DNA from: a virus
DNA length: 64,000 nucleotides
IMG/VR virus record: IMGVR_UViG_3300046690_000348
Location: 2,927-66,926 of that record
Direction: 5' to 3' (one strand)
The notes under the pieces were generated by a model. That model was not told the DNA's origin and did not search any database. It was given only the letters and a program-made list of their open reading frames with translations. Below, piece by piece: positions 1 through 64,000 of this stretch (position 1 is its first letter; each line of letters opens with the position of its first letter). The position numbers and the translations under genes were made by a program.

Positions 1-298
1 GGGCGTGGCCGTCGCTTCCGCCGATCGTGATGTTGAGGCGTAGCTCGTGGGCGACGAGGCCGGGTGGGTCGATCTGGCGTGTCCCGGAGTAGAAGTTCTC
101 GAACGACATCCAGACGCCGACGCCTTGCTCGGCGTCGCCGAACTCGATGGTGCCCGGCGTGCAGTTCGTCGTGCGGATCCCCTCCGCTTCGATCTTGCCT
201 TCGGGGATGCGGGCGATGAGTTCGGCGCGCTGTTCCTTGTAGCCGAGTTGGGCGAACCGGGCGTGGCGTTCGGCGAGTGCGAGTTCAGCTTTGCTCAT
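1..298 (-). CDS. hypothetical phage protein (runs off window edge)
   Basis: Open frame from ATG at 298 (MSKAELALAERHARF...) to the edge; CATGAT -10-like box 6 nt upstream. Confidence 0.6.
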   Translation of the reverse strand, partial: MSKAELALAERHARFAQLGYKEQRAELIARIPEGKIEAEGIRTTNCTPGTIEFGDAEQGVGVWMSFENFYSGTRQIDPPGLVAHELRLNITIGGSDGHA

Positions 299-328
299 GC
301 CGCCATCATGCGCGATGGCGGCGACAGT

Positions 329-505
329 TCAGAGAACGAACCAGCCGACTGACACGAGGCAGAGGCCGAGCGCGATGAAGTTCCACTTAGGTGGGATCGC
401 GACGGCCATCGCCTGCAACACGAACACGATCGCGAAGATGATGGCGGCGATGAGAAAGAGGGCATCCGCGATGTCTGGATGTCCTTCGGATATGGCTGCA
501 AGCAT
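329..505 (-). CDS. small two-TM membrane protein
   Basis: GGAGGA SD before ATG at 505; two hydrophobic segments (ALFLIAAIIFAIVFVL; FIALGLCLVSVGWFVL). Confidence 0.7.
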   Translation of the reverse strand: MLAAISEGHPDIADALFLIAAIIFAIVFVLQAMAVAIPPKWNFIALGLCLVSVGWFVL

Positions 506-522
506 TGGGGTCCTCCCCCGGG

Positions 523-618
523 TCACTCGTCGGCGCCGTCGTCCTCGGTCTCGGTTTCCTCGTCGCCCTCGGGGGCGTCCTCGGTCTCGGTTTCCTCGGT
601 GTCAGGCACGTCGCTCAT
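523..618 (-). CDS. 31-aa highly acidic peptide with internal duplication
   Basis: MSDVPDTEETETEDAPEGDEETETEDDGADE; CACAAT 7 nt upstream of ATG; 23-bp direct repeat at 540-562 and 576-598. Confidence 0.5.
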   Translation of the reverse strand: MSDVPDTEETETEDAPEGDEETETEDDGADE

Positions 619-644
619 ACCCGGCATTGTGCCACATCGAACAC

Positions 645-2403
645 TCAGACGCGGTAGCTGTCGATCACGTCGGCCAGCTTGTCCTCGCCGTAGCGGCGCC
701 AAAGCCAGGCTTCGATGATGAGATCGTCGTCGGTCTTGACCATGTGGCGTGGCGTCCCCCACTTGTCCATGCTCAGCGGCCCGCAGACGTGCGAGATCAT
801 CCGGCGTGCTGCCCACTGGTCGAGTTGACGGTTCGAGCGATGGTCGACGTAGTAGGCGACCCCGGTGGCGAGACCGGCGGCGAGCGCCATAGCGTTGACG
901 ATGCGTCTCATGTCAGTTGGAGGGCCATTCCGGCACCTCGATGCCGAGCGCGTCGGCGAGCAGGGCGATGATCTCGGTGTCGGACAGACCGCCGCGTTCT
1001 TGGAGCCGCTCGAACGACTGGCTGAATCCCTGCCGGTTGTACTCGGCGGCGGCGGCTCGAACGATCGGCTCGGGGAGCGTGTCCGATGACTTGCCGTAGT
1101 CGCGGCGGTGCAACTGGATGCGGGCCTGCTTGCCTTCATAGCTCCCGAGGATGCCGTACCAGCGGCGCTTGTGCTGGTTCATGCGCGTCTCGGTCGGTGG
1201 CGCGCCCAGAGCGCAGTGGCGAGCCACGCGGCGAACAGGAGAAGCTCGGCGTAGAGCAGCGCGTGGCGGATCCGTTCCTCGTCCCAGAACGCGAGGCGGG
1301 CCAGCGCGATGCAGATGAAGATGACCACGCCGCGCGACACCTCGACAGTTCGGGAGAGCCAGCACTGCTTCATGGCTCGAACCGTGGTCCCCAGTTGAAC
1401 GGGGCGTCGACGTTGGCCTTGACGACCGCCGTCTGGTACAGGATGGCGTGTGCGAGCGCTTCCGCCGTGTAGAGCGTGAACCCACCGAACACGTCGAACT
1501 CGATCTTCAAGATCGGGTCCTCGCCCGGTTCGCCAGACCAGCGCAACCACACCCCGGCGACCGGGTCGCTGTCCTTCGGGAGGGGTGCGCTCATGGTTGG
1601 AGGTGCTCGTCAGCGATCACGCCGCGGTCGTAGCTCTCCCGGGCGGTCGGTTCGTCGGTGCGGGCGATCTTGTAGTGCTCATGCCACGAGGCGATGCGTT
1701 CGCCGTCGAAGTCGCCGATCACCTCGACGTTGATGGTGACCCCGTCGCCGTCGCCGACAATCATGTAGCTCGCGATGCGGGACGGATCGAGGCCGATGAC
1801 TTCGAGGACCTTGGTCGAGAACTCGAACGGGCTGCTCATTGCTTCCACTCTCCGACGATGCGCCACTGCGGGAACCGGGAGCGGACCGTTTCGAGGATCT
1901 GCATCATCTCCTCGTACGACTGCACCCGCGGGTCGAACTCGATCTTGAATGGTTGCTGCGTCCGGTCGGAGCCTTTCATCAAGATCATCACGGAGCGCTG
2001 ATGTTCCAACCCTTCGCAGATCTCGTCTATCGAACCTTGGATCTGGCCTGGTGTCATCCGAAGTCCCTCACTTTGATCTTCCTCACGTCGGCACCTGAAC
2101 GGCGGGACCGCCGCCACCGGCGTTGATGTCGGTGTGTACGTGTCGTTGGCCGGTCGGTTCGGAGCAACCCCGGACGGGGCACTCCCACGGAGCGATCCCG
2201 ATGTCGAGCGCGCCTTCGGGCAGGGTGACGCCGACGAACATGGTCTTGATCCCGGTGGCAGCGACGGGACCGTAGCGACCCCACAGGATCTTCTCCGCCC
2301 GGCGGGTCGCCTCCTCCATGCCGCCAGTGACGTTGAGGATCTCGGCGCCCCACACCTCGCCGTCGTCCATCTCAACGGTGACGCTCCACGTCGACTTGCT
2401 CAT
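645..2403 (-). other. cluster of 7 small coupled hypothetical CDS (645-911, 913-1182, 1179-1373, 1370-1594, 1591-1839, 1836-2057, 2083-2403)
   Basis: Head-to-tail minus-strand ORFs, most with ATGA overlaps; no recognisable motifs. Confidence 0.65.
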
Positions 2404-2894
2404 GGCGCCTCGCTCGTCGGCGGGATCGAGTTGCCGGTCGGCTGGTCGAACCGGTCGGCTTCGAGGATCGGAAGTCCGGCTTCGGTCGGCAGGTAGATCA
2501 CTTCATGGTCGGAGGTGCCGAGGTTCGTGATGTACAGGTAGCGCAGGTACGGCTCGGTCAGCGTGTTCGCGATGATCTCCTGCGCTTTGGCGGCGCCCTT
2601 CGCTCGTTCGACTTCCGCGCTGGCCTTCGCGGTCGCCTGGGTGATGGTGGACTTGGCGGCGTACACGGCGGCGTCGGATTCGGCGTGCTGCTTCGAGATG
2701 ACGCGCTGGTTCTCGATCTCGGCTTTGTGGAGGTTGACGGATGGCATCACCCACCGCCACGCCATGACCAATCCGCACAGGACGAGGAGGAGGCCGACGA
2801 CCACCCCAGCGATGCGCTTCGTCCAACGCCACGCGCTCGCGTCGGCTTCTTCGTAGCCCTTGAGTTTGCGGTACTCGCTGTCACTGATCTCCAC
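2400..2894 (-). CDS. membrane-anchored coiled-coil protein resembling the SPFH/band-7 C-terminus
   Basis: One TM helix, Ala-rich coiled coil, AEVERAKGAAKAQEII...YLRYL...VIYLPTEAGLPILEA; GAGGAG SD before GTG at 2894. Confidence 0.65.
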   Translation of the reverse strand: MEISDSEYRKLKGYEEADASAWRWTKRIAGVVVGLLLVLCGLVMAWRWVMPSVNLHKAEIENQRVISKQHAESDAAVYAAKSTITQATAKASAEVERAKGAAKAQEIIANTLTEPYLRYLYITNLGTSDHEVIYLPTEAGLPILEADRFDQPTGNSIPPTSEAP

Positions 2895-3909
2895 TGGTGG
2901 TCTCCTCTGTTGGGGGGATTCGTTGCCAGCCGACACGGACCATGTCCGAGTCGGTCAGGTGTTCGAGGCTGGCGCCGGGCGGCAGGAACACGATCAGCGG
3001 GACGTGGACCGCTGCCCGGTCGCTCTCGCGTTGCACGGTGTACTTGGTGTCACCGAGGGCGTTCTTGATGTGTACCTCGTCGCGGGCACGGGCGATCTCG
3101 GCGTAGTAGTCCATGACGCCATTGGAGATCTCCTGGCATTGCTCGGGGGAGAAGAAGTCTTGGCGGAACACGAGGATGTCGCCGCCCGACACCGGGCCGA
3201 GACGCTTCAAGATCTCGGGCAGATCCTTGAGGTGGTCGAACTCCACGAACTCGTCGCTCATCGGAGTTGGTCCTTGTATGCCTTGGCGCGCTCGGAGAGC
3301 GGGGAGTGGAAGTCGTCGTGGAGATCCTTGAAGTCGAAGAACACGATGGCTCCGCACCGGCCGCAGATGTCGGCCTGCTCGCACATCCCGCTCGGGCTGA
3401 TCTGGATCCGCAGCGCGTGCCACTGCTCGGTCATCACCCAGTCAGCCACAGCGCACCGGTTCCTCGGCGGGCATGACGCCGTTCCACGGGGCGATCGGTT
3501 CGCCCGTGGGGACGGGCTTGAGGTAGTCGTAGCCCTGCTCGCGCCAGAACAGGAACCCGGCGTGCGGGCGGAAACCCATGATTCGACCGGCTTCGCAGAA
3601 CGTGCATGGGCACGCTGCCATGTCCCAGTGTTGGGTCATGACCAGTTCGATCAGATCCCGTGGCTCGTTGACCTGCCACGGCTCGCGGTGCTCGCCGTTC
3701 ACGTGTTGCAGATCGCCTTGAACACGGCCGGGAACTCCTCGTTCATCGGGTCGGCGAGCGCGACGAGCCAGGCGGCGGTGCGGAGCGCGGCTGCTTTGTC
3801 CATCGGGCCGGGCGGGAACATGAACGAGAACGTCTGCTCCGGGTAGCCCGAGACGCCGAGGAAGAAGTCGTTGTGGGTGTCGATGTCCATGCGGTAACCG
3901 TAGTCCCAC
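2881..3909 (-). other. cluster of about 4 small hypothetical CDS (2881-3261, 3258-3449, 3442-~3690, 3699-~3890)
   Basis: Coupled minus-strand ORFs, two with CxxC pairs. Confidence 0.55.
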
Positions 3910-3921
3910 CCGGCGACATTC

Positions 3922-5481
3922 TCAGTTCCCGGGCGGGCGGGTCGCTCCCCGGGACGGGATGATGTCGGGTTGGCCGATCCGTTCACCGGCCATCGTCGCG
4001 GTCGTGGCCTTGACTCGCTTCATCGCCAACTCGCGGAGATCCATGAACGCCTCGGATGCGGCGTCGACCATGTCGTCGTGGGTGCCGGATGGGAACACGG
4101 CGGCTTCCTCGATGAACTCCTCCCACCACTCCGGGGTGACGTAGTCGTCCTTGATCTTGTCGTAGCGGCGGACGAGAAACACGTTCTCGGCTTCCTGCTG
4201 CGCTGCGAATGGTTGCGCTTTGAGTTCCTTCTTCTGGTCGGTGCGCAACGCCTTCGCGGGGTATCCGGCGAGGAGACGCTTCACGTAGTCCTCGGCGGTG
4301 CGCTTGCCGGTGGCGCCCGGTTCCTGTTCGAGACGGATCAACACACGCCCGCCGTACATCTCATGGTCCTTGCGGGCCGTCGACTTGATCAACTCCTCGA
4401 CGCCGAGCGACGAGAGGCGTTCGTGTTGGATGTCGAGGATGTAGAACTCGGAGCGGTCCGTGCGGCCCATCAGCACACCGGCGGTGTAGTCGCCGTCGTC
4501 GGCGGTCGACGCCAGGTCCCAGCGGCGCACCAGGTGAGTCATCCGGCCGATCGGGGCGGTGTCGGCCTTCTGCCACTTGAGGCGCTTGAAGATCTCGCCT
4601 TCGAGCGGCGCCGGGAGTTGCTGGTACATCCCGGCCCACTTGTACGGACCGGAGTCGATGCGGATGGAGTCGTAGTGCTCGGCGGAGAACCGTTCGGGCC
4701 ACAGGGATTCGCCGAGGTTCCGGCCGAGGAGATCGGTCGCCGGGTCGTCGCACAGGGCGGGGATGCGTAGCTGCGTCCACCGGTGCGCGCCCTCGGAGGC
4801 GAGGATGCGCCCGGTGAGGTCGTCCTCGTGCCAGCGGGTTTGGACGATGATCACGGTCGAGCCGGGCTGCAACCGGGTCATCGGGACGGCCCAGAACCAG
4901 TCCCACACGTCTTGGCGCACGGTCGGCGAGTGGGCTTCCTTGAACGAGCGGAACGGGTCGTCAACGATGATGATGTCGCCCGGGAGGCCGGTCATCGACC
5001 CTTCGATGCCGGACGTGCGCATCCCGCCACCGGCGGTTGTTTCCCACACGTCTCGGGCGTGGGCCAATGGTGAGATTTGGAGGAGGAGTTCGTCGCCGAA
5101 CTTCTCGACGGTGTCCTTCGTCGCTTTGCCCCACGACGCCGCGTAGCGGGCCTGGTATGAGCCGAGCAGGACGCGGACCTTGCCTTCGGTGAGGTGGTGC
5201 GCCCACGTCGGTGTCCACCGGGAGATCAGCATCGACTTGCCGGTCTGCGGTGGCTGGTTGACGATCAGCCTCCCGTTGCCTTGGGAGATCGTGTCGGCGA
5301 GGACGCGGCCGATGGCGCGGACGTGCGCCGGGCGCTGATAGGGGCCGGACATCTGGAACTCGCCGCCGAACCCTTCGGTCACGGGTTCGTGGCGGGTGAT
5401 GTGGGCGGCGGTCCGGTCCGGGGTCAGCCGCCAGCCGTGCTCTGCGAGATCCTCGGAGAGGATGACACCGGCGGTCGGCAT
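3922..5481 (-). CDS. terL: terminase large subunit
   Basis: Walker A PPQTGKS, Walker B IIIVDDP, QTRWHEDDL, YQQ.P, RNase H-like nuclease WDLAS...DYTAG and HDDMVDA. Confidence 0.95.
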   Translation of the reverse strand: MPTAGVILSEDLAEHGWRLTPDRTAAHITRHEPVTEGFGGEFQMSGPYQRPAHVRAIGRVLADTISQGNGRLIVNQPPQTGKSMLISRWTPTWAHHLTEGKVRVLLGSYQARYAASWGKATKDTVEKFGDELLLQISPLAHARDVWETTAGGGMRTSGIEGSMTGLPGDIIIVDDPFRSFKEAHSPTVRQDVWDWFWAVPMTRLQPGSTVIIVQTRWHEDDLTGRILASEGAHRWTQLRIPALCDDPATDLLGRNLGESLWPERFSAEHYDSIRIDSGPYKWAGMYQQLPAPLEGEIFKRLKWQKADTAPIGRMTHLVRRWDLASTADDGDYTAGVLMGRTDRSEFYILDIQHERLSSLGVEELIKSTARKDHEMYGGRVLIRLEQEPGATGKRTAEDYVKRLLAGYPAKALRTDQKKELKAQPFAAQQEAENVFLVRRYDKIKDDYVTPEWWEEFIEEAAVFPSGTHDDMVDAASEAFMDLRELAMKRVKATTATMAGERIGQPDIIPSRGATRPPGN

Positions 5482-5600
5482 TACATCACTGTAACCACAC
5501 CGCTGTGATCTGGGGTTACGTGACGGCTGCGCGCGGTGCGTGAGATCGTGTCGGTCTCGGCCCGGGGATCGGCGACACTTTCTTCACTCAGCGTGATGGT

Positions 5601-5634
5601 GCGCCGGTCCCTCCGACCACAGAGGGACCGGCGC
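5601..5634. terminator. 13-bp perfect hairpin (terminator-like or regulatory)
   Basis: gcgccggtccctc-N8-gagggaccggcgc in the intergenic region upstream of terL; no clear U-tract. Confidence 0.55.
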
Positions 5635-5898
5635 GGCCCCCGAACTGGCAACGAACGAGAGGATCGCCGGGGGCGAGCGTGAGATTACCCGATGGTGGAT
5701 GTCGTCAACCGAAGAACGCGACCAGGCCGAACGTGACGCCGATCGTGATTCCGATCGTGAACAGTCGGACCCGGGCGCGGTGGCTGAGCGGGTGTGGGTC
5801 GTTTCGTTCGAGGGCGTCGAACGCGCTGAGCGGTGTGCTCGTGTTCTCCATGATGACCTCCCTGCATTGGTCAACGTGGTGGTGGGGCGTAGCGGGTG

Positions 5899-6934
5899 CT
5901 ACGTCTTGGCCTCCTGGGTTCGGAGCAGCGCGAGCATGTCTCTCACCTGCTCGTGAGCCTTGTCGATGGTCTTGGCGAGGTTCATCTCGTCAGTCGAATA
6001 CTCGCGGCGGGTCGCTCCCGGGAGGTTGACGTCGCCGTAGATCACGTCATCAACATCGGCGAGCAACACCCGGACCTTGAGGAGAGCGTCGCGGGTCATG
6101 CGGTGAGCCTCTTGCGGATCTCGACGCCGAGCGGGCCGACCGCTGGGACGACGAAGTAGTGGACGTCGGAACGGACACACGGATCATGTCGGCATGGTTC
6201 GAGGGTGGCGGAGCCGTCGAGCCAGGCGTGGCGGACATGCCAGTGGTTCTCGATCGCTGCCTCGACCTGGATCGTCATGTCGATCTGGGTGCTGGCGTTC
6301 ACGTCGGTGCCTTCATGGCGGTCAGGCAGTCGGGGCAGGTGACGTTGGCGTGCCAGAACGTCATCGGAGCCGTCGACTTCGTGGTCTTGACTTCGGTGCC
6401 GCACTTGGCGATCTCGACGCCCTTGCGGCGTTCCTTCATCATGTGAGTGATCATGCGGTCATACCAGTGAGCCGATCGTTTCGTTGATCTCGCTGATCAT
6501 CGCGTCGACATCCGTGCCGATCCCGCTGGTGTTGAAGCACAAGCGTTCGGCGATGGTGTGGATGTTGGACAGCGAGTCGCGTAGCTGCGTGCGGAACTCC
6601 ACGAGTTCGCTCACCGAGAAGTCGAGGACGCGTTCCGGGCGGGTCGAACGGGGACGGTCGCCCAGGACGCCGCCCGCCTTGATCCGGGCGGCTTGGGCGC
6701 GTTGGAGGAGGTGTTCGGGGATCTCGCTCATTGGATGAGCGCTCCGATCTTGGCGTTGACCTTGTCGGTGAAAGCGTCGATCGCGGCGAGCGCCTCCGAG
6801 GCTGTCGCTGTGTCCTCGTCGTAGCCCATCGTGGCGAACGCTTCGAGGATTGCGAGGCGGGCGTTGCCGATGATGATGCGGCCTCGGATGAGTTCGGCGA
6901 GGTTCGGTTGGCTGGGTTCGGCGGGCAGACTCAT
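5899..6934 (-). other. cluster of small hypothetical CDS between terS and terL
   Basis: Coupled short minus-strand ORFs (e.g. 5899-~6099, 6459-~6731, 6728-6934). Confidence 0.55.
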
Positions 6935-7485
6935 TCGTCTCCCTTTCCTTCGAGCATGACCCGGTCGAGTTCGTCGGCCAGGTCGAGCAGTTGCGGGTGG
7001 GTGCGCAGCGCGGTGAGGATGTCCGCGCCGGTGGGGCCGTCGAGTTCGACATCGGTGCGGAGTTCGTCAATGGTGACGGCTTCGCCTCGGGCTTGGCGTT
7101 CGATCTTGATGCCGAGGTCGGCGAGCATCAGAGCTTCACGGACAGTGAGTTTCTCGATGTTGATCGCGCGTACCCGTTCGGCGGCGATGTCGAGCATCTG
7201 GAATCCGAGCGCGGCGTGACGGCGCCGCATGGCGTGAACGTTCTCTACCTGCTCGATCTGGTCTTGGCGGGCGAGGTAGTCATCCCACGATCCGACCCGG
7301 TCGGGCCAGTCGTACTGCTTCGAGTAGGTCGCCAACTGTCGCAGGTTCGTTGCAGTCGCGTTGCTGGCGAGCGCGCGCAGAGAGCGTTTGTGGGCGCCTT
7401 GGTTGCGGTAGTCGATGAACAGGGCGTAGGCCCGTGGGGTTTCGCCTGGGCGGCGGTCCCACGGGTCGAGTGCGTCGGGGGTCAT
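6931..7485 (-). CDS. putative terminase small subunit (HTH-type)
   Basis: WDRRPGETPRAYALF.DYRNQG..RSLRALA...YDWPDRV..WD pattern typical of phage TerS-like proteins; upstream of terL. Confidence 0.7.
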   Translation of the reverse strand: MTPDALDPWDRRPGETPRAYALFIDYRNQGAHKRSLRALASNATATNLRQLATYSKQYDWPDRVGSWDDYLARQDQIEQVENVHAMRRRHAALGFQMLDIAAERVRAINIEKLTVREALMLADLGIKIERQARGEAVTIDELRTDVELDGPTGADILTALRTHPQLLDLADELDRVMLEGKGDE

Positions 7486-7718
7486 GGTGTACCTGCCAGC
7501 CAGGAGATTGCTTCGCCGAGGTCGTCGGTGATGCGGGGTGGGACGGTGTTGCCGGATCCTTCGGCCATGCCGACAAGCCATGACATGTCCGAGATGAGCA
7601 GGACCACCCAGGAGCGGGCGGCGGCGGCTCGGTTGACGGCGGCGGCGGTTGCGTCGGCGCCTGCGTTCATTTCCCAGTCGTGCTGGTCCTGGTCTTGTTG
7701 ACGTTGGTCGTCGCTCAT
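7482..7718 (-). CDS. hypothetical protein
   Basis: TACACT -10 box 6 nt before ATG; coupled to terS. Confidence 0.55.
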   Translation of the reverse strand: MSDDQRQQDQDQHDWEMNAGADATAAAVNRAAAARSWVVLLISDMSWLVGMAEGSGNTVPPRITDDLGEAISWLAGTP

Positions 7719-8155
7719 GGTCGGAGTGTAGACCGATCAACCGCGGACGTGCGGGGATTAGTCGGGTGGCCGCGGGGTCGGCGTTCGATGCCGAGTTCCT
7801 CGTACGCCTCCACGATGAACCGCTCCCATAGGGCTGGGTAGTTCGCACGGACCCACGCGACCGCCTTGTGTTGCGTTCGGGTTTGGATCTTGAGGAGAGC
7901 GCCATCGCGGGCGTGACGGCGCTCCCGCAGGTCGGCGGATGCGGCAGCGGTGCAACCCGGGCAGCGACACCCGGCATTCCGGTACGTGTACGCCGAGACC
8001 CGTTTGCCTTCGATGTGATGGTCGCCGCGTTCGGCCTGTTCGGCCAGACGGGCAGCGCGGCGATGCTCGGGGGAGCAGAAGTACGGGACCGTGCCTGCGC
8101 TGCTTCGCCGGGGGAACGGCTCGCCGCACCAACGGCAGATCGCCTCACTTGGCAC
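7715..8155 (-). CDS. Zn-finger protein
   Basis: CRWC...FCSPEH and Y...GCRCPGC motifs. Confidence 0.65.
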   Translation of the reverse strand: MPSEAICRWCGEPFPRRSSAGTVPYFCSPEHRRAARLAEQAERGDHHIEGKRVSAYTYRNAGCRCPGCTAAASADLRERRHARDGALLKIQTRTQHKAVAWVRANYPALWERFIVEAYEELGIERRPRGHPTNPRTSAVDRSTLRP

Positions 8156-8666
8156 GGCTGACCTGGCAGTTTGGGCAGATGTCGCGGACGCCTTCCAGGA
8201 TCCAGCCGTACCACTCGGCCAGGTCGCGGCGGGTGTCGCGGGCCTGGACGCCTTCGACCGGGCCGATGTCCTCGCAGTCGTCGCATTGGATGCGGGTCAC
8301 CCGCTGGATGCTCACGACTCGATCACCGTGCCGTCCGGCAGGAGATGGATCACTTCGACAATCGCCCAGGTCCCCTTGTTCAACGCGAACCGCCACACGA
8401 ACGGGAGGCGTTGCATCAGCCGGTAGCGGCGCTCAACCAGCCGCTCGGTGACACACGAGTTCGTCATGGTCGTTCTCTCAGTTCGGCTTCGGTGAGATCC
8501 GTTCGTAGATTCCCGACAACCCAGGTCGCCATCAGCCACGCGATGAACGTCCCCGCGAAGAACCCGACGATGAACGCCCCATGCCACACGTTGCCGATCA
8601 CGACCACGACAGCGACGATCACCATCCAGAGCAGCAAGAGACCGAGGTGACGGCGGACCACATCCC

Positions 8667-8840
8667 TCATGGCTCACGCGTCCATTGCATCTCATCGACC
8701 GGGATCAGCCGATCCAGGAAGAAAGCGCACGCCTTGTTCACCAGGAAGTTGATCGACACGTCACGCGCCGCGGCCTCCTCGACCAGCCGTTCGTGCAGAT
8801 CCGGCTTCAACCGGATCGCCGTTGACGTCCGCGCCGTCAT
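8667..8840 (-). CDS. ribbon-helix-helix (Arc/HicB-like) DNA-binding protein
   Basis: Hand translation TSTAIRLKPDLHERLVEEAAARDVSINFLVNKA; ATGA overlaps on both sides. Confidence 0.75.
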   Translation of the reverse strand: MTARTSTAIRLKPDLHERLVEEAAARDVSINFLVNKACAFFLDRLIPVDEMQWTREP

Positions 8841-9466
8841 GGTGTCACCACGGCGACGAAGTGACGGCCGGGAACCGGCAACGGATCGAGGGTGATTGAG
8901 TGCGGCGTACCGTCAGCATCGACAAGCAGCGCCAGCCCTGTCCCGGTCGAGAGCAGCACGTAGCGGCTTGCGGGGCGCTCCACGGATTGAACATCGACCA
9001 CCGGCAGGACTTCTACGGTGGCGGCGGTAGACAGCAGCACAGAGCCGTCGTCGCATTCCTTGCCATCCCACACGCACTTGCCGGTCGCCTCGTTGAGGTA
9101 CTTGTGCCAGCACTCTGCTCGTATCTCGCAGGGTTCCCCGACAGCCGGATCGAACTCGATGTCGTACCCGTCAGGACCGTGATCCTGGAAGCGCACCGAA
9201 CGCTCAGGCACCCGCCAATGCGCCGGTTCGATCCAATCTCGACATGGGCCGAGATAGTCGTGGCCGTTCCCGGCTTCGACGCAGAGCGGGCACACGCCTT
9301 CGATGACGATGTAGACGGGCTGCGGGACACTGCCGAATCCGTCGCAGTCAACGCATCGGTAGCTTGGCGTGCTGCCCTCGCCGGTCCCACCGCATGTCTG
9401 GCAGGTCGGCCAGGTGGCGACAGCCGCCTCCCACTGGCGGTGTTCGTCGGCGTTGAGGAGGATCAT
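8837..9466 (-). CDS. Cys-rich protein with DnaJ-like CxxCxGxG zinc ribbons
   Basis: CQTCGGTG, CVDCDGFG, CPLC. Confidence 0.6.
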   Translation of the reverse strand: MILLNADEHRQWEAAVATWPTCQTCGGTGEGSTPSYRCVDCDGFGSVPQPVYIVIEGVCPLCVEAGNGHDYLGPCRDWIEPAHWRVPERSVRFQDHGPDGYDIEFDPAVGEPCEIRAECWHKYLNEATGKCVWDGKECDDGSVLLSTAATVEVLPVVDVQSVERPASRYVLLSTGTGLALLVDADGTPHSITLDPLPVPGRHFVAVVTP

Positions 9467-10486
9467 GGCGTCTCCTCGCCGTCATCGAACTCGAACACGG
9501 CGCAACCATTGATCCCGTTCATCAACGTGAACACGACCCCCGGGTAGCGTTCCTGCAACTCGGCTTTGATCGGGACGAACCGCTCCCGACTCGCCCCGAC
9601 ATCGACGCCGATGATCACACCAGTGCGCTTCATGGTGCGCTCCCAGGCGTGGGGACGTGGATCGCTACCCAGTCAGCGAGTGAAGCGATCAGCAGAGCGA
9701 GATCCTCCGTGTCGGAATCCCGGGCGCGACGCGCGACCATCACGGCGGCGTCTCGGATCAGTTCGAGTTCGGTCGGCACGCTCACCGGCCGACCGCCGGG
9801 GTCAGGACTTGAGTGCCTGCGTCACCATCTTCGACACGTCCGCGCGGGGCACACCGGTGCGCTGCGAGTACACGTCGATGAACGCCTGCTGAGAGTTGTC
9901 CACGAAGTCGGAATCGACCGTGTCCGGGAAATGGGCGACGATCGCCTTCCGCATCCCGTCGTTCCAGGCGGTGACGGTCTTGGGCTTGGTTGTCTTGGCT
10001 GTCTGCTTGGTAGGCATGACCCGCCAATACCCCGATGGTGAGGTAGTCACTCACGGGTCAATCCCGACTTGACGCATCGACTCGCGGTGATACTCGGCGA
10101 GATCAGCGAACTCAGGTCCGGCCGCTTCGAGCTTCGCCGCTATCCGACGACCCGATGCCCCGACCTCGTACATGAGGAGACGTAACAGATCCTTGTCGGC
10201 CTGCTCCATCATCGCCTCAGTGATTGCGTACCCGGCGTTGATCCTCATGGCGACACGTCCGGTTTCGTGAGGTGGACCTCGTTGCAGTCGAACGGGATGT
10301 GGTAAGCGCCGTTGTACATCGCCCACCCGAAGATGTGCATCAACTCGTGCAGTTGGAACCGTTGCCAACCGTCGTCGGCGATCATCGCGCGATACACGGT
10401 CGGGTCGAGGCCGAGGTTCTCGTGGTAGCTGTCAAACAGCTTCCAGCCCCAATCGGTCAACTCCACCCACACGTTGTCGTTGGTGT

Positions 10487-11044
10487 TCACACCGACACCT
10501 GTTTCATGTCGGCGGCGTGCTTGCGCCAGTTCTTCGTCCAGTCGTTCGCTACGCGATGGAGGTTGCCGAGCGGGGCCGGTTTGTACGTGAGCGCCCACGC
10601 CCCGTCGACGTAGCTCGCGGCGTGCGGCCAGCGTGGCGTCGGGAACCAGAGGGTCGAGGGGACGTTCATCTGCTTCGCCGGGCGCGAGAACTGGCCTGCG
10701 CTCCCGTCCACGAGAGTCAGCGCGCCGTCGACGTAGCAGAACACGACGAGATGCCCGGGGTACGAGCCGGTGTCGATGGTGCCGCCCTCCTCGACGCCGA
10801 CCGACCAGGCGGTGTCGGGCCACTCGGAAGTCGGGACCCCGCGGTCGAGGAGGAGGTAGCCCTCTTTGTTGATCGCCAACGCGTACGTCGGCTCGACCCA
10901 CGCCTGGAACCCGGCGTCGATCAACGCTACGAGGAGAACCTTCGAGGCGAGCACGCAGCAGTTCGGGAGCAATCCGAGGTCGCGGTCCTTGACAGCCTGC
11001 CAGCGGGCCAGGATCCGCGGGAACTCGACGGGTTGGTGGCTCAT
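10487..11044 (-). CDS. hypothetical protein, possible papain/transglutaminase-like fold
   Basis: NCCVLAS ... GHLVV ... LVDGSAGQF, ordered like a Cys-His-Asp triad. Confidence 0.5.
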   Translation of the reverse strand: MSHQPVEFPRILARWQAVKDRDLGLLPNCCVLASKVLLVALIDAGFQAWVEPTYALAINKEGYLLLDRGVPTSEWPDTAWSVGVEEGGTIDTGSYPGHLVVFCYVDGALTLVDGSAGQFSRPAKQMNVPSTLWFPTPRWPHAASYVDGAWALTYKPAPLGNLHRVANDWTKNWRKHAADMKQVSV

Positions 11045-11883
11045 GGTTGGGCCTGCCAGCGTTCGAGTTCGACGTCGTCCAACTCGCGGCGGAGCCGGGC
11101 GATCTCATTGAGAAGCTCGCACTCGCCCCCGCTGACCTCGATCCGAGGGATCATCGAGCCGGGGTTGGAGTCACGGACCCAGCCGTGCCCGGCCGGACCG
11201 CCCCTACGCTTCGGCGTGTACCGGCGGATCGTCCACGTCCGGTCGCCAACAGTGAGCATGTCGGGGTAGTCGCGTTCGTTCACAGTCCCTCCCGGCAGGC
11301 GGCGATCACCCAGTGCGCCTTCTCCTCCGACACCGGCAGCGTCGAATCCCACCAGGCGAGCAACTTCCAGTAGTACGGCTCGCGTTCCTCGATGGTGAGC
11401 TTCGACCAGCACTTGTCACACAGGGCGAAGCAGCCACCGGCGCCGAGCAGCCCGACCTGACCGGTGATCACCCACAGTTGGATGTCCAGGTCGAGCGCCC
11501 GGAAGCACTCGACCAACTCCGGGCCGTACGGGGTCGTGTGTTCCTTCACGCACGCCCACGGCATCCCACAGCGGAAACACCACGAGTAGCCCGGGTGGCG
11601 GCGCCGCGCGAACTTGGCGCGGAAGCTGTCATGGGTTGGGCGTTCCATCAGCCACCCACCGGGTGCAAGAACTTGACCATCACGTGGACACCGCGCCCGG
11701 CGCCCCACCGCTCAGCGACAGCGACGAGTGTCTCGGTGGTCCTGGCGGACCAGTTCATCTCGCCGTCCGGTGTTTCGATCGACAGGCACCAGCGGCCATC
11801 CTCGACCTCGTCGCCCTCGTCGGTGTAGCTGACCACGTGACACGGGTCGTACCAGATGTCGGCTTTGACCTCGACTTTGGCCG

Positions 11884-12156
11884 TCATGCGTTCGCTGCCC
11901 GGATCACGGCGAGCATCTCCCGCTTCTCTGTTTCGAGGTTCGCCAGGTCGATCCCGAAGTGTTCGGCGAGGATGGCGTTGACGTCGACGTGAGCCGGGAC
12001 GAACTGCGGGTTGTCGTAGCCGTCGAACTCGCGCCACTCGCCGAGCGCCATGCGCTTCGAGGCCAACCAGTCGATGAACTCGCCGATGGCTTGCGACTCG
12101 TCCTTGACGTCCATCAGCTTCGTGTGTTCCGGGTACAGGTCTGCGGTGGTTTCCAT
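11884..12156 (-). CDS. hypothetical protein
   Basis: METTADLYPEHTKL...; leaderless behind a consensus promoter. Confidence 0.7.
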   Translation of the reverse strand: METTADLYPEHTKLMDVKDESQAIGEFIDWLASKRMALGEWREFDGYDNPQFVPAHVDVNAILAEHFGIDLANLETEKREMLAVIRAANA

Positions 12157-12163
12157 GACTGTA

Positions 12164-12192
12164 ACTCTACTCTCCCCGTCGCCGGTTGTCAA
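12164..12192 (-). promoter_or_regulatory. sigma70/SigA-type promoter, leaderless
   Basis: TTGACA-17nt-TAGAGT-7nt-ATG. Confidence 0.8.
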
Positions 12193-12818
12193 ATGAGTTG
12201 CGGTGGTTGTTCGGGGAGGACGGCGAACACGAGCGCCGTCGAGTAGTCCCGATGGGCGTGGACCTGGCGGCGCCCCGGCGGCTGCACCCGATACCCGTAC
12301 ACGTGCAACTCGTCCACCTTGTCGAGACCGAGCGTCTTGCCGTGCTCGGTCATCATGTCGGTCTGCCAATGGATCTTGCCGGACACCACCTGGTTCATGC
12401 ACTTCACGATCACGAAGTCTCGCGCCAGGCGGGCCGCTTCGGTCATCCCTCGTCGCATCAGATCGTGACGCTCGGCCGGGGAGCGGTAGTCGCCGCCCAC
12501 CCCGTAGTCGTCATCCGATGTGGCCGGACCACCTTGGGATGCGGTGCCGTTCAGCTTGTACGGCGGGTCGAACACCACCGTCGCGAACGTCTTGGAGTGC
12601 ATCGGCATGTCCGTGAAGTCTTGGTGGAACCCGGTGTCCGAGATCGGGTCGGTGTCGTTCGTCACGAGATCCGATGGCCGGTACTGCTTCCAGAAGCGGC
12701 CCTTGCCGTACGTCAAGTCGAGGACCGGGTCCGGCAGGTAGCCGAGGTTGAACAGGTCCGAGATCAGATCGGCGTTCGAGCGGCGCGGCGGATTCCCGAT
12801 CGCGCGGATGTGGCTCAT
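12189..12818 (-). CDS. DNA N6-adenine/N4-cytosine methyltransferase-like protein
   Basis: SAM-binding VLDLTYGKG and catalytic VVFDPPY motifs. Confidence 0.8.
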   Translation of the reverse strand: MSHIRAIGNPPRRSNADLISDLFNLGYLPDPVLDLTYGKGRFWKQYRPSDLVTNDTDPISDTGFHQDFTDMPMHSKTFATVVFDPPYKLNGTASQGGPATSDDDYGVGGDYRSPAERHDLMRRGMTEAARLARDFVIVKCMNQVVSGKIHWQTDMMTEHGKTLGLDKVDELHVYGYRVQPPGRRQVHAHRDYSTALVFAVLPEQPPQLI

Positions 12819-13177
12819 TCGAGCGGCTCGTACGTCGCATCGAAGATGTCGGGTCGACACACGGAGAACGTGTCGTTCATGTCCTTGATGATCCAGTCAC
12901 CCGGCCTTGCTCGGAACGCGGGGTCGATCGCCAGGTACTCCGGTCCCCCGCCGGTCAGCATCGTCTCCGGGCATGGCAGTGCTGATTGTCCGAACGGGCC
13001 GGGGATGATGCCGCGCCCGTCGCATCGGCAATGGTCGGAGTGCAGGCGCGGCGGATCGTCATGCCAGCGCGCCGTGCCCCCCTCGGCGAGAACCCAGTCG
13101 ATGATCGGCGTCGCCAACTCGGGACCACCCAACCACTGGCGCGCCTCGATCTCGACCGGTCGTTTGCGGAAGCGCAT
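12815..13177 (-). CDS. conserved phage protein (RKKPVxIEA...PGDWII...PDIFxxTY family)
   Basis: MRFRKRPVEIEA and PGDWIIK...CRPDIFDATYE motifs. Confidence 0.75.
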   Translation of the reverse strand: MRFRKRPVEIEARQWLGGPELATPIIDWVLAEGGTARWHDDPPRLHSDHCRCDGRGIIPGPFGQSALPCPETMLTGGGPEYLAIDPAFRARPGDWIIKDMNDTFSVCRPDIFDATYEPLE

Positions 13178-13605
13178 CAGACCGATGGTGTCGACTGCGA
13201 GTTGATCGGCTGTCCGACCGTCACCACGTCACCGACCGTGCCGGTCGTCACCGTGGGCGCCTGCATGGCCGAGCCGCGCAGGATGAGCGGCATGAGGTCG
13301 TTGATGGGTGCGACTTCCCACTCGTAGTCGCCGCCTCCGTCGATGCCGCCTCGGATGGCGTCCTCCATCGCCCGGGCGAGCCGCTCGGCTTGGGTGCGGT
13401 TCGGGAGGACTCGCAGCAGTTCGCTGCGGGGCCGGATGACGACCTTGCGGTTCTTCGGTGTCACCACGTTGTGGCCGGTCAGTTCGTAGCCGTCCTTTGT
13501 GCGGGTGATCGACTCGATCTCGACCGGGACGTCGTTCTCCCAGAGCACCACCTCGCCGATCTCGACTCCCGATGGTGCAACGGTTCGATAGATATGAACT
13601 TTCAT
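13177..13605 (-). CDS. hypothetical protein
   Basis: Coupled ORF (MKVHIYRT...). Confidence 0.6.
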   Translation of the reverse strand: MKVHIYRTVAPSGVEIGEVVLWENDVPVEIESITRTKDGYELTGHNVVTPKNRKVVIRPRSELLRVLPNRTQAERLARAMEDAIRGGIDGGGDYEWEVAPINDLMPLILRGSAMQAPTVTTGTVGDVVTVGQPINSQSTPSV

Positions 13606-13979
13606 ACCGTCGTGGTTCCTTCCACTTGGCGGGCCTCGCGGCGCGCGGTTCGTTCCTGACACCAGGCGAGCGCCTTGCGTAGGTGGTCGATGATCTCCTG
13701 GTTCTCGGCGCACGCGAACTGGGTGTCCTGGTAGAACTCCATGCGTTGCAGCGCGGCCTCGATCACGGTCTCCACGAAGCAGCCGTTCGGCTCGTGGCGG
13801 ACACCGTCGATCACGATCGGGCCTTCCTGCCAGCGGATGTACAGCGCCGGATTGTTGAGCGCGTACTGGCCCATCGTTCCGTTGGTCGGGTCGGTCGGGT
13901 GGGCGGTGATCAGCTTGACGACTCCGCCAGCGGGGGCTTCGTCCTTCAACCAGTTCTCGGCGTGGAAACGTTGGATCAT
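13602..13979 (-). CDS. tad1: Tad1-like (Thoeris/CBASS signal sponge) anti-defence protein
   Basis: IRWQEGP...NG...QRMEFYQ..QFACAEN....HLRKALAW...RTARREARQVEGT matches the recalled Tad1 family pattern; TACTGT 6 nt before ATG. Confidence 0.8.
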   Translation of the reverse strand: MIQRFHAENWLKDEAPAGGVVKLITAHPTDPTNGTMGQYALNNPALYIRWQEGPIVIDGVRHEPNGCFVETVIEAALQRMEFYQDTQFACAENQEIIDHLRKALAWCQERTARREARQVEGTTTV

Positions 13980-14004
13980 CGGACCACAGTACGCGATGGT
14001 GGCG

Positions 14005-14538
14005 TCATTCTGACAAGGCGCGCAGCGACGCCGTCGAGATCGCGTCGAGCATCTGGTCGGACATGACGAGGTCCCGCTCGAAGCGGGTGACGGACTCGGC
14101 GTAGAACTGGCGGAAATGGGCACGCAGCGCGTCCTGCGATGAGCCGTCGCATAGCTGCCACCAGCCCATCGTTTGCACGGTCTCGTCAATGCAGGCGTGC
14201 GTCCAGTCGTCGTTCCAGCCGTGACGGCCTTGCTCGCGGACCCGGGTTTGGACCTCGCGCCACGCCTCGTCGGCGCCGGGCGGCAACTCACCCGAGGCGC
14301 GGGCGCGGAGCAGGATCGCGGTGCGACGGATCACACCGGCCGGTGGCACGAACTCTCGGCCCTCGGCGGCGAGGACCTTCAATGCTGCGTAGGCGAGGTC
14401 GGCGGGGACATCTTCGAGGACGGTCAGCCATACGTCGGCCATCAACGTCACGTCGCGTTGCGTCGATGGTGCGTCGCGCCACGACGGCCAAAGCATCTGG
14501 GCGGCGCCGATCAGTTTGAGCGCGTCGGCCCGGTTCAC
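14005..14538 (-). CDS. replicative helicase loader/inhibitor (G39P-like)
   Basis: W..VLEDVP...AYAAL.......FVPPAGVIR...ADEAWREV; downstream of the initiator. Confidence 0.75.
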   Translation of the reverse strand: MNRADALKLIGAAQMLWPSWRDAPSTQRDVTLMADVWLTVLEDVPADLAYAALKVLAAEGREFVPPAGVIRRTAILLRARASGELPPGADEAWREVQTRVREQGRHGWNDDWTHACIDETVQTMGWWQLCDGSSQDALRAHFRQFYAESVTRFERDLVMSDQMLDAISTASLRALSE

Positions 14539-14960
14539 GACGGGTTCACGTCGATCAGCTTCGGGAACATGATCATGGTCGGCGCGACCATGAACGGGTT
14601 GTCATCGAGTAGCCGGTCGAGGGTGCATTGCACGTACATCGGGAACTCGTTGAACCACGTCCATGACAGCCCGTCGTTCCATGTCTCGGACGTCCACGTG
14701 AAGTCGAGCGCGAGCGTCACCTCGATGTCGGTTCGCAGTGGTGCTTCGGGGACCCGGATTCCCCACGCCTTCAAGCGGACAATGTCGGCCAGCACCGGCG
14801 CCTCGGCGACGACTCGTTTCATCACGTCCGGTCGGAATGACAGCGTCGAACCTCCGCACGTCATGTTCGACTTGTAGCAGCGGCGCGCATGGTAAAGCGC
14901 GTAGTCGCGGGACGCGAGGAGACGTTCGAGCGGCGTCGTGTCGGGGTAGTCATCGGGCAT
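14535..14960 (-). CDS. hypothetical protein
   Basis: Coupled ORF. Confidence 0.55.
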   Translation of the reverse strand: MPDDYPDTTPLERLLASRDYALYHARRCYKSNMTCGGSTLSFRPDVMKRVVAEAPVLADIVRLKAWGIRVPEAPLRTDIEVTLALDFTWTSETWNDGLSWTWFNEFPMYVQCTLDRLLDDNPFMVAPTMIMFPKLIDVNPS

Positions 14961-15297
14961 GACGTTCACACTGACGGTCGACCGCACGGACACGCTCGGT
15001 CACCGGACCCATCAAGTCGATGAGCGGGGTCGATGCCTGAGCCACCCGGCCGTGCGCTTCCATCGCGATCATCTTGGCGAACTCGTTGACGGCTTCCAGC
15101 CGATACCACGGCCCGTCCCAAAGTCCGATGCCATCATGCACGTGCGGGGCAAAGCAGCCCACCTCAAGCACCCGCCACACTGATCGTTGTTCCCACGGCG
15201 GGATGTCGCCCGGGATCGGTTTCTCCTCGCGGTAGATCAGTTCGCCCGCCGCGAAGCGGTGCTCGATCGGAACCTCGATGGTGACCACAGTCCGCAT
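14950..15297 (-). CDS. hypothetical protein
   Basis: CATGAT 7 nt before ATG. Confidence 0.55.
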   Translation of the reverse strand: MRTVVTIEVPIEHRFAAGELIYREEKPIPGDIPPWEQRSVWRVLEVGCFAPHVHDGIGLWDGPWYRLEAVNEFAKMIAMEAHGRVAQASTPLIDLMGPVTERVRAVDRQCERHAR

Positions 15298-15305
15298 GTC
15301 GCCCA

Positions 15306-16067
15306 TCATGCACCATCCGGGCGACATTCTTCGGCGGCGATCGCGGCGGACAGCGCGTCGAGTTGTCGGCCGGTCTTGCCCTTCGTCGCGCGGCCGTCGA
15401 GGTACTGCTCGAACACCTGCCGGGTGAACGGGCGGCGGTCGTCGTACGCCTGCTTGATCGCGCCCTTGATGGCGAGCACCGGGTAGTCGTTCGTCATCAA
15501 CGGTTCGATCATCTTGACGAGCGCCATGAACGTGTAACCGACCGGTGTGTGCCCCGTTGAGCGTTGCACGTAGTCCCACCAGTCCTGGGCAATCGAACGC
15601 GCCGTCGCCGTAGGCGGCGGCTGTTCTTCTCCGTGTTCTTCTGTAAATGAATCACCTATAGGAGGGGACGTGTGGCGTCCTGGGGGTGGACGTGTGGCGT
15701 CCTGGGGGTGGACGCCTGGCGTCCTGGGGGGTGGACGTGTGGCGTCCTGGGTCGCGCCTTCCCACACGTCGAAGTCGAACGTGATTCGGAACCGTTTGCC
15801 GCCCTCGGCTTGCGGGGTGTCGATCACGTTGATCTCGATGATGGCGAGGTCGACCAGACGGGTCAGCGACGAGGAGACACGCGCCCGGGAGATGTGGGTG
15901 TGTCGGACGATCGCGTTGCGGGACACGAAGTCGAACAGGTAGCTGTCTGCGTGGGATGCCAGCCAGCCTGCGACTCGCAGGTCGTACGGGTCGAGCGTCG
16001 GATCTTCCCAACGCCAGTTCGGCACGACGGTGAATCCTCGCCTGCCACGTGACTCGATGCCACTCAT
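15306..16067 (-). CDS. replication initiator protein (N-terminal wHTH, lambda O-like layout)
   Basis: FTVVPN...L...DLRV.GWLASH, HTH SRNAIVRHTHISRARVSSSLTRL; internal iterons; helicase loader downstream. Confidence 0.8.
   Translation of the reverse strand: MSGIESRGRRGFTVVPNWRWEDPTLDPYDLRVAGWLASHADSYLFDFVSRNAIVRHTHISRARVSSSLTRLVDLAIIEINVIDTPQAEGGKRFRITFDFDVWEGATQDATRPPPRTPGVHPQDATRPPPGRHTSPPIGDSFTEEHGEEQPPPTATARSIAQDWWDYVQRSTGHTPVGYTFMALVKMIEPLMTNDYPVLAIKGAIKQAYDDRRPFTRQVFEQYLDGRATKGKTGRQLDALSAAIAAEECRPDGA
15641..15752. repeat. probable replication origin: four ~22-bp iterons plus AT-rich patch
   Basis: ggacgtgtggcgtcctggg(ggt) at 15666, 15688, 15710, 15733; adjacent ctgtaaatgaatcacctata. Confidence 0.8.
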
Positions 16068-16134
16068 CGCAAGTGACACGCGTGTTGTTTGGTGCTACCG
16101 TTCATCTGGTCCTACTCTCCAAAGGTGAGGACTT

Positions 16135-16190
16135 AGCCCCCGGTGGGATCCGCGTAGCTCGGCAGCGTTGCGGATCACGCCGGGGGTTTG
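16135..16190 (-). promoter_or_regulatory. long hairpin upstream of the initiator gene
   Basis: cccccgg..gatccgc-loop-gcggatc..ccggggg. Confidence 0.55.
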
Positions 16191-16209
16191 CTTTGTGGGA
16201 CTTGCGAAC

Positions 16210-16533
16210 CTACTCCGGTCGGAGCACGGCGTCGAGTTCCTTCTCGTCGGATGGTCGCCACAGGTGCGCCTCGACGCCGGGGCAGCCTTTGAGCATCGCG
16301 ATCACGGCGCGCTGAACGACCGAGACCCGCCCGTTCTCGGTCTTGAGTTCAGCGAACACGATCCGGGGCGGTCGGACCAGGATCAGATCCGGCAGCCCCG
16401 AGTCGTTGCGGCGTGAGTCGTTGTCGTGCCAGCACCACCACCCGTAGGCGGTGGCGCGTTCCACGACGGCTCGTTGGAACTCGGCCTCGGTGACGAAGTC
16501 GTAGATGCGCTTAGCGCGGGGCGGGGGCGACAC
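16210..16533 (-). CDS. VRR-NUC domain nuclease
   Basis: TEAEFQ...GLPDLILV...FAELKTENGRVS..Q...W PD-(D/E)xK signature. Confidence 0.85.
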   Translation of the reverse strand: MSPPPRAKRIYDFVTEAEFQRAVVERATAYGWWCWHDNDSRRNDSGLPDLILVRPPRIVFAELKTENGRVSVVQRAVIAMLKGCPGVEAHLWRPSDEKELDAVLRPE

Positions 16534-17452
16534 CTTCGATGGCCGTCAGGTTGAGGGCGGTGGCGACGTTGTCGGCGATGTCACGGAACGCTGCCCGTTC
16601 GACCTCGTGTGGCCGTTCGAGCGTGTAGCCGATGGTGAACTTGCCGTCCCGCAGCCGGGTCTTGAGCGCCGCCTTCACCTCGTACTTCGGGGATCCGATG
16701 AACGGGGCGACGACGATGGTGAACGACTCGGGGATCGCGATTGAACCGTTACCGGCGGACGCGTCGATCGTCTCCTCGTACACGTACTGCTGGGCGCCGT
16801 CACGAACCTGGGAACCCTTCTTGAACGTGACGCCGACCGTCGCCTGGAATGTTTCGGCGATGCGGAGCATCTGCGCCGGGGAGGGATCCGTGATCTCCAA
16901 CGCGCCCTTCTCGATCGCGTCGGCGAACGTGTCCTGCGACGTCAGCTTGCCGCTGCCCGACGTCCAGTGAACCCACTCCTCGGACCGGCTCACGTCGAGA
17001 GCGACGCGATGGTCGCGCCATCCGGCCGTCGACCCCTGGTCGTCGTTGAGGATCGCGACGAGAGTCCGGGTCGCGTCGTCGGCGTAGATCGACACCGGCG
17101 ACTTGAGGATCAGCATCGGCACGACGTCCCTCGCGTCGGCCTTGCCCTCGGCGTCCGGCTTGTTCAGGTCGCGGGTCATGTGCTCGGCGAGGGTCGCGGC
17201 GAAGTCGTCGCCGGGGATCGGGCCGGACGGCCAGCGTTGCTTGACGGCGTCGATGAACCCCTTGGCGGAGCGCACCTTGATCTCGCCGTGAGGGCGGCGC
17301 GGGTGGTCGAGCAGGCGCTCGTTGTCGGTGTAGACCACCTGCCAGCCGGGCGGGATAGCGCGCTCGGACAGTTCGCCCGGCACGCGCTCGCGGGTGTCGA
17401 CTGCTGCGTCCTGCAACAGACTGTCGATGAGTGCTTGCACTTCGCCGCTCAT
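16511..17452 (-). CDS. DUF2303 / YfdQ-like protein
   Basis: IYAD...LVAILND....AGWRDHRV.L....S.EW..W...SQ..FAD.IE...IPE.F....PF. Confidence 0.8.
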   Translation of the reverse strand: MSGEVQALIDSLLQDAAVDTRERVPGELSERAIPPGWQVVYTDNERLLDHPRRPHGEIKVRSAKGFIDAVKQRWPSGPIPGDDFAATLAEHMTRDLNKPDAEGKADARDVVPMLILKSPVSIYADDATRTLVAILNDDQGSTAGWRDHRVALDVSRSEEWVHWTSGSGKLTSQDTFADAIEKGALEITDPSPAQMLRIAETFQATVGVTFKKGSQVRDGAQQYVYEETIDASAGNGSIAIPESFTIVVAPFIGSPKYEVKAALKTRLRDGKFTIGYTLERPHEVERAAFRDIADNVATALNLTAIEGVAPAPR

Positions 17453-17859
17453 TGGGCGTCTCCGGTCTGGTCGTTGATGGTCTTGATCTCGCCGGTGCCG
17501 GTGTCGGCAACGCGGCGTGGTTCGCCGTCGAGTTGGACGACGTTCGTGAAGTCGAGCTTCGGTCGCGTCGGGTCCTCGCGGAACAGACCGCCGTCGCGGT
17601 CCGGGTAGAAGATGTCGGCGTCGCGTGGCGGCGGCGGGATCTTCGCTTTGACATCGGCCTTGACGACGAGCGTCCGGCCCTTCTTGTCGACGTCGACCAC
17701 CAACGTCAGTGACGTCTTGCGTCCGCTGATGTCGGCGGCGGCGGCGATCTCCTTGATGCCCTCATCGAGTTCTTCGAGGGTTTCGCCGTCGAGGTGCTCG
17801 CGCAGCCATCGAATGAACGCTGACGGCTCCTCCTCTGGTGGTTGCTGTTCGTCTGTCAT
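17449..17859 (-). CDS. YfdP-like protein (DUF2303 partner)
   Basis: F..WL...G.T..EL...GRK.SLTL...VKAKIP...IFY...G.L.REDP; immediately upstream of DUF2303. Confidence 0.7.
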   Translation of the reverse strand: MTDEQQPPEEEPSAFIRWLREHLDGETLEELDEGIKEIAAAADISGRKTSLTLVVDVDKKGRTLVVKADVKAKIPPPPRDADIFYPDRDGGLFREDPTRPKLDFTNVVQLDGEPRRVADTGTGEIKTINDQTGDAQ

Positions 17860-18962
17860 GGTGTCCTCTCTTGTGTTGCTGCCATCGGTGCAGTATGACG
17901 AATCGCGGCGACACCTGACCATGCCTCGACGTAACGGTCGACGTGATCTTCCATCACCCACCGCGACGCGACTTCGCGCCCCTGCTCGGCTTGTTCGGCG
18001 CGCAGTGCCGGGGATTGGATCAACCGGCGCAGAGCGGACACCCACTGTCGGCCTCGGTCAGCAAGGTTGCCGCAGCCCTGCGCGGTGAACCGCTTGTATT
18101 CGTCGGTCGGCGAGCAGACGAACGGGACGCCAGTCGCCGCGTAGTCGAGTGGCTTGAGCCACGACTTCGAGCGGTTGAACATCGTGTCAGCCAATGGTGC
18201 GATGCCAATGTCGAAGCGGGCGACCTCGTGCGGGTAGCGGTCCATGCTGACACCGACGACGAGTTCGGGTTCCTGGGGCAAACTGAGCACCTGGTCGACG
18301 CGGTAGTTGTCGCCGAGCACGACGAGACGGGCCGATGGCTCCGAACGCAGCACCGTCGACATCGCGCCTTGCAGAACGTTCAAGTCCCCGGCGTGCGAAC
18401 CGACCTTGCCGGTCCAACCGATCTTGACGACGTCCGGGTCCCTGTCTGCCAGTACGTCGAGGTAACGGCGCGGGATGTGGTTCTCGACCACGATCGCCCG
18501 TTTCTGCCCGTAGACACGAGCCAGGGCGGGCGTGGTGACCACCACGGCGTCGGCGTACATGCAGCAACGCGCAAGGTGCTGCCAGTTCGCCTCGGGTGAC
18601 GTCGCCGGGTTGAGGTACTCGAACGCGTCATGTTGGGCGTGAACGGCCGACAGGTCGTCATCGAGTTCGACCACGCAGCGCACACCATTCTGCTGCAAGA
18701 GTTGGATGGCGAACACGTTGCGCCACGCCAGTGGACGTTGGAACACGACCACGTCGAAGTCGATGTCGCCGGTCAGCTTCGCCTGCGGGATCCCGCGATG
18801 GTCGAGGCCGACCATGACCGGCATCGAGAGCATCGGCCCGGGGGCGAACACCGTCACGTCATGCCCGGCGGCGCGGGCGAGTTCGCCGGGCCAACGCATC
18901 CGCAGATTCCCGCACGCGCCGTTGTCAGCCGGGTACAGGTGGATCCGCACTGTCGCCTTCAA
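17856..18962 (-). CDS. glycosyltransferase (GT-B fold); start uncertain
   Basis: ELDDDL, KIGWTG..SH.GDL, FDIGIAPLAD..FNRSKS.LK.LDYAA.GVP. Confidence 0.85.
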   Translation of the reverse strand: MKATVRIHLYPADNGACGNLRMRWPGELARAAGHDVTVFAPGPMLSMPVMVGLDHRGIPQAKLTGDIDFDVVVFQRPLAWRNVFAIQLLQQNGVRCVVELDDDLSAVHAQHDAFEYLNPATSPEANWQHLARCCMYADAVVVTTPALARVYGQKRAIVVENHIPRRYLDVLADRDPDVVKIGWTGKVGSHAGDLNVLQGAMSTVLRSEPSARLVVLGDNYRVDQVLSLPQEPELVVGVSMDRYPHEVARFDIGIAPLADTMFNRSKSWLKPLDYAATGVPFVCSPTDEYKRFTAQGCGNLADRGRQWVSALRRLIQSPALRAEQAEQGREVASRWVMEDHVDRYVEAWSGVAAIRHTAPMAATQERTP

Positions 18963-19233
18963 TCACGTCGGCCTCGATGGCGTCCGGGTACTTCTCGGGT
19001 CCGCCGATGATCTGACCGGTCGGGAACATCTCGGAGAACACCTCGCGGACCGCTGCGAGCGGATCGGTGCCGCCCGGGAAGCGGCCGAACACGGCGGTCG
19101 GCGTCGAATGGACACGCATGTGGAGGAACGCTGGCGGCGCCGGATCGGTCGACTTACGACCCGTGCGTTCGAGGAACACACGGGCGGCTTCGTCCTGTTC
19201 GGCGATCGGGTCACGTGGCGCGTCGGCGCTCAT
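18925..19233 (-). CDS. hypothetical protein
   Basis: Coupled ORF. Confidence 0.5.
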   Translation of the reverse strand: MSADAPRDPIAEQDEAARVFLERTGRKSTDPAPPAFLHMRVHSTPTAVFGRFPGGTDPLAAVREVFSEMFPTGQIIGGPEKYPDAIEADVIEGDSADPPVPG

Positions 19234-19633
19234 ACTCGGCTCCTGACATTCTCACGCCGCGCTTCTCGGCTTCGATCCGGTTCGTGCCCTTCCAGTCATG
19301 GTGAGCGCGGCACGCCACCTGCACGTTGTCCACGTCGAGGTGCCCGCCGGGGGCGACGCCGCGCTGGGCGATCTCGTCGCAGTCGAGCGGTTCGCCGGGC
19401 GGATGCCAGCACTTCACCTCGGGGACGACGTCCTGCAACTGGCAGCGATACCCGGCGCGGCGAAGCGCCTCCTCGCGGACGGCGTCGCGGGCCGGGCGTT
19501 CAGCCTTGCGTTTCTCAGACTCGCGCTTGACCTGCGGCCGGGGCTTGGTCGGGTCGGGCCACCGTTTGCGGGCCTTCGGACCGGTCGTGCGCGCGAGCGG
19601 GGTGCTGCGGTCGAGCGGGGTGCTGCGCTTCAT
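19211..19633 (-). CDS. HNH-endonuclease-like protein
   Basis: Basic N-terminus, RCQ...C...DCDEI..R..GG..D..N....CRAHH; first His appears replaced by Asp. Confidence 0.7.
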   Translation of the reverse strand: MKRSTPLDRSTPLARTTGPKARKRWPDPTKPRPQVKRESEKRKAERPARDAVREEALRRAGYRCQLQDVVPEVKCWHPPGEPLDCDEIAQRGVAPGGHLDVDNVQVACRAHHDWKGTNRIEAEKRGVRMSGAEYERRRAT

Positions 19634-19752
19634 CTGGCCCCGGACGCTACCAGACCGGGAGTCTGCGGTTGTTTACTGGCGCATACTCCGCGCCACGACC
19701 ACGAACACCGCAATGGCGCCGATAGTGAACCCGACGATGAGAGCGGCGGCGA

Positions 19753-20979
19753 TCACGCCGGGACGGTTTCCTCGTCGTCGGCAGCCGCTTCGGCGGGGAG
19801 ACCCTCACGGATCGCGGCGGCGACCCGTGCCGCGGTCCAACGACCGTCGACCTCGACGCCGAGCGTGCGGGCGATGTGAAGCAGATCAGCCTTGTCGCGT
19901 CCTTCCAGTCCGTCGCCGACGACCGGGATCTCCTCATCCTCGGGCAGCGGCGAGTTGATCGCCTCGACCAGTTCCTCCATGAACGCCTGCTGCTCGGGTG
20001 CGAGCGGTGGTTCGGTGATGGTGGGCCGGATCTCCGGTGGCGCCAGCCACGCGTCGACTCGTTCCTTGACCCAGTTGAACGCGGCGGCGGCGTCCTCGGC
20101 GAGCAGATCGTCGGGGGCGCCGAACGCTGCGACGAACGCCAGCTTCAAGTCGGAACGCTCGGGCGGGTCATCGACCAGATCGAACTGGGCGAGGATCATG
20201 TTCACGTCGGCGCGACCGATCCGTTGGATGCCACCGTCGATCCACGTCGCGTAGGCGTAGGCGACGTCGGCGCTGTAGCTCGGCTCGACATCGGACATCG
20301 TGAGTTCCGGCGGGCACGACGACGACGTGACCGAGAAGTGGTGGTCGGGGTCGAGCGTGACGATCGTCTCGAACTCGAAGTCGATCCCGAGTCGCTGGTC
20401 CGGGGCGGCGCCGATCCGGCGGGTGACGTGGACGAGCCGTCCCCCCATGTCTTTCTCCTCGACCACGTACTCGGTCTTGGAGCGGATGGTGACGATGAGG
20501 TGGCACGGCAGCCGCGCCAACGAGTCGAGCATGTCGCGGTGGACCGGCGCGCCGACCTTCCAACCCGATGGTGACGAGTCCACGATGTCTTGCACTCCGC
20601 CACGCCCGGACCAGAACGGTGAGATCGAGTCGATCACGACGACACCGTTCGGGCCGACCGCCTCCGCGGCCATCTCGGCTTTGCGCACGAGCACGACCGG
20701 GTCGAATGGTCCGCCCCAGCAGTGATGCCAGAACATCCACGGCGGCGCCGTCAGGTCCGCGTTGCATTCCTCGCCCGGCGACGGGGCGTAGGCGGCGGCG
20801 CGGCGATGCTCGGTGTCGATCACCGCGACCGGCTTGTCGTCGGCGAGGATGCTCGCCCATTGGATCGCGAGGCGGGTCTTGCCTGCGCCCTTCGGTCCCT
20901 CGACGGCGACACGCGCATGGTGGCGTTCGCGGACGGCGGGGGCGAACCCGCGGGGTGGGCCGGTCTCGGTGTCGCTCAT
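19753..20979 (-). CDS. AAA_24 / Sak4-like recombination ATPase with C-terminal HeH-like tail
   Basis: GPKGAGKT, VIDTE, VVIDSIS, HLIVTIRSK.EY, P.QR.GI.FEF. Confidence 0.85.
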   Translation of the reverse strand: MSDTETGPPRGFAPAVRERHHARVAVEGPKGAGKTRLAIQWASILADDKPVAVIDTEHRRAAAYAPSPGEECNADLTAPPWMFWHHCWGGPFDPVVLVRKAEMAAEAVGPNGVVVIDSISPFWSGRGGVQDIVDSSPSGWKVGAPVHRDMLDSLARLPCHLIVTIRSKTEYVVEEKDMGGRLVHVTRRIGAAPDQRLGIDFEFETIVTLDPDHHFSVTSSSCPPELTMSDVEPSYSADVAYAYATWIDGGIQRIGRADVNMILAQFDLVDDPPERSDLKLAFVAAFGAPDDLLAEDAAAAFNWVKERVDAWLAPPEIRPTITEPPLAPEQQAFMEELVEAINSPLPEDEEIPVVGDGLEGRDKADLLHIARTLGVEVDGRWTAARVAAAIREGLPAEAAADDEETVPA

Positions 20980-21569
20980 GTTGGTGCCTCCGCGGTGTAG
21001 AACCGGCCGAGATCGAAGTCTCCGCCGGGGTCGATCTTCAAGCCGGGGACCTTCTCCCCGGTCTCCGTAACGATGGCGCGTCCGTCGATCACCTTGATGA
21101 TCGGGTCGAGCACCTTCTTCGCCTCGGTCTTGGCAATCTCCTCTTTGGTGTCGGGGATGCGCACCGCGGTGGTGGCGTTCACCTTCGCCCATTCGAGGAA
21201 CGCTGCGGCGTCGTCGTACGTCCAGCGCGGCTGAGCCTTCGCTGAACGCAGCGTGCCGGACGGCAAGTTGATCTTGAGTGCCTTCGGATCCTCTTGCAGC
21301 CGGGCGTGATGCCACAATGCGAGCGCCTGCTCCAACCATCCGATGGTGGCCTTGATCGGATCGACCTGCGCGGAGCGGGTGTCGTTCAGTTCCGCTATCA
21401 GCTTGTCGAACATCGCCTCAATGCGTTCCCGCTCAGCGCGCAAGCGCAGCAGGCGACGCAGGTAGTACATCGCCTGCACATCCTCGGCGGGCAGCGCGCT
21501 GGCTGGCGTCTCGGAGTACGCCGGTTCAGGTCCCGAAAGGACCTGCTCCATCTGATCCTCGGGTGTCAT
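20976..21569 (-). CDS. gam: Mu Gam-like host nuclease inhibitor
   Basis: N-terminal coiled coil, KINLPSGTLR, TGEKVPGL; next to the recombinase. Confidence 0.8.
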   Translation of the reverse strand: MTPEDQMEQVLSGPEPAYSETPASALPAEDVQAMYYLRRLLRLRAERERIEAMFDKLIAELNDTRSAQVDPIKATIGWLEQALALWHHARLQEDPKALKINLPSGTLRSAKAQPRWTYDDAAAFLEWAKVNATTAVRIPDTKEEIAKTEAKKVLDPIIKVIDGRAIVTETGEKVPGLKIDPGGDFDLGRFYTAEAPT

Positions 21570-21599
21570 GGGTTACACCTTACGCGAGGGGTGCGACAG

Positions 21600-22879
21600 T
21601 TAGGCCCGGACGAGCGAGTTGAGGCACACGAGGCCGTAGAACTCGCCGTTGTCGGCATCCTCCACGTAGCACATTCCCATCGTGCCGTTCTTCGGGCAGC
21701 CGAACGGTTGCATCTTGACAAGCCGGGCGCCATCAGGGATCGGGACGCTGCGCTTCGAGATCATGTCGAACAGGACAGGGTCGTAGCGGTACACCGTCTT
21801 GCGTGGCGTGCGGCCAGTGCGGATCTTGGTGGTCATTGAGTCACCTCCCATCGCCGTCATAGCGGGTGGGCGGCGTGTAGCCGAGAGCCTTCATCACGTC
21901 TTTGATGGCGTTGATCGCCGTATAGCACTTGCCTGCCACGCTGTCGACCTTGTTGGCGTCTCGGGCCTCATCTTTGATGTCGAACAGGAGGTGGAACGCC
22001 TCGGTCAGTGCGGCGTCGGTGGCGTCCATCTCGATGGCCCCGGGGCCGTTCGGGTCAGGGGGCGTGGCCTTCGGCACTGCGTTGTGGAGGTGAACGCCGT
22101 CGCCGGTGTGCATCGCTCCGAGCGTGCCATTGGTGGCCGTATAGAACCTGACCGCCTCACCGCAGTCGAGGCAGGTCGTGTAGAACGGTTCGGTCATTGT
22201 GGTGGTTTCCTTTCCGGGGATTGTCATAGGTCGTCGCGCCACTCGCGGATGGTGCGCTCGACCATCTCGCGATTGTCGGTGATTGGTAGCCCGAGCAGTT
22301 CGCTCGTCATCTCCACGATCGCCCGGTCATACTCGGGGTTCTCGCCATCCTCGCTGATCAAGCCAGCGGCGGCAGCCAGGACGTTTCCCTTGGTGTTCAT
22401 CATCCTCATTTCTTGTTCTTCGGTTTCTTCGAGCCACGCTTCGGCCAGTGACCGGCGCCGCCGACGTACTTCGTGGGGCGAGTGGTGTTCTCCGGGTCAT
22501 GGGGTCTCATCACGACTTGATTATGCGCAGATCGACTACGGTTTGTCAAGAGTGTTGCCACTCTCGATGAACGCATAGTCCCAGGCCAGACGCCCCGTCA
22601 AAGGGTCATCTTCTGGTTCACGATCCGGTTCACGGTCATCGGGGATGTCCCAACGATCGGATGGGTCGTAGCGTGGCTCGTCGTCGGGCATCAGAACACC
22701 GAGTTCTTGGCGTCGGCGCACCGGTCGGCCATCACGATCAGAGCGATCTTGCAGATCCTCGGGTTGTGCTTGCCGTCAGTCTCGATGCAGAGCGGGCATG
22801 TCGCTTTGCGCTTGAGCGCCTCGCGCAGTTCGGCCGGGGTCATCCCGACGAACTCGGCCGCGAGTTCCAGGTCTGTCAT
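21600..22879 (-). other. early small hypothetical CDS (21600-~21837, 21841-~22197, 22224-~22400, 22691-22879)
   Basis: ORFs downstream of consensus promoters; two share an AGGAAACCACC leader. Confidence 0.6.
22520..22549 (-). promoter_or_regulatory. sigma70/SigA-type early promoter
   Basis: TTGACA-18nt-CATAAT. Confidence 0.8.
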
Positions 22880-22899
22880 GGTGGTTTCCTCCTACCGGA

Positions 22900-22929
22900 A
22901 TCTTACGTCGCCGGGACGCATGTTGTCAA
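22900..22929 (-). promoter_or_regulatory. sigma70/SigA-type early promoter
   Basis: TTGACA-18nt-TAAGAT followed by AGGAGG SD. Confidence 0.8.
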
Positions 22930-22992
22930 CTCTGTTGCGGATGTCGCCGGGGTGGTGTACGCTCCGCTCAACCCCAGACCAGGAGACTGAAC

Positions 22993-23661
22993 ATGACCAA
23001 TCCAACCGCCACCCACGTCACCCTCATCGCCGACCGAACCGGGTCGATGCAGTCGGTCAAGACCGATGCCGAGGGAGCGATCAACGCGTTCCTCGCCGAC
23101 CAGCGCAAGCTGACCGACACCTGCACCCTGCTGCTCGTGGACTTCGATGACCACGATCCGTTCCGCATCGTCTACGACGGACCGGTGCAAGACAGCGTCG
23201 ACTACAAGCTCATGCCTCGCGGCAACACCCCACTGCGCGACGCAGTCGGCAAGGGCATCGTGATCACCGGCGAGCGCCTCGCCGCACTCTCCGAGGACGA
23301 GCGTCCGGCCACCGTGATCTTCGTCATCCAGACCGATGGTCACGAGAACGCCTCGCGCGAGTACACCCAGGACCAGGTCAACGCGATGATCAACGAGCAG
23401 ACCGAGAAGTGGGGTTGGACGTTCGTGTTCATGGCGTCCGGCCCGACCGCATGGGGTGCGTCGCAGGCGTACGCCGGGACGCAGATGGGCCAGAACGTCT
23501 ATCGGTCGACCGGCACGGCGAAGGGCATGACGGTCAGCACCGCCTATCTGAGCGACACGGTCAGCGCCGTCCGCGGCGGTGTCGCTGTCGCAGCGGCGTT
23601 CGCTGGCGCGGTCGACATTGACGACGACGGCACCGTCAAGACGGACGACCCGGACGACTGA
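22993..23661 (+). CDS. von Willebrand factor A domain protein
   Basis: MIDAS DRTGSM, PRGNTPLRDAVG, IQTDGHENASRE; AGGAGA SD. Confidence 0.9.
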   Translation: MTNPTATHVTLIADRTGSMQSVKTDAEGAINAFLADQRKLTDTCTLLLVDFDDHDPFRIVYDGPVQDSVDYKLMPRGNTPLRDAVGKGIVITGERLAALSEDERPATVIFVIQTDGHENASREYTQDQVNAMINEQTEKWGWTFVFMASGPTAWGASQAYAGTQMGQNVYRSTGTAKGMTVSTAYLSDTVSAVRGGVAVAAAFAGAVDIDDDGTVKTDDPDD

Positions 23662-23663
23662 CG

Positions 23664-23882
23664 TCAGGCGGTGGCTGGAACCTTGGCTCTCGCGCGGGCT
23701 TGCCCGCCGAGTGCCCCGGCCATCTGGAACGCGTCCTCCATCGACGGCAGCGACTCGGAGTAGCTCCCGTCAGCGAACCTGACGACGTACTCGATCTTCG
23801 AGTTCTGAGCCAATGGTTGCGGCGGCGCGTCCGCGGTGTAGACGATCTGCTCGGCGCTGGCGCCCTGGCATCCGCATCCCAT
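23664..23882 (-). CDS. small MGCGC-start protein of actinophage structural regions
   Basis: MGCGCQG N-terminus. Confidence 0.65.
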   Translation of the reverse strand: MGCGCQGASAEQIVYTADAPPQPLAQNSKIEYVVRFADGSYSESLPSMEDAFQMAGALGGQARARAKVPATA

Positions 23883-23883
23883 G

Positions 23884-24276
23884 TCAGGCGACCGGGACGG
23901 ACACGATGGTGTGGGTGCCGCCCGAGTAGTCGTGGACGCTCGACGGAAGCTCGATCGAACCGACCGGCGTCTCGACCGTGGGATCCGGGGTGTAGCTCAT
24001 GTCGGCCTCACCGGTCATCGGCGTCGGCGCCGTGTGCGGGTACTGCTCGCCGGGCACGATCTCGGCCGGTGCTTCCTCACCGGCCTTCACCTCGGCCGTC
24101 GCGATGGCGGTGAGGAGATCCTCGTTCGTCATCTTCGTGCGGCCACGAATGTTGAGTTCGGCGGCGCGTTCGAGCGCGGCGTCGTGGTCGGCGATGGCGG
24201 CTTCGAGTTCCTCGGTCGTCATCTTGCTGCGGCCTTTGATGTCGAGTTCGCTGGCTCGCTCGTGCAGTTCGTCCAT
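23884..24276 (-). CDS. protein with two Rho-N/HeH-like repeats
   Basis: ERASELDIKGRSKMTTEELEAAI and ERAAELNIRGRTKMTNEDLLTAI; AGGAGG SD. Confidence 0.8.
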   Translation of the reverse strand: MDELHERASELDIKGRSKMTTEELEAAIADHDAALERAAELNIRGRTKMTNEDLLTAIATAEVKAGEEAPAEIVPGEQYPHTAPTPMTGEADMSYTPDPTVETPVGSIELPSSVHDYSGGTHTIVSVPVA

Positions 24277-24295
24277 GATTCCTCCTGTAACGGGC

Positions 24296-24604
24296 TTACT
24301 CCACCGTAGTACCCGAGGAGGGCATGGGACCGAACATTGCTTCGAGGTCCGCCTGCACCCGCTTGCGCCGTCCGGCCACCAGGTCGGGATCTTCCTCACG
24401 TGGGATCCCGAAGCGTTCGGCCATCTTGCGCCACTCACCCATTCGCACCGGTTCCTCCGGGTACGCCATCTCCATGTAGGTGATGGCGACCACGGCTGCG
24501 TCGGCGTAGGTCAGGTCTCTGAGGTTGGTTCCGCCTCGGATGAGGAGTCGGGTCCAGAGTCCTCGGTCGAGGATGAGTCGACAGGCACAGGCGGCGACGT
24601 AGGG
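24296..24604 (-). CDS. tail assembly chaperone frameshift extension (gpT-like)
   Basis: -1 frame open from CCC-TAC at 24604-24599 to the stop at 24296; no good independent start. Confidence 0.6.
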   Translation of the reverse strand, partial: PYVAACACRLILDRGLWTRLLIRGGTNLRDLTYADAAVVAITYMEMAYPEEPVRMGEWRKMAERFGIPREEDPDLVAGRRKRVQADLEAMFGPMPSSGTTVE

Positions 24605-25080
24605 TCCACGTTCGCTACCGCCTCCACCCGATCGGCGGTCTTGGTGATCACGACGTTCTGCAAGTAGTTGACGAGTTCTCGGATCTCGTTCGGGTGGCCC
24701 TGTTCCAACAACGGTCGCATCATGGTGCGCTCGTCGTCCACGATCAGCATGAGCGCCGACTCGACCTGCTGGGTGAACCGGACGCGTTCGGCGTCGGGGT
24801 CACCGCGGGTGATCTCCTCGGCCTTGGTTGGCGTGTCCGGGTCCTCGGGGTCGAGGGCGTCGATCGCTATCTGCATCTTGCGGGCCTCGGTGCGCAACTC
24901 GCGGATGAGCATCGACCGGGCTGCTTGGAACTCCAAGATGTCCTCGAAGTTGATGCCGACCTTGGGGTGGAACGTGACCGTGCCCAGTTGCTTCGTGATG
25001 GGGTCGACGTACCCCCACTCGATGGGAGCGCCGAGGAGACGAACGCCGAATCGTTGAACCGGATTGGTCGGGGTGTCCAT
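24511..25080 (-). CDS. tail assembly chaperone (gpG-like)
   Basis: Follows the tail completion genes; helical body, then DPT and a Ser-rich low-complexity tail. Confidence 0.7.
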   Translation of the reverse strand: MDTPTNPVQRFGVRLLGAPIEWGYVDPITKQLGTVTFHPKVGINFEDILEFQAARSMLIRELRTEARKMQIAIDALDPEDPDTPTKAEEITRGDPDAERVRFTQQVESALMLIVDDERTMMRPLLEQGHPNEIRELVNYLQNVVITKTADRVEAVANVDPTSPPVPVDSSSTEDSGPDSSSEAEPTSET

Positions 25081-25117
25081 AGTCCCGACACCTTACACGT
25101 CCAGAGTTACGTCGTTG

Positions 25118-25513
25118 TCATCTGGTCTTGATCCAGCGGGCGTCGCGGAAACCCAACCGCACGAGACTGCGGTACAGCCACGGGTTGGCGCGCTGCCCGG
25201 CGTGGATCCGCATCACGACCCGGGCGTTCAACCGCTTGACGGTCTGCGGTCCCGCTGTCGCTTTGGCGCGTTCGCCGGTGCCCTCGTGAACGTAGAAGTC
25301 GTAGCCAGTCGGCGCCACCCACCGGCCGACCCACGCCTTGCGATCACGAAACACCTTCATCCGACGATGGCGTGACCGCAGCAGGCCGGTGTCGACCGGC
25401 ACCTCACTGCGGAACGTCGCCTGCACGATCGGGTCGATCTCATCGAAGTACTGGATCGCGATCTCGTTGTAGAACGCGTCGAGTTCAGCCAGGTTGGTCG
25501 TGACTGTCGCCAT
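25118..25513 (-). CDS. HK97 gp10-like tail completion protein
   Basis: PVDTGLLRS, YVHEGTG, H.GQRANPWL. Confidence 0.8.
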   Translation of the reverse strand: MATVTTNLAELDAFYNEIAIQYFDEIDPIVQATFRSEVPVDTGLLRSRHRRMKVFRDRKAWVGRWVAPTGYDFYVHEGTGERAKATAGPQTVKRLNARVVMRIHAGQRANPWLYRSLVRLGFRDARWIKTR

Positions 25514-25658
25514 CGACTTCCTCGATCTCGCATTCGATGGCGAACCCGGCCTCGATGAACTCATCGAGGGCGTCGTCGGACATGCCGAGCCGCTCCCGGG
25601 AAACGATCGTCCCGCGTGGTTGCGTGAGTAGGTTCGAGCGGATCTGGACGTAGCGCAT
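25485..25658 (-). CDS. small hypothetical protein
   Basis: Hand translation MRYVQIRSNLL...; TGATG overlap with the upstream gene. Confidence 0.55.
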   Translation of the reverse strand: MRYVQIRSNLLTQPRGTIVSRERLGMSDDALDEFIEAGFAIECEIEEVDGDSHDQPG

Positions 25659-26227
25659 CACGGTGGGGCGACTCCCATGTCGGCTGGTGGGATGCTCAAC
25701 GATTGGGCACCGGCCTCGACCGGGGTCGGCAGGCAGTTGATGAGATCACATTCGAGTCGCATCGTCCACCCGGAGCATTGACCCTCGGGGATGGAGTCGT
25801 TGCGGTCGAGGAACCGCAGGCGTTGCTGGGTTGGTGTGCCGCACGCCCAGAGTCGTTGGAAGGCATCCCACCATGACATGACGATCGACATTCCGGCGGC
25901 GGTCAAGTCTGGTGTCGGCGTCGCCTGCTTGCCGAGGTTCGACGGGAAGCACTCGCGGTAGTTGACGACGATCTCTTGCACGAGCGGATGAGCGCACCTG
26001 CCGGTCATAATCATCGCGGCAACGTCGGCGTCCTTCGGTGTGGTCTGGCCGGTTTCGACGCGCAGCACCCCGTGAGCGCAGTCGCCGGTGCAACCGGATG
26101 CGCAGCACGGGATGGTCTCGCCGGATCCGAGCGAACCAGTGTGAACCACGACATTCGACGGCATCGCCAGACACGCGACCACCGCGTTGATCGCGGTGAT
26201 CGGATCGGGGTAGCCAACGCTCGCCAT
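25658..26227 (-). CDS. tail terminator-like protein
   Basis: Position between tube and gp10-like genes; C-terminal P.G.C.GW motif. Confidence 0.6.
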   Translation of the reverse strand: MASVGYPDPITAINAVVACLAMPSNVVVHTGSLGSGETIPCCASGCTGDCAHGVLRVETGQTTPKDADVAAMIMTGRCAHPLVQEIVVNYRECFPSNLGKQATPTPDLTAAGMSIVMSWWDAFQRLWACGTPTQQRLRFLDRNDSIPEGQCSGWTMRLECDLINCLPTPVEAGAQSLSIPPADMGVAPP

Positions 26228-26249
26228 GCCCGAACCTTAGAGGTTCGGC

Positions 26250-26945
26250 TCAGGTGATCGTGGTGAGCACGCAGGAGTCGTGCGTGTCTGCTGCCGGGCA
26301 GGTGATGACTGCCGACGTCGACCAGGCACGCCCGGTCTGGATGTCGTTGAACTTTGGTGCCCAGTGCGACAGCCACGGCGGGAGAGTGGCCGACGTGTAG
26401 TTGTCGAACAGGTTGCCGTTCAGCAACGCCTGGCCGGTCATCACGAGCGCCGGGACGTCGGTGCCGTTGTAGGTCTCGTCGCCCGAGCGGACCCACTGGA
26501 CGATCGCCGGGATGATCTGAGCGAAGCACGGCACGGTGCCGCCGGTGCAGGCATCGGCCGACGACTCGTAGATGATCTCCAACGCCACCTTCGGGTTGCC
26601 GGTGATGTTGGAGTCCTCCCATCCGGTGATGGTGGAGCCGTTCATGTCGAGCCGCTTGTAGCCGGTGATCGACTCGAACACGGGGTGGATGCCGCAGAAC
26701 GTGAGCGCCGTCGAGAAGCCTCGGTCGGTCGGCGTCGGGAACGGCTGCGTGCAGGTGCCCCCGTTCACCTTCTTCGTCACGGTCTGCTGCGGGACGTCCA
26801 CGTTGCGGGTGAACGCAACGCTCTGCAAGGTGTCAGCGAGACCCTTGATCACCGTTCCCGTTGCGGGGGTGGCGGCGATACGGCCGCAGTCGTCCAGCGC
26901 AATCGCGGTGACACGGCGGATGTACTGGCGATCGAAACACGTCAT
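26250..26945 (-). CDS. major tail (tube) protein
   Basis: R.T.LD.CG, K.NG..C, LTFCGI.P, VALEI pattern of actinophage tube proteins; AGGAG SD. Confidence 0.75.
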   Translation of the reverse strand: MTCFDRQYIRRVTAIALDDCGRIAATPATGTVIKGLADTLQSVAFTRNVDVPQQTVTKKVNGGTCTQPFPTPTDRGFSTALTFCGIHPVFESITGYKRLDMNGSTITGWEDSNITGNPKVALEIIYESSADACTGGTVPCFAQIIPAIVQWVRSGDETYNGTDVPALVMTGQALLNGNLFDNYTSATLPPWLSHWAPKFNDIQTGRAWSTSAVITCPAADTHDSCVLTTIT

Positions 26946-27055
26946 GGCGTTGCTCCTCGGCTACATGCGGGTAGTACCACGCCGATCATGTTTGCACGTG
27001 AGCGAGGGCAAACCGCGGATTGTCTCATACCGCGGCGACATTCCAGCCGGGACGA

Positions 27056-27847
27056 CTAGAAGTCGTCGGCGCGGAGCATCCCGGCGCGGCGAGCCAACCC
27101 ACTCGGGTTGACCTGCTTGATCCACGAGTCGACCACGTACAGGCCGGTCAATCCTTGGGACAGGAAGTCCATCGGATCCACGAAGCCGATGGTGACACCC
27201 TGGCGCGACACGGTTTGGACTCGTTGGGGGAGTTCGCATTCGTTGCCCGACAGGGACTTGGCGATCTCGCAGGCGTAGACGCCGGTCGCGATCTGTCCGC
27301 CTTCATCAACGGGGCGCCCGTACACGTACTCGACGGACCACGAGCCGACAGCGTCGTCGGCGGCGTCGTCGGCTTGGCAGCGCGGCCATGCGCCGCCGTC
27401 CATGCGGATCAGCCGCCGCCCGGCCAGCCGGTACGCCGAGGGGTCGAGGACGACTCCGTCGATCTTCACTTCGCGGACGCTGCGGATGCGATGGTTGGGC
27501 AGCACGATCTGGGAGACGCGCGCGCAGGCGCAGCGGCGGCTGACACACACACCGCACTGGACCCGCGCCCACGGCAGGTATGACGCGAAGGGTTCCCCGG
27601 CGATGTAGACGTAACGGGGCTGGGGCGGGTTGAACAGTTGGAGGCCGTTGCAGTCCTCCATGCACGGCCGGATGGTGCGCGCACACAGACCGAACTGCCG
27701 CCCGGACGCTGCGTGCAGGACGCCGATCGCCATCTTGTCGGCGGCGACGCCGACCTCGTAGGACACGTTGGCGTCGCATAGGTCGATGATCGACCATGCG
27801 CAGCCAGTAACAGGCTCGACGCCCGAATCGAGGACCTGCCACGTCAT
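27056..27847 (-). CDS. head-to-tail adaptor
   Basis: L.A.SGRQFGLC..TIRPC, V.IDGVVL, WP.CQ, C.LP.RV..VSRQGVT, G.TG...VD.W...NP. Confidence 0.8.
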   Translation of the reverse strand: MTWQVLDSGVEPVTGCAWSIIDLCDANVSYEVGVAADKMAIGVLHAASGRQFGLCARTIRPCMEDCNGLQLFNPPQPRYVYIAGEPFASYLPWARVQCGVCVSRRCACARVSQIVLPNHRIRSVREVKIDGVVLDPSAYRLAGRRLIRMDGGAWPRCQADDAADDAVGSWSVEYVYGRPVDEGGQIATGVYACEIAKSLSGNECELPQRVQTVSRQGVTIGFVDPMDFLSQGLTGLYVVDSWIKQVNPSGLARRAGMLRADDF

Positions 27848-27912
27848 GCGGCAACCGTACCTCTCGCAGATGACACCGATGTGGTTACGCCGCTGTCATT
27901 AGTGTGGCAGCC

Positions 27913-30900
27913 GTGGCGATCCGTACCGTTGCTCAGGCTGCCGCCGACATCCGGCTGAGCGACACGAAGGCGAACGCCGACTTCGAGAAGATCCGTCGCG
28001 AACTGATCGCGAAGGCGACCCGCCTCGAACAGGACATGGCGCTCAAGGTGCCGGTCACGATCGACCAGGCCGCTCTGCGCAATGTCGCCGCCCGCGTGCA
28101 GCAGGGGATCCCGGCGATCGTCGTTCCGGTCACCCTCGACCAGACGTCATTGGCGGAGCAACTCGCTGGGCTTGCCTCGGCTGACGTTCCCGCCGTCGTC
28201 GTGCCGGTCATCGCCAACACGGACGAGGCGCTCGGTGACCTCGTCGCTCTCACCGAACTCGGTGGGGCCATCGACATCCCAGTCCGCATCACGACCGAGG
28301 GTGCGCTCAACAGCCTGACCGGTCTCGGCACCGGGTTCGCTGGGATCACCGTCCCGGTACGGGCCAGCACCCAAGAGGTGACGCAGGCGATCACGCAGGT
28401 GTCGCGATTGGCCGAGGGTCCGTTCACCGTCAAGTTCGTCGGTGACGTCGGTGACGTCAAGAGCAAGATCTCTGCGGTCGGCTCCGAGTTCCCCGAAGGT
28501 GTCAAAGTCCCGATCATCGCTGACAACTCGGAGGCCATCGCCTCGGTGCGAGCGGTCGGCGATTCGGCGCAGCCGGTCTCGGTGGCGGTGCTCGCCGACG
28601 TCTCCACGATCGCCCCGACCGTCGCGAAGGTCGACCTGCCACCGCTTCACGTCCCCGTCACGGCTGCCGACGTTGGACCCGGGATCGCCAAGAGTCCGGG
28701 GCTTGCCCGGATCCGAGCCGAACTCGACAACCTCGAAGCAAACCCGCCGCACATCAACCCGGTTGTTGACACCACCCAGGCTGTCAAGCAGATCACGGCG
28801 GTCTCTACCCTCGACTACCCGCCAGCGGTCCTGCCGGTCGTCGCTGACACCACCGCTGTCCCCGGGCAGGTAGCGGCCGTCACCGACAACGCCCAGCCGA
28901 TCCACGTGCCGGTCGCTGTCGACACCACCGTCGCCGACCAACAGATCCAGACCTTCGGGTCATCGCTCGGTCAGCAGATCGAGCCAGGGGCGACCCAAGG
29001 TGGGCGAGTCGCTGGGCAGGCGTTCGGCCGGGAGTTGCTGTCCACCGCGAACAGGGTCCTGTCGGTCGGCGCGCTCGCGGTGGGCGGACTGTTGGCGTCG
29101 AGCCTTGTTGAGGGCTTCCAACGATTCACCACGATCCAAGACTCGACGGCGTCGCTGACCGTCGCTCTCAACTCGGCAGCCAAGGCAGGCGCTCTCCTCG
29201 GCGATGTTCTCAACGTCGTGCGCGGCACGCCGTTCCGGTTGGACGACTTCGCGCGTGCTGCGACGAACATGGTGTCGTTCGGCATCGCCGCCCAGAAGGT
29301 GCCGCTGTACCTCACGGCCATCGGTGAAGCCGCTGCCACCCGCGGGTCGCAGGCCAACCAGTTCGCCCAGTCGCTCGCCACGATCTTCGGTCAGGTCCAG
29401 GCGATCGGCAAGATCAATGGTGAGGACATCTGGCAGTTCGGCAACGTCGGCGTCGACGCTCTCCGAATCCTGGGCAACACGGTCGGCAAGACCACCGCCG
29501 AGATCCGCAAGATGATCTCCGAGGGGGCCATCCCCGCCGGTTTCGCTCTCGACGCGTTGGCGCAAGGCATCCTCCACGGCACCGAAGGGGTGAACGGCGC
29601 GACCGTCGCGTTCTCGGGCGTCATGGAGAAGCTCGGCGACACCCTGTCGGGTTCGATCGAGAACTTCGGTGCGGCGAAGGCCCGGTTCGGTGTCGCCATC
29701 ATCGACCCGATCTCCAAGACCCTTGTCCACGGATTCCAGTCGTTCACGAAGGTCATTGACGACTTCACGGCCCGCACCAAGACAGCGTTCACGGGTCTTG
29801 AACAGTCACCCGTGTTCGAGGCCATCAACGAGTTCTTCACGAACGCCCCATCGCTCATCGAGCCGACGCTCCATGCGCTCGAAGATCTCGGACCGGCGCT
29901 CGCCCCACTGACCATCGCGTTCGGCGCTCTCGGCCTCGGTGCCTTGTCGGCGGCGCTCGGCCCGCTCGGCGCTCTCATCCCGGGCGTCACCGGTCTCGGC
30001 GGAGCGTTCGCCGTCGCCGCGACCTCGGCGGCGCTTCTGACCCCGGAGATCCGAGACGCGTTGATCCCAGCGTTGCAAGACCTGGGGGAGATCGGCGGCG
30101 AGGTCGGCGGCACCGTCGTGCGTGGCCTCGGCGAGGCCCTCGAAGGTGTCACCCCGGTTGTGGTCCGTGCGTTCGGTGTGCTGCGAGGTTTGGCGCCAGA
30201 CATCAGCACGTTCTTCACGACGTCGCTGGGTGCCATCGGTGGTCTCGGCCCCAAGATCACGCCGATCCTCAACGACCTCGTCACGTTCGCCGAGCAGGCG
30301 CTCCCGGTAGCGTTCCGTGCCGCCGGGCAGGGGGTGGTGGCGCTCACCGGGGTGGTCGACGCCGCTCTGCCGGTCGTGGACCAGTTGATCAAGGCTGCAA
30401 CCGATCTCGTGCCCACGTTCAATGCTCTGGTCTCCGCGACCGCTGCCATCGGCACGATCGCGATCCCTGTGCTCCAAGCCTTCGGTGATGTCATCGGGGA
30501 GATCCCGGTCGGTGTCCTGCAAACCCTGCTCGGTGTGTTCCTCGGGTTCAAGGCGATCAGTTTCTTCCAGACGCAGATCACGGGGATCTCGACATCGTTG
30601 GGTGGGTTCCGATCCTCGCTCCGATCGTCGGTATCGGACTTCCAGGAGTTCCGAGCCGCCGGGCAGGGCAGCTTCACCGCGTTGCGGTCCGAGCTTGCCA
30701 ACCTGACCAAGTCGGGTTCGGCCGCTCAGAGCTTCGGTCTCGCCGTGAGCGGCGCGTTCTCGGGCATGGCGCTGGAATCCGAGAACGCTGCAACGCGGAT
30801 CACGGGGGCGGTCGGCGCGATCGGGTCGGTGTTGGGTGGACTCGCCACGGGCGGCATCCAGGGCGGCGTGATCGCCGCTGCCGGTGTGGGCATCGGCCTC

Positions 30901-33630
30901 ATCGCCCAGCATTTCATCGACGCCAAGCGGGAGTCGGACGCGTTCAAGGCATCCGTTGATGAACTCGCCAAGTCGTTGGAAGGACTCAGCAACCCGGAGA
31001 CCACCGAAGCACTCGGCAAGAGGCTTCAAGACGACCTCATCAAGGCGCTGGGCGACATCGACATCAAGGACCTCCCGTTCTTGCAGAACTTCGACCTCGC
31101 AGCGATCGTCACGGAACGCCTCAACACCGGCACCGTCAGCATCCAGAACGTCATCGACCAGATCTTCGGTAACCTCAAGATCAACCCGAGCGCGATCGAC
31201 GGCCTGTTCGCTCAGGTGACGGCGAACGCCGAACAGTTCGGTGTCGACTTGAAGGACGTCGTAGACGACTTCGACGGATCGTTGGAGCGACTGCAAATCC
31301 AACGCAACGTCCGGGCATCGACCTTGGGAATCGACCCGGCGGCGCGCGCCGAGAACCAGGCTGCGCTCGACCAACTCGACGCCTTCATCGCAACGATCGA
31401 GTCGATCCAATCCCAGTTCAAGTCGGCAGGCATCGACGGCGACGCCTTGGCGACGATCATCGAGACCATCACCGATAAGACCTCCGGCTTCAACAAGGCC
31501 GTCGCCGAACGGGACCTCGCCGGAACATGGAAAACCACTACCGACGCCGTGGATGAAACCGCCGGTGCCGTCACGAATGCTGGCGACCAGGCCGCCGACG
31601 CGTTGGCGAAGTGGAAGCAGGCGCTCCTCGATGACGGCATCACGATGGAGGAACTGCGCGCCCAGGCCGAGGACCTCGGCAACGCGGCGGTCACCTCCGC
31701 CGATAAGGCCAGCGCCGCGTTCGAGCGATTCGGGAGCGTGCTTGATTCGATCAAGAGCAAGCTGGATCTGCGTATCCAGACGCAGAATCTCGACAAGGAC
31801 TTCGCCGATCTCAGCAAGTCGTTGACGTCGATCATCAACACCGAGGACCTCAAGAAAGCCGAGGGCATCGGTGATGACATCACCGCCGTCGAGAAGCGGA
31901 TCGCCGAACTCAAAGGCAAGCTGGCCGAGGAGAACGCCCGCGGGGATCTCCTGCGCGTCGACCTGCAACGCCGCATCGCCAAGGCCGAGTCGATCGGCGC
32001 TGTCAACGCCGCGGCGACGCTGCGCACCCAGTTGGAGGAGACGTTCTTCGGTGCCCGCGACATCCAGTCCGACATCGACGCCCAGTTCAACAAGATCGCC
32101 GAACTGCGCGGCAAGTTGTCGGAACTGAGCGCCGTCCCTCAAACGTTGCTCCAAAAGTTGACGGCGCAAGCCGCCGAAGCGAACCTGTCGTTCTTCGATT
32201 TCTTGTTGGCGGCGCCGACGCCCGAGGCGCAATCGTTCTTCCAGGATCAGATTGGCGGCTCGGTCAGCGATGCCTTGTCGCACGCCGCGGATGTCGCCGC
32301 GAAGGAAGGCCCGATCCAGGGGGCGCTCGCCGCCGAATCGTTCCTCGCCCCGTTCCGCCAATCACTGATTGATGGTGGCATCGACGCATCGACGGTCGAC
32401 AAGTTGATCGCCGAGGTGTGGCCCGCCGACAAGATCAAGCTCAGCAGTGAGGAGGCGGCGCAGGCCGCGGCGGATGCGTTCTTCGCCGAGGTCGACTCGA
32501 TCAACAACGCCCCGCCCGGCACGACGGTCGACCTGCCCGCCAAGATCACCGATCTCGACAAGCAGCAAACCGAGATCGAGAACTTCCTCAAGAACCACCC
32601 CGACATCAAGCTGCCGATCGGGTTGGACATCACCACGATGGAGAACGATCTCGGTGTCCTGCGCGAGCGCAACGCCCAGCAGATCATTGATGATCGCCTC
32701 GCCGCCGTCAAGGAAGCGGAGAAGGTCCAGTTGCTCGAAGGGTTCGGCGGTCCGGCGGCTGTCGCGCGCGCGTTCCCGACAGCGCAGGAGTTGGCCGAGG
32801 ACGCGGTTCAGACGATCAAGGACCAGGTCGACCAACTCAACGCGAGCGATGAGAACGTCATCGACCTCAAGCCGAAGATCGACAACATCGACAGCGAGAT
32901 CGCTGACCTGAACACGATCCTTCAAGATCCGAAGAACCATGTCGTGCTCGCCGCCGAGTTCGACCCGGACGCGTTGAAGGCAGCGTTCGAGGAGGCCGTC
33001 CGTAAGGCCACCGCCGAGTCGGCGCTGCCCTCGATCTTCAACGCCAGTCGCCCGGTGGCGCCGCCGCCCCCGCCACCTGCCAACAACTTCGGGCAGCCGC
33101 CGCCCCCGCCCGGGTTCCATTGGGTGCTTCGCCGCGGCCACCCCGTCCTGGTCCCGCTCGACGTCAACTTCGCTGACGGCGGCATCCACGGCTTCGTGAT
33201 CGACGCACCCCACACCGCCCAGATCGCTCACGGCTCCCGAACCTGGGCCGAGCCGGAAACCGGCGGCGAAGCGTACCTGCCGCTCGCGAAGGGCAAGCGC
33301 AAGTCGGCGCTCGGCGTGTTCATGCAAGTCGCCGACATCTTCGACCTCGACGTCCAACCACGCAGCAAGTCGAATCTCCCCGATCCTGGCTTCCCGGAAC
33401 TGACCCACATGTTCCAAGCCGTTGACGCACGGACCGTTGACACGCAGACTGTTCGCAACGCGGTGATCGACGCCATGCACGCCATTCGTCGCCCAGCGAC
33501 ACAGGAGGATTTGGAGCGCAACGTGATCATCGAGCGAATCGAGCAACTCACCATCGGGCCGGGCGAGACACCGCGCAAGCGGGCGTCGGAGTTCGTGCGT
33601 GAGATGCGGCTCCGGGCGGCACGGATATGA
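27913..33630 (+). CDS. tape measure protein (~1905 aa)
   Basis: TPF.LDD.....M..FG tape-measure domain, long helical Ala/Gly region, C-terminal FADGG...WAEPETGGEAYLPL; start placed at GTG 27913, 7 nt after TAGTGT. Confidence 0.92.
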   Translation: MAIRTVAQAAADIRLSDTKANADFEKIRRELIAKATRLEQDMALKVPVTIDQAALRNVAARVQQGIPAIVVPVTLDQTSLAEQLAGLASADVPAVVVPVIANTDEALGDLVALTELGGAIDIPVRITTEGALNSLTGLGTGFAGITVPVRASTQEVTQAITQVSRLAEGPFTVKFVGDVGDVKSKISAVGSEFPEGVKVPIIADNSEAIASVRAVGDSAQPVSVAVLADVSTIAPTVAKVDLPPLHVPVTAADVGPGIAKSPGLARIRAELDNLEANPPHINPVVDTTQAVKQITAVSTLDYPPAVLPVVADTTAVPGQVAAVTDNAQPIHVPVAVDTTVADQQIQTFGSSLGQQIEPGATQGGRVAGQAFGRELLSTANRVLSVGALAVGGLLASSLVEGFQRFTTIQDSTASLTVALNSAAKAGALLGDVLNVVRGTPFRLDDFARAATNMVSFGIAAQKVPLYLTAIGEAAATRGSQANQFAQSLATIFGQVQAIGKINGEDIWQFGNVGVDALRILGNTVGKTTAEIRKMISEGAIPAGFALDALAQGILHGTEGVNGATVAFSGVMEKLGDTLSGSIENFGAAKARFGVAIIDPISKTLVHGFQSFTKVIDDFTARTKTAFTGLEQSPVFEAINEFFTNAPSLIEPTLHALEDLGPALAPLTIAFGALGLGALSAALGPLGALIPGVTGLGGAFAVAATSAALLTPEIRDALIPALQDLGEIGGEVGGTVVRGLGEALEGVTPVVVRAFGVLRGLAPDISTFFTTSLGAIGGLGPKITPILNDLVTFAEQALPVAFRAAGQGVVALTGVVDAALPVVDQLIKAATDLVPTFNALVSATAAIGTIAIPVLQAFGDVIGEIPVGVLQTLLGVFLGFKAISFFQTQITGISTSLGGFRSSLRSSVSDFQEFRAAGQGSFTALRSELANLTKSGSAAQSFGLAVSGAFSGMALESENAATRITGAVGAIGSVLGGLATGGIQGGVIAAAGVGIGLIAQHFIDAKRESDAFKASVDELAKSLEGLSNPETTEALGKRLQDDLIKALGDIDIKDLPFLQNFDLAAIVTERLNTGTVSIQNVIDQIFGNLKINPSAIDGLFAQVTANAEQFGVDLKDVVDDFDGSLERLQIQRNVRASTLGIDPAARAENQAALDQLDAFIATIESIQSQFKSAGIDGDALATIIETITDKTSGFNKAVAERDLAGTWKTTTDAVDETAGAVTNAGDQAADALAKWKQALLDDGITMEELRAQAEDLGNAAVTSADKASAAFERFGSVLDSIKSKLDLRIQTQNLDKDFADLSKSLTSIINTEDLKKAEGIGDDITAVEKRIAELKGKLAEENARGDLLRVDLQRRIAKAESIGAVNAAATLRTQLEETFFGARDIQSDIDAQFNKIAELRGKLSELSAVPQTLLQKLTAQAAEANLSFFDFLLAAPTPEAQSFFQDQIGGSVSDALSHAADVAAKEGPIQGALAAESFLAPFRQSLIDGGIDASTVDKLIAEVWPADKIKLSSEEAAQAAADAFFAEVDSINNAPPGTTVDLPAKITDLDKQQTEIENFLKNHPDIKLPIGLDITTMENDLGVLRERNAQQIIDDRLAAVKEAEKVQLLEGFGGPAAVARAFPTAQELAEDAVQTIKDQVDQLNASDENVIDLKPKIDNIDSEIADLNTILQDPKNHVVLAAEFDPDALKAAFEEAVRKATAESALPSIFNASRPVAPPPPPPANNFGQPPPPPGFHWVLRRGHPVLVPLDVNFADGGIHGFVIDAPHTAQIAHGSRTWAEPETGGEAYLPLAKGKRKSALGVFMQVADIFDLDVQPRSKSNLPDPGFPELTHMFQAVDARTVDTQTVRNAVIDAMHAIRRPATQEDLERNVIIERIEQLTIGPGETPRKRASEFVREMRLRAARI

Positions 33631-34121
33631 CGTACACGGCATGGACCCCGTTCGGGTGTGACCCTGGTTGCAACGGCACACTCACCGTCGACTCGTTCTC
33701 GCTGAACACGCCCGGGTGGATGGTGTACAACCTGTCATCGTTGTGGTTCGAGGCGAACTACCGCGGCACGAACCGGCCGATCCCGCGTTACCCGGGCACG
33801 ATCGGCTACCCGAAGCGGCTCGACCCGTACGACTTCTCGCTCGTGTTCTGGGTCACCGGCCTGCTCGATGGTTCCGGCGCCCCGTGGTCGGACCCGTGGG
33901 AGGGTCTCGAACAGAACCTTGAGGATCTGTGGGACGCCGTGTTCTCCCCGGTCACGTCCGGCGATGGTGCGCGTGGCTGCACGCTGACGACACCGTCCGG
34001 CACGGACCGCACGGCACGCGTCCAGTTCCAGCCGCTCCGCAAGAACGCCGAGATCACCGACGCCACACTGGCCGAGTTCGTGATGTCCGGGACCATCCTC
34101 GAAGGCCGCTTCTCGGCGTGA
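33627..34121 (+). CDS. distal tail (Dit)-like protein
   Basis: Directly after the tape measure gene; RG.N..IP...G motif. Confidence 0.65.
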   Translation: MTYTAWTPFGCDPGCNGTLTVDSFSLNTPGWMVYNLSSLWFEANYRGTNRPIPRYPGTIGYPKRLDPYDFSLVFWVTGLLDGSGAPWSDPWEGLEQNLEDLWDAVFSPVTSGDGARGCTLTTPSGTDRTARVQFQPLRKNAEITDATLAEFVMSGTILEGRFSA

Positions 34122-34162
34122 TGGTTACATCGTTGTAGTCCCTGCGGCTACGCTGCGGTTTC

Positions 34163-34570
34163 GTGAGCGACCTCTACCCATCAGCGAGGACGAGGGCAGC
34201 GACGAGCGGTTTGGGTTGGACGACGAACGACATTCGGATTGTCCTGGTGGACTCGGGTTACGTGTACTCCGAGGCGCACGACTTCCTCGATGACGTCGGC
34301 GTCGGGACGCGCGTCGCCACCTCGGCTGCGCTGGCAGGCAAGACAGTCGTCGGCGGTGTCGCTGACGCCAACGATGTCGTGTTCACCGCGCTCGCCGGTG
34401 ACGCCGTCGCAGGCATCGTGATCTACCAGCACACCGGCGTCGACTCGACTGCTCCGCTGATCCTGTTCTACGACCGCACCGCGACCGGCAGCCTCATCGC
34501 CTACTCGCCGTCCGGTGTCGACACCACCGTCCGTTGGAACAACGGCGCGACCAAGATGTTCAAGGTCTAG
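34163..34570 (+). CDS. small virion adaptor-like protein (paralog family A)
   Basis: DIRIVLVD...FLDDV...DANDVVF...PLI..P.G.D..V.W; resembles 55508-55981 and 57065-57529. Confidence 0.7.
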   Translation: MSDLYPSARTRAATSGLGWTTNDIRIVLVDSGYVYSEAHDFLDDVGVGTRVATSAALAGKTVVGGVADANDVVFTALAGDAVAGIVIYQHTGVDSTAPLILFYDRTATGSLIAYSPSGVDTTVRWNNGATKMFKV

Positions 34571-34578
34571 GAGACGAC

Positions 34579-34983
34579 ATGGCAGTACCCGGCTACAACG
34601 TCACGCTGCGCAACAACCAGCTTGACCAGATCACGTCATTCGCCGGAAGCGCGGCTCTGCTTCGGATCTACGACGGGACGCGCCCCGCGACCGGCGGGGC
34701 GATCACGACCCAGAACTTGTTGTCCGAGCACACGTGCGGAACCCCGTTCGCCGCTGGCGCTTCCGGCGGGGTGCTCACCGCCAACGCCATCGCCGACGAC
34801 GCCTCCGCCAACTTTTCCGGCACCGCAAGCTGGGCGAGACTCGTCAAGTCGGACGGCACCACCCACGTGATGGATCTCGATGTCGGCACGGTCGGCACGT
34901 CCGTCATCATCAACACGACGACGATCGTCGCCGCCGCCCCAGTCCAAGTCACTTCGTTCGTAGTCACGCGAGGGAACCCGTAA
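34579..34983 (+). CDS. small virion structural protein
   Basis: RNNQLD...LRIYDGTRPA...GTASWARL pattern common in phage tail regions; AGGAGA SD. Confidence 0.75.
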   Translation: MAVPGYNVTLRNNQLDQITSFAGSAALLRIYDGTRPATGGAITTQNLLSEHTCGTPFAAGASGGVLTANAIADDASANFSGTASWARLVKSDGTTHVMDLDVGTVGTSVIINTTTIVAAAPVQVTSFVVTRGNP

Positions 34984-35798
34984 TGGCGATCGGAACCGTC
35001 GACGCAGCCATCGCCGGGGCAGTCGCCCCCTTCGAGTGGCAGAAGGCCGGTATCTCGATGCGCCAGGCGGGCACCCTGCATTCGCTCGCCTACACCGCCG
35101 GGAACCCGGGAGCGATGGTGCCACCGACCTCGGGCATCAACGGAGCAGCGGTTGACGACTCGCGCGCCGGTCTGATTCCGTTCACGAACTCCGCCAGTTC
35201 GTACTGCTTCCGTTTGTCCTGCGCAGCGAGTCAACCCGGAACTTTGTTTCTGATCGACCGGTTGTGGGACAACAGTTCGATCACAGTCACGACCACGACC
35301 CAGCAGGCGATCACGTCGCCGACGTGGCCCGCCCGTGACCGGTTCGGATCAACGAACGGTGATGGTGTCCTACTCGGCCTCGAAGTATCGACGCAGACCT
35401 CGAACGCCAACACCGGCGCGACCGTGCAGTACACCAACTCGGCGGGCACGGCGACACGTACGGCCACATGGTCCTCGACGGCGACCACGTACTCGTTGCC
35501 GTCGTCGGCGACCGCCGGGACGTTCGTGCCGTTCCTGTTGAACGCTGGTGACGTCGGAGTGCGTTCGGTTCAGGGTCTCACCTTGAACGCCTCGCTGGGT
35601 GCCGGTGTCGTCCACCTCGTCGCCTACCGGGTGATCACCCGCCTGTCATGTCTCGTCTCTCAAGTGGAGAATGCGATCGACCTCGTCACTGGCGGCGCCG
35701 CCCGGATCTACGACGACTCGGCAATGTTCTTCGTGTGGAACCCGACGACCACAACGGCGCTCTCAGCCTCCGGGCAACTGATCCTGACGCAAGGCTGA
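34983..35798 (+). CDS. virion structural protein
   Basis: L.LIDRLW, V.YTNSAGT..RT, L.AGD.GVRSVQ; TAATG coupling. Confidence 0.75.
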   Translation: MAIGTVDAAIAGAVAPFEWQKAGISMRQAGTLHSLAYTAGNPGAMVPPTSGINGAAVDDSRAGLIPFTNSASSYCFRLSCAASQPGTLFLIDRLWDNSSITVTTTTQQAITSPTWPARDRFGSTNGDGVLLGLEVSTQTSNANTGATVQYTNSAGTATRTATWSSTATTYSLPSSATAGTFVPFLLNAGDVGVRSVQGLTLNASLGAGVVHLVAYRVITRLSCLVSQVENAIDLVTGGAARIYDDSAMFFVWNPTTTTALSASGQLILTQG

Positions 35799-35802
35799 CC
35801 TC

Positions 35803-38151
35803 ATGGCCTTGTTCATGGGGCGCGCAGACGATCCGCTGATTTCAGCGTGGTTGCGTTCCGCGGAGCAGATCCTCCCGCGAGTCAAGGACTCGGGGCGCGA
35901 CTCGGGTCAGATCATCTGGACAACAGCCCTGTTCGGCACCTACCTGGCGTCAGTCCGCTTCACCGAGGACAACGACGTCGTCGCCGCGACGGCGAACCAG
36001 AACCGTGCCGCCTATGTCCGATACACCGAGGACAACGACGTCGTCGCCGCCGTCATGTTCGCCGTTCCGACATCGCGTGTCGCGTACACAGAGGCGAGCG
36101 ATGTCGTATCTGCCGTCGCCAAGTCCGGCTTCCAGATGGCGGTCGTGTTCACCGATGACAGCGACGTTGTCGCCGCCGTGGCGTATTCGTTCTTCAATAC
36201 GATCTCGGCAGGGACGGTCGACGCATCGGCGTTGATCGGCCCAACGATCGAAGTTGGCCCGGTTGTCGATGAGCTACCGGCTATCGCCTCAATCGACGGG
36301 TCGAGCACTCCGGTCGGCCCGCTCTACATCGCCGACGAGGATGACCCGATCTTCACGACCGGGATCTTCATTCGCCTGTTCGCCGCCGATGGGGTCACCG
36401 CCCTCGATGACCTGGAACACGCAGCCGATGTCGTCTGGTTCGATGAGGCCAACGGCTCGGGCAGCGGGTCTTTCACACTGCCGCTGACCGACGCGGCGAC
36501 GGCCGCTCTGTGTACGCCCGGCAAGCTCGTGCGCTGCTACCTGTACGGGGTCGAAGCGTTCACGTGGGAGATCGGCGGACCGCCCGAGCGGGCCGAACTG
36601 AAACCCGGCGAGGAAGCCGACGAGAACTTCAACTTCGCCGGGCAAGGCTGGTTGGGGCTGCTCGATGACGTCATCGTGGAACCCGCCATCCCTGTCCTCG
36701 AAGGCGAGCCGGATCTCTCCAATCCGTTCGGCGGGCGGGACCGGGTGTTCTCCTTCGCATCCCCGGACTACCCGAACGACTGGTGGGCGCACGCCTACGA
36801 GCATTACGAGTTCCTCGACCTGCAACCGTTCCGTTTCCAAACGGTCGAGACGTTGGAGGATGTGTTTGACGACCTCGCTTCGCCGGTGGGGATGCCGTAC
36901 CCGTACTCGGACATCTATGACCATCGGGTGTTCTGGATCTGGCCCGGCCTCAACTTCTTCGAGGAAGGCTGGGGGTTCTTCCGAGGCATCTTGATCGACC
37001 CGCCGAGCGGAACACAGTTGACGATCTCGGTATCGGCCGACAACCTGTTCATCTTGTACGTCGACGGTGTCCCGATTCTCGGGGAGATGGCCGACACGTT
37101 GATGTGGACCGGCTACAAAGAGGTCACCGTTCAACTCAACGAGTCGCGCTGGTACATGTTCGGTGCGGCCGTGCTGAACACCGCGGGGACCGGCGGCTAC
37201 AACCCGGGCGGCTGGTTGTGCGCCTCCTACTTCCCTGACTCTCAGGGGATCCCGGCCGAACCGGCGTTGTGGTCCGACGCGAACTGGACGGCCGTGTTCT
37301 CCGCCAACGCCTGGCCTGGCTGGACGGCCGGGCAGATCATGGAACGCCTCCTGTTCGAGGGCAACACCCGCAACGCCGTCAACGGGGCGATGACCTACAC
37401 GTTCTCGGCGTTCTCAGATTCGCATGGTCTGCCGTGGACAGTGCTGATCAACGGCGTGTACAGCGAGTTCGTGCCGACGTTCGCGGTGCGTGTCGGATCG
37501 TCGGTCCTCGAAGCGTTGGCCCAGTTGCATGACGAGGGCTGGATCAACTTCCACATGCGCCCAGGCACGACCATGCTCGACATGTGGTCCTATGACACGC
37601 CACCGCAGAACTCGGGGATCACACTCGAAGTCTCGACCGACACGTTCCTCGGGAATCTGATGGACGTCGAACGGCAACCCGACGCCCAGTTGGCGAACGC
37701 ACTCCTCGTCGCCTACGACGATGGCGCCTCCACGAAATACGTGCGGTGCAGCGACGCCGGGTCGATCGCCCTCTACGGCAAACACGAGGAGGTGTGGGAC
37801 TCGGGTGGCACCTCGCCCGACGAGGCGACCCGAGCGGGCAACGTCGAACTCCGCAAGCGCGCCGTCAACGAGGAAGGCGGAGCGATCGTCGCCGTGATCG
37901 AACCGCGCAGCATGGCGGAGATGCCGTACCACGCGTTCAACGTGCTCGACTCCGTAGCGTTCCCGTCGCTCGCTGGCGGCACGTTCAACCCGGTCGTCTA
38001 CTCCATCGGCGTCAAGGACGATGGCGACGGCAATCCGATCATCACGCTCGAACTGAACCGGCGTTGGCCTGACGTCACCCGCGACACATCGAAGTTGCTG
38101 CGCACCCTCGGCGGCAAGACCGAGGTCAGTTCCTTGAAGGGACGCCTGTGA
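35803..38151 (+). CDS. minor tail/hub protein with N-terminal TEDNDVVAA repeats and an inserted galactose-binding-like domain
   Basis: Four F/Y-TE(D)xxDVVAA repeats, ANGSGSGSFTL, SADN.F.LYVDG, N.LLV...SIALYG..E. Confidence 0.7.
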   Translation: MALFMGRADDPLISAWLRSAEQILPRVKDSGRDSGQIIWTTALFGTYLASVRFTEDNDVVAATANQNRAAYVRYTEDNDVVAAVMFAVPTSRVAYTEASDVVSAVAKSGFQMAVVFTDDSDVVAAVAYSFFNTISAGTVDASALIGPTIEVGPVVDELPAIASIDGSSTPVGPLYIADEDDPIFTTGIFIRLFAADGVTALDDLEHAADVVWFDEANGSGSGSFTLPLTDAATAALCTPGKLVRCYLYGVEAFTWEIGGPPERAELKPGEEADENFNFAGQGWLGLLDDVIVEPAIPVLEGEPDLSNPFGGRDRVFSFASPDYPNDWWAHAYEHYEFLDLQPFRFQTVETLEDVFDDLASPVGMPYPYSDIYDHRVFWIWPGLNFFEEGWGFFRGILIDPPSGTQLTISVSADNLFILYVDGVPILGEMADTLMWTGYKEVTVQLNESRWYMFGAAVLNTAGTGGYNPGGWLCASYFPDSQGIPAEPALWSDANWTAVFSANAWPGWTAGQIMERLLFEGNTRNAVNGAMTYTFSAFSDSHGLPWTVLINGVYSEFVPTFAVRVGSSVLEALAQLHDEGWINFHMRPGTTMLDMWSYDTPPQNSGITLEVSTDTFLGNLMDVERQPDAQLANALLVAYDDGASTKYVRCSDAGSIALYGKHEEVWDSGGTSPDEATRAGNVELRKRAVNEEGGAIVAVIEPRSMAEMPYHAFNVLDSVAFPSLAGGTFNPVVYSIGVKDDGDGNPIITLELNRRWPDVTRDTSKLLRTLGGKTEVSSLKGRL

Positions 38152-40286
38152 CCCAGAGGCGACCATCGGCGACGCGGCCGATGTTCACGATCGAGAAGTC
38201 GATCGGTAATCACATCATCGGGGCGGGGGCTACGTTGCCGCGCGTCGGCCCGGGCATCCCGACATGGCGCGGCACGTACCGTGGTGGCCTCCGAACCGAA
38301 ACCGCCTTTGCCATCGTGGAACACAACGGCGTCCTCCTCCACGCCAACTCAAGCCCGATCGGCGGCACACTCCAAACCGGCGCACCCAACCCGTCAAGCA
38401 ACGGCCAATACTCGATTCCGGTCCTCTCTACTTGGGACGTCACGACCAGTCCGACAGTGCCGCCGTGGACCGGTCGAGTTCGTGTCCTGAACACCGCCTT
38501 CTCGACCCTGCACGGCATCGGCGACATCACGATGAACGGCGACATCGCGATCTGCGTCGGCAGCAGCAACAACCTGCTCCTGTGTTTCGACTGTTCCGAC
38601 CCGACCAACGTCCGGTTCCTCGGTAGCGTCCAGGTCCACCCGTCGCAGACCCTCACCAATCTGCACACCGCCGTCAGAAACAACTACGCCTACGTCGTTA
38701 ACCCGACGCTCTCCCAGGTGAGAATCTTCGACGTCTCGAACCCGGCAGCCCCGTTCTTCGTGAACGCCATCACCGACACTACGAACATGAGCGCGGCCAG
38801 TGGCATCGGGATCTCAGGCAGCACCCTGTTCGTCTACGGTGAACGCAACCCGAATGGTGGTCGCCTGTCGTCGTGGAGCCTGGCGTCACCAACCGCGCCG
38901 ACGTTCCTGCAAGTCGTGGATGACGCCGCGACACCGGCTGGGATCGGCGAGTTCCCCGATCTGTACGTCGACGGCAACTTTGCTTACGCGATCATCAGTA
39001 GCCAGTTCACGGTGTTCAACATCACGAACCCTTCCGCTATGACCGTGCAAGGGTTCGTCGCGAGCGCACTGTTCACGTCCAGCTTCCAAGCCTGGCTGGC
39101 GATCGACAGGCTCGACGCTTCACACATGGTCGTCGTGATCGGCAACACCGGCCTGTTCGCAGTCGTCAACGTGTCCAACCCGTCCGCTCCGACGATCACC
39201 GGGTCAACCACCCTCGGGTCCAACATCTTCTACCGTGACGTTGCCACGTTCGGCAACTACGCCTACGTACCCGCATCCGTCTCTCACGTTGCTATCTACG
39301 ACTGCACGACTCGTTCCGCCCCAACACTCATCGGCAGACTGCCAGACGACGGGCTGCTCGACCGCACCCTCGACATCGAGTTCAACACGGCGGACGGGGT
39401 TCTGTGGTCGACATCCGGTGATGGCACCCTGAACAAGGGGCGGCGCCTCACGTCTTGGAACGTCACCAGCACTCCGACGAATCCGCAACCGATCCAGTCG
39501 ACTCCGTTCCTGACCAAGATCAACCAAGGCCAGAAACTCATCATCCGCAACAACATCGCATGGGTTGGCGACATGTTCCAGATCGGCACCGGCGGCAACA
39601 TCCAGGCGTACGACATCTCCACCGGGACGCCCGTGTTCATCGGGGCGATCACCGACCCGGCGATGGGCAACCTGACCGGACTGATGCTCAGTGGCAACCT
39701 CGCGTTCTTCTGCACACGTTCCACCAGCGGTTGGGGGATCGTTGACATCGCCAACCCGGCCGCGATGTTCATCCGCGCCCTCGGATCAGTCAACGGTGCC
39801 TTCGAGTCAGTCATGTTCGCAGACGGGCACCTCGGGATCCTCGGCAACGGCATCATGTCGTACTTCGTCGTCACCGACCCGAACAACCCTCAGATCATCG
39901 GTTCGACCAACGACGGCAACTTCAACAGCCCGCGCGCCGTCGCCGTCGACGGCCAGGACTTCTTCGTGCTGCGGTCGTCCAGCATCACGAAGTACACCAA
40001 GGCAGCAGGAGCCGCGGCGGCTCAGTTCCGCGGCACGTTCAGCAACGCCGCCCTATTGGTCGACGGACAGGATGTGACCATCAAAGACCAGTTCGCGTAC
40101 ATCGCCGACAAGGACGGTCGGCTGCTCGTCCTCGACGTCAGTGCCGGGACGCCGGTCCTCGTCCACACCGTCAATCGGGCGGATATCGGCGACGACTACT
40201 TCTACCCGACGACCGTCGCCGTCCGAAACAACACCGTGGCGATGACTTCCTACCCGTCCGCTGATCTCTACGTCTTGACTGTCTGA
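38148..40286 (+). CDS. LVIVD-repeat beta-propeller protein (putative receptor-binding)
   Basis: Repeated (G)NYAYV...IFDVSNP..P units. Confidence 0.85.
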   Translation: MTQRRPSATRPMFTIEKSIGNHIIGAGATLPRVGPGIPTWRGTYRGGLRTETAFAIVEHNGVLLHANSSPIGGTLQTGAPNPSSNGQYSIPVLSTWDVTTSPTVPPWTGRVRVLNTAFSTLHGIGDITMNGDIAICVGSSNNLLLCFDCSDPTNVRFLGSVQVHPSQTLTNLHTAVRNNYAYVVNPTLSQVRIFDVSNPAAPFFVNAITDTTNMSAASGIGISGSTLFVYGERNPNGGRLSSWSLASPTAPTFLQVVDDAATPAGIGEFPDLYVDGNFAYAIISSQFTVFNITNPSAMTVQGFVASALFTSSFQAWLAIDRLDASHMVVVIGNTGLFAVVNVSNPSAPTITGSTTLGSNIFYRDVATFGNYAYVPASVSHVAIYDCTTRSAPTLIGRLPDDGLLDRTLDIEFNTADGVLWSTSGDGTLNKGRRLTSWNVTSTPTNPQPIQSTPFLTKINQGQKLIIRNNIAWVGDMFQIGTGGNIQAYDISTGTPVFIGAITDPAMGNLTGLMLSGNLAFFCTRSTSGWGIVDIANPAAMFIRALGSVNGAFESVMFADGHLGILGNGIMSYFVVTDPNNPQIIGSTNDGNFNSPRAVAVDGQDFFVLRSSSITKYTKAAGAAAAQFRGTFSNAALLVDGQDVTIKDQFAYIADKDGRLLVLDVSAGTPVLVHTVNRADIGDDYFYPTTVAVRNNTVAMTSYPSADLYVLTV

Positions 40287-40723
40287 TGTCGAATCCGGTT
40301 ACAACTCCGCTTTGGAACAAGCGGATCCGTCGCGGGTCGTTCGCTCAACGGGCGCCGCGGGTGACAGGAACACTGACATGGACTTGGTCGGGAATCATCA
40401 CCCCGGCGAGCTATGTGAACTGGCCGGTGCGCTACCCGCTGTCGGACGGAACTCTGCTCTCGATGAACGCCACCGTGCTCACCCCTGACATCACGATGCT
40501 CAACAGCGGCCCGTACTTCTACACCGTCGATCTGTTCTCGAACGGCACGCCCGTCGCCTCAGTGCTCTGGAACTACAACACCGTTGGAGCCAGCACCTCG
40601 GTATTCTCCGTGGCGGGGGTCAACGAGACCATCCCGGTGTACCCGCGGATCGCCCCCATGCCGTGGGGTGGCGCTTACGATCTCACGATCACCCTCACTT
40701 ACGAACATGCCCCTGTCGCATAG
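40286..40723 (+). CDS. small beta-rich virion protein
   Basis: Coupled ORF in the tail-tip operon. Confidence 0.6.
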   Translation: MSNPVTTPLWNKRIRRGSFAQRAPRVTGTLTWTWSGIITPASYVNWPVRYPLSDGTLLSMNATVLTPDITMLNSGPYFYTVDLFSNGTPVASVLWNYNTVGASTSVFSVAGVNETIPVYPRIAPMPWGGAYDLTITLTYEHAPVA

Positions 40724-41762
40724 CGCCCTGTTCCGCGATCCGACCGAACCGGCCGGGTTCGATGCCAAGCCGCAGTATCCGCTGCGCGGACCGTTCGGCT
40801 ACTGGGACACCCGCGATCACAACCACGGTGGCACCGGCTACGTCGTCCGGGACGCCGGGAACACCGCCACGATCGTCTCCACCGGGACTCTGCCCAACAG
40901 CGGTTCGGCCGGATCGACGTTCGACTTCCCGATCACCCAAACCTCCCAATGGCAGGGGGGGACCGTCCCGCCCTACGCCGTCTACCTGACCGAAGGCACG
41001 ATCAGCGATCTCACCCCGAGCGCCTCTGACGTGACGGCGTACATGGGAGGACTCCCTTCTGCCGGGCCGTACACATTCATCTATGCCACCGGGAACGCCA
41101 CCGACACGCGTCTCATTGATCCCAGCACCGGCAACTACTCGGCGTTCCTACGCAACCAGTACCAGGTCAATCCGACAACGGTCTCAGGTCCCGTGATTTG
41201 GCGCTGGTCCGACGAGTTGGGCTACGGCTTCACGAACTATTCGATCGAGCATGACAACGCTGTCTACCCGGCGATCTCGGCGAACGGCAGCAACGACTGG
41301 TCCGTCCAGGACCGCAGCAACTTCAACATGACGCTGGCATCCGGGTTCCTCGACAACAAGTTGATGGTCGACATGATCGACATCGTCTCGGGACTGTTCG
41401 ACTTCCAGTTGAACGGGGTCTGGCAAACCGACGACGACAACCACGGCATCACACCGTTCAATCGGTTCAACTCATGGTGGCCGTTGCCCGGCAACAGCAG
41501 TGGCTTCGCGAACCCGGCGAACGCAGACCGCAACGTGGCCCGCCGCAACAACAGCAACGGGTGGGCGACCGCCGCCGTGGTCGACCAGTGGTACAACCCG
41601 GGCACAGCGCAACGCTGGGACGGGTTCGCTGCCACCTGGAACTTCTTTAACTCGCGACCAGTCCAAGGGCAGCCCTGGCCGCTCATGCGCGCCTGGGGAC
41701 TGTGGCGCGGCACGCCGACCGCCGCAGACCTTGCTGCGATCGCAACCGACATGGGGTTGTGA
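40707..41762 (+). CDS. virion protein, possible LamG/ConA-like fold
   Basis: GYWD..., L.N.G..G N-terminus; C-terminal W...PT.ADLAAI. Confidence 0.55.
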   Translation: MPLSHSALFRDPTEPAGFDAKPQYPLRGPFGYWDTRDHNHGGTGYVVRDAGNTATIVSTGTLPNSGSAGSTFDFPITQTSQWQGGTVPPYAVYLTEGTISDLTPSASDVTAYMGGLPSAGPYTFIYATGNATDTRLIDPSTGNYSAFLRNQYQVNPTTVSGPVIWRWSDELGYGFTNYSIEHDNAVYPAISANGSNDWSVQDRSNFNMTLASGFLDNKLMVDMIDIVSGLFDFQLNGVWQTDDDNHGITPFNRFNSWWPLPGNSSGFANPANADRNVARRNNSNGWATAAVVDQWYNPGTAQRWDGFAATWNFFNSRPVQGQPWPLMRAWGLWRGTPTAADLAAIATDMGL

Positions 41763-42904
41763 TGCCGCACGAACCAGGACAGAAGCCCAGTGCGACACGG
41801 CCGATCTTCGAGCGTGACATCACGAGAACCACTCCAATCGTGTTCGATTCCGGGGATCCAGTCCTGACGCTCCGCGGAAGCACCGGGTCGGCTGGAACGG
41901 CGTTCCTGCCTTCCGTCGAGGGGTTGAAGTATCGGGATGGGATCGTGCATTGCGCGTGCTTCGGCGGGAGGTACACGGCGGTCAACGTGATGGATCCCGA
42001 CAATCCGTATGTTGTCGGGTCGGTGCTCGATCCTGCCGCCGTTGGCCCGTTGCAGTTCGCGTTGAACGGGGTCACCGAGATCGTCCTCAAGGATCAGTAC
42101 GCGATGCTGGCGGCGTTCGGCTTCGGGTTTCTCACCACTGTCGACTTCTCCGACCTCACCAACCCGCAGATCGTCAACAAGCTCACGTTGCAGCCGCCGA
42201 CCGTCACCAAACTCTTTCACCTGCGCGGTCTCGCCAGTCACGGCAACGTCGCCTACGGGTCGTGTGACATCGGGTCCAACTTCGGCAACTTCCACACGTT
42301 CAACATCTCCGATCCGGCCCATCCCTCGATCATGGATTCGATCGCTGAGACCGTCAGCCTCGGCCCGCTCCAACAGGCATGGCATCTCGACATCAACGAG
42401 GACGCCACGCTCGCGTTCGTCGCCACCCAGGCGGGGTCCCCGAACAGCAGGCTGACAGTCATCGACATTGCCGACCCGTGGAACATCAATGTCATCGGAT
42501 CGACCATCGTGGGTGGCGCACCGAACTCGCCGGGCTGGGGCTGCTCGTACCGCGGCGGCTACTGCTACGTCGGTGGCGGCGGGCGTCTGCTCGTGGTGGA
42601 CGTTCGCGTACCGACAGCGCCGGTCCTCGTCGGCAGCGCCGGTTCGACACTCGGCAACCCGACCGTGTACGGGACGTTGCCGTTGCGCTCCCACCATGTG
42701 TTCGCCTGCAACCCGTTCAACGACCGGCTCCAAGTCTGGAACGTCAGCGATCCGGCCAACCCGACGACCGGCTGGACGGGATCGAGTGTCGCCAGTTCGA
42801 TCTCGTTGGACGGTGCCCGTGACGTGGTGCTCGATGACCACGGCAACTTCGCGTACGTCGCCGCGTATGACGGCAGCCGGGTGACGGTTGTGCAGATCAC
42901 CTGA
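41762..42904 (+). CDS. LVIVD-repeat beta-propeller protein
   Basis: LTVIDIADP, LLVVDVRVP, LQVWNVSDP repeats. Confidence 0.85.
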   Translation: MPHEPGQKPSATRPIFERDITRTTPIVFDSGDPVLTLRGSTGSAGTAFLPSVEGLKYRDGIVHCACFGGRYTAVNVMDPDNPYVVGSVLDPAAVGPLQFALNGVTEIVLKDQYAMLAAFGFGFLTTVDFSDLTNPQIVNKLTLQPPTVTKLFHLRGLASHGNVAYGSCDIGSNFGNFHTFNISDPAHPSIMDSIAETVSLGPLQQAWHLDINEDATLAFVATQAGSPNSRLTVIDIADPWNINVIGSTIVGGAPNSPGWGCSYRGGYCYVGGGGRLLVVDVRVPTAPVLVGSAGSTLGNPTVYGTLPLRSHHVFACNPFNDRLQVWNVSDPANPTTGWTGSSVASSISLDGARDVVLDDHGNFAYVAAYDGSRVTVVQIT

Positions 42905-42937
42905 CCGGGTTGGCGCGGGGGACTACGGTTGCGTGGC

Positions 42938-43816
42938 ATGAGCACTGTCATGGATCCGGCCCGACCCCCGTTCGCTATGAAGCCGATCAGTGTTCTGACT
43001 GGTGTCCCGAACGGCGAACTGCCCCGGGCGTTATTGGCGACGTCATCGGTTCGAGGGTTGATGTTGAACATCGTCAGCGTTCGTTCGTTCAACGCGTTGC
43101 AGTCCGCCGCGATCCGGGCCGGGATCGCGCTGTCCTCGACCGGTGATTATCGGAGTCTCGCCGCGCAGATCGGGTTGCAGGATCAGCGGTACGACAAGGG
43201 GTACATCGCCGGTCGTGCCGACTACAACTTCTACGAGGGGTCGTACTACTCGTTGAAGCCGGGGATGGCGCAGGCGGCGACGCCTGGTTCCTCGAACCAC
43301 GGCAAGGGCCGCTCCCGGGACTTCGCCGAGATGCTCAATGGTGACACGATCCCCGACTCGCTCAGCTTGAGCACGCGTCAGTGGCTCGCTCACAACGCCC
43401 CGCAGTTCGGGATCTACTTCGAGGTGCCGTCCGAGGACTGGCATGGGAGCGACTACGTCGGCGACGCGATCACGGAGCGCACCCTCACGGAGGAAGGCGG
43501 CGGCGGCGGCGGTCCTGTCATCCCGCCGTTCAACCCGCAACTCGGCCAGTGGTCGCTGTACCCGCTCGACACCGGCAAGGCCACGATCTACTTGAAGGAT
43601 CCGCATTTCAAGTCGGATCTCGTGCGCTACCTGCAAGGTGTGCTCGTGCGCAAGGCGCTCGCCAAGCTGACGATCGACGGGGACTTCGGCGCGCAGACCG
43701 AGGCGTCAGTCAAGGCGTTCCAGGGCGTCAACGGTCTCACCGTGGACGGTCACGTCGGCCCCAAGACGTGGGCGAAGGTCGATGCTTGGGCGCTCGGCAC
43801 GCTGCCCGCTCACTGA
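42938..43816 (+). CDS. endolysin: M15 (VanY-like) peptidase plus PG_binding_1
   Basis: YRS...Q, AATPGSSNHG.G...D, E.WH; IDGDFG..T..SVKAFQ..NGL.VDG.VGPKTW. Confidence 0.92.
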   Translation: MSTVMDPARPPFAMKPISVLTGVPNGELPRALLATSSVRGLMLNIVSVRSFNALQSAAIRAGIALSSTGDYRSLAAQIGLQDQRYDKGYIAGRADYNFYEGSYYSLKPGMAQAATPGSSNHGKGRSRDFAEMLNGDTIPDSLSLSTRQWLAHNAPQFGIYFEVPSEDWHGSDYVGDAITERTLTEEGGGGGGPVIPPFNPQLGQWSLYPLDTGKATIYLKDPHFKSDLVRYLQGVLVRKALAKLTIDGDFGAQTEASVKAFQGVNGLTVDGHVGPKTWAKVDAWALGTLPAH

Positions 43817-43857
43817 GGTCCCCGACAACCGCAGTCCCCTGTCGTAGGGTTTCGGGC

Positions 43858-44157
43858 ATGAACAATCTCGCCGCCCGCATCAAGGTGCTCGGCACCGCTG
43901 TCAACACGTGGCTCGTCGCCATCGCTCTGATCGTGCCGATCGCCGTCAGCGAGATCGCACAGGAGTTGCCGTCCGACAAGGCCGAAGCGGTCACGAAGTG
44001 GGGCGGGAAGTTGATCGCGTGGATCGGTGTCGCCGTTGCGATCGTGCGCCGCTCGACGCCGGTCATCAAGTCGCAGCGCGGTCTCCTCGCTCCGGGCGAG
44101 GGCGTGCCGGTGGTCCCGGTCGCGAACGTCGCTGGTGGCGACGCTCACTCCGGTTAA
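43858..44157 (+). CDS. putative holin
   Basis: Two hydrophobic helices, directly after the endolysin. Confidence 0.65.
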   Translation: MNNLAARIKVLGTAVNTWLVAIALIVPIAVSEIAQELPSDKAEAVTKWGGKLIAWIGVAVAIVRRSTPVIKSQRGLLAPGEGVPVVPVANVAGGDAHSG

Positions 44158-47100
44158 TCCGCTGACTGCGTCAACGTCACGGTTGGGGCGAGCACTGTCA
44201 ACGTGACGATGGTCGCCCCGCTGACGAGTGACACGGTCGGCGCCAGCACGTCGAGGATGAGCGTCGGGACGAGCACTTCGAGCGTGCAGGTCGGGACCAG
44301 CGTCTCCAAGTCGACGGTGCCACGGAACAGGACGCCGACCGGGACCCCGGTGAGAACGAGGACGCCGGGCGGGACCGGGATCGAGGTTGCGAGTCCGCTG
44401 CCCGCCACTGATGGCGCACGGCCCGTGATCGTCAACTGACCTGTCGGGACGAGCACCGTCCCGGAGCCGGTGGCCGTGATGATCGGGGCGACACCGACGA
44501 TGGTGAGCGCGGCGGGTGGGATCTGGTTGGCGGAAGCAGCGCCGGTCACGACCGGCGGCACACCGGTGATCGTCAGGTTGCCCGTTGGAGCGAGGATCGT
44601 TGCCGTGCCGGTCCCGGTGATCGTCGGGGCGCGCCCGGCGACGATGAGCGTGCCGCTCGGGATGAGGATGGTGACCGACCCGGCCGTGATGATCGGTGCG
44701 ACGCCGGTGATTGTCAGCGCGGCGGGTGGGACCGTGATCCTCGTGAACGCTGCGACCTGTGGTGCAACGCCGCTCAGCGTCAGAACGCCGGTCGGCGCGA
44801 CGATGCTGCGCGTCCCGGTCCCCGAGACGGTCGGGGCGACACCCAGGAACGTGAGGTCGGCGGGCGGGACGACGATGGTGGACGGTGCGCCGAGGATGCT
44901 CGAACCGACCCGGCGGATGCGCTGAACCGGGCGGACTGGTGGGCGGCGGACTGCAACGTTGCGGGTCGAGCGGCGGCGACCCTGGTCGTAGATGAGCGCA
45001 ATGTCCATCCCGGCCGTGACAGTCGGCGGGGTGTCAGTCGCGAATGTCAGATCGGCAGGCGGGACGACGATGGTTTGCGGGTAGGCGACGAGGTTGACGT
45101 CGAGGCGCGACTTGCGAACCCAGAACCGGGGTGGGATGCGCCGGACGGCGACAGCGAGTGTCGAGCGGCGCCGGTTGGTATCGACGTACAGCGCCGGATC
45201 CATCCCGACCGAGACGACCGGCGGTGTGTCGGTCGCGAACGTGAGGTCGGCGACGGGGGCAAGGATCGTCGCCGTGCCGGTGGCCGTGATGATCGGCTCG
45301 ACGCCGACGAGGGTGAGATCCGCCGGTGGGATCGGGATCGTCTGCGCTTCGCCTGCGGGTGGCGCTTGGTGGAACCGGCGCGCCATGACGTACTGGGCGG
45401 CGGTCGACACGACGCGGCGCCCGGCGACGAGGCGGACCTGCAACTGTTCGCGGCCCGAGAAGTTCGGGACAAGCGGGATGCCAGCCGCTACGGCGGAGGC
45501 GAGCAGCGCGCCCTGGCGATCGCGCCGGTAGCGGTTGAGGTAGTAGCGCCACGGTGCTGAGCGGTCCGGGTCGCGGCGGGCAGCGGTGTTGACGGCCTGG
45601 CGGTAGGCGGCACCGGCGTCGATCGCGTAGATCGGGTCGTCACCGGCGAGGACGACCGGGGCGATTCCCTCGAACGTGATGGGGCCGACCGGGAGCAGGA
45701 TTGTGGCCGTTCCGGTGGCTGTAACGGCCGGTGCGACGCCGGTGACGGTGAGCGCACCAACGGGGGCGAGGATGGTCGCTGTGCCCGTAGCGGTGACCAC
45801 AGGGGCCACACCGGTGAACGTGAGGTCCGCCGGTGGGATCGTGATGGTTTGTGGGAAGGCGATGAGGTTCGGGTCGAGGCGGCGGAGGCGCACCCAGAAG
45901 CGGGCCGGGAGGCGACGGACGGCGACGGCGATGGTGGAGCGGCGACGGTTGACGTCGACGTACAGCGACGGGTCCATGCCCGTCGACACGACGGGTTCGA
46001 CGCCGGTGAGGACGACTTGGCCGGTTGGGACTTGAACGTTGAACCCGCCGGTCGAGGACACGAACGGGGCGACGCCGGTGATCGTCAGCGCTCCGGTCGG
46101 TTCGAGGATGCTCGTCGTGCCGCTGCCACTGAGTGTCGGCGCCACGCCGGTGAACACGAGATCCGCGTTCGGCACCAAGATCGTCTGCGGATAGGCAACG
46201 AGATTGGTGTCGAGACGACGTGGCCGCGGGTGCAGCCGCGCCGGGAGGCGGCGGGCTGCGACGGCGATGGTCGAGCGACGCCGGTTGATGTCGATGTACA
46301 GCCCGGGGTCGATCGACGTCGACACGGTCGGCTCGACACCGGTGAACGTGATGATGCCCGGAGGGACCGGGATGGTCGCCGGGGCGGTGATCGTCGGCGC
46401 GATGCCGGTCAGCGTCAGGTCCCCTGGCGGGATTGTGATGGTCTGCGCTTCGCCGAGGATCTGCGACTGGCGCCGGGGTGCCGGACGTTGCACGATGGCG
46501 CGTCGGGTCGCTGTGTTGACTGTGGTGCGGCGCCGACCCTGGTCGTAGATGAGGGCGATGTCCATCCCGGCCGTGACGCCCGGCTCGACGCCGGTGAACA
46601 CGAGATCGGCGGGTGGAACGAGGATCGTTTGCGGGTAGGCGATCAGAGCGACGGTGTCGCGTCGGGAGCGAGGCCAGATACGAGCGGGAACACGCCGGAC
46701 GGCGGTGGCGAGGGTTGAGCGTCGGCGGTTGACGTCGTTGGCGGTCGACAGGTCGAAGCCGGTCGTGACGGTCGGCTCGACGCCCGTCAGGACCAGATCG
46801 CCCGGCGGGATCGTGATCGTCTGCGCGTAGGCGAGCAGGTTGACGTCGAGGCGACGCGCCCGGGGCAGAGGCCGAGCCGGGAGTCGCCGGGTTGCGACTG
46901 CCAACGTCTGGCGACGTCGGTTCTGGTCGACAACGAGCGTCGGGTCGATGTTGGTCGTGACGACTGGTTCGACGCCGGTGAGGACCAGATCCGCGGGTGG
47001 GATCGTGATGGTCTGCGGGTAAGCGACGAGGTTGACGTCGAGCTTCGACTTGCGGACCCAGAAGCGGGCCGGGATGCGCCGAGTCGCGACTGCGAGGGTC

Positions 47101-50100
47101 GAGCGACGGCGATTCTGGTCGGCGAGGAGCGCCGGGTCGAGGCCGACATCCACGGTCGGCGGCGTGTCCGTGGCGAACGTGATGTCGCCGTTCGGAATGA
47201 GGATCGTCTGAGGGAAGGCGATGAGGTTGACGTCGAGGCGGCGAACTCGATGCAGGTAGGCAGGCGATGGTGGGCCGCGGCGACCGGCGGCTGCGAGCGC
47301 CCAGCGGCGACGGTTGATGTCGGTGATGAGGGGCGGGTCGTAGGCGGTCGTGACGACAGGCGCGACGCCGTCGATCGTGATGACACCGGGCGGGATCGGA
47401 ATGGTCGCTGTCCCGGTGCCTGCGACGGTCGGCGCAACACCGTCGATCGTGAGCACACCGGCAGGGATCGCGATCGTCGCGGTGCCGGTGCCCGCGACAG
47501 TCGGTTCGACGCCGACGAGAACGAGATCCCCTGGCGGGATGTCGATCGACTGCGCTGTGGTGGCGACCAGGTCGAAGTTGAACTGGCGGAACCGTGCCGT
47601 CGCGTTGCGGGCCTGGGCGTTGCGGTCAGGATCGCGGCGCACGGCCGTGGCGATCGACCGGCGGTCCCTCGCGTTGGAGTTCGCGTTCCGCAGCGCCCAA
47701 CCGTCGATCGAGAGCGAGTTGACTGGCGGGATCGCGATGGTGCTCACGAACCAGAAGTTGGACGTTGCGAGCAGCATCGTCCCCGGGTTCTCGCTGGGCG
47801 TCGTGATGTCCCTGGATGCTGTTGCTACCGACGCGGCGTCGACAGTCAGGCGGGACAGTTCCGAGTACCCGACGGACGCGTACGCGTCCGCTGGCACGGC
47901 GGTGTTGGAAACCACGGCCTCGATGACCAGATAGTCGAGGAATGGCGACGGGGCGACCCCGTCGATCAACATGGTCACGTTCGCCGGGTCAGGGATGGTG
48001 CTGTTCCCGCTTTGGCCACCCCCCGCCGTGATGTCATTCTTGAGGTCGCGCACGCCGTGCTGGACGACGCGGTGAACGATGACGGCCATGTCCCTGTTGG
48101 CACTGTTCCCCAACAGAATGCTCGCCGGGTCTGCCCCATCGGAGATCCGGCCGAACACGGCGATCGAGTTACTCGATCCAGCGCCAGCGATGAGGTGCCA
48201 TCCGTCCGGGATCTCGATCCTCGTGCCCGATGTCGGGATCGCTCCGACGTAGGCCAGAAGCAGGTCGCCAGCCTCGACGCCTGCGGGAATGTTGAACGCG
48301 AAGGGCGTCCCGATCGCGCCCGTATCCGGGATCGACGTGGTGGCCGACTCGATGACGTACGGGTAGCGGAATACGCCCTCCCACACGACGTGGCGTTTGA
48401 GCGCGTTGCGGAGTGCGGCGTTGCGGTCCGGCGGGCGGCGCACCGCGACGTCGAGCGCGGAGCGTCGACGGTTCTGGTCGACGTACAGCGGCAGGCCGTT
48501 GTCGAGAACGTCGATGTTGCTGACGAAGCCGTCGTCACCGGCGAGAACGAGATCGCCTGGCGGGATCGGGATCGTCACGCTGGACAGGAAGTCCACGAAC
48601 GTCTGGCGGTAGCGGCGTTGCGCGTACCGCCACGGCGCGGAACGATCCAGGTCGCGGCGTGTGGCGACGTTGAGCGTTTCGCGGCGGCGGCTCTGGTCTA
48701 CCTGCAACGGCAGGGCATCGGTGTTGACGTTGCCGATGTCCGGGACGAGACCCGAGAACGTGAGTACGCCGACAGGCACGTTGATGCCGAACGGTGGGAT
48801 TGCCAGCGTGTACGTGCGCGAAGTCTGCGAACCAGACTTGTGCATGACGCCGGGATCTTCGGTCGTCGCCGTCAGGTTCCGGCCGCCGACCATGACGTTG
48901 CCGTTGGTCCCGGCCGACGTCAGGACCGGTCCGTAGTCCGTCGACCAGTAGACCGCTGACGGGCTGTCGATGCCGAACCCGGAGGATTCCAGCCACAGCC
49001 AGTCGCCAGGTCTCGGCACGGTCAACGACGGCGGGTCTGGGCTGGTCGAGGCTCCGCTGGCAGCCGCCGTGACCGCGATGTCCGAGACGGACGGTGCATC
49101 AGCGAGTGATGTGACGCCGTGGTTGACGATCCGCGCGATCGCGTACGCGAGGTTGGAGAACGTCGGGGTCGTCTGGATCGTGGTCGCATCCGACCCGGTT
49201 GCGAGCCTGGCCCAAATGTTGAGCCGTGGACCGTTGCCCTGCTCCGCGATCAGCGACCAACCCGCGCTCAGCGTCAACGCTGACGCGCCGCCCGCCTCGG
49301 CCCACAGGATGAGCAGATCGCCGCTGACGATCCCAGCGGGCAGTGTCAACGATTGAGGGCTGGATGGTGAGGTGAAGTTGCTTGAGAACGTGGACGCGAT
49401 CCACGGGAAGCGACGGATCTCCTCGGGGACGGTGTGCCGCTTCTGAGCGTGAAGGTACGGGGCGAAAGTCGGTGGTCCTCGAACGAACGTGCTTCGCACT
49501 GCGACGTCGATGGTGATCCGATGGCGTGAGTGGTCGACTAGGAACTCAAGCTCTAGTTCGGGCGGGTGGATGATCTCGTCGGGTGGCTGCTGGTAGCGGC
49601 GGCGGAGCGCCTGGTTCCAAAGCGCAGACCGATCTGGTGGGCGACGCACGGCCGCATTGAGCGTCTGGCGGCGGCGCATCTGGTCAAACACCAGTACCTC
49701 AACGACGGGGGTCGTGCGCGCCACAACGGGAGCCGTCGACATGTTCCCGAACTCAACGTTGTCAACGTTTCCAGATGCCTGCGTCGAACTCTTGAAAACG
49801 AAGATGCCCGGTGCTCCGCTCACCGGCGAGTGAACGTCTTTGGTGACCCGTAGCGTCCCGTCGAAGTAGACCCTGAGAACCTGGTTGAACACTTCGAGAC
49901 GAACAACCCCGGACGTCGCTAGGCCCGTCACGGTGAGGAGGGTGGTGGACACGAACCCGACGATCTGTGTGACGCGCAGCGTGCCAGTACCGGCCGATTC
50001 GGCAAGGAAGGCCGTGTAGGCGTTCCCTCTGTCGCTGTCGGAGAGGACCACGACCCCGGCTTGCGAAGTGAGGCCGGGTACGGACACGGTCGCCTGCACA

Positions 50101-50375
50101 TATTGGGAGTCGGTGAACACTCGGTCCGTGTACAGCGCCCCGTGGAAGGTGCTGCCGGTGGCCGTGCCGATCACCGAGTTCGAGTTGATCTCCGGGACGC
50201 TGTAGCCGACGATCGTGGTGTAGGCCGAACCGAGTCCACCATCCGCACGGTTGAAGTTGTCGCTGACAACGAGATCGCTGACGAGCAGGTCGCCGGTCGG
50301 GACGCTGATCGAGATCGGCGGCGGCGGGGATGCCAGCGCCGAGGTCCAGCGCGCGGAGATCCAGGGCAGGCTCAT
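44154..50375 (-). CDS. 2073-aa modular virion protein with alternating beta-strand and Arg-rich repeats
   Basis: More than 20 TIxIPxGxLTxTGVxPxV units, about 15 DxNRRRSTxAVAxRR units, one lectin-like domain, two PAG..xGDLL domains. Confidence 0.8.
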   Translation of the reverse strand: MSLPWISARWTSALASPPPPISISVPTGDLLVSDLVVSDNFNRADGGLGSAYTTIVGYSVPEINSNSVIGTATGSTFHGALYTDRVFTDSQYVQATVSVPGLTSQAGVVVLSDSDRGNAYTAFLAESAGTGTLRVTQIVGFVSTTLLTVTGLATSGVVRLEVFNQVLRVYFDGTLRVTKDVHSPVSGAPGIFVFKSSTQASGNVDNVEFGNMSTAPVVARTTPVVEVLVFDQMRRRQTLNAAVRRPPDRSALWNQALRRRYQQPPDEIIHPPELELEFLVDHSRHRITIDVAVRSTFVRGPPTFAPYLHAQKRHTVPEEIRRFPWIASTFSSNFTSPSSPQSLTLPAGIVSGDLLILWAEAGGASALTLSAGWSLIAEQGNGPRLNIWARLATGSDATTIQTTPTFSNLAYAIARIVNHGVTSLADAPSVSDIAVTAAASGASTSPDPPSLTVPRPGDWLWLESSGFGIDSPSAVYWSTDYGPVLTSAGTNGNVMVGGRNLTATTEDPGVMHKSGSQTSRTYTLAIPPFGINVPVGVLTFSGLVPDIGNVNTDALPLQVDQSRRRETLNVATRRDLDRSAPWRYAQRRYRQTFVDFLSSVTIPIPPGDLVLAGDDGFVSNIDVLDNGLPLYVDQNRRRSALDVAVRRPPDRNAALRNALKRHVVWEGVFRYPYVIESATTSIPDTGAIGTPFAFNIPAGVEAGDLLLAYVGAIPTSGTRIEIPDGWHLIAGAGSSNSIAVFGRISDGADPASILLGNSANRDMAVIVHRVVQHGVRDLKNDITAGGGQSGNSTIPDPANVTMLIDGVAPSPFLDYLVIEAVVSNTAVPADAYASVGYSELSRLTVDAASVATASRDITTPSENPGTMLLATSNFWFVSTIAIPPVNSLSIDGWALRNANSNARDRRSIATAVRRDPDRNAQARNATARFRQFNFDLVATTAQSIDIPPGDLVLVGVEPTVAGTGTATIAIPAGVLTIDGVAPTVAGTGTATIPIPPGVITIDGVAPVVTTAYDPPLITDINRRRWALAAAGRRGPPSPAYLHRVRRLDVNLIAFPQTILIPNGDITFATDTPPTVDVGLDPALLADQNRRRSTLAVATRRIPARFWVRKSKLDVNLVAYPQTITIPPADLVLTGVEPVVTTNIDPTLVVDQNRRRQTLAVATRRLPARPLPRARRLDVNLLAYAQTITIPPGDLVLTGVEPTVTTGFDLSTANDVNRRRSTLATAVRRVPARIWPRSRRDTVALIAYPQTILVPPADLVFTGVEPGVTAGMDIALIYDQGRRRTTVNTATRRAIVQRPAPRRQSQILGEAQTITIPPGDLTLTGIAPTITAPATIPVPPGIITFTGVEPTVSTSIDPGLYIDINRRRSTIAVAARRLPARLHPRPRRLDTNLVAYPQTILVPNADLVFTGVAPTLSGSGTTSILEPTGALTITGVAPFVSSTGGFNVQVPTGQVVLTGVEPVVSTGMDPSLYVDVNRRRSTIAVAVRRLPARFWVRLRRLDPNLIAFPQTITIPPADLTFTGVAPVVTATGTATILAPVGALTVTGVAPAVTATGTATILLPVGPITFEGIAPVVLAGDDPIYAIDAGAAYRQAVNTAARRDPDRSAPWRYYLNRYRRDRQGALLASAVAAGIPLVPNFSGREQLQVRLVAGRRVVSTAAQYVMARRFHQAPPAGEAQTIPIPPADLTLVGVEPIITATGTATILAPVADLTFATDTPPVVSVGMDPALYVDTNRRRSTLAVAVRRIPPRFWVRKSRLDVNLVAYPQTIVVPPADLTFATDTPPTVTAGMDIALIYDQGRRRSTRNVAVRRPPVRPVQRIRRVGSSILGAPSTIVVPPADLTFLGVAPTVSGTGTRSIVAPTGVLTLSGVAPQVAAFTRITVPPAALTITGVAPIITAGSVTILIPSGTLIVAGRAPTITGTGTATILAPTGNLTITGVPPVVTGAASANQIPPAALTIVGVAPIITATGSGTVLVPTGQLTITGRAPSVAGSGLATSIPVPPGVLVLTGVPVGVLFRGTVDLETLVPTCTLEVLVPTLILDVLAPTVSLVSGATIVTLTVLAPTVTLTQSAD

Positions 50376-50385
50376 GGTTGTCCCG

Positions 50386-50715
50386 TTAGAGCAGGATCGC
50401 CGACCACTCGATGGAACGACCGGTCCCGGCGGTCTGCTTCAACGTGAACTTCACCGACCAGACAGTGGGGATCGGAACGAACAGCTTGACCTCGTCGTCG
50501 GTCGGTTGCGCATCAGCCCACGCGTCGATGTACAACACCTGTTCGGTGGAGCCGGTCAACACCTTGAGGTAGGCGCGGGCCTCGATCACGTCACCGGCGG
50601 CGAGCGGCGCCAAGTTCAGCGCGAGGACATACGTCCCCGCGGCCGTTCGGGTCGTCAAGGTGTGCTCGGTTGAGATCACACACGTCTGGGTTCCATCAGC
50701 GGAAGCGGTAGGCAT
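50386..50715 (-). CDS. small beta-sandwich virion protein
   Basis: AAGTYVL.L.L..LA.GD...FTLKQTAGTGRS..W; SD present. Confidence 0.65.
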   Translation of the reverse strand: MPTASADGTQTCVISTEHTLTTRTAAGTYVLALNLAPLAAGDVIEARAYLKVLTGSTEQVLYIDAWADAQPTDDEVKLFVPIPTVWSVKFTLKQTAGTGRSIEWSAILL

Positions 50716-50725
50716 CGTCCGTCCT

Positions 50726-51868
50726 TTACGTTTCTTCTAGACCGAAGTTGAGCACACGCACCAGACCGCCACGGGGAGGGAACCCGCCCGACGTCTCGTA
50801 GATCGTCACGAACGGCGTCGTCGCGTGCGCGACCGCGAGGAATCGACCGTCCGGTGAGAATGCGCAGCCGTTGCCGTTACCGGTGGGCAGAGTGCTCGGA
50901 TCGGCGAGTTTCGTGAACGTCGTCCCGGACCGGTCGTAGATCGTGACGAACGGGGTGCTCGAATGACCGACAGCGAGGAACCGTCCGTCTGGGGACCAGG
51001 CACAGGAGCGACCGTCATCCGCTGGCAGCGTCGCCGGGTCCGCGAGTTTCGTGAACGTCGTCCCGGACCGTTGATAGATCGTGACGCGCGGAGAAACAAA
51101 ATGAGCGGTTGCGAGCAGGCTGCCGTCCGGCGAGAACGCAATCCCGGTCACGATGTTCGCTGGCAACGATGCCGGGTCGGAGAGTTTCGTGAACGTGGTG
51201 CCGCTCCGTTCGTAGATGATGACGAACGGCGTGGTGCCGGTGCCAAGAGCGAGGAACCGTCCGTCCGGCGACCAGCAGCACCCAGTACACAGGTCAGGTG
51301 GCAACGATGCCGGGTTGGAGAGTTTCGTGAACGTCGTCCCCGAGCGTTCGTAGATCGTGACGAACGGCGTGCTGCCGGTGCCGACAGCGAAGAACCGTTC
51401 ATCTGGCGACCAGGCGCAACTCAAGGTGCTTCCTGCTGATGGTTGCGTGATGCCCGCGATGTTCGTGAACGTCGCCCCGGTGCGTTCGTAGATCGTGATG
51501 GCGATGCCTTGGGCGAACGCCAGGAATCGGCCTGACGGCGACCATGCGCACGATTGTGCGTCGCTGCCGAGCAGCGTCACCGGGTCGGGCAGGGCCGTGA
51601 ACGTCGACGCGGTCCGGTCGTACGTGACGAAGTAGTTGATCGCGCCAGCGCCGCTGACGGTGAGGAACCGGCCGTCAGGCGACCACGAAGCAGCGAGACC
51701 ATTCCCCGGCGGCAAGGTCCCCGGGTTGGTCAGCTTAGTTGGGGTGATCCACGGATAGACCAACTCGGCCCGTGTCGATTGCGGCCGGTCCTGGCCGACG
51801 TCGCCGCCGTCTTGGGTAGAGAGGTTGCGGACGACGAGCGTCATCGAAGGTTTCAAGGCGTCGGCCAT
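50726..51868 (-). CDS. 7-bladed WD40-like beta-propeller, paralog 3
   Basis: Seven (W/F)SPDGRFLAV...PFVTIYERSGTTFTKL.DP..LP blades. Confidence 0.9.
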   Translation of the reverse strand: MADALKPSMTLVVRNLSTQDGGDVGQDRPQSTRAELVYPWITPTKLTNPGTLPPGNGLAASWSPDGRFLTVSGAGAINYFVTYDRTASTFTALPDPVTLLGSDAQSCAWSPSGRFLAFAQGIAITIYERTGATFTNIAGITQPSAGSTLSCAWSPDERFFAVGTGSTPFVTIYERSGTTFTKLSNPASLPPDLCTGCCWSPDGRFLALGTGTTPFVIIYERSGTTFTKLSDPASLPANIVTGIAFSPDGSLLATAHFVSPRVTIYQRSGTTFTKLADPATLPADDGRSCAWSPDGRFLAVGHSSTPFVTIYDRSGTTFTKLADPSTLPTGNGNGCAFSPDGRFLAVAHATTPFVTIYETSGGFPPRGGLVRVLNFGLEET

Positions 51869-53124
51869 CAGAGTTCCCCCGGATCTGGCATCCACAGATA
51901 GAAGTCGTCCTCGTACACCGTCTCACCGGACGTCTCGTAGAACAGGATGTCGGTGGAGCCGGATGACATGGGCAGCGTCATAAACCTTCCGTCCGGTGAC
52001 CAGGCGCTCCCCTTGGTCGATCCGTTGCCGGTCGGCAGGACGGGGGCGACCATCGCCAGGAACTCGGAGCCGAACCTGCGGTACAGAGTCACTGTCGCTC
52101 CGACGTGCATGAGAAGCGAGCCGTCCGGCGACCACGAGCAGCCACCCGCCGCCCCGGGCAGTGTCGCCGGGTTGGGAAGTTTCGTGAACGTGTTACCCGA
52201 TCGTTCGTAGATCGTGATGAATGGGGTCGTGGAGTGGCCCATTGCGAGGAAGCGGCCATCCGGGGAGAACGCGATGCCACCCGAGCCGTTGCCCGCTGGG
52301 AGGGATCCCGGGTCGGTGAGTTTCGTGAAGGTCGTGTCGGTGCGTTCGTAGATGGTGATGAACGGCGTGGTCGCGTGGGAGACGGCGAGGAAACGTCCGT
52401 CCGGCGACCAGCAACACCCTGCGGCGCTTCCTGTTGGTTGCGTCGCCGGGTTGGTGACTTTCGTGAATGTTGTCCCGGTGCGGTCGTAGATCGTGATGCG
52501 GATTGTCACGTTCGTCGTGTGGGCGACCGCGAGGAACCGTCCATCGGGCGACCATGCGAGTCCGTTGACGCCCTGCCCAGGCATCGACGCCGGGTCGGCG
52601 AGCTTCGTGAACGTCGTCCCTGAGCGTTCGTAGATGATGAGGAACACGGAGGCTCCGCCGCCCTCGGCGAGGAACCTGCCATCCGGCGAGAACGCGATCG
52701 TGCTTCCCGCTGACAGCGCGGAGGCCGGATCGGCGAGTTTCGTGAATGTCGTCCCGGAACGCTCGTAGATCTTCAACGGCGGGGTGCCGGTGTGAGCGAC
52801 GGCCAGCATCCGGCCATCGGGCGACCATGATGTCTCGAACGTCGAACTGCCCGGCAGCACCGCAGGCGGTGAGAGCCGCACCGGCTTGTGCCAGCGGAAC
52901 AGGGGGACGAGATATTTGCCCCACTGGTCCTGTCGCAACACCGCGGTGATGGTGCGGGCGACATAGCTGCGGTACCCGGCCAACGGGTATTTGACCGGGA
53001 CATAGGTGATGGTTTGAGCGGTGTCGGTTTCGACGGCCTGCTCGACATCAACGAGCAGCAGACGCGTACGTGCGCCCTGAACGATACGAACATTGGTCGG
53101 TTGGCCGCGGCCTAGCTGGGCCAT
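51868..53124 (-). CDS. 7-bladed WD40-like beta-propeller, paralog 2
   Basis: Seven blades; N-terminal MAQLGRGQP and QAVETDTAQ motifs. Confidence 0.9.
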   Translation of the reverse strand: MAQLGRGQPTNVRIVQGARTRLLLVDVEQAVETDTAQTITYVPVKYPLAGYRSYVARTITAVLRQDQWGKYLVPLFRWHKPVRLSPPAVLPGSSTFETSWSPDGRMLAVAHTGTPPLKIYERSGTTFTKLADPASALSAGSTIAFSPDGRFLAEGGGASVFLIIYERSGTTFTKLADPASMPGQGVNGLAWSPDGRFLAVAHTTNVTIRITIYDRTGTTFTKVTNPATQPTGSAAGCCWSPDGRFLAVSHATTPFITIYERTDTTFTKLTDPGSLPAGNGSGGIAFSPDGRFLAMGHSTTPFITIYERSGNTFTKLPNPATLPGAAGGCSWSPDGSLLMHVGATVTLYRRFGSEFLAMVAPVLPTGNGSTKGSAWSPDGRFMTLPMSSGSTDILFYETSGETVYEDDFYLWMPDPGEL

Positions 53125-53134
53125 CAGCTACCGC

Positions 53135-53602
53135 CTAGATGCGAGTCACCGAAAGAGTGCCGCGGGCGTTGACCGTCGCAGTCGTGTTGATCCGCAAGAC
53201 GAAGCCTTCACCGAGCGCGCAGTCTGGTTCGGTGCCGAGCGGGAAGTTGTAGATGAGAAGCCCGCCGTTCGGCGTGAGGTACTTCTCAAGCAATGGTGTC
53301 ACCGTTGTCGGCTCCGACGTCCACAGCGTGCCCGATGTGAACCCGGCGGTCAGGACGCGGCCGAGTCGTTGACGTGGCGTCGTTGACGTCGAGTTCGTGC
53401 CCGGCGAGTTCGTCGCCCACGTGCAGTAGCACAGTTCGACCGATGCGGGGACGGCGGATGCGGAGATCCCGTCGAAGGCGATCTCGAATCCGACGACCTG
53501 CAAACCGGAGTTGGCGTGGGCTTTGACGCCGAGCATCGACTTCGCCCCGGTCGTGAACGACCTTGCGGCTTCTGTCGAGCAGTCGTAGATCGGGGCTGGC
53601 AT
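53135..53602 (-). CDS. jelly-roll-like virion protein (paralog family B)
   Basis: Beta-rich, about 155 aa, similar layout to 56579-57052. Confidence 0.6.
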   Translation of the reverse strand: MPAPIYDCSTEAARSFTTGAKSMLGVKAHANSGLQVVGFEIAFDGISASAVPASVELCYCTWATNSPGTNSTSTTPRQRLGRVLTAGFTSGTLWTSEPTTVTPLLEKYLTPNGGLLIYNFPLGTEPDCALGEGFVLRINTTATVNARGTLSVTRI

Positions 53603-53619
53603 GGGTTCCTATCTTTCCA

Positions 53620-54384
53620 TCACCAGCGGGTCGATCGGTGGACTGCGAACGTCTTGACGACCGGGTCAGGTGTGGTGGTGAACGTTTCGGTGAAGATCAG
53701 GCAGCCGGTGATCCAGTCCGATGAGGTGCCGGTCGCGCTGAACGACTGGGTGGCGGTGGCGTTGACGACTTTCGATTGGAAGTAGGCGGCCATGCCGGTC
53801 GCACCGGCACCGTTGAACGTGCCGTACACCGCCGACCATGAGCCGTTGGTGGTGTCGGCGTCGCCGGTGACCGCAGCACCGTTCTCGTGACCGACCCAGC
53901 ACAGTACGCCTTCATCCTGGGTCACGGATGGTGTGACGAGCGCCGTCGAAGCTGCGGCACCGACCGTGTTGCCTCCGGTCGCCCCCGAGTTCGTGCGATA
54001 CGTGAGCACCCCGGGGGTGGACACCTTCATAAACGCGACAGCGCGGGCGACGAGCGTGCCGGACCAGGCCACGTTGACGGACGTGCCCGAAGCGATGAAC
54101 GAGGTGACCGGGAACGCGACGCAGCGGACGTCGAGACCGTTGCTGGCGGTGGACGGGTCGTTCGCCCCGGTTTGGGCTGACACGGAAGCACCGACCGACC
54201 CGGACGCCGGGGTGAAGGTGATCGTGCCCGACATCGGATCAGCGCCACCGCCACCGGAGTTGTCATAAGCGATCAACGCGACGACGATGTCGCCGACGTT
54301 CAGATCGACGGCGGTCGTCACGGCCTGCGGCGACGCACCCGACGCGGCGTTCGCTGTACCGGCCCCGGTGAACGTGATCGTCAT
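53620..54384 (-). CDS. Ser/Thr/Ala-rich virion protein
   Basis: VGDIVVA.IA.DN domain like the internal domains of the 2073-aa protein; ends AVHRSTRW. Confidence 0.65.
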   Translation of the reverse strand: MTITFTGAGTANAASGASPQAVTTAVDLNVGDIVVALIAYDNSGGGGADPMSGTITFTPASGSVGASVSAQTGANDPSTASNGLDVRCVAFPVTSFIASGTSVNVAWSGTLVARAVAFMKVSTPGVLTYRTNSGATGGNTVGAAASTALVTPSVTQDEGVLCWVGHENGAAVTGDADTTNGSWSAVYGTFNGAGATGMAAYFQSKVVNATATQSFSATGTSSDWITGCLIFTETFTTTPDPVVKTFAVHRSTRW

Positions 54385-55508
54385 CAGTCACCACCGAGCC
54401 ACGGCCGGAACGTCAACGCATATGGCATCTCGGTCAAGCGGCCCGTCTCGTTCGTCTCGTAGATCGTGACGAACGGCGTCGTGGTGTGCGGGACCGCGAG
54501 GAACCGGCCGTCAGGTGAGAACGCGCTCACTTCGCTGAGTTGAGGCAGTGTGGACGCCGGGGCCGTCAGTTTGATGAACCTTGTTCCGGCCCGTTGGTAG
54601 ATCGCGATGTACGGCGAGTTGCTGTGGCCGACCGCGAGGAACTGGCCGTCCGGCGACCAGGCGCAGCCCTGGCCGTCGCTGGCCGGAAGCGAGTTCGGGT
54701 TCGCCGTCTTGGTGAACGTCGAACCGGACCGTTCATAGATCGTGACGCGCGGCGAGGTCGAGTGGGCGATAGCGAGGAACCGTCCATCGGGCGACCAGCC
54801 AGCACCTTGCCCAAGGCCGGTGGGCAGCGACGCCGGGTCGGCGAGTTTCGTGAGGGTCGTGTTGGTGCGTTCGTAGATGTGAACGTATGGAGTCAGCGTG
54901 GTGACGAGAGCGAGGAAGCGGCCGTCCGGCGACCACGCGCAGCCGTTGCCGTTGGTGGCTCCGATCGGCAGGTCCGCCGGATCGGCGAGTTTCGTGAACG
55001 TGGTCCCCGACCGTTCGTAGATATGGATGAACGGGGTCGAGGTGCTGGCGCACGCGAGGAAACGTGTGTCCGGTGACCACGCGACACCGAACGTCGTGCT
55101 GCCAGGTAGCGACACCGGATCGGTGAGTTTCGTGAACGTCGTGCCCGACCGTTCGTAGATGGTGATGAACGGCGTGGTCGTATGGCCGACAACAAGGAAA
55201 CGCCCGTCCGATGAGAACGCACAAGAGTACGACGTCCCGGCGGGCAGCGTGCCCGGGTCGGTGAGTTTCGTGAACGTCGTCCCGGCACGCTCGTAGATCG
55301 TGATGTTCGGCGAAGTGAAGTGAGCGACGGCGAGGAACCGGCCGTCCGGCGACCATGCGCACGTGTGACCGGTTCCGGTCGGCGGCGTTCCCGGGTCCGT
55401 GAGCTTGTTGGGAGCGGACCAGCGTGAGGTGACGGCCTGTTGCTGGCCGATCGAGGATGGGATCGAGGCGACGGTGGCGACACCGCCGAGGCGTGGGGCG
55501 TCAGCCAT
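54384..55508 (-). CDS. 7-bladed WD40-like beta-propeller, paralog 1
   Basis: Seven blades; start at ATG 55508 (TGATG overlap). Confidence 0.9.
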   Translation of the reverse strand: MADAPRLGGVATVASIPSSIGQQQAVTSRWSAPNKLTDPGTPPTGTGHTCAWSPDGRFLAVAHFTSPNITIYERAGTTFTKLTDPGTLPAGTSYSCAFSSDGRFLVVGHTTTPFITIYERSGTTFTKLTDPVSLPGSTTFGVAWSPDTRFLACASTSTPFIHIYERSGTTFTKLADPADLPIGATNGNGCAWSPDGRFLALVTTLTPYVHIYERTNTTLTKLADPASLPTGLGQGAGWSPDGRFLAIAHSTSPRVTIYERSGSTFTKTANPNSLPASDGQGCAWSPDGQFLAVGHSNSPYIAIYQRAGTRFIKLTAPASTLPQLSEVSAFSPDGRFLAVPHTTTPFVTIYETNETGRLTEMPYALTFRPWLGGD

Positions 55509-55981
55509 CACGCGGCCCGGTAGAACCCGGCGCTGGCGATCCGGGCGAGAATGTCGGCCCCGTCCGGGGTGACGGCGAAGTCGTGCAACGTCAACGGCAC
55601 CATCAGAGCGTCGGTCACCCCGGCCGATGACGGGTCGTAGCAGATCACCAGTTTCGACCATCCGTCCCCGGTGCCGATCCCGGTCCATGTCTGATCGGGA
55701 ATGTCGAGATCGAAGCGGTCGTTCGCGTCGTCCGGGGTGATCGCCGCGAGGTCGGCTGCGGCGAGCACTTTGCGGGCGTACCCCGAGTTCGTCACCTCGT
55801 TCGTCGCCCCGGCGATCACCGCCGCGAACGTGTCCAGGTCGAGCAGCGTCGCATCCGACTGCAACCCGGACGTGGCGAGCGCGGCGATGACGAGCCGCGA
55901 CCCGGACGGATCGCCGAGGTCGACACGGTTATATAGCTCAGTGACGCGGCCCTTGGCGATGTTAAAGACCGACGCTGCCAC
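55508..55981 (-). CDS. small virion adaptor-like protein (paralog family A)
   Basis: VFNIAKGR...NE.T..GYARK.L...DD.NDR..LD..DQTW...P.G.DI; TACTGT 7 nt before GTG. Confidence 0.75.
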   Translation of the reverse strand: MAASVFNIAKGRVTELYNRVDLGDPSGSRLVIAALATSGLQSDATLLDLDTFAAVIAGATNEVTNSGYARKVLAAADLAAITPDDANDRFDLDIPDQTWTGIGTGDGWSKLVICYDPSSAGVTDALMVPLTLHDFAVTPDGADILARIASAGFYRAA

Positions 55982-56024
55982 GCTGCCTACAGTACGAGTC
56001 GCGTCGCGCGACGGCGGGGGATGC

Positions 56025-56261
56025 TCACACCCGCTCCGAGCACGCCGGGCAGAGTTCCTGACCTTGTGGGGCGAAGTCTGCGGCGTACCCGTTCGTGATC
56101 GCCCAACGGCCACACAGGGTCGTGCCGATCGTCTTGCCTGCGTCACCGACCTGCGGGATGGCATGACGGCCCGGTTGCATGATGTGCCACGGGCGCAGCG
56201 GGTTCTCCTGGTCGACGCCGAGCACGGCCAGCTTGCGGCCGACCATGATCAGCTTGCCCAT
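56025..56261 (-). CDS. small Zn-binding hypothetical protein
   Basis: WH...TLCG...CPAC. Confidence 0.55.
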   Translation of the reverse strand: MGKLIMVGRKLAVLGVDQENPLRPWHIMQPGRHAIPQVGDAGKTIGTTLCGRWAITNGYAADFAPQGQELCPACSERV

Positions 56262-56266
56262 CGCTG

Positions 56267-56569
56267 TCAGCCCGAGATGGCTACTTCGACCGACCCGAAC
56301 GCGAAGTGGGAGTAGCCGCGCTCGACTTCGATGGTGTGCTCGACACCGTCTGCGTCAACGGTCGACACCCAGCAATACAGGTTCTCGCCGCGCTTGTCGG
56401 TGCGCTGCACGATCCGCACTCGGGTCCCGTCCTCGGCGTCCCATTCGGTGAGCGTGCCATCTTCGCCCGGGGAGGCCGACAGCGTCTCCGCTGCCACGCC
56501 CTTGCCCGAGGGGTAGAAGTAGCCGCGCGCTGAAACGGTGTCCGGGTAGTGCGTGATCTTCACCTTCAT
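56267..56569 (-). CDS. hypothetical protein
   Basis: ORF in minus-strand operon. Confidence 0.55.
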   Translation of the reverse strand: MKVKITHYPDTVSARGYFYPSGKGVAAETLSASPGEDGTLTEWDAEDGTRVRIVQRTDKRGENLYCWVSTVDADGVEHTIEVERGYSHFAFGSVEVAISG

Positions 56570-56578
56570 GGACTGAGG

Positions 56579-57052
56579 TTAGTACGAGAACTCAAGCCAC
56601 GTGACACCGTGCAGCCAGTTGCCGGTCGGGGCAACCGAGTGCTTCAACCCGATGAACTCGGACGGGCCGAGGCCGATGCGCTCCTCGGGGACCGGGAGGT
56701 ACAGGCAGCCGTTGCCGACGATGTTCAACCCCTCGTTCCAGAGGTAGTTCGTCAGGTCGGTGCCCTCGACCGTGGCGGTGATGCCGGTCGCGGCTGAACC
56801 ACCGACGCACTTCGATGCCTGCATACCGTCCGTCAGGAAGTCGGGGGTACGCGACGTCACGGTCGCGGCTGCGGACTTCTTGATGAGACCGAGCGCGGTC
56901 GCTGCGGACGTCGTGGACGACGACTGTCCGCCCCACGCGCGGATGATGTCGATCGCGACGTTCGCCGGTGTGGCGACCTGGATGACAGTGATCGCCGTGG
57001 TGGTCGAGACGTTCGATCGAACGACGGCGTAGGACCCGGATGGTGCTGGCAT
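56579..57052 (-). CDS. jelly-roll-like virion protein (paralog family B)
   Basis: T.IQV...T.EGT...G.LY.P.PEERI; AGGAGA SD. Confidence 0.65.
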   Translation of the reverse strand: MPAPSGSYAVVRSNVSTTTAITVIQVATPANVAIDIIRAWGGQSSSTTSAATALGLIKKSAAATVTSRTPDFLTDGMQASKCVGGSAATGITATVEGTDLTNYLWNEGLNIVGNGCLYLPVPEERIGLGPSEFIGLKHSVAPTGNWLHGVTWLEFSY

Positions 57053-57064
57053 GGCTCTATTCTC

Positions 57065-57529
57065 CTACGAGGCTCGGTACAGATCGGTGATGGTCAACGT
57101 GATGTCTGACCCGTTGGTTGGGATTCCGGGCGCGTCCAACAGGAACACGCTGATGACCGGGGAGTCGGTGTCGTTCGTCACGAACTCGAACACGAACCCG
57201 CCGATGATCGTCTCCCCGGCGGCGACACCGGAGATGACCACATCGGAGGCGTCCATGTTGACCCGGTCGTTGGCGTCGTCCTCGGTCGCGTTCGAGCGCG
57301 TGAGGTTCTGACGCGAGTACCCGGCGACCGTCAACTCGGCGACGCCGGTCGCTGCGAGGAAGTCGGTGACGAAGTTGATGTCCGCGACCTCGGCCGCGGT
57401 GTCGATCCCTGTCGGACGTGACGTGCCGTTGATGAGGCCGAGCCGGAACGCCGTGCCGCCCGAGTCATCCCAGTCGCCCTGGATGAGCTTGAGCTTGCCC
57501 TTGTTGGTCAACCAGTTGACGGATGCCAT
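57065..57529 (-). CDS. small virion adaptor-like protein (paralog family A)
   Basis: EL...GYSRQ.L...DD.NDR...DA.DV...P.NG.DI; GGAGGAG SD. Confidence 0.75.
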   Translation of the reverse strand: MASVNWLTNKGKLKLIQGDWDDSGGTAFRLGLINGTSRPTGIDTAAEVADINFVTDFLAATGVAELTVAGYSRQNLTRSNATEDDANDRVNMDASDVVISGVAAGETIIGGFVFEFVTNDTDSPVISVFLLDAPGIPTNGSDITLTITDLYRAS

Positions 57530-57598
57530 TGAACACTCCTCCGGGGAGAACTACGTCGACAGGAATCTAGTTGACCGCACGTGATCATTCGGGGACCA

Positions 57599-57931
57599 TC
57601 AGACGTACACGGCGGCTCTGACAACGGTGAACCACGTCGACTTCGACGCTCCTCCACCGACGAACGTGACGACCCACTTGCCGGTCTCGGTCAGCGGGTC
57701 AGGGAAGTTGAAGTCCCAGTAGCCGACCTCGGTCGAGGAGATCTCAACGGTCGGCGTGGTGTAGTTGGTGATGACACCCGATGGTGACTTGGTGGTGACC
57801 GTGATCGTCGTCGGGTCGAACAGGTCGCCTTCGGTTTCGCCCGGCTCGGGGATGTCGTGATACGTCCCGCGCACGGTCGGCATCACCCCCTGCTCGTACT
57901 CGCCTGGCCCGCATTCGCGTGTGGTTCTCAT
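57599..57931 (-). CDS. Ig-like virion protein
   Basis: DPTTITV..K.PSG...G.W.F.F.....G.W...F.V pattern. Confidence 0.6.
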   Translation of the reverse strand: MRTTRECGPGEYEQGVMPTVRGTYHDIPEPGETEGDLFDPTTITVTTKSPSGVITNYTTPTVEISSTEVGYWDFNFPDPLTETGKWVVTFVGGGASKSTWFTVVRAAVYV

Positions 57932-58046
57932 CACTCGTACCATCCGTCGCGGACACGCGGGTCACGGGTGCGGAGCAGCGGGGCGGTCGCGAACACGAGC
58001 ATCGTGAACGCGACCATCACCGCGAAGCCCCGCCAACCGGCGGGCA

Positions 58047-58979
58047 TCAGCCACCGCCACCACTGTTGCTCGAAGCGTTGAGGAGGATCGCCGAGTGGCA
58101 GCACGGGTCGAAGCGGACGAGTGCCTGTCGTTCGGCGCGCATCTCGACAACGTTCGTGCGACGGTCGAACGACTCGGAGAGCGTCTCGCCGATCATCACG
58201 CCCTCGTCAATGTAGATCTCGACCGGTCCGGTCGCGTAGATCCACGTGTCGAGGTTCGTGATGGCGAGACCGTTCGGGCCGGTGCCCGGGTAGCCGGATC
58301 CGGCGACGACACGATCCTCGCGGCCTGCGGTCACGAGGTAGCCGTCCTTCTCGTAGACGATGCCGTCGCCGATCCACAGTGTCACAAGCCACGCCGGTGC
58401 GTGGATCATGCCCTTCGTCCCGGCGCCGCATCCCGACAGCGCGCGCTCGGCCATCGCCAGGCCGACCTGACGGTCGAAGATGGTGGAGCCGGTCACGACC
58501 GTCGCCGCCGACGTGAGACCGGTGATCTCGGTCGCTGCCGAGTCGAGGGACTGCATCCGCGAGCCGAGAGTGCCCGACCAGAACTGTGCCTCCAACGCCT
58601 TCGGTGTGCCGAGATCCAACTGCATCAGAGCGATCCGGCGGTACTCGTCGGTCACGAGGCCGTTGGCGTTGCCGACGAGCGTGCAGGAGATCGCTGTCTC
58701 GATCACGAACGTGTCGGTCTCCAACATCGCCGGGATGGTCGGCGGTGTCGACTTGTTCTCTTTCGGGAAGTTCCCGCAGTTCGGATCCCATGCGTTCGCG
58801 CCGACGCAGCCGGTCGGACGCCACTTCACGCCACCGCGCCAGGCGTGCTGCCAATCCTCGCTGATCCCGGGGATGTTCGCCCAGTCCGGGTCAACCTGTC
58901 CGGGCCATGCGGCGGCGAGCAGGTTGTGCGGGGGAACCTCGCCCGCAATCGGTTGTGCCTGGACCCGTAGACCCCACAT
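58047..58979 (-). CDS. major capsid pentamer-type protein
   Basis: W..GV.W....C, ALE..FW.G, G.IH, VVAGSGY, W.YATG, DR.TN....AER; directly after the hexamer gene. Confidence 0.7.
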   Translation of the reverse strand: MWGLRVQAQPIAGEVPPHNLLAAAWPGQVDPDWANIPGISEDWQHAWRGGVKWRPTGCVGANAWDPNCGNFPKENKSTPPTIPAMLETDTFVIETAISCTLVGNANGLVTDEYRRIALMQLDLGTPKALEAQFWSGTLGSRMQSLDSAATEITGLTSAATVVTGSTIFDRQVGLAMAERALSGCGAGTKGMIHAPAWLVTLWIGDGIVYEKDGYLVTAGREDRVVAGSGYPGTGPNGLAITNLDTWIYATGPVEIYIDEGVMIGETLSESFDRRTNVVEMRAERQALVRFDPCCHSAILLNASSNSGGGG

Positions 58980-59017
58980 GATTCACTCCTGGTTCTCGAT
59001 GGTTGACAGGACGGTTC

Positions 59018-59050
59018 GGGTGCCACCTCGGCTGCTACAAGGTGGCACCC
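59018..59050 (-). terminator. 11-bp hairpin between the two capsid genes
   Basis: gggtgccacct-N11-aggtggcaccc. Confidence 0.6.
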
Positions 59051-59091
59051 TCGCCGCGTCCTATCACTGTTGAGTCGTTGAGGAGGTCAGA

Positions 59092-60837
59092 TCACGGGCA
59101 GGTGCAAGGCGTGACCCCGGCAGGACCCGAGCCGTTGACGCACAGCGTGCTCAGGAGGCCGACCGACTCGAAGCCGAGCTTCGCGATGCCGATCCACTCC
59201 TCCATGAACAGTTGCAGGTCGTTGGTGCGGTTGAGCGTGCTGTCACGCACGAGGCCGACGTCGAGCGTGCCGCCGTCGAGACGCACGAACGTCCCTGGTG
59301 CGTAGATGTACGCCTTGACCTTGGTCGGGAACTGGTTGAGGCCACCGACCGCCTGCGCAGCGTTGAACTTCTGGGACGGCGTGATACCGGTCGGGTTGTC
59401 GTTGTACCAGATCGCGTCGATGTTGCGGGCCGACAGGGCAGCGGCGAGGTGGGCGTCGGTGATGTCGAAGTACGACAGACCTTGATACCCGTCCATCGCC
59501 ATGTCGAGCTTCACGGCCTCACGTGCCCAGTCCGGTGCGGCGACGACCATCGTCGCGTCGGACGCCATGCCCTGACGCTTGCGGTAGCCGACCGTCGCCA
59601 CGACCCAGTCGTGCAGCAAGCTGCGCGAGAAGCCGTAGCAGAAGTTCCCGGTGACCGCCGTCGAGTTCGAGTTGACGTAGTCGAGGTAGAACACCTCTTT
59701 GGTCGACGTGAACTGGACGGCGACGTCCTCAAGGAACGCCGACACCTGCTCCGGGAACACCTTGTAGTTGAGGTTGTCGAACGTGACGCACTGCGACACG
59801 GCCGACACCTCTGCCGACGAGGTGCTCGGGCAGGAGACGGTGATGCACGCCTTCGGCCCGGCCGAGAACTGGACGAAGCCCGCCGCGAAGTTGCGGTTCT
59901 GAGCCGAGATGTCGATCGCCGCGGCGGCGGCGGCGACGGACGGCGGCACGATGTAGTTGATGCCGCCACGCGGAGCCTGCACCACGCTGGTGCCTTGCTC
60001 AAACGGGTTCTGCGGCTCGGCCAGCCGGAAGAACTCGTAGCTCGGGGCGTACGCCGCGCAGGCGTGGCCCGAGGCGACGAGTGCCTTCGGGGCACCGGCC
60101 TGGACATCGCGGAGGATGCGGAAGTTCTCCGCCGCGTCCATCTGCGAGAGACCCTCGCCCTCGATGAACTTGTCGGTGTGGGCGATCGACACGAAGTCGC
60201 GCGTCCCGCCCGGCACCGACGTCAGGCTGAGCCGCTTGTTGACGATCGCCGAAGCGACGGCCAGCGGATCCTCGAACGGCGTGCCTTCCCGCATGTGCGG
60301 GGCGTGCGCCGTGGCGACCATGAAAGCGTCGCTGGCGTCCTTGCCTTCGCGGAGCTTCGAGCGGGCCGACTGGCGGGCCGACAGAGCCGCGACGTTCCCG
60401 GGCACTCCGCCCTTCGGCGCCGTGAACCCGGCGACTGCGAGCGCCTGGGTGACACCGGCCGAGACCGCTGCGGCGATCTGGTCGATGACGGCTGGCTCGG
60501 GCGCCGCTTCCTTGGCCTTCGGCTTGCCGTTCTCGTCCAGGTCCTCGTCGTTCTCGCCGATGACGGTCGGGGCAGGCTCGCTCACGATGTCCTTCTTGAA
60601 GCGGCCACCGGCGGCTTCCTTGCGGCCGTCGAGTTCGGCTGCCTCGGTCGAGCGCCGGTTGTTCTCGGCGTCGATGGCGTCGGCCTGCTGCGAGAGCAGT
60701 TCGAGTTCCTCGACGCTCTCGGGCGAGGACTCGGCGTCGGAGAGTTCCTCACCGCGCGAGTTGATCTGCTGCTCCAAAGCCGTCAACTGATCGGCTTCGA
60801 GTTGCGTGAGGTCCTGGGGGAAGTTGATGACGTCCAT
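59092..60837 (-). CDS. major capsid (hexamer-type) protein with N-terminal scaffold
   Basis: Coiled-coil N-terminus, ALVASG.AC, RGGI, LDGGTLDVGLVRDSTLN.TND...F.E; AGGAG SD. Confidence 0.88.
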   Translation of the reverse strand: MDVINFPQDLTQLEADQLTALEQQINSRGEELSDAESSPESVEELELLSQQADAIDAENNRRSTEAAELDGRKEAAGGRFKKDIVSEPAPTVIGENDEDLDENGKPKAKEAAPEPAVIDQIAAAVSAGVTQALAVAGFTAPKGGVPGNVAALSARQSARSKLREGKDASDAFMVATAHAPHMREGTPFEDPLAVASAIVNKRLSLTSVPGGTRDFVSIAHTDKFIEGEGLSQMDAAENFRILRDVQAGAPKALVASGHACAAYAPSYEFFRLAEPQNPFEQGTSVVQAPRGGINYIVPPSVAAAAAAIDISAQNRNFAAGFVQFSAGPKACITVSCPSTSSAEVSAVSQCVTFDNLNYKVFPEQVSAFLEDVAVQFTSTKEVFYLDYVNSNSTAVTGNFCYGFSRSLLHDWVVATVGYRKRQGMASDATMVVAAPDWAREAVKLDMAMDGYQGLSYFDITDAHLAAALSARNIDAIWYNDNPTGITPSQKFNAAQAVGGLNQFPTKVKAYIYAPGTFVRLDGGTLDVGLVRDSTLNRTNDLQLFMEEWIGIAKLGFESVGLLSTLCVNGSGPAGVTPCTCP

Positions 60838-60928
60838 GCTGCGTCGTGCTCCTGCGTCGTGATAGCCCTCGCGGGCGGTGGATGAACTCACCGCGGGACG
60901 GCTATGCCGCTCGCTCACGACGGAACTA
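60838..60928 (-). promoter_or_regulatory. structured 5' leader of the major capsid gene
   Basis: Three nested inverted repeats; 10-nt direct repeat flanking the SD. Confidence 0.55.
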
Positions 60929-61023
60929 CGCGCGTCGATCGACGCCCAAGTTACATGGGTGTCGTTACCGGAATGGTGGATACCCCGCGACTCTCGCGTG
61001 GGAAACACGCGAGAGTCGCGAGA

Positions 61024-61251
61024 TCAGACGAGGGAAGCGACGCGGTCGGAGTCGTCCAGCACGAACGTGACGCAGTCCGTGGGGTACTCCTGGCCGTACG
61101 GGTCGCGCTCAACCGAGTCGGGATCGCACGCCGTGATCGACGTCAGCCCGCGGAATCGCTGCACGGACGCGACGATCAACGGCTTGTCCCGATCCTCAAC
61201 GAGGATGGCATCCCCCGAACGGATCTCACGCACCGCGACAGTTACGCGCAT
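61024..61251 (-). CDS. small SH3-like hypothetical protein
   Basis: V.VREIRSGD.I; TAACCT 6 nt before ATG. Confidence 0.55.
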   Translation of the reverse strand: MRVTVAVREIRSGDAILVEDRDKPLIVASVQRFRGLTSITACDPDSVERDPYGQEYPTDCVTFVLDDSDRVASLV

Positions 61252-61313
61252 AACACCAGGTTAGCTGGTGACGGAGCGTGGGTAAAGTGAGTTGACAGAT
61301 TGTCAGTAAGTGT

Positions 61314-63278
61314 TCACTTGCGGGCAAACCGCGAGCGAGCCTCGGCGAAGCGGGCGTCGATGGCGCGCTGGCGGCGGGCTTGCAGCTTGCTGAGAGCGAC
61401 GGCCTTGCGCTCGGCGAGTTGTGCCTGCATCAACGAGTCGACCGTGGCCTGCAAGGTCGCCATCTCCGTGCGCAGCGCCTCGACCTCGCCGCCGGTGTGC
61501 GGCTTCATGCCTGCGGCGACGAGCGCCAGGATCTCGCCGGTCTCGAACGACACCTCGACCGCGAGTCGCCCGGGCTTGACCGAGTCGGACAGGTCGGCGC
61601 CGGACGCCACGAGCGCCGGGGTGATGAACCCGGACGTGTTGACGGCGAGCAGGGCGACGCATTCGAGGTGGCCGTTGATGACCCGCCAGTCCGGGGAGAT
61701 GTCCGAGCCGCGCAGGGCACGGATCTGCTCCGGGGTGGCGGACGGTCGGACGGCACCGGCGATGTACATGCCCTTGGGCGTGTCGTACACGGCGACGTCA
61801 GCGACGGCGCATCCGGTGTGGGCGTAGAACGCCGAGGCGTCCGAAGCCTTCAACTTCAACGACGGGTGGACGGTGTCCATGAAGATCGGGCCGGTCGCGA
61901 CCATGTTGCCTTCGATGGTCTCGCACTGCTTGTTGAGGAAGAACCCGTAGTTCGCCCGCGACTTCGGGGTCCGCACGCAGCGGTCGGCGAAGCCGATGTG
62001 GCACGCCTTGTCGTCGGCGGCGAGGCCGTAGATCCGACCGTCGCTCGTGACCCGAACCGACTCGTCGGCGATCGTGTCGTACGACGGGCAGGCGAACCAC
62101 TCGGCCGGTGGGCGGATCGGGATGACCGGCGCACCGGCGGAGGCGACGAGGGCGTCGGCGCCGAACGGGGTGAACACCCGAACCTGGGCGCCCTTCATCG
62201 GGTCCCCGGCCGAGGCGACCATCGCTGCCTCATGGTCGCAGTCGCAGCCGCCACCGGTGACAGCGGCGATCAGCGCGTTGTCGGAGACGAGCGTGACCTG
62301 TGCCTCTTGGAACGCGGGGAACGGCGTGAGCGTCGCTCCCATGATGCGGCCCTTGGCGACCTTCATCGGGGCCGACATGCCGAGGTCACCGATGTCGATG
62401 ATCCCTTCGGGTCCCTCGAACGCCATCTCGACGTCATCGAGGTCGACCGAGACACCGCGCAGGAGGGTGAAGCCATCCTTGTCGGGGGTGAGGAGGCGCA
62501 TCGCTTCCTGCCCGGCGGGGGATCCCTTGTCGAGGATGCCGCTGCCCCACACCTCGCCGTTGTCGCGACGCTCGATGGCGTCGATCCGTCCGGCGAGTTC
62601 CGCTCCGTCGTGGCCTTCGCCGCCGACCGGGTTGCGGGTCATCATCATCAGCGGCAGCGGCAGGTTGCGCCACGTCAACGCGTCGAAGTCGATCTGGCGT
62701 CCGTCGCCGGACTTGATCCCCTCGACCACGAGGAGACCTTCCCAGCGCGGAGCGGTCGGGTCGTCGGCGAGCACGACGTCGTTGTTGCCGAAGTCGCCGG
62801 GGCGGGTCCACGAGAACGATGGTGCGGCGACATCGGACGCTGGCGCGGCACCGGACGCATCGGCGCCTCCGCCGACGACGGCGACGGTGTACGTGCCGCC
62901 TTCGGGCGGGATGCCGTCCGGCGGCGAGTCGTTGAGTTGCGCCTCGTTGATGCCGAGTCCTTGCAGCGCCGACTGCAATGGTGCGAGGTCGACCACGTCC
63001 GGCGACGTGAACACGATCTGCACACCGGCGAGCGCGCTGTCAACCTCGGACGGGTCGCCGTCGTAGTTGATCGTGCCGATGTCACCGATCGGGGTCCCGT
63101 CCTCCGCGACCAGTCCGAGCGTGATCGACGCTCCGGTCGAAGCGGCGTCGGGCGCGGCGTTCGGATCGGCAGCCGGGGCACCGGCCATCGGATCAGCGAA
63201 CGCTGCGCGCTTCGCAGCGGCGGCGGCGCGGAAACGATCGCCGGTCTTTGCGGCGGTCGTTGAGGCTGGTGCTGTCAT
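61314..63278 (-). CDS. capsid maturation protease / scaffold fusion
   Basis: W.G.LV.EG..SGDGR, PLPL, GHDGA..AGRID, GVSVDLDD, ATL...PAF.EA, CHIGF, S.DWR, LAVN..GF. Confidence 0.82.
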   Translation of the reverse strand: MTAPASTTAAKTGDRFRAAAAAKRAAFADPMAGAPAADPNAAPDAASTGASITLGLVAEDGTPIGDIGTINYDGDPSEVDSALAGVQIVFTSPDVVDLAPLQSALQGLGINEAQLNDSPPDGIPPEGGTYTVAVVGGGADASGAAPASDVAAPSFSWTRPGDFGNNDVVLADDPTAPRWEGLLVVEGIKSGDGRQIDFDALTWRNLPLPLMMMTRNPVGGEGHDGAELAGRIDAIERRDNGEVWGSGILDKGSPAGQEAMRLLTPDKDGFTLLRGVSVDLDDVEMAFEGPEGIIDIGDLGMSAPMKVAKGRIMGATLTPFPAFQEAQVTLVSDNALIAAVTGGGCDCDHEAAMVASAGDPMKGAQVRVFTPFGADALVASAGAPVIPIRPPAEWFACPSYDTIADESVRVTSDGRIYGLAADDKACHIGFADRCVRTPKSRANYGFFLNKQCETIEGNMVATGPIFMDTVHPSLKLKASDASAFYAHTGCAVADVAVYDTPKGMYIAGAVRPSATPEQIRALRGSDISPDWRVINGHLECVALLAVNTSGFITPALVASGADLSDSVKPGRLAVEVSFETGEILALVAAGMKPHTGGEVEALRTEMATLQATVDSLMQAQLAERKAVALSKLQARRQRAIDARFAEARSRFARK

Positions 63279-63324
63279 GGGCATCCTCCTGTTGCACCGG
63301 ATGCGGCTGGCGACATCCGTGTAA

Positions 63325-64000
63325 CTACGTCGCCGCAACAGTATCGGGCGTTGTCGCTCCGGGGGGCGATGCCGCTGCGGCTGGGGCGACGGCGCCCTTG
63401 TCCTCATGGATGACGGTGCCGTCTGGGAGCACTGCGATCAGTCCGGCGAAGTCGATCGCCTGGCCTTTCAACGCGGTCACGTCGTTCTTGGTGAGTCCTT
63501 CGTTGCCGAGTTGCACGACGAACGGATAGTCATCGACGGTCGTGCCGTACGGTTCGAGCGCGGCCTTGATCGCTTCGGACGCCGCGGCCAATGGTGCCGG
63601 GTCCATCAGCACGGCCCGACGCGCCGGGTGCGTGTCCGATGCGGTGAGGGACTTCGTCGCGGTCGACGTGGCCGGGTCCGGGTGAACATCGGCGAGGACC
63701 TGCGCGAGTTGCTCGGGGACCTCGTTCTGGCGGAGCTTCACTTCGAGCAGAGCGACGTACGGCTCGGGGGATTGGTACGGCAGGCCGGTCGGCTTGTACG
63801 GCACCTTGCTGGCGTCGACCACTGGCATCCCGACGAGGATCACGGTGCGTTGGGGTTTGATGGGCGCCCCCGCGCCCGGGGCGGGTCCCGGGGCGGGGGC
63901 AGCCGCGCCGGGCGCAGGGGGCGGAACCTGTGCGGCCGGTGCGGCGAACGTGTAGATCGGTTCGGCATACGCTGGTGGTCCCGCTGGGACATCCGTCGCT
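63325..64000 (-). CDS. C-terminal part of a head gene (portal or MuF-like), truncated by the window edge
   Basis: Frame open to the edge; Pro/Ala linker then a ~170-aa domain; upstream of the protease. Confidence 0.5.
   Translation of the reverse strand, partial: ATDVPAGPPAYAEPIYTFAAPAAQVPPPAPGAAAPAPGPAPGAGAPIKPQRTVILVGMPVVDASKVPYKPTGLPYQSPEPYVALLEVKLRQNEVPEQLAQVLADVHPDPATSTATKSLTASDTHPARRAVLMDPAPLAAASEAIKAALEPYGTTVDDYPFVVQLGNEGLTKNDVTALKGQAIDFAGLIAVLPDGTVIHEDKGAVAPAAAASPPGATTPDTVAAT

Follow-up and report, generated by a model that had tools for sequence, protein, structure and literature searches.

A variable block of putative adhesin genes beside the capsid genes of a soil-type actinophage, with predicted peptide docking onto a small adaptor-family protein

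Receptor-binding proteins set host range in tailed phages. To our knowledge, the mounting of extra receptor-binding proteins is understood for only a few model systems. In Enterobacteria phages G7C, CBA120 and PhiK64-1, one particle bears many receptor-binding proteins, attached by way of adaptor domains and of docking parts conserved at the N-terminus; in these branched systems, T4 gp10-like docking domains lie within the tailspikes, which are beta-helix depolymerases. On capsids, the decoration proteins Hoc/Soc of T4 and gpD of lambda carry their own exposed domain. The tail wing of mycobacteriophage Bxb1 consists of a gp30 base, a gp31 arm and a gp33 brush and is a dispensable peripheral appendage (PMC12646305, PDB 9d93). 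The host-recognition device of Staphylococcus phage phi11 includes a beta-propeller receptor-binding protein (PMC4901313), and Agrobacterium phage 7-7-1 has a tail fibre, a short fibre and a garland assembly (PDB 9RKV, PMC12796354).

We analysed a stretch of 64,000 nucleotides (the window) that covers bases 2927-66926 of a 66,926-bp single contig, the genome of a 66.9-kb soil-type actinobacterial phage (actinophage). In tblastn searches its capsid protein matches actinophage 'major capsid hexamer protein' genes at ~24-34% identity (457 records). Coding frames with GC3 of 0.78-0.91 occupy 44154-57943 on the minus strand, a 14-kb block whose genes are tightly packed in the late structural operon, with stops overlapping starts. 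Capsid genes lie on one side of it and displaced neck and tail-tube genes on the other. The latter, a head-tail adaptor (phrog_783, 1.1e-63), a tail tube protein and Neck1, run from 27847 down to 25118 on the capsid-gene strand and are separated from the capsid genes by an inverted segment that extends from the tape measure through the lysin. The block and its upstream border are as follows; identities refer to G001, one of two close relatives.

59092..61008, minus strand: major capsid (hexamer-type) protein, 638 aa, the upstream border (phrog_777, 2.1e-64)
58047..58979, minus strand: 310-aa capsid-protein partner, presumably the pentamer protein, a name taken from actinophage annotation practice (phrog_779, 1.2e-30; 86% identity)
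57599..57943, minus strand: 114-aa core protein (89% identity)
57065..57529, minus strand: famA1, 154-aa adaptor-family protein, core (phrog_26662, 9.7e-8; 92% identity)
56579..57052, minus strand: famB1, 157 aa, core, predicted jelly roll (160 homologues; AF2 pLDDT 86.8, all beta)
56267..56569, minus strand: 100-aa protein (GC3 0.85; no family match)
56025..56261, minus strand: 78-aa Cys-containing core protein (88% identity)
55508..55981, minus strand: famA2, 157 aa, GTG start, candidate 'socket' adaptor (phrog_26662, 6.2e-36)
54384..55508, minus strand: propeller 1, 374 aa from MADAPRLGG, seven WD40-like repeats (Pfam)
53620..54384, minus strand: 254-aa beta-rich protein with a 'GDLL-type' domain, ending FAVHRSTRW (no family match)
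53135..53602, minus strand: 155-aa protein (no family match)
51868..53124, minus strand: propeller 2, 418 aa, seven repeats (Pfam), 90-residue N-terminal extension
50726..51868, minus strand: propeller 3, 380 aa from MADALKPS, seven repeats (Pfam), start overlapping the propeller 2 stop
50386..50715, minus strand: 109-aa beta-rich protein (GC3 0.83; no family match)
44154..50375, minus strand: giant, 2073-aa fibre- or adhesin-type protein, highly repetitive, N-terminal domain opening DNFNRADGGLG

We read this block, with a probability of roughly 0.55, as an accessory module for host adhesion, enlarged and horizontally shuffled, in a siphovirus infecting Actinomycetota. The propellers and GDLL-type domains would be glycan- or surface-binding 'heads' on the virion and the giant a long fibre, the domain types being what suggests glycan binding. 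The small famA proteins may be sockets sitting on the particle, each holding a head by a short N-terminal plug, one unit of a repeat here called ETD-AQ, through strand pairing with the famA C-terminal sheet. The giant would then be another payload or fibre, not a common scaffold.

A preliminary description of this DNA had counted five beta-propellers, three WD40-like and two with LVIVD repeats, and all five are present. Propellers 1-3 are 48-57% identical to one another, carry seven 'WSPDGRF'-type repeats apiece when read from sequence, and pass the Pfam cut-offs for PF23389 (75.1, 59.4 and 71.5 bits for propellers 1, 2 and 3; cut-off 27), PF10282 (58, 40.2 and 29.3 bits; cut-off 21.7) and PF07676 (41.3, 51.3 and 41.7 bits; cut-off 20.9). 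By Pfam clan they belong to the WD40-like/PD40/lactonase-type class of seven-bladed beta-propellers. Two of them match phrog_24741, 'virion structural protein' (7.7e-9 and 5.4e-6), and in a podovirus a related WD40 protein is encoded close to the genes for the tail chaperone and lysis. In propeller 1, the N-terminal 39 residues, QQQAVTSRW among them, lie outside the propeller, and its ATG overlaps the stop of famA2, to which it is translationally coupled. The LVIVD proteins are encoded outside the block, and both exceed the PF08309 cut-off of 20.2 bits.

38148..40286, plus strand: LVIVD-repeat propeller protein, 712 aa, N-terminal PSATRPMF (PF08309, 8.4e-26, 89.5 bits)
41702..42904, plus strand: LVIVD-repeat protein, 400-aa ORF with a likely start 20 codons in, N-terminal PSATRPIF (PF08309, 1.1e-11, 44.2 bits)

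The phage resembles phi11 in being a siphovirus with a beta-propeller as its probable host-binding platform. It differs from phi11 in that its WD40-like propellers are three, small and single-domain, that two LVIVD proteins are present besides, and that each of these proteins has only a short N-terminal peptide instead of a baseplate-built stem. The description was also right about the terminal peptides MAQLGRGQP, QQQAVTSRW, FAVHRSTRW and PSATRP[MI]F, and about Ser/Thr-rich composition (13-26% across 21 counted proteins of the phage; 6% in the 78-aa protein). Its expectation of more receptor-binding proteins than in a standard siphovirus is supported in kind: there are far more candidates, and small adaptor-like proteins accompany them.

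The repetitive giant is built of two GDLL-type domains, 14 Arg-rich modules of ~40 aa and ~24 copies of a 24-residue repeat, 'VPxGxLTLTGxAPTV'. Compared with its G001 orthologue it has a dN/dS of 0.37 (287 codons). Over its whole length it has no match in Pfam, PHROG, PDB or phage tblastn searches. Among 1.84 billion representative proteins 753 match it, nearly all at the 24-residue repeat. In the best 57 of these, 12 proteins carry Laminin_G_3, single proteins carry apiosidase, beta-helix, polysaccharide lyase, SGL, lactonase, fn3 or Cthe_2159 domains, and three have hits to 'virion structural protein' PHROGs. Pfam assigns the giant no family, and so no PF13385 (Laminin_G_3/concanavalin-A-like lectin) in its N-terminal domain; the one feature shared is the opening motif DNFNR, which also occurs in 4 of the best 57 repeat proteins and, by eye, at domain starts in the IMG/VR loci L062 and L083. 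The motif pattern of the 254-aa protein was recognised by eye in residues 323-530 and 685-885 of the giant and in a 238-aa protein of G001. BLASTP of the 254-aa protein lists no match at E<=0.05, and the 238-aa protein matches the giant at 2.8e-6 and 2.9e-4.

Comparison with close relatives divides the block into a conserved core and a variable cassette. Two relatives, G001 and G002, have a capsid protein 89% identical to that of the window phage and retain the 114-aa protein, famA1, famB1, the 78-aa protein and the giant. These core proteins are 85-92% identical, with the exception of the giant (48%). The 100-aa protein, famA2, the three propellers, the 254-aa, 155-aa and 109-aa proteins are absent from both relatives, which hold at the same position ~3.3 kb of different genes: those for a protein with three GDLL domains, a 148-aa protein, a 217-aa ORF and the 238-aa GDLL protein. 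No G001 counterpart of the 100-aa protein lies between famB1 and the 78-aa gene.

The other small proteins are less readily placed. The 114-aa protein, which had been called Ig-like, has no Pfam, PHROG or PDB-sequence match, and Pfam finds no family in the 254-aa protein or in famB. The famB1 model has no PDB match at E<=1e-3 and resembles generic jelly rolls only, the best being picornavirus VP2-type and satellite-virus coats and C1q heads (Foldseek E 2.8e-3 to 5e-2, TM 0.3-0.44). The 155-aa protein had been taken as a second member of family B. This pairing did not survive comparison with famB1 (BLASTP E=0.34; 28-sequence profile E=0.035, probability 1.5%). In IMG/VR loci including L118, L119, L121, L122 and L127, the 78-aa protein is again encoded two to three genes beyond famB1.

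The famA family offers the candidate socket. famA1 and famA2 both belong to phrog_26662 (function unknown), match each other by BLASTP (5e-5) and are found by an HMM of 60 IMG/VR famA homologues (2.8e-13 and 7.9e-78, respectively), and Pfam finds no family in either. The family is large and uncharacterised, with 3436 homologues of famA2 and almost no cultured members (6 phage records). Of the three family A proteins proposed previously, the 154-aa and 157-aa members are therefore kin, and the link to a third, the 135-aa product of a tail-operon gene, is weak (famA1 with phrog_644, E=0.0076; hhalign E=0.012, probability 3.6%). The AF2 model of famA2 (pLDDT 77) finds no PDB match with Foldseek at E<=1e-3. 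Against BFVD it matches a 144-aa protein of Mycobacterium phage Onyinye (E=3.4e-4), a 502-aa 'Structural protein' of phage 7-7-1 (E=4e-4) and, more weakly, many 'tail-collar fiber' or 'tail fiber' proteins (E 0.008-0.03). In cultured phages the famA homologue is accompanied by a large adhesin-like partner (gp12/gp13 in Hiyaa; gp34 with gp35 and gp36 in Pam4), and the same pairing is seen in G003, a prophage-type relative.

A gene-neighbourhood survey in IMG/VR had been proposed as a check. In IMG/VR, proteins with tandem 20-residue units follow famA genes. We call this unit the ETD-AQ repeat, a working name and not a curated family, and built its HMM from 223 distinct units in 29 proteins. Of 351 relatives in IMG/VR, 80 loci were kept, and ORF calling recovered famA in 65. 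An ETD-repeat protein is present in 28 of the 65, in 26 cases downstream of famA on the same strand and within 4.6 kb. Counted by ORF, the repeat occurs in 35 of 1088 in famA loci versus 0 of 1156 in 71 famB1 control loci. The IMG/VR proteins carry 3-19 tandem units. Hiyaa gp13 and Pam4 gp35 and gp36 lack the canonical repeat. In the window phage, propeller 2 gives the sole match with E<0.1 among 131 ORFs, with a single unit in its N-terminal extension; propellers 1 and 3, the 254-aa protein and the giant have no significant match (E at least 11 or no hit).

52990..53043, minus strand: candidate 'plug', propeller 2 residues 28-45 (VEQAVETDTAQTITYVPV), one ETD-AQ unit (HMM E=9.4e-7)

When famA2 was folded together with residues 1-95 of propeller 2, three runs gave ipSAE values of 0.73, 0.80 and 0.74, compared to a best of three of 0.00 for the controls. 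The predicted interface comprises propeller 2 residues 20-36. Contact agreement between runs was at least 72%, with a partner pLDDT of 48-58 (below 50 in one run). Of 80 solved complexes 58 attain the mark of the fold tool, as do 2 of 110 mismatched pairs; these counts are only approximate here because we supplied our own alignment. Since the famA2 model has no PDB match at E<=1e-3, there was no solved look-alike complex for the model to recall. These predictions support docking of a short N-terminal peptide, outside the propeller, onto famA2 for the one pair modelled. The earlier proposal of peptide docking is supported in kind by this one predicted pair (0.74 versus 0.00), whose peptide is a unit of the repeat that follows famA in 28 of 65 loci.

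Two plus-strand genes outside the block resemble known virion proteins, the first of them in the tail operon.

34163..34570, plus strand: 135-aa protein homologous to the 'tail wing arm' gp31 of Bxb1 (9d93 gp31, E=4.5e-9; phrog_644, 1e-26)
34534..34983, plus strand: 149-aa ORF, virion structural protein, likely start further in at MAVPGYNV (phrog_3758, 2.8e-26)

As in the Bxb1 tail wing, where a small arm protein joins the base to the distal part, a gp31 homologue is encoded here. It lies in the tail operon, outside the 14-kb block, and the distal heads would be propellers. Against Bxb1 gp31 the famA profile gives E=0.52. No gp30 homologue was seen; the sole candidate tried, the VanY lysin, did not match 9d93. 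The 149-aa ORF weakly matches a 141-aa chain of 9rkv, the 7-7-1 tail-fibre entry (E=0.0015). In phage 7-7-1 the fibres likewise come with a small accessory protein in many copies; that phage is a myovirus, however, and its matches to the 149-aa protein and the famA2 model are weak. The 164-aa protein named 'Dit' has no family match, and what supports the name is its position after the tape measure. The preliminary remark that the architecture was not recognised as described was too strong, because the base-arm-brush tail wing is known in Bxb1 and a homologue of its arm is encoded here.

The strongest alternative places the module on the head as a fibre and decoration system, with famA seated on the lattice of the capsid and both the heads and the giant serving as head fibres. 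We consider this unlikely, though it has the best claim among the rivals. The block follows the capsid genes, in Hiyaa the genes for gp12 and gp13 are flanked by those for the major head protein and the head-to-tail adaptor, and the famA-adhesin pair of G003 abuts its capsid gene. Tandem plugs of 3-19 units could, moreover, bridge several lattice-bound sockets. When the nearest gene of at least 250 aa upstream of famA was matched to PHROGs at 58 loci, the most-matched families were major head proteins (phrog_617, 9; phrog_10, 9; phrog_2263, 6; phrog_15928, 3; phrog_283, 2; phrog_4523, 2); 'minor tail' (phrog_290) and tail fibre (phrog_8469) families were matched 5 and 3 times. These counts cannot be summed because one member can match several families. 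However, where a gene lies says little about where its product sits on the particle, and other signs point towards the tail: the Pam4 homologue comes after the tape measure and a baseplate protein, that of locus L071 comes after a 'tail protein', the 135-aa protein, with its weak likeness to famA, corresponds to a tail wing arm in Bxb1, and the structural matches of the famA2 model include the 7-7-1 protein and, more weakly, tail fibre proteins. If famA did sit on the capsid, it would resemble T4 Hoc/Soc and lambda gpD as a lattice-bound protein presenting an outward domain, with the difference that socket and head would be separate, peptide-joined proteins here; no homology to those proteins was found.

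The host-adhesion reading can also be extended, more speculatively, to famA (phrog_26662) and the ETD-AQ repeat as a general, undescribed plug-and-socket that mounts exchangeable glycan-binding heads on the virions of many uncultured phages, with 1-19 plugs per payload setting the valency and an expansion to several heads (three propellers and GDLL-type proteins) in this phage. In its boldest form, the 14 Arg-rich inserts would be docking sites of a branched appendage, possibly on the capsid. We hold this extension, on the whole, to be doubtful. The host-adhesion module as read here would be similar to the G7C, CBA120 and PhiK64-1 systems in placing many receptor-binding proteins on a particle via adaptors. 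It would differ in having a free-standing 157-aa protein as the candidate socket and a 20-residue repeat unit as the plug. Among 27 proteins scanned, none matched a T4 gp10-like docking domain in Pfam or PHROG, a scan that distant folds would escape.

The preliminary description had instead made the giant a scaffold, onto whose repeat modules adaptors and propellers dock by terminal peptides to form a branched, multivalent appendage. Several small proteins are indeed encoded beside it, and its 14 Arg-rich modules (iE<0.01) are regularly spaced between shaft units. The module is also absent from the other best-scanned repeat proteins (0 of 57); being confined to this lineage, it has the look of a function added to a generic shaft. 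Nevertheless, its HMM finds no other protein of this phage and nothing in famA loci, and an apparent likeness to the propeller N-termini was rejected by HMM test. Both G001 and G002 keep a giant with at least four Arg modules in the absence of famA2 and all three propellers. Furthermore, the giant bears head-like, adhesin-type domains of its own, and the sole well-scoring predicted docking is onto famA2 and not onto the giant. Its domains and relatives make a fibre or adhesin the likelier identity of the giant, and the scaffold proposal is improbable. That these proteins act off the virion, either as 'morons' in or on the infected cell (surface modification, phage exclusion) or, for the Arg-rich giant, as an internal DNA-binding or ejection protein, is very improbable: the cassette is variable and horizontally acquired, most parts lack structural annotation and the Arg-rich modules are strongly basic, but the giant as a whole is near neutral (K+R 8%, D+E 7%), the genes sit in the late operon with their stops and starts overlapping, the domains that accompany the 24-residue repeat are of fibre or depolymerase kinds, and both the propellers and the repeat proteins include members with 'virion structural protein' matches.

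Even if the docking proves false, the block shows clearly how adhesin genes turn over by whole cassettes in an actinophage lineage that has received little study. A prophage relative lies in Desertimonas flava (class Acidimicrobiia). The host-adhesion reading also supplies a concrete pair, a 157-residue candidate socket and a peptide of ~17 residues, in a family with thousands of metagenomic members. If the docking is true, it would account for the exchange of heads among phages cassette by cassette, assign both name and role to a large PHROG of 'unknown function', and provide a natural tag-and-dock pair for protein display on phage particles.

The window covers bases 2927-66926 of a phage genome of 66,926 bp in a single contig and has a G+C content of 65%. 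Because high G+C yields many spurious ORFs, genes were picked by third-position G+C content (GC3). No tRNA genes were found in the window, and a promoter and terminator scan of 43500-61500 gave no signal above shuffled sequence. The region of interest is a block of 13 minus-strand genes, on which a plus-strand operon running from tape measure to lysin (27904-43816) converges:

61314-63407, minus strand: 697-aa protease-type protein (phrog_859, 1e-63; phrog_18402 'head maturation protease', 2e-27)
between the 697-aa and capsid genes, minus strand: 75-aa protein
after the 75-aa gene, minus strand: major capsid protein, 638 aa (phrog_777, 2.1e-64)
after the capsid gene, minus strand: capsid partner, 310 aa (phrog_779, 1.2e-30)
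57943 down to 44154, minus strand: the 13 tightly packed genes, directly after the capsid genes
start of the plus-strand operon, plus strand: tape measure protein, 1908 aa (several PHROG tape-measure families, best 1.8e-22)
after the tape measure, plus strand: 164-, 135- and 149-aa proteins, then a 782-aa protein
later part of the operon, plus strand: 712-aa LVIVD protein, then 145-aa and ~350-aa proteins and an LVIVD protein of ~380 aa
end of the operon, plus strand: lysin with VanY and PG_binding_1
from 27847 downward, minus strand: head-tail adaptor, 263 aa (phrog_783, 1.1e-63)
27847 downward, minus strand: tail tube protein, 231 aa (phrog_792, 5.8e-8)
27847 downward, minus strand: Neck1-type protein, 148 aa (phrog_5, 3e-5)

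The 697-aa protein aligns with only the C-terminal half of the phrog_859 profile, a 'portal' PHROG, and also matches the capsid maturation protease of Arthrobacter phage Tank. The true portal gene probably runs past the window end (63325-64000) into the first 2.9 kb of the genome. The tape measure and adaptor genes are divergent, with a gap of just 56 bp. Between the 149-aa and 782-aa genes (34983-35803) no ORF passes the GC3 filter; a 354-aa ORF at 34734-35798 fails it.

A tblastn search matched the capsid protein to 457 phage records, every one at less than 60% identity, mostly Mycobacterium, Gordonia, Microbacterium, Streptomyces and Arthrobacter phages, where the annotation is 'major capsid hexamer protein'. 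The sole match among 185,579 species (one genome each) is a prophage of Desertimonas flava (class Acidimicrobiia; L176 10001-11926) with a capsid protein 51% identical to that of the window, a hint as to the possible host range of the lineage. In the distant relatives L004, L005 and L006 and in Arthrobacter phage Tank, an adaptor homologue lies on the capsid strand 0.8-3.8 kb beyond the end of the capsid match. The 14-kb block therefore fills the slot between the head and neck genes, and the same gene order indicates that the tape-measure-to-lysin block has been inverted into this slot. The close relative G001 shares this layout (window 23664-44157): its inverted block likewise separates the capsid operon from the genes for the adaptor, tail tube and Neck1.

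Comparison with relatives separates a conserved core from a variable cassette. A related capsid protein is encoded by five IMG/VR contigs, and the 2073-aa repeat protein at the end of the block (44154-50375; hereafter the giant) is matched in two of them, G001 and G002, where the capsid protein is 89% identical. Both keep the 75-aa protein, the capsid pair, the 114-aa protein (89%), the small proteins famA1 (154 aa; 92%) and famB1 (157 aa; 92%), and the 78-aa protein (88%). Their giant is shorter and 48% identical across the repeat region. In the stretch from the 78-aa gene to the giant, neither encodes the 100-aa protein, famA2 (157 aa), the three propellers, or the 254-, 155- or 109-aa proteins. 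In their place are genes for two proteins with domains of a kind that we call GDLL-type, one of ~640 aa with three such domains and one of 238 aa, along with a 148-aa protein and a 217-aa ORF. One GDLL-type domain is ~80% identical, by eye, between G001 (L016 7952-8668) and the distant contig L173 (3708-5555), of which the famB1 homologue is just 30% identical, and the comparison points to recent exchange of this domain between the two lineages. Gene turnover of this kind in G001, G002 and L173 is the pattern expected of host-recognition cassettes.

The preliminary description had seen here a display system in which many heads and adaptors dock by terminal peptides onto a giant scaffold. As an observation it was largely right: the window does encode the three WD40-like propellers, the pair of LVIVD proteins and the giant repeat protein, and each of the four quoted peptides was located. 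Two start codons were corrected, placing the start of famA2 at a GTG at 55981 (its stop overlaps the propeller 1 ATG at 55508) and that of propeller 3 at 51868, overlapping the propeller 2 stop. The propellers share 48-57% pairwise identity. Of the proposed three-member family A, the 154-aa and 157-aa proteins (famA1 and famA2, both members of phrog_26662) belong together, and the 135-aa tail-operon protein is linked weakly. The proposed pairing of famB1 with the 155-aa protein was not borne out (BLASTP E=0.34; 28-sequence profile E=0.035, probability 1.5%). famB1 has 160 homologues and is modelled as a beta sandwich (pLDDT 86.8) for which the PDB matches are generic jelly rolls only; its PDB sequence match to a dehydrogenase was rejected as chance-level (E=0.17). 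PDB sequence searches with the 114-aa and 254-aa proteins and famA1 returned nothing useful. ESM Atlas gave for famA1 a sub-threshold lead to a domain of the GP4 fibre gp80 (0.89), rejected as it lacked Pfam confirmation, and otherwise unnamed viral clusters only.

The giant is a real gene, with a GC3 of 0.84, a 1466-aa open frame conserved in two relatives and a dN/dS of 0.37 over 287 aligned codons. Its N-terminal domain begins DNFNRADGGLG, and two GDLL-type domains (~323-530 and 685-885) resemble the G001 protein of 238 aa (2.8e-6 and 2.9e-4). It also carries two repeats: an Arg-rich module of ~40 aa with the pattern D-x-NRRRSTLAVAVRR-x-P-x-R... (14 copies at iE<0.01), and a 24-residue unit, V-P-x-G-x-L-T-L-T-G-x-A-P-T-V (about 24 copies by regex). 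At whole length it has no match in Pfam, PHROGs or PDB sequences, nor by tblastn in 50,697 phage records, a search in which the low-complexity filter may mask repeats. A 521-residue part found three proteins in the length class searched of a 5.8-billion-protein set. An exhaustive phmmer search of residues 925-2073 against 1.84 billion cluster representatives yielded 753 proteins at E<=1e-3 (206 at E<=1e-10, nine at E<=1e-30), nearly all aligned with the C-terminal run of 24-residue units. At least three such units occur in 51 of the 57 best matches and Laminin_G_3 in 12; apiosidase, right-handed beta-helix, polysaccharide lyase, SGL, lactonase propeller, fn3 and Cthe_2159 occur in one each. 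Three of the 57 match PHROGs named 'virion structural protein', and none contains the Arg-rich module.

These matches and their domains make the giant one of a broad class of large proteins in which a generic shaft repeat bears carbohydrate-binding or carbohydrate-degrading domains. The three PHROG matches and the nearest ESM Atlas clusters (for the C-terminal 1174 aa, unnamed viral clusters only, at 0.88 with low recognition) suggest that this is a class of phage proteins, and the Arg-rich inserts are what sets the giant of this lineage apart. Its role as scaffold, the centrepiece of the preliminary model, is unproven and unlikely on present evidence. It should also be noted that on one contig, L173 (6035-6664), a 209-aa protein with proline-rich repeats ('VVPLTPAAQILEAQ') and Arg-rich ends follows the famB1 homologue, and from its sequence looks like the giant in miniature.

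In the 5.8-billion-protein set, 3436 proteins are homologous to the small protein famA2 at E<=1e-3, the best 119 (famA2 itself aside) being 65-73% identical, yet just six cultured-phage records contain a homologue. In Streptomyces phage Hiyaa, a 1110-aa 'minor tail protein' comes after the homologue gp12, and the pair lies between the head protein and the head-to-tail adaptor. In Pseudanabaena phage Pam4, genes for the tape measure and for a baseplate protein precede the homologue gp34, and those for a polysaccharide lyase and a 1290-aa protein come after it; the Pam4 paper reports no virion data for gp34. In G003, a prophage-type relative, a famA-like gene precedes a 1382-aa protein in which propeller-like repeats and two further stretches, one fn3-like and one leucine-rich-repeat-like, were read by eye.

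The neighbourhood survey in IMG/VR that the preliminary description had proposed revealed two recurrent famA partners. From 351 famA2 relatives, 80 loci were retained; a famA gene was called in 65, and the other 15 were left out of the maps. The first, cluster c1, lies directly upstream of famA in these maps (L023-L102) and comprises 56 proteins of 120-250 aa that share conserved Cys and His residues (for example L083 7415-8008 and L071 7505-7969; motif 'GPGHYCC..CG' by eye). The c1 members tested had no PHROG or Pfam match, and no copy is detectable in the window phage. The second is cluster c2, 39 proteins of 100-1388 aa, of which 29 carry 3-19 tandem units of a repeat with a period of 20-21 residues (...G-Q-x-x-E-T-D-x-A-Q-x-I-T...P-K-R-R-L-V..., hereafter ETD-AQ). 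Other c2 proteins have Laminin_G_3 (1/8 tested) or GDLL-type domains, and two of the latter match giant residues 326-603 (2e-20 and 3.6e-19). An ETD-repeat protein is present in 28 of the 65 famA loci, 38 of which reach at least 3 kb past famA; in 26 of the 28 it lies downstream on the same strand within 4.6 kb. The ETD-AQ HMM matched 35 of 1088 ORFs in famA loci versus 0 of 1156 in 71 famB1 control loci (of 73, excluding two that duplicate G001 and G002). PDB sequence searching with the ETD-repeat protein of L061 gave nothing useful, and canonical ETD repeats are absent from Hiyaa gp13, Pam4 gp35 and gp36, and the G003 adhesin.

Among 131 ORFs of the window phage, the ETD-AQ HMM has one match at E<0.1, residues 28-45 of propeller 2 (E=9.4e-7), in the same N-terminal extension as the peptide MAQLGRGQP of the preliminary description. 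The idea that the Arg-rich module derives from the same motif as the ETD repeat or the propeller N-termini was rejected, as the module's HMM matches the giant alone among phage ORFs and no ORF in the famA loci.

We modelled one pair, famA2 (35-row alignment) with propeller 2 residues 1-95. Three runs gave ipSAE values of 0.73, 0.80 and 0.74, compared to 0.00 for the best of three controls. Among solved complexes 58 of 80 attained the tool's mark, as did 2 of 110 mismatched pairs; these counts are approximate here, as our own alignment was supplied. As nothing in the PDB matches the famA2 model, a memorised complex is an unlikely explanation for the pass. Contacts agree to at least 72%, the confident ones joining peptide residues 23-31 to famA2 143-155 (C-terminal strands); the pLDDT of the partner is 48-58, so the fold of this propeller 2 fragment itself is uncertain. 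The model supports, and does not show, binding of famA2 by the propeller 2 N-terminus.

Appendages of small adaptors have a precedent. According to PMC12646305, the Bxb1 wing base gp30 attaches to tail spike gp22 and is in turn bound by gp31 (arm) and gp33 (brush), and gene 30 tolerates deletion; an appendage of this kind is therefore already known in actinophages. The gp31 homologue here is the 135-aa tail-operon protein, which matches the 'Tail wing arm, gp31' chain of PDB 9d93 (E=4.5e-9). The VanY lysin was rejected as a gp30-like wing base (no match with 9d93). Profile comparison and fold search did not establish famA1 and famA2 as relatives of gp31; the famA2 model gave 0 PDB matches at E<=1e-3.

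Whether famA proteins sit on the head or the tail is answered differently by gene position and by fold. On gene position, the head side is favoured: among the nearest upstream genes of at least 250 aa at 58 famA loci, the PHROG families that draw the most matches are those of major head proteins (9 genes match phrog_617, 9 phrog_10 and 6 phrog_2263, where one gene may match several families). Families of terminases, adaptors, 'minor tail' proteins (5) and tail fibres (3) come next. On fold resemblance, the tail side is favoured: seven BFVD entries match the famA2 model at E<=1e-3, among them a 144-aa protein of Mycobacterium phage Onyinye and a phage 7-7-1 structural protein of 502 aa, and many weaker matches (E 0.008-0.03) are to proteins named tail-collar fibre or tail fibre. 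The 149-aa tail-operon protein weakly matches a small chain of the 7-7-1 tail-fibre entry, in which, according to PMC12796354, a small 'garland' protein rings the fibres.

Terminal peptides also recur in the tail block. The 712-aa and ~380-aa LVIVD proteins (38148-42904) have a common PSATRP[MI]F N-terminus, and the ~350-aa protein, read from M42 of the 40584-41762 ORF, begins MPLSHSALFRDP. In the G001 tail block (L016 13825-17706), a 675-aa protein begins SSHTPLFDVP and a 612-aa protein SSHKPLFDPP. All of these N-termini were read by eye; they may represent another conserved docking peptide, one used at the baseplate.

Functional statements throughout rest on sequence, gene neighbourhood and fold models. 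The interpretation of many heads, adaptors and peptide docking is right in spirit. The most interesting result, going beyond the wording of the preliminary description, is the socket family and its repeat: famA is a very common, uncharacterised family, and a 20-residue repeat is predicted to be gripped by it.
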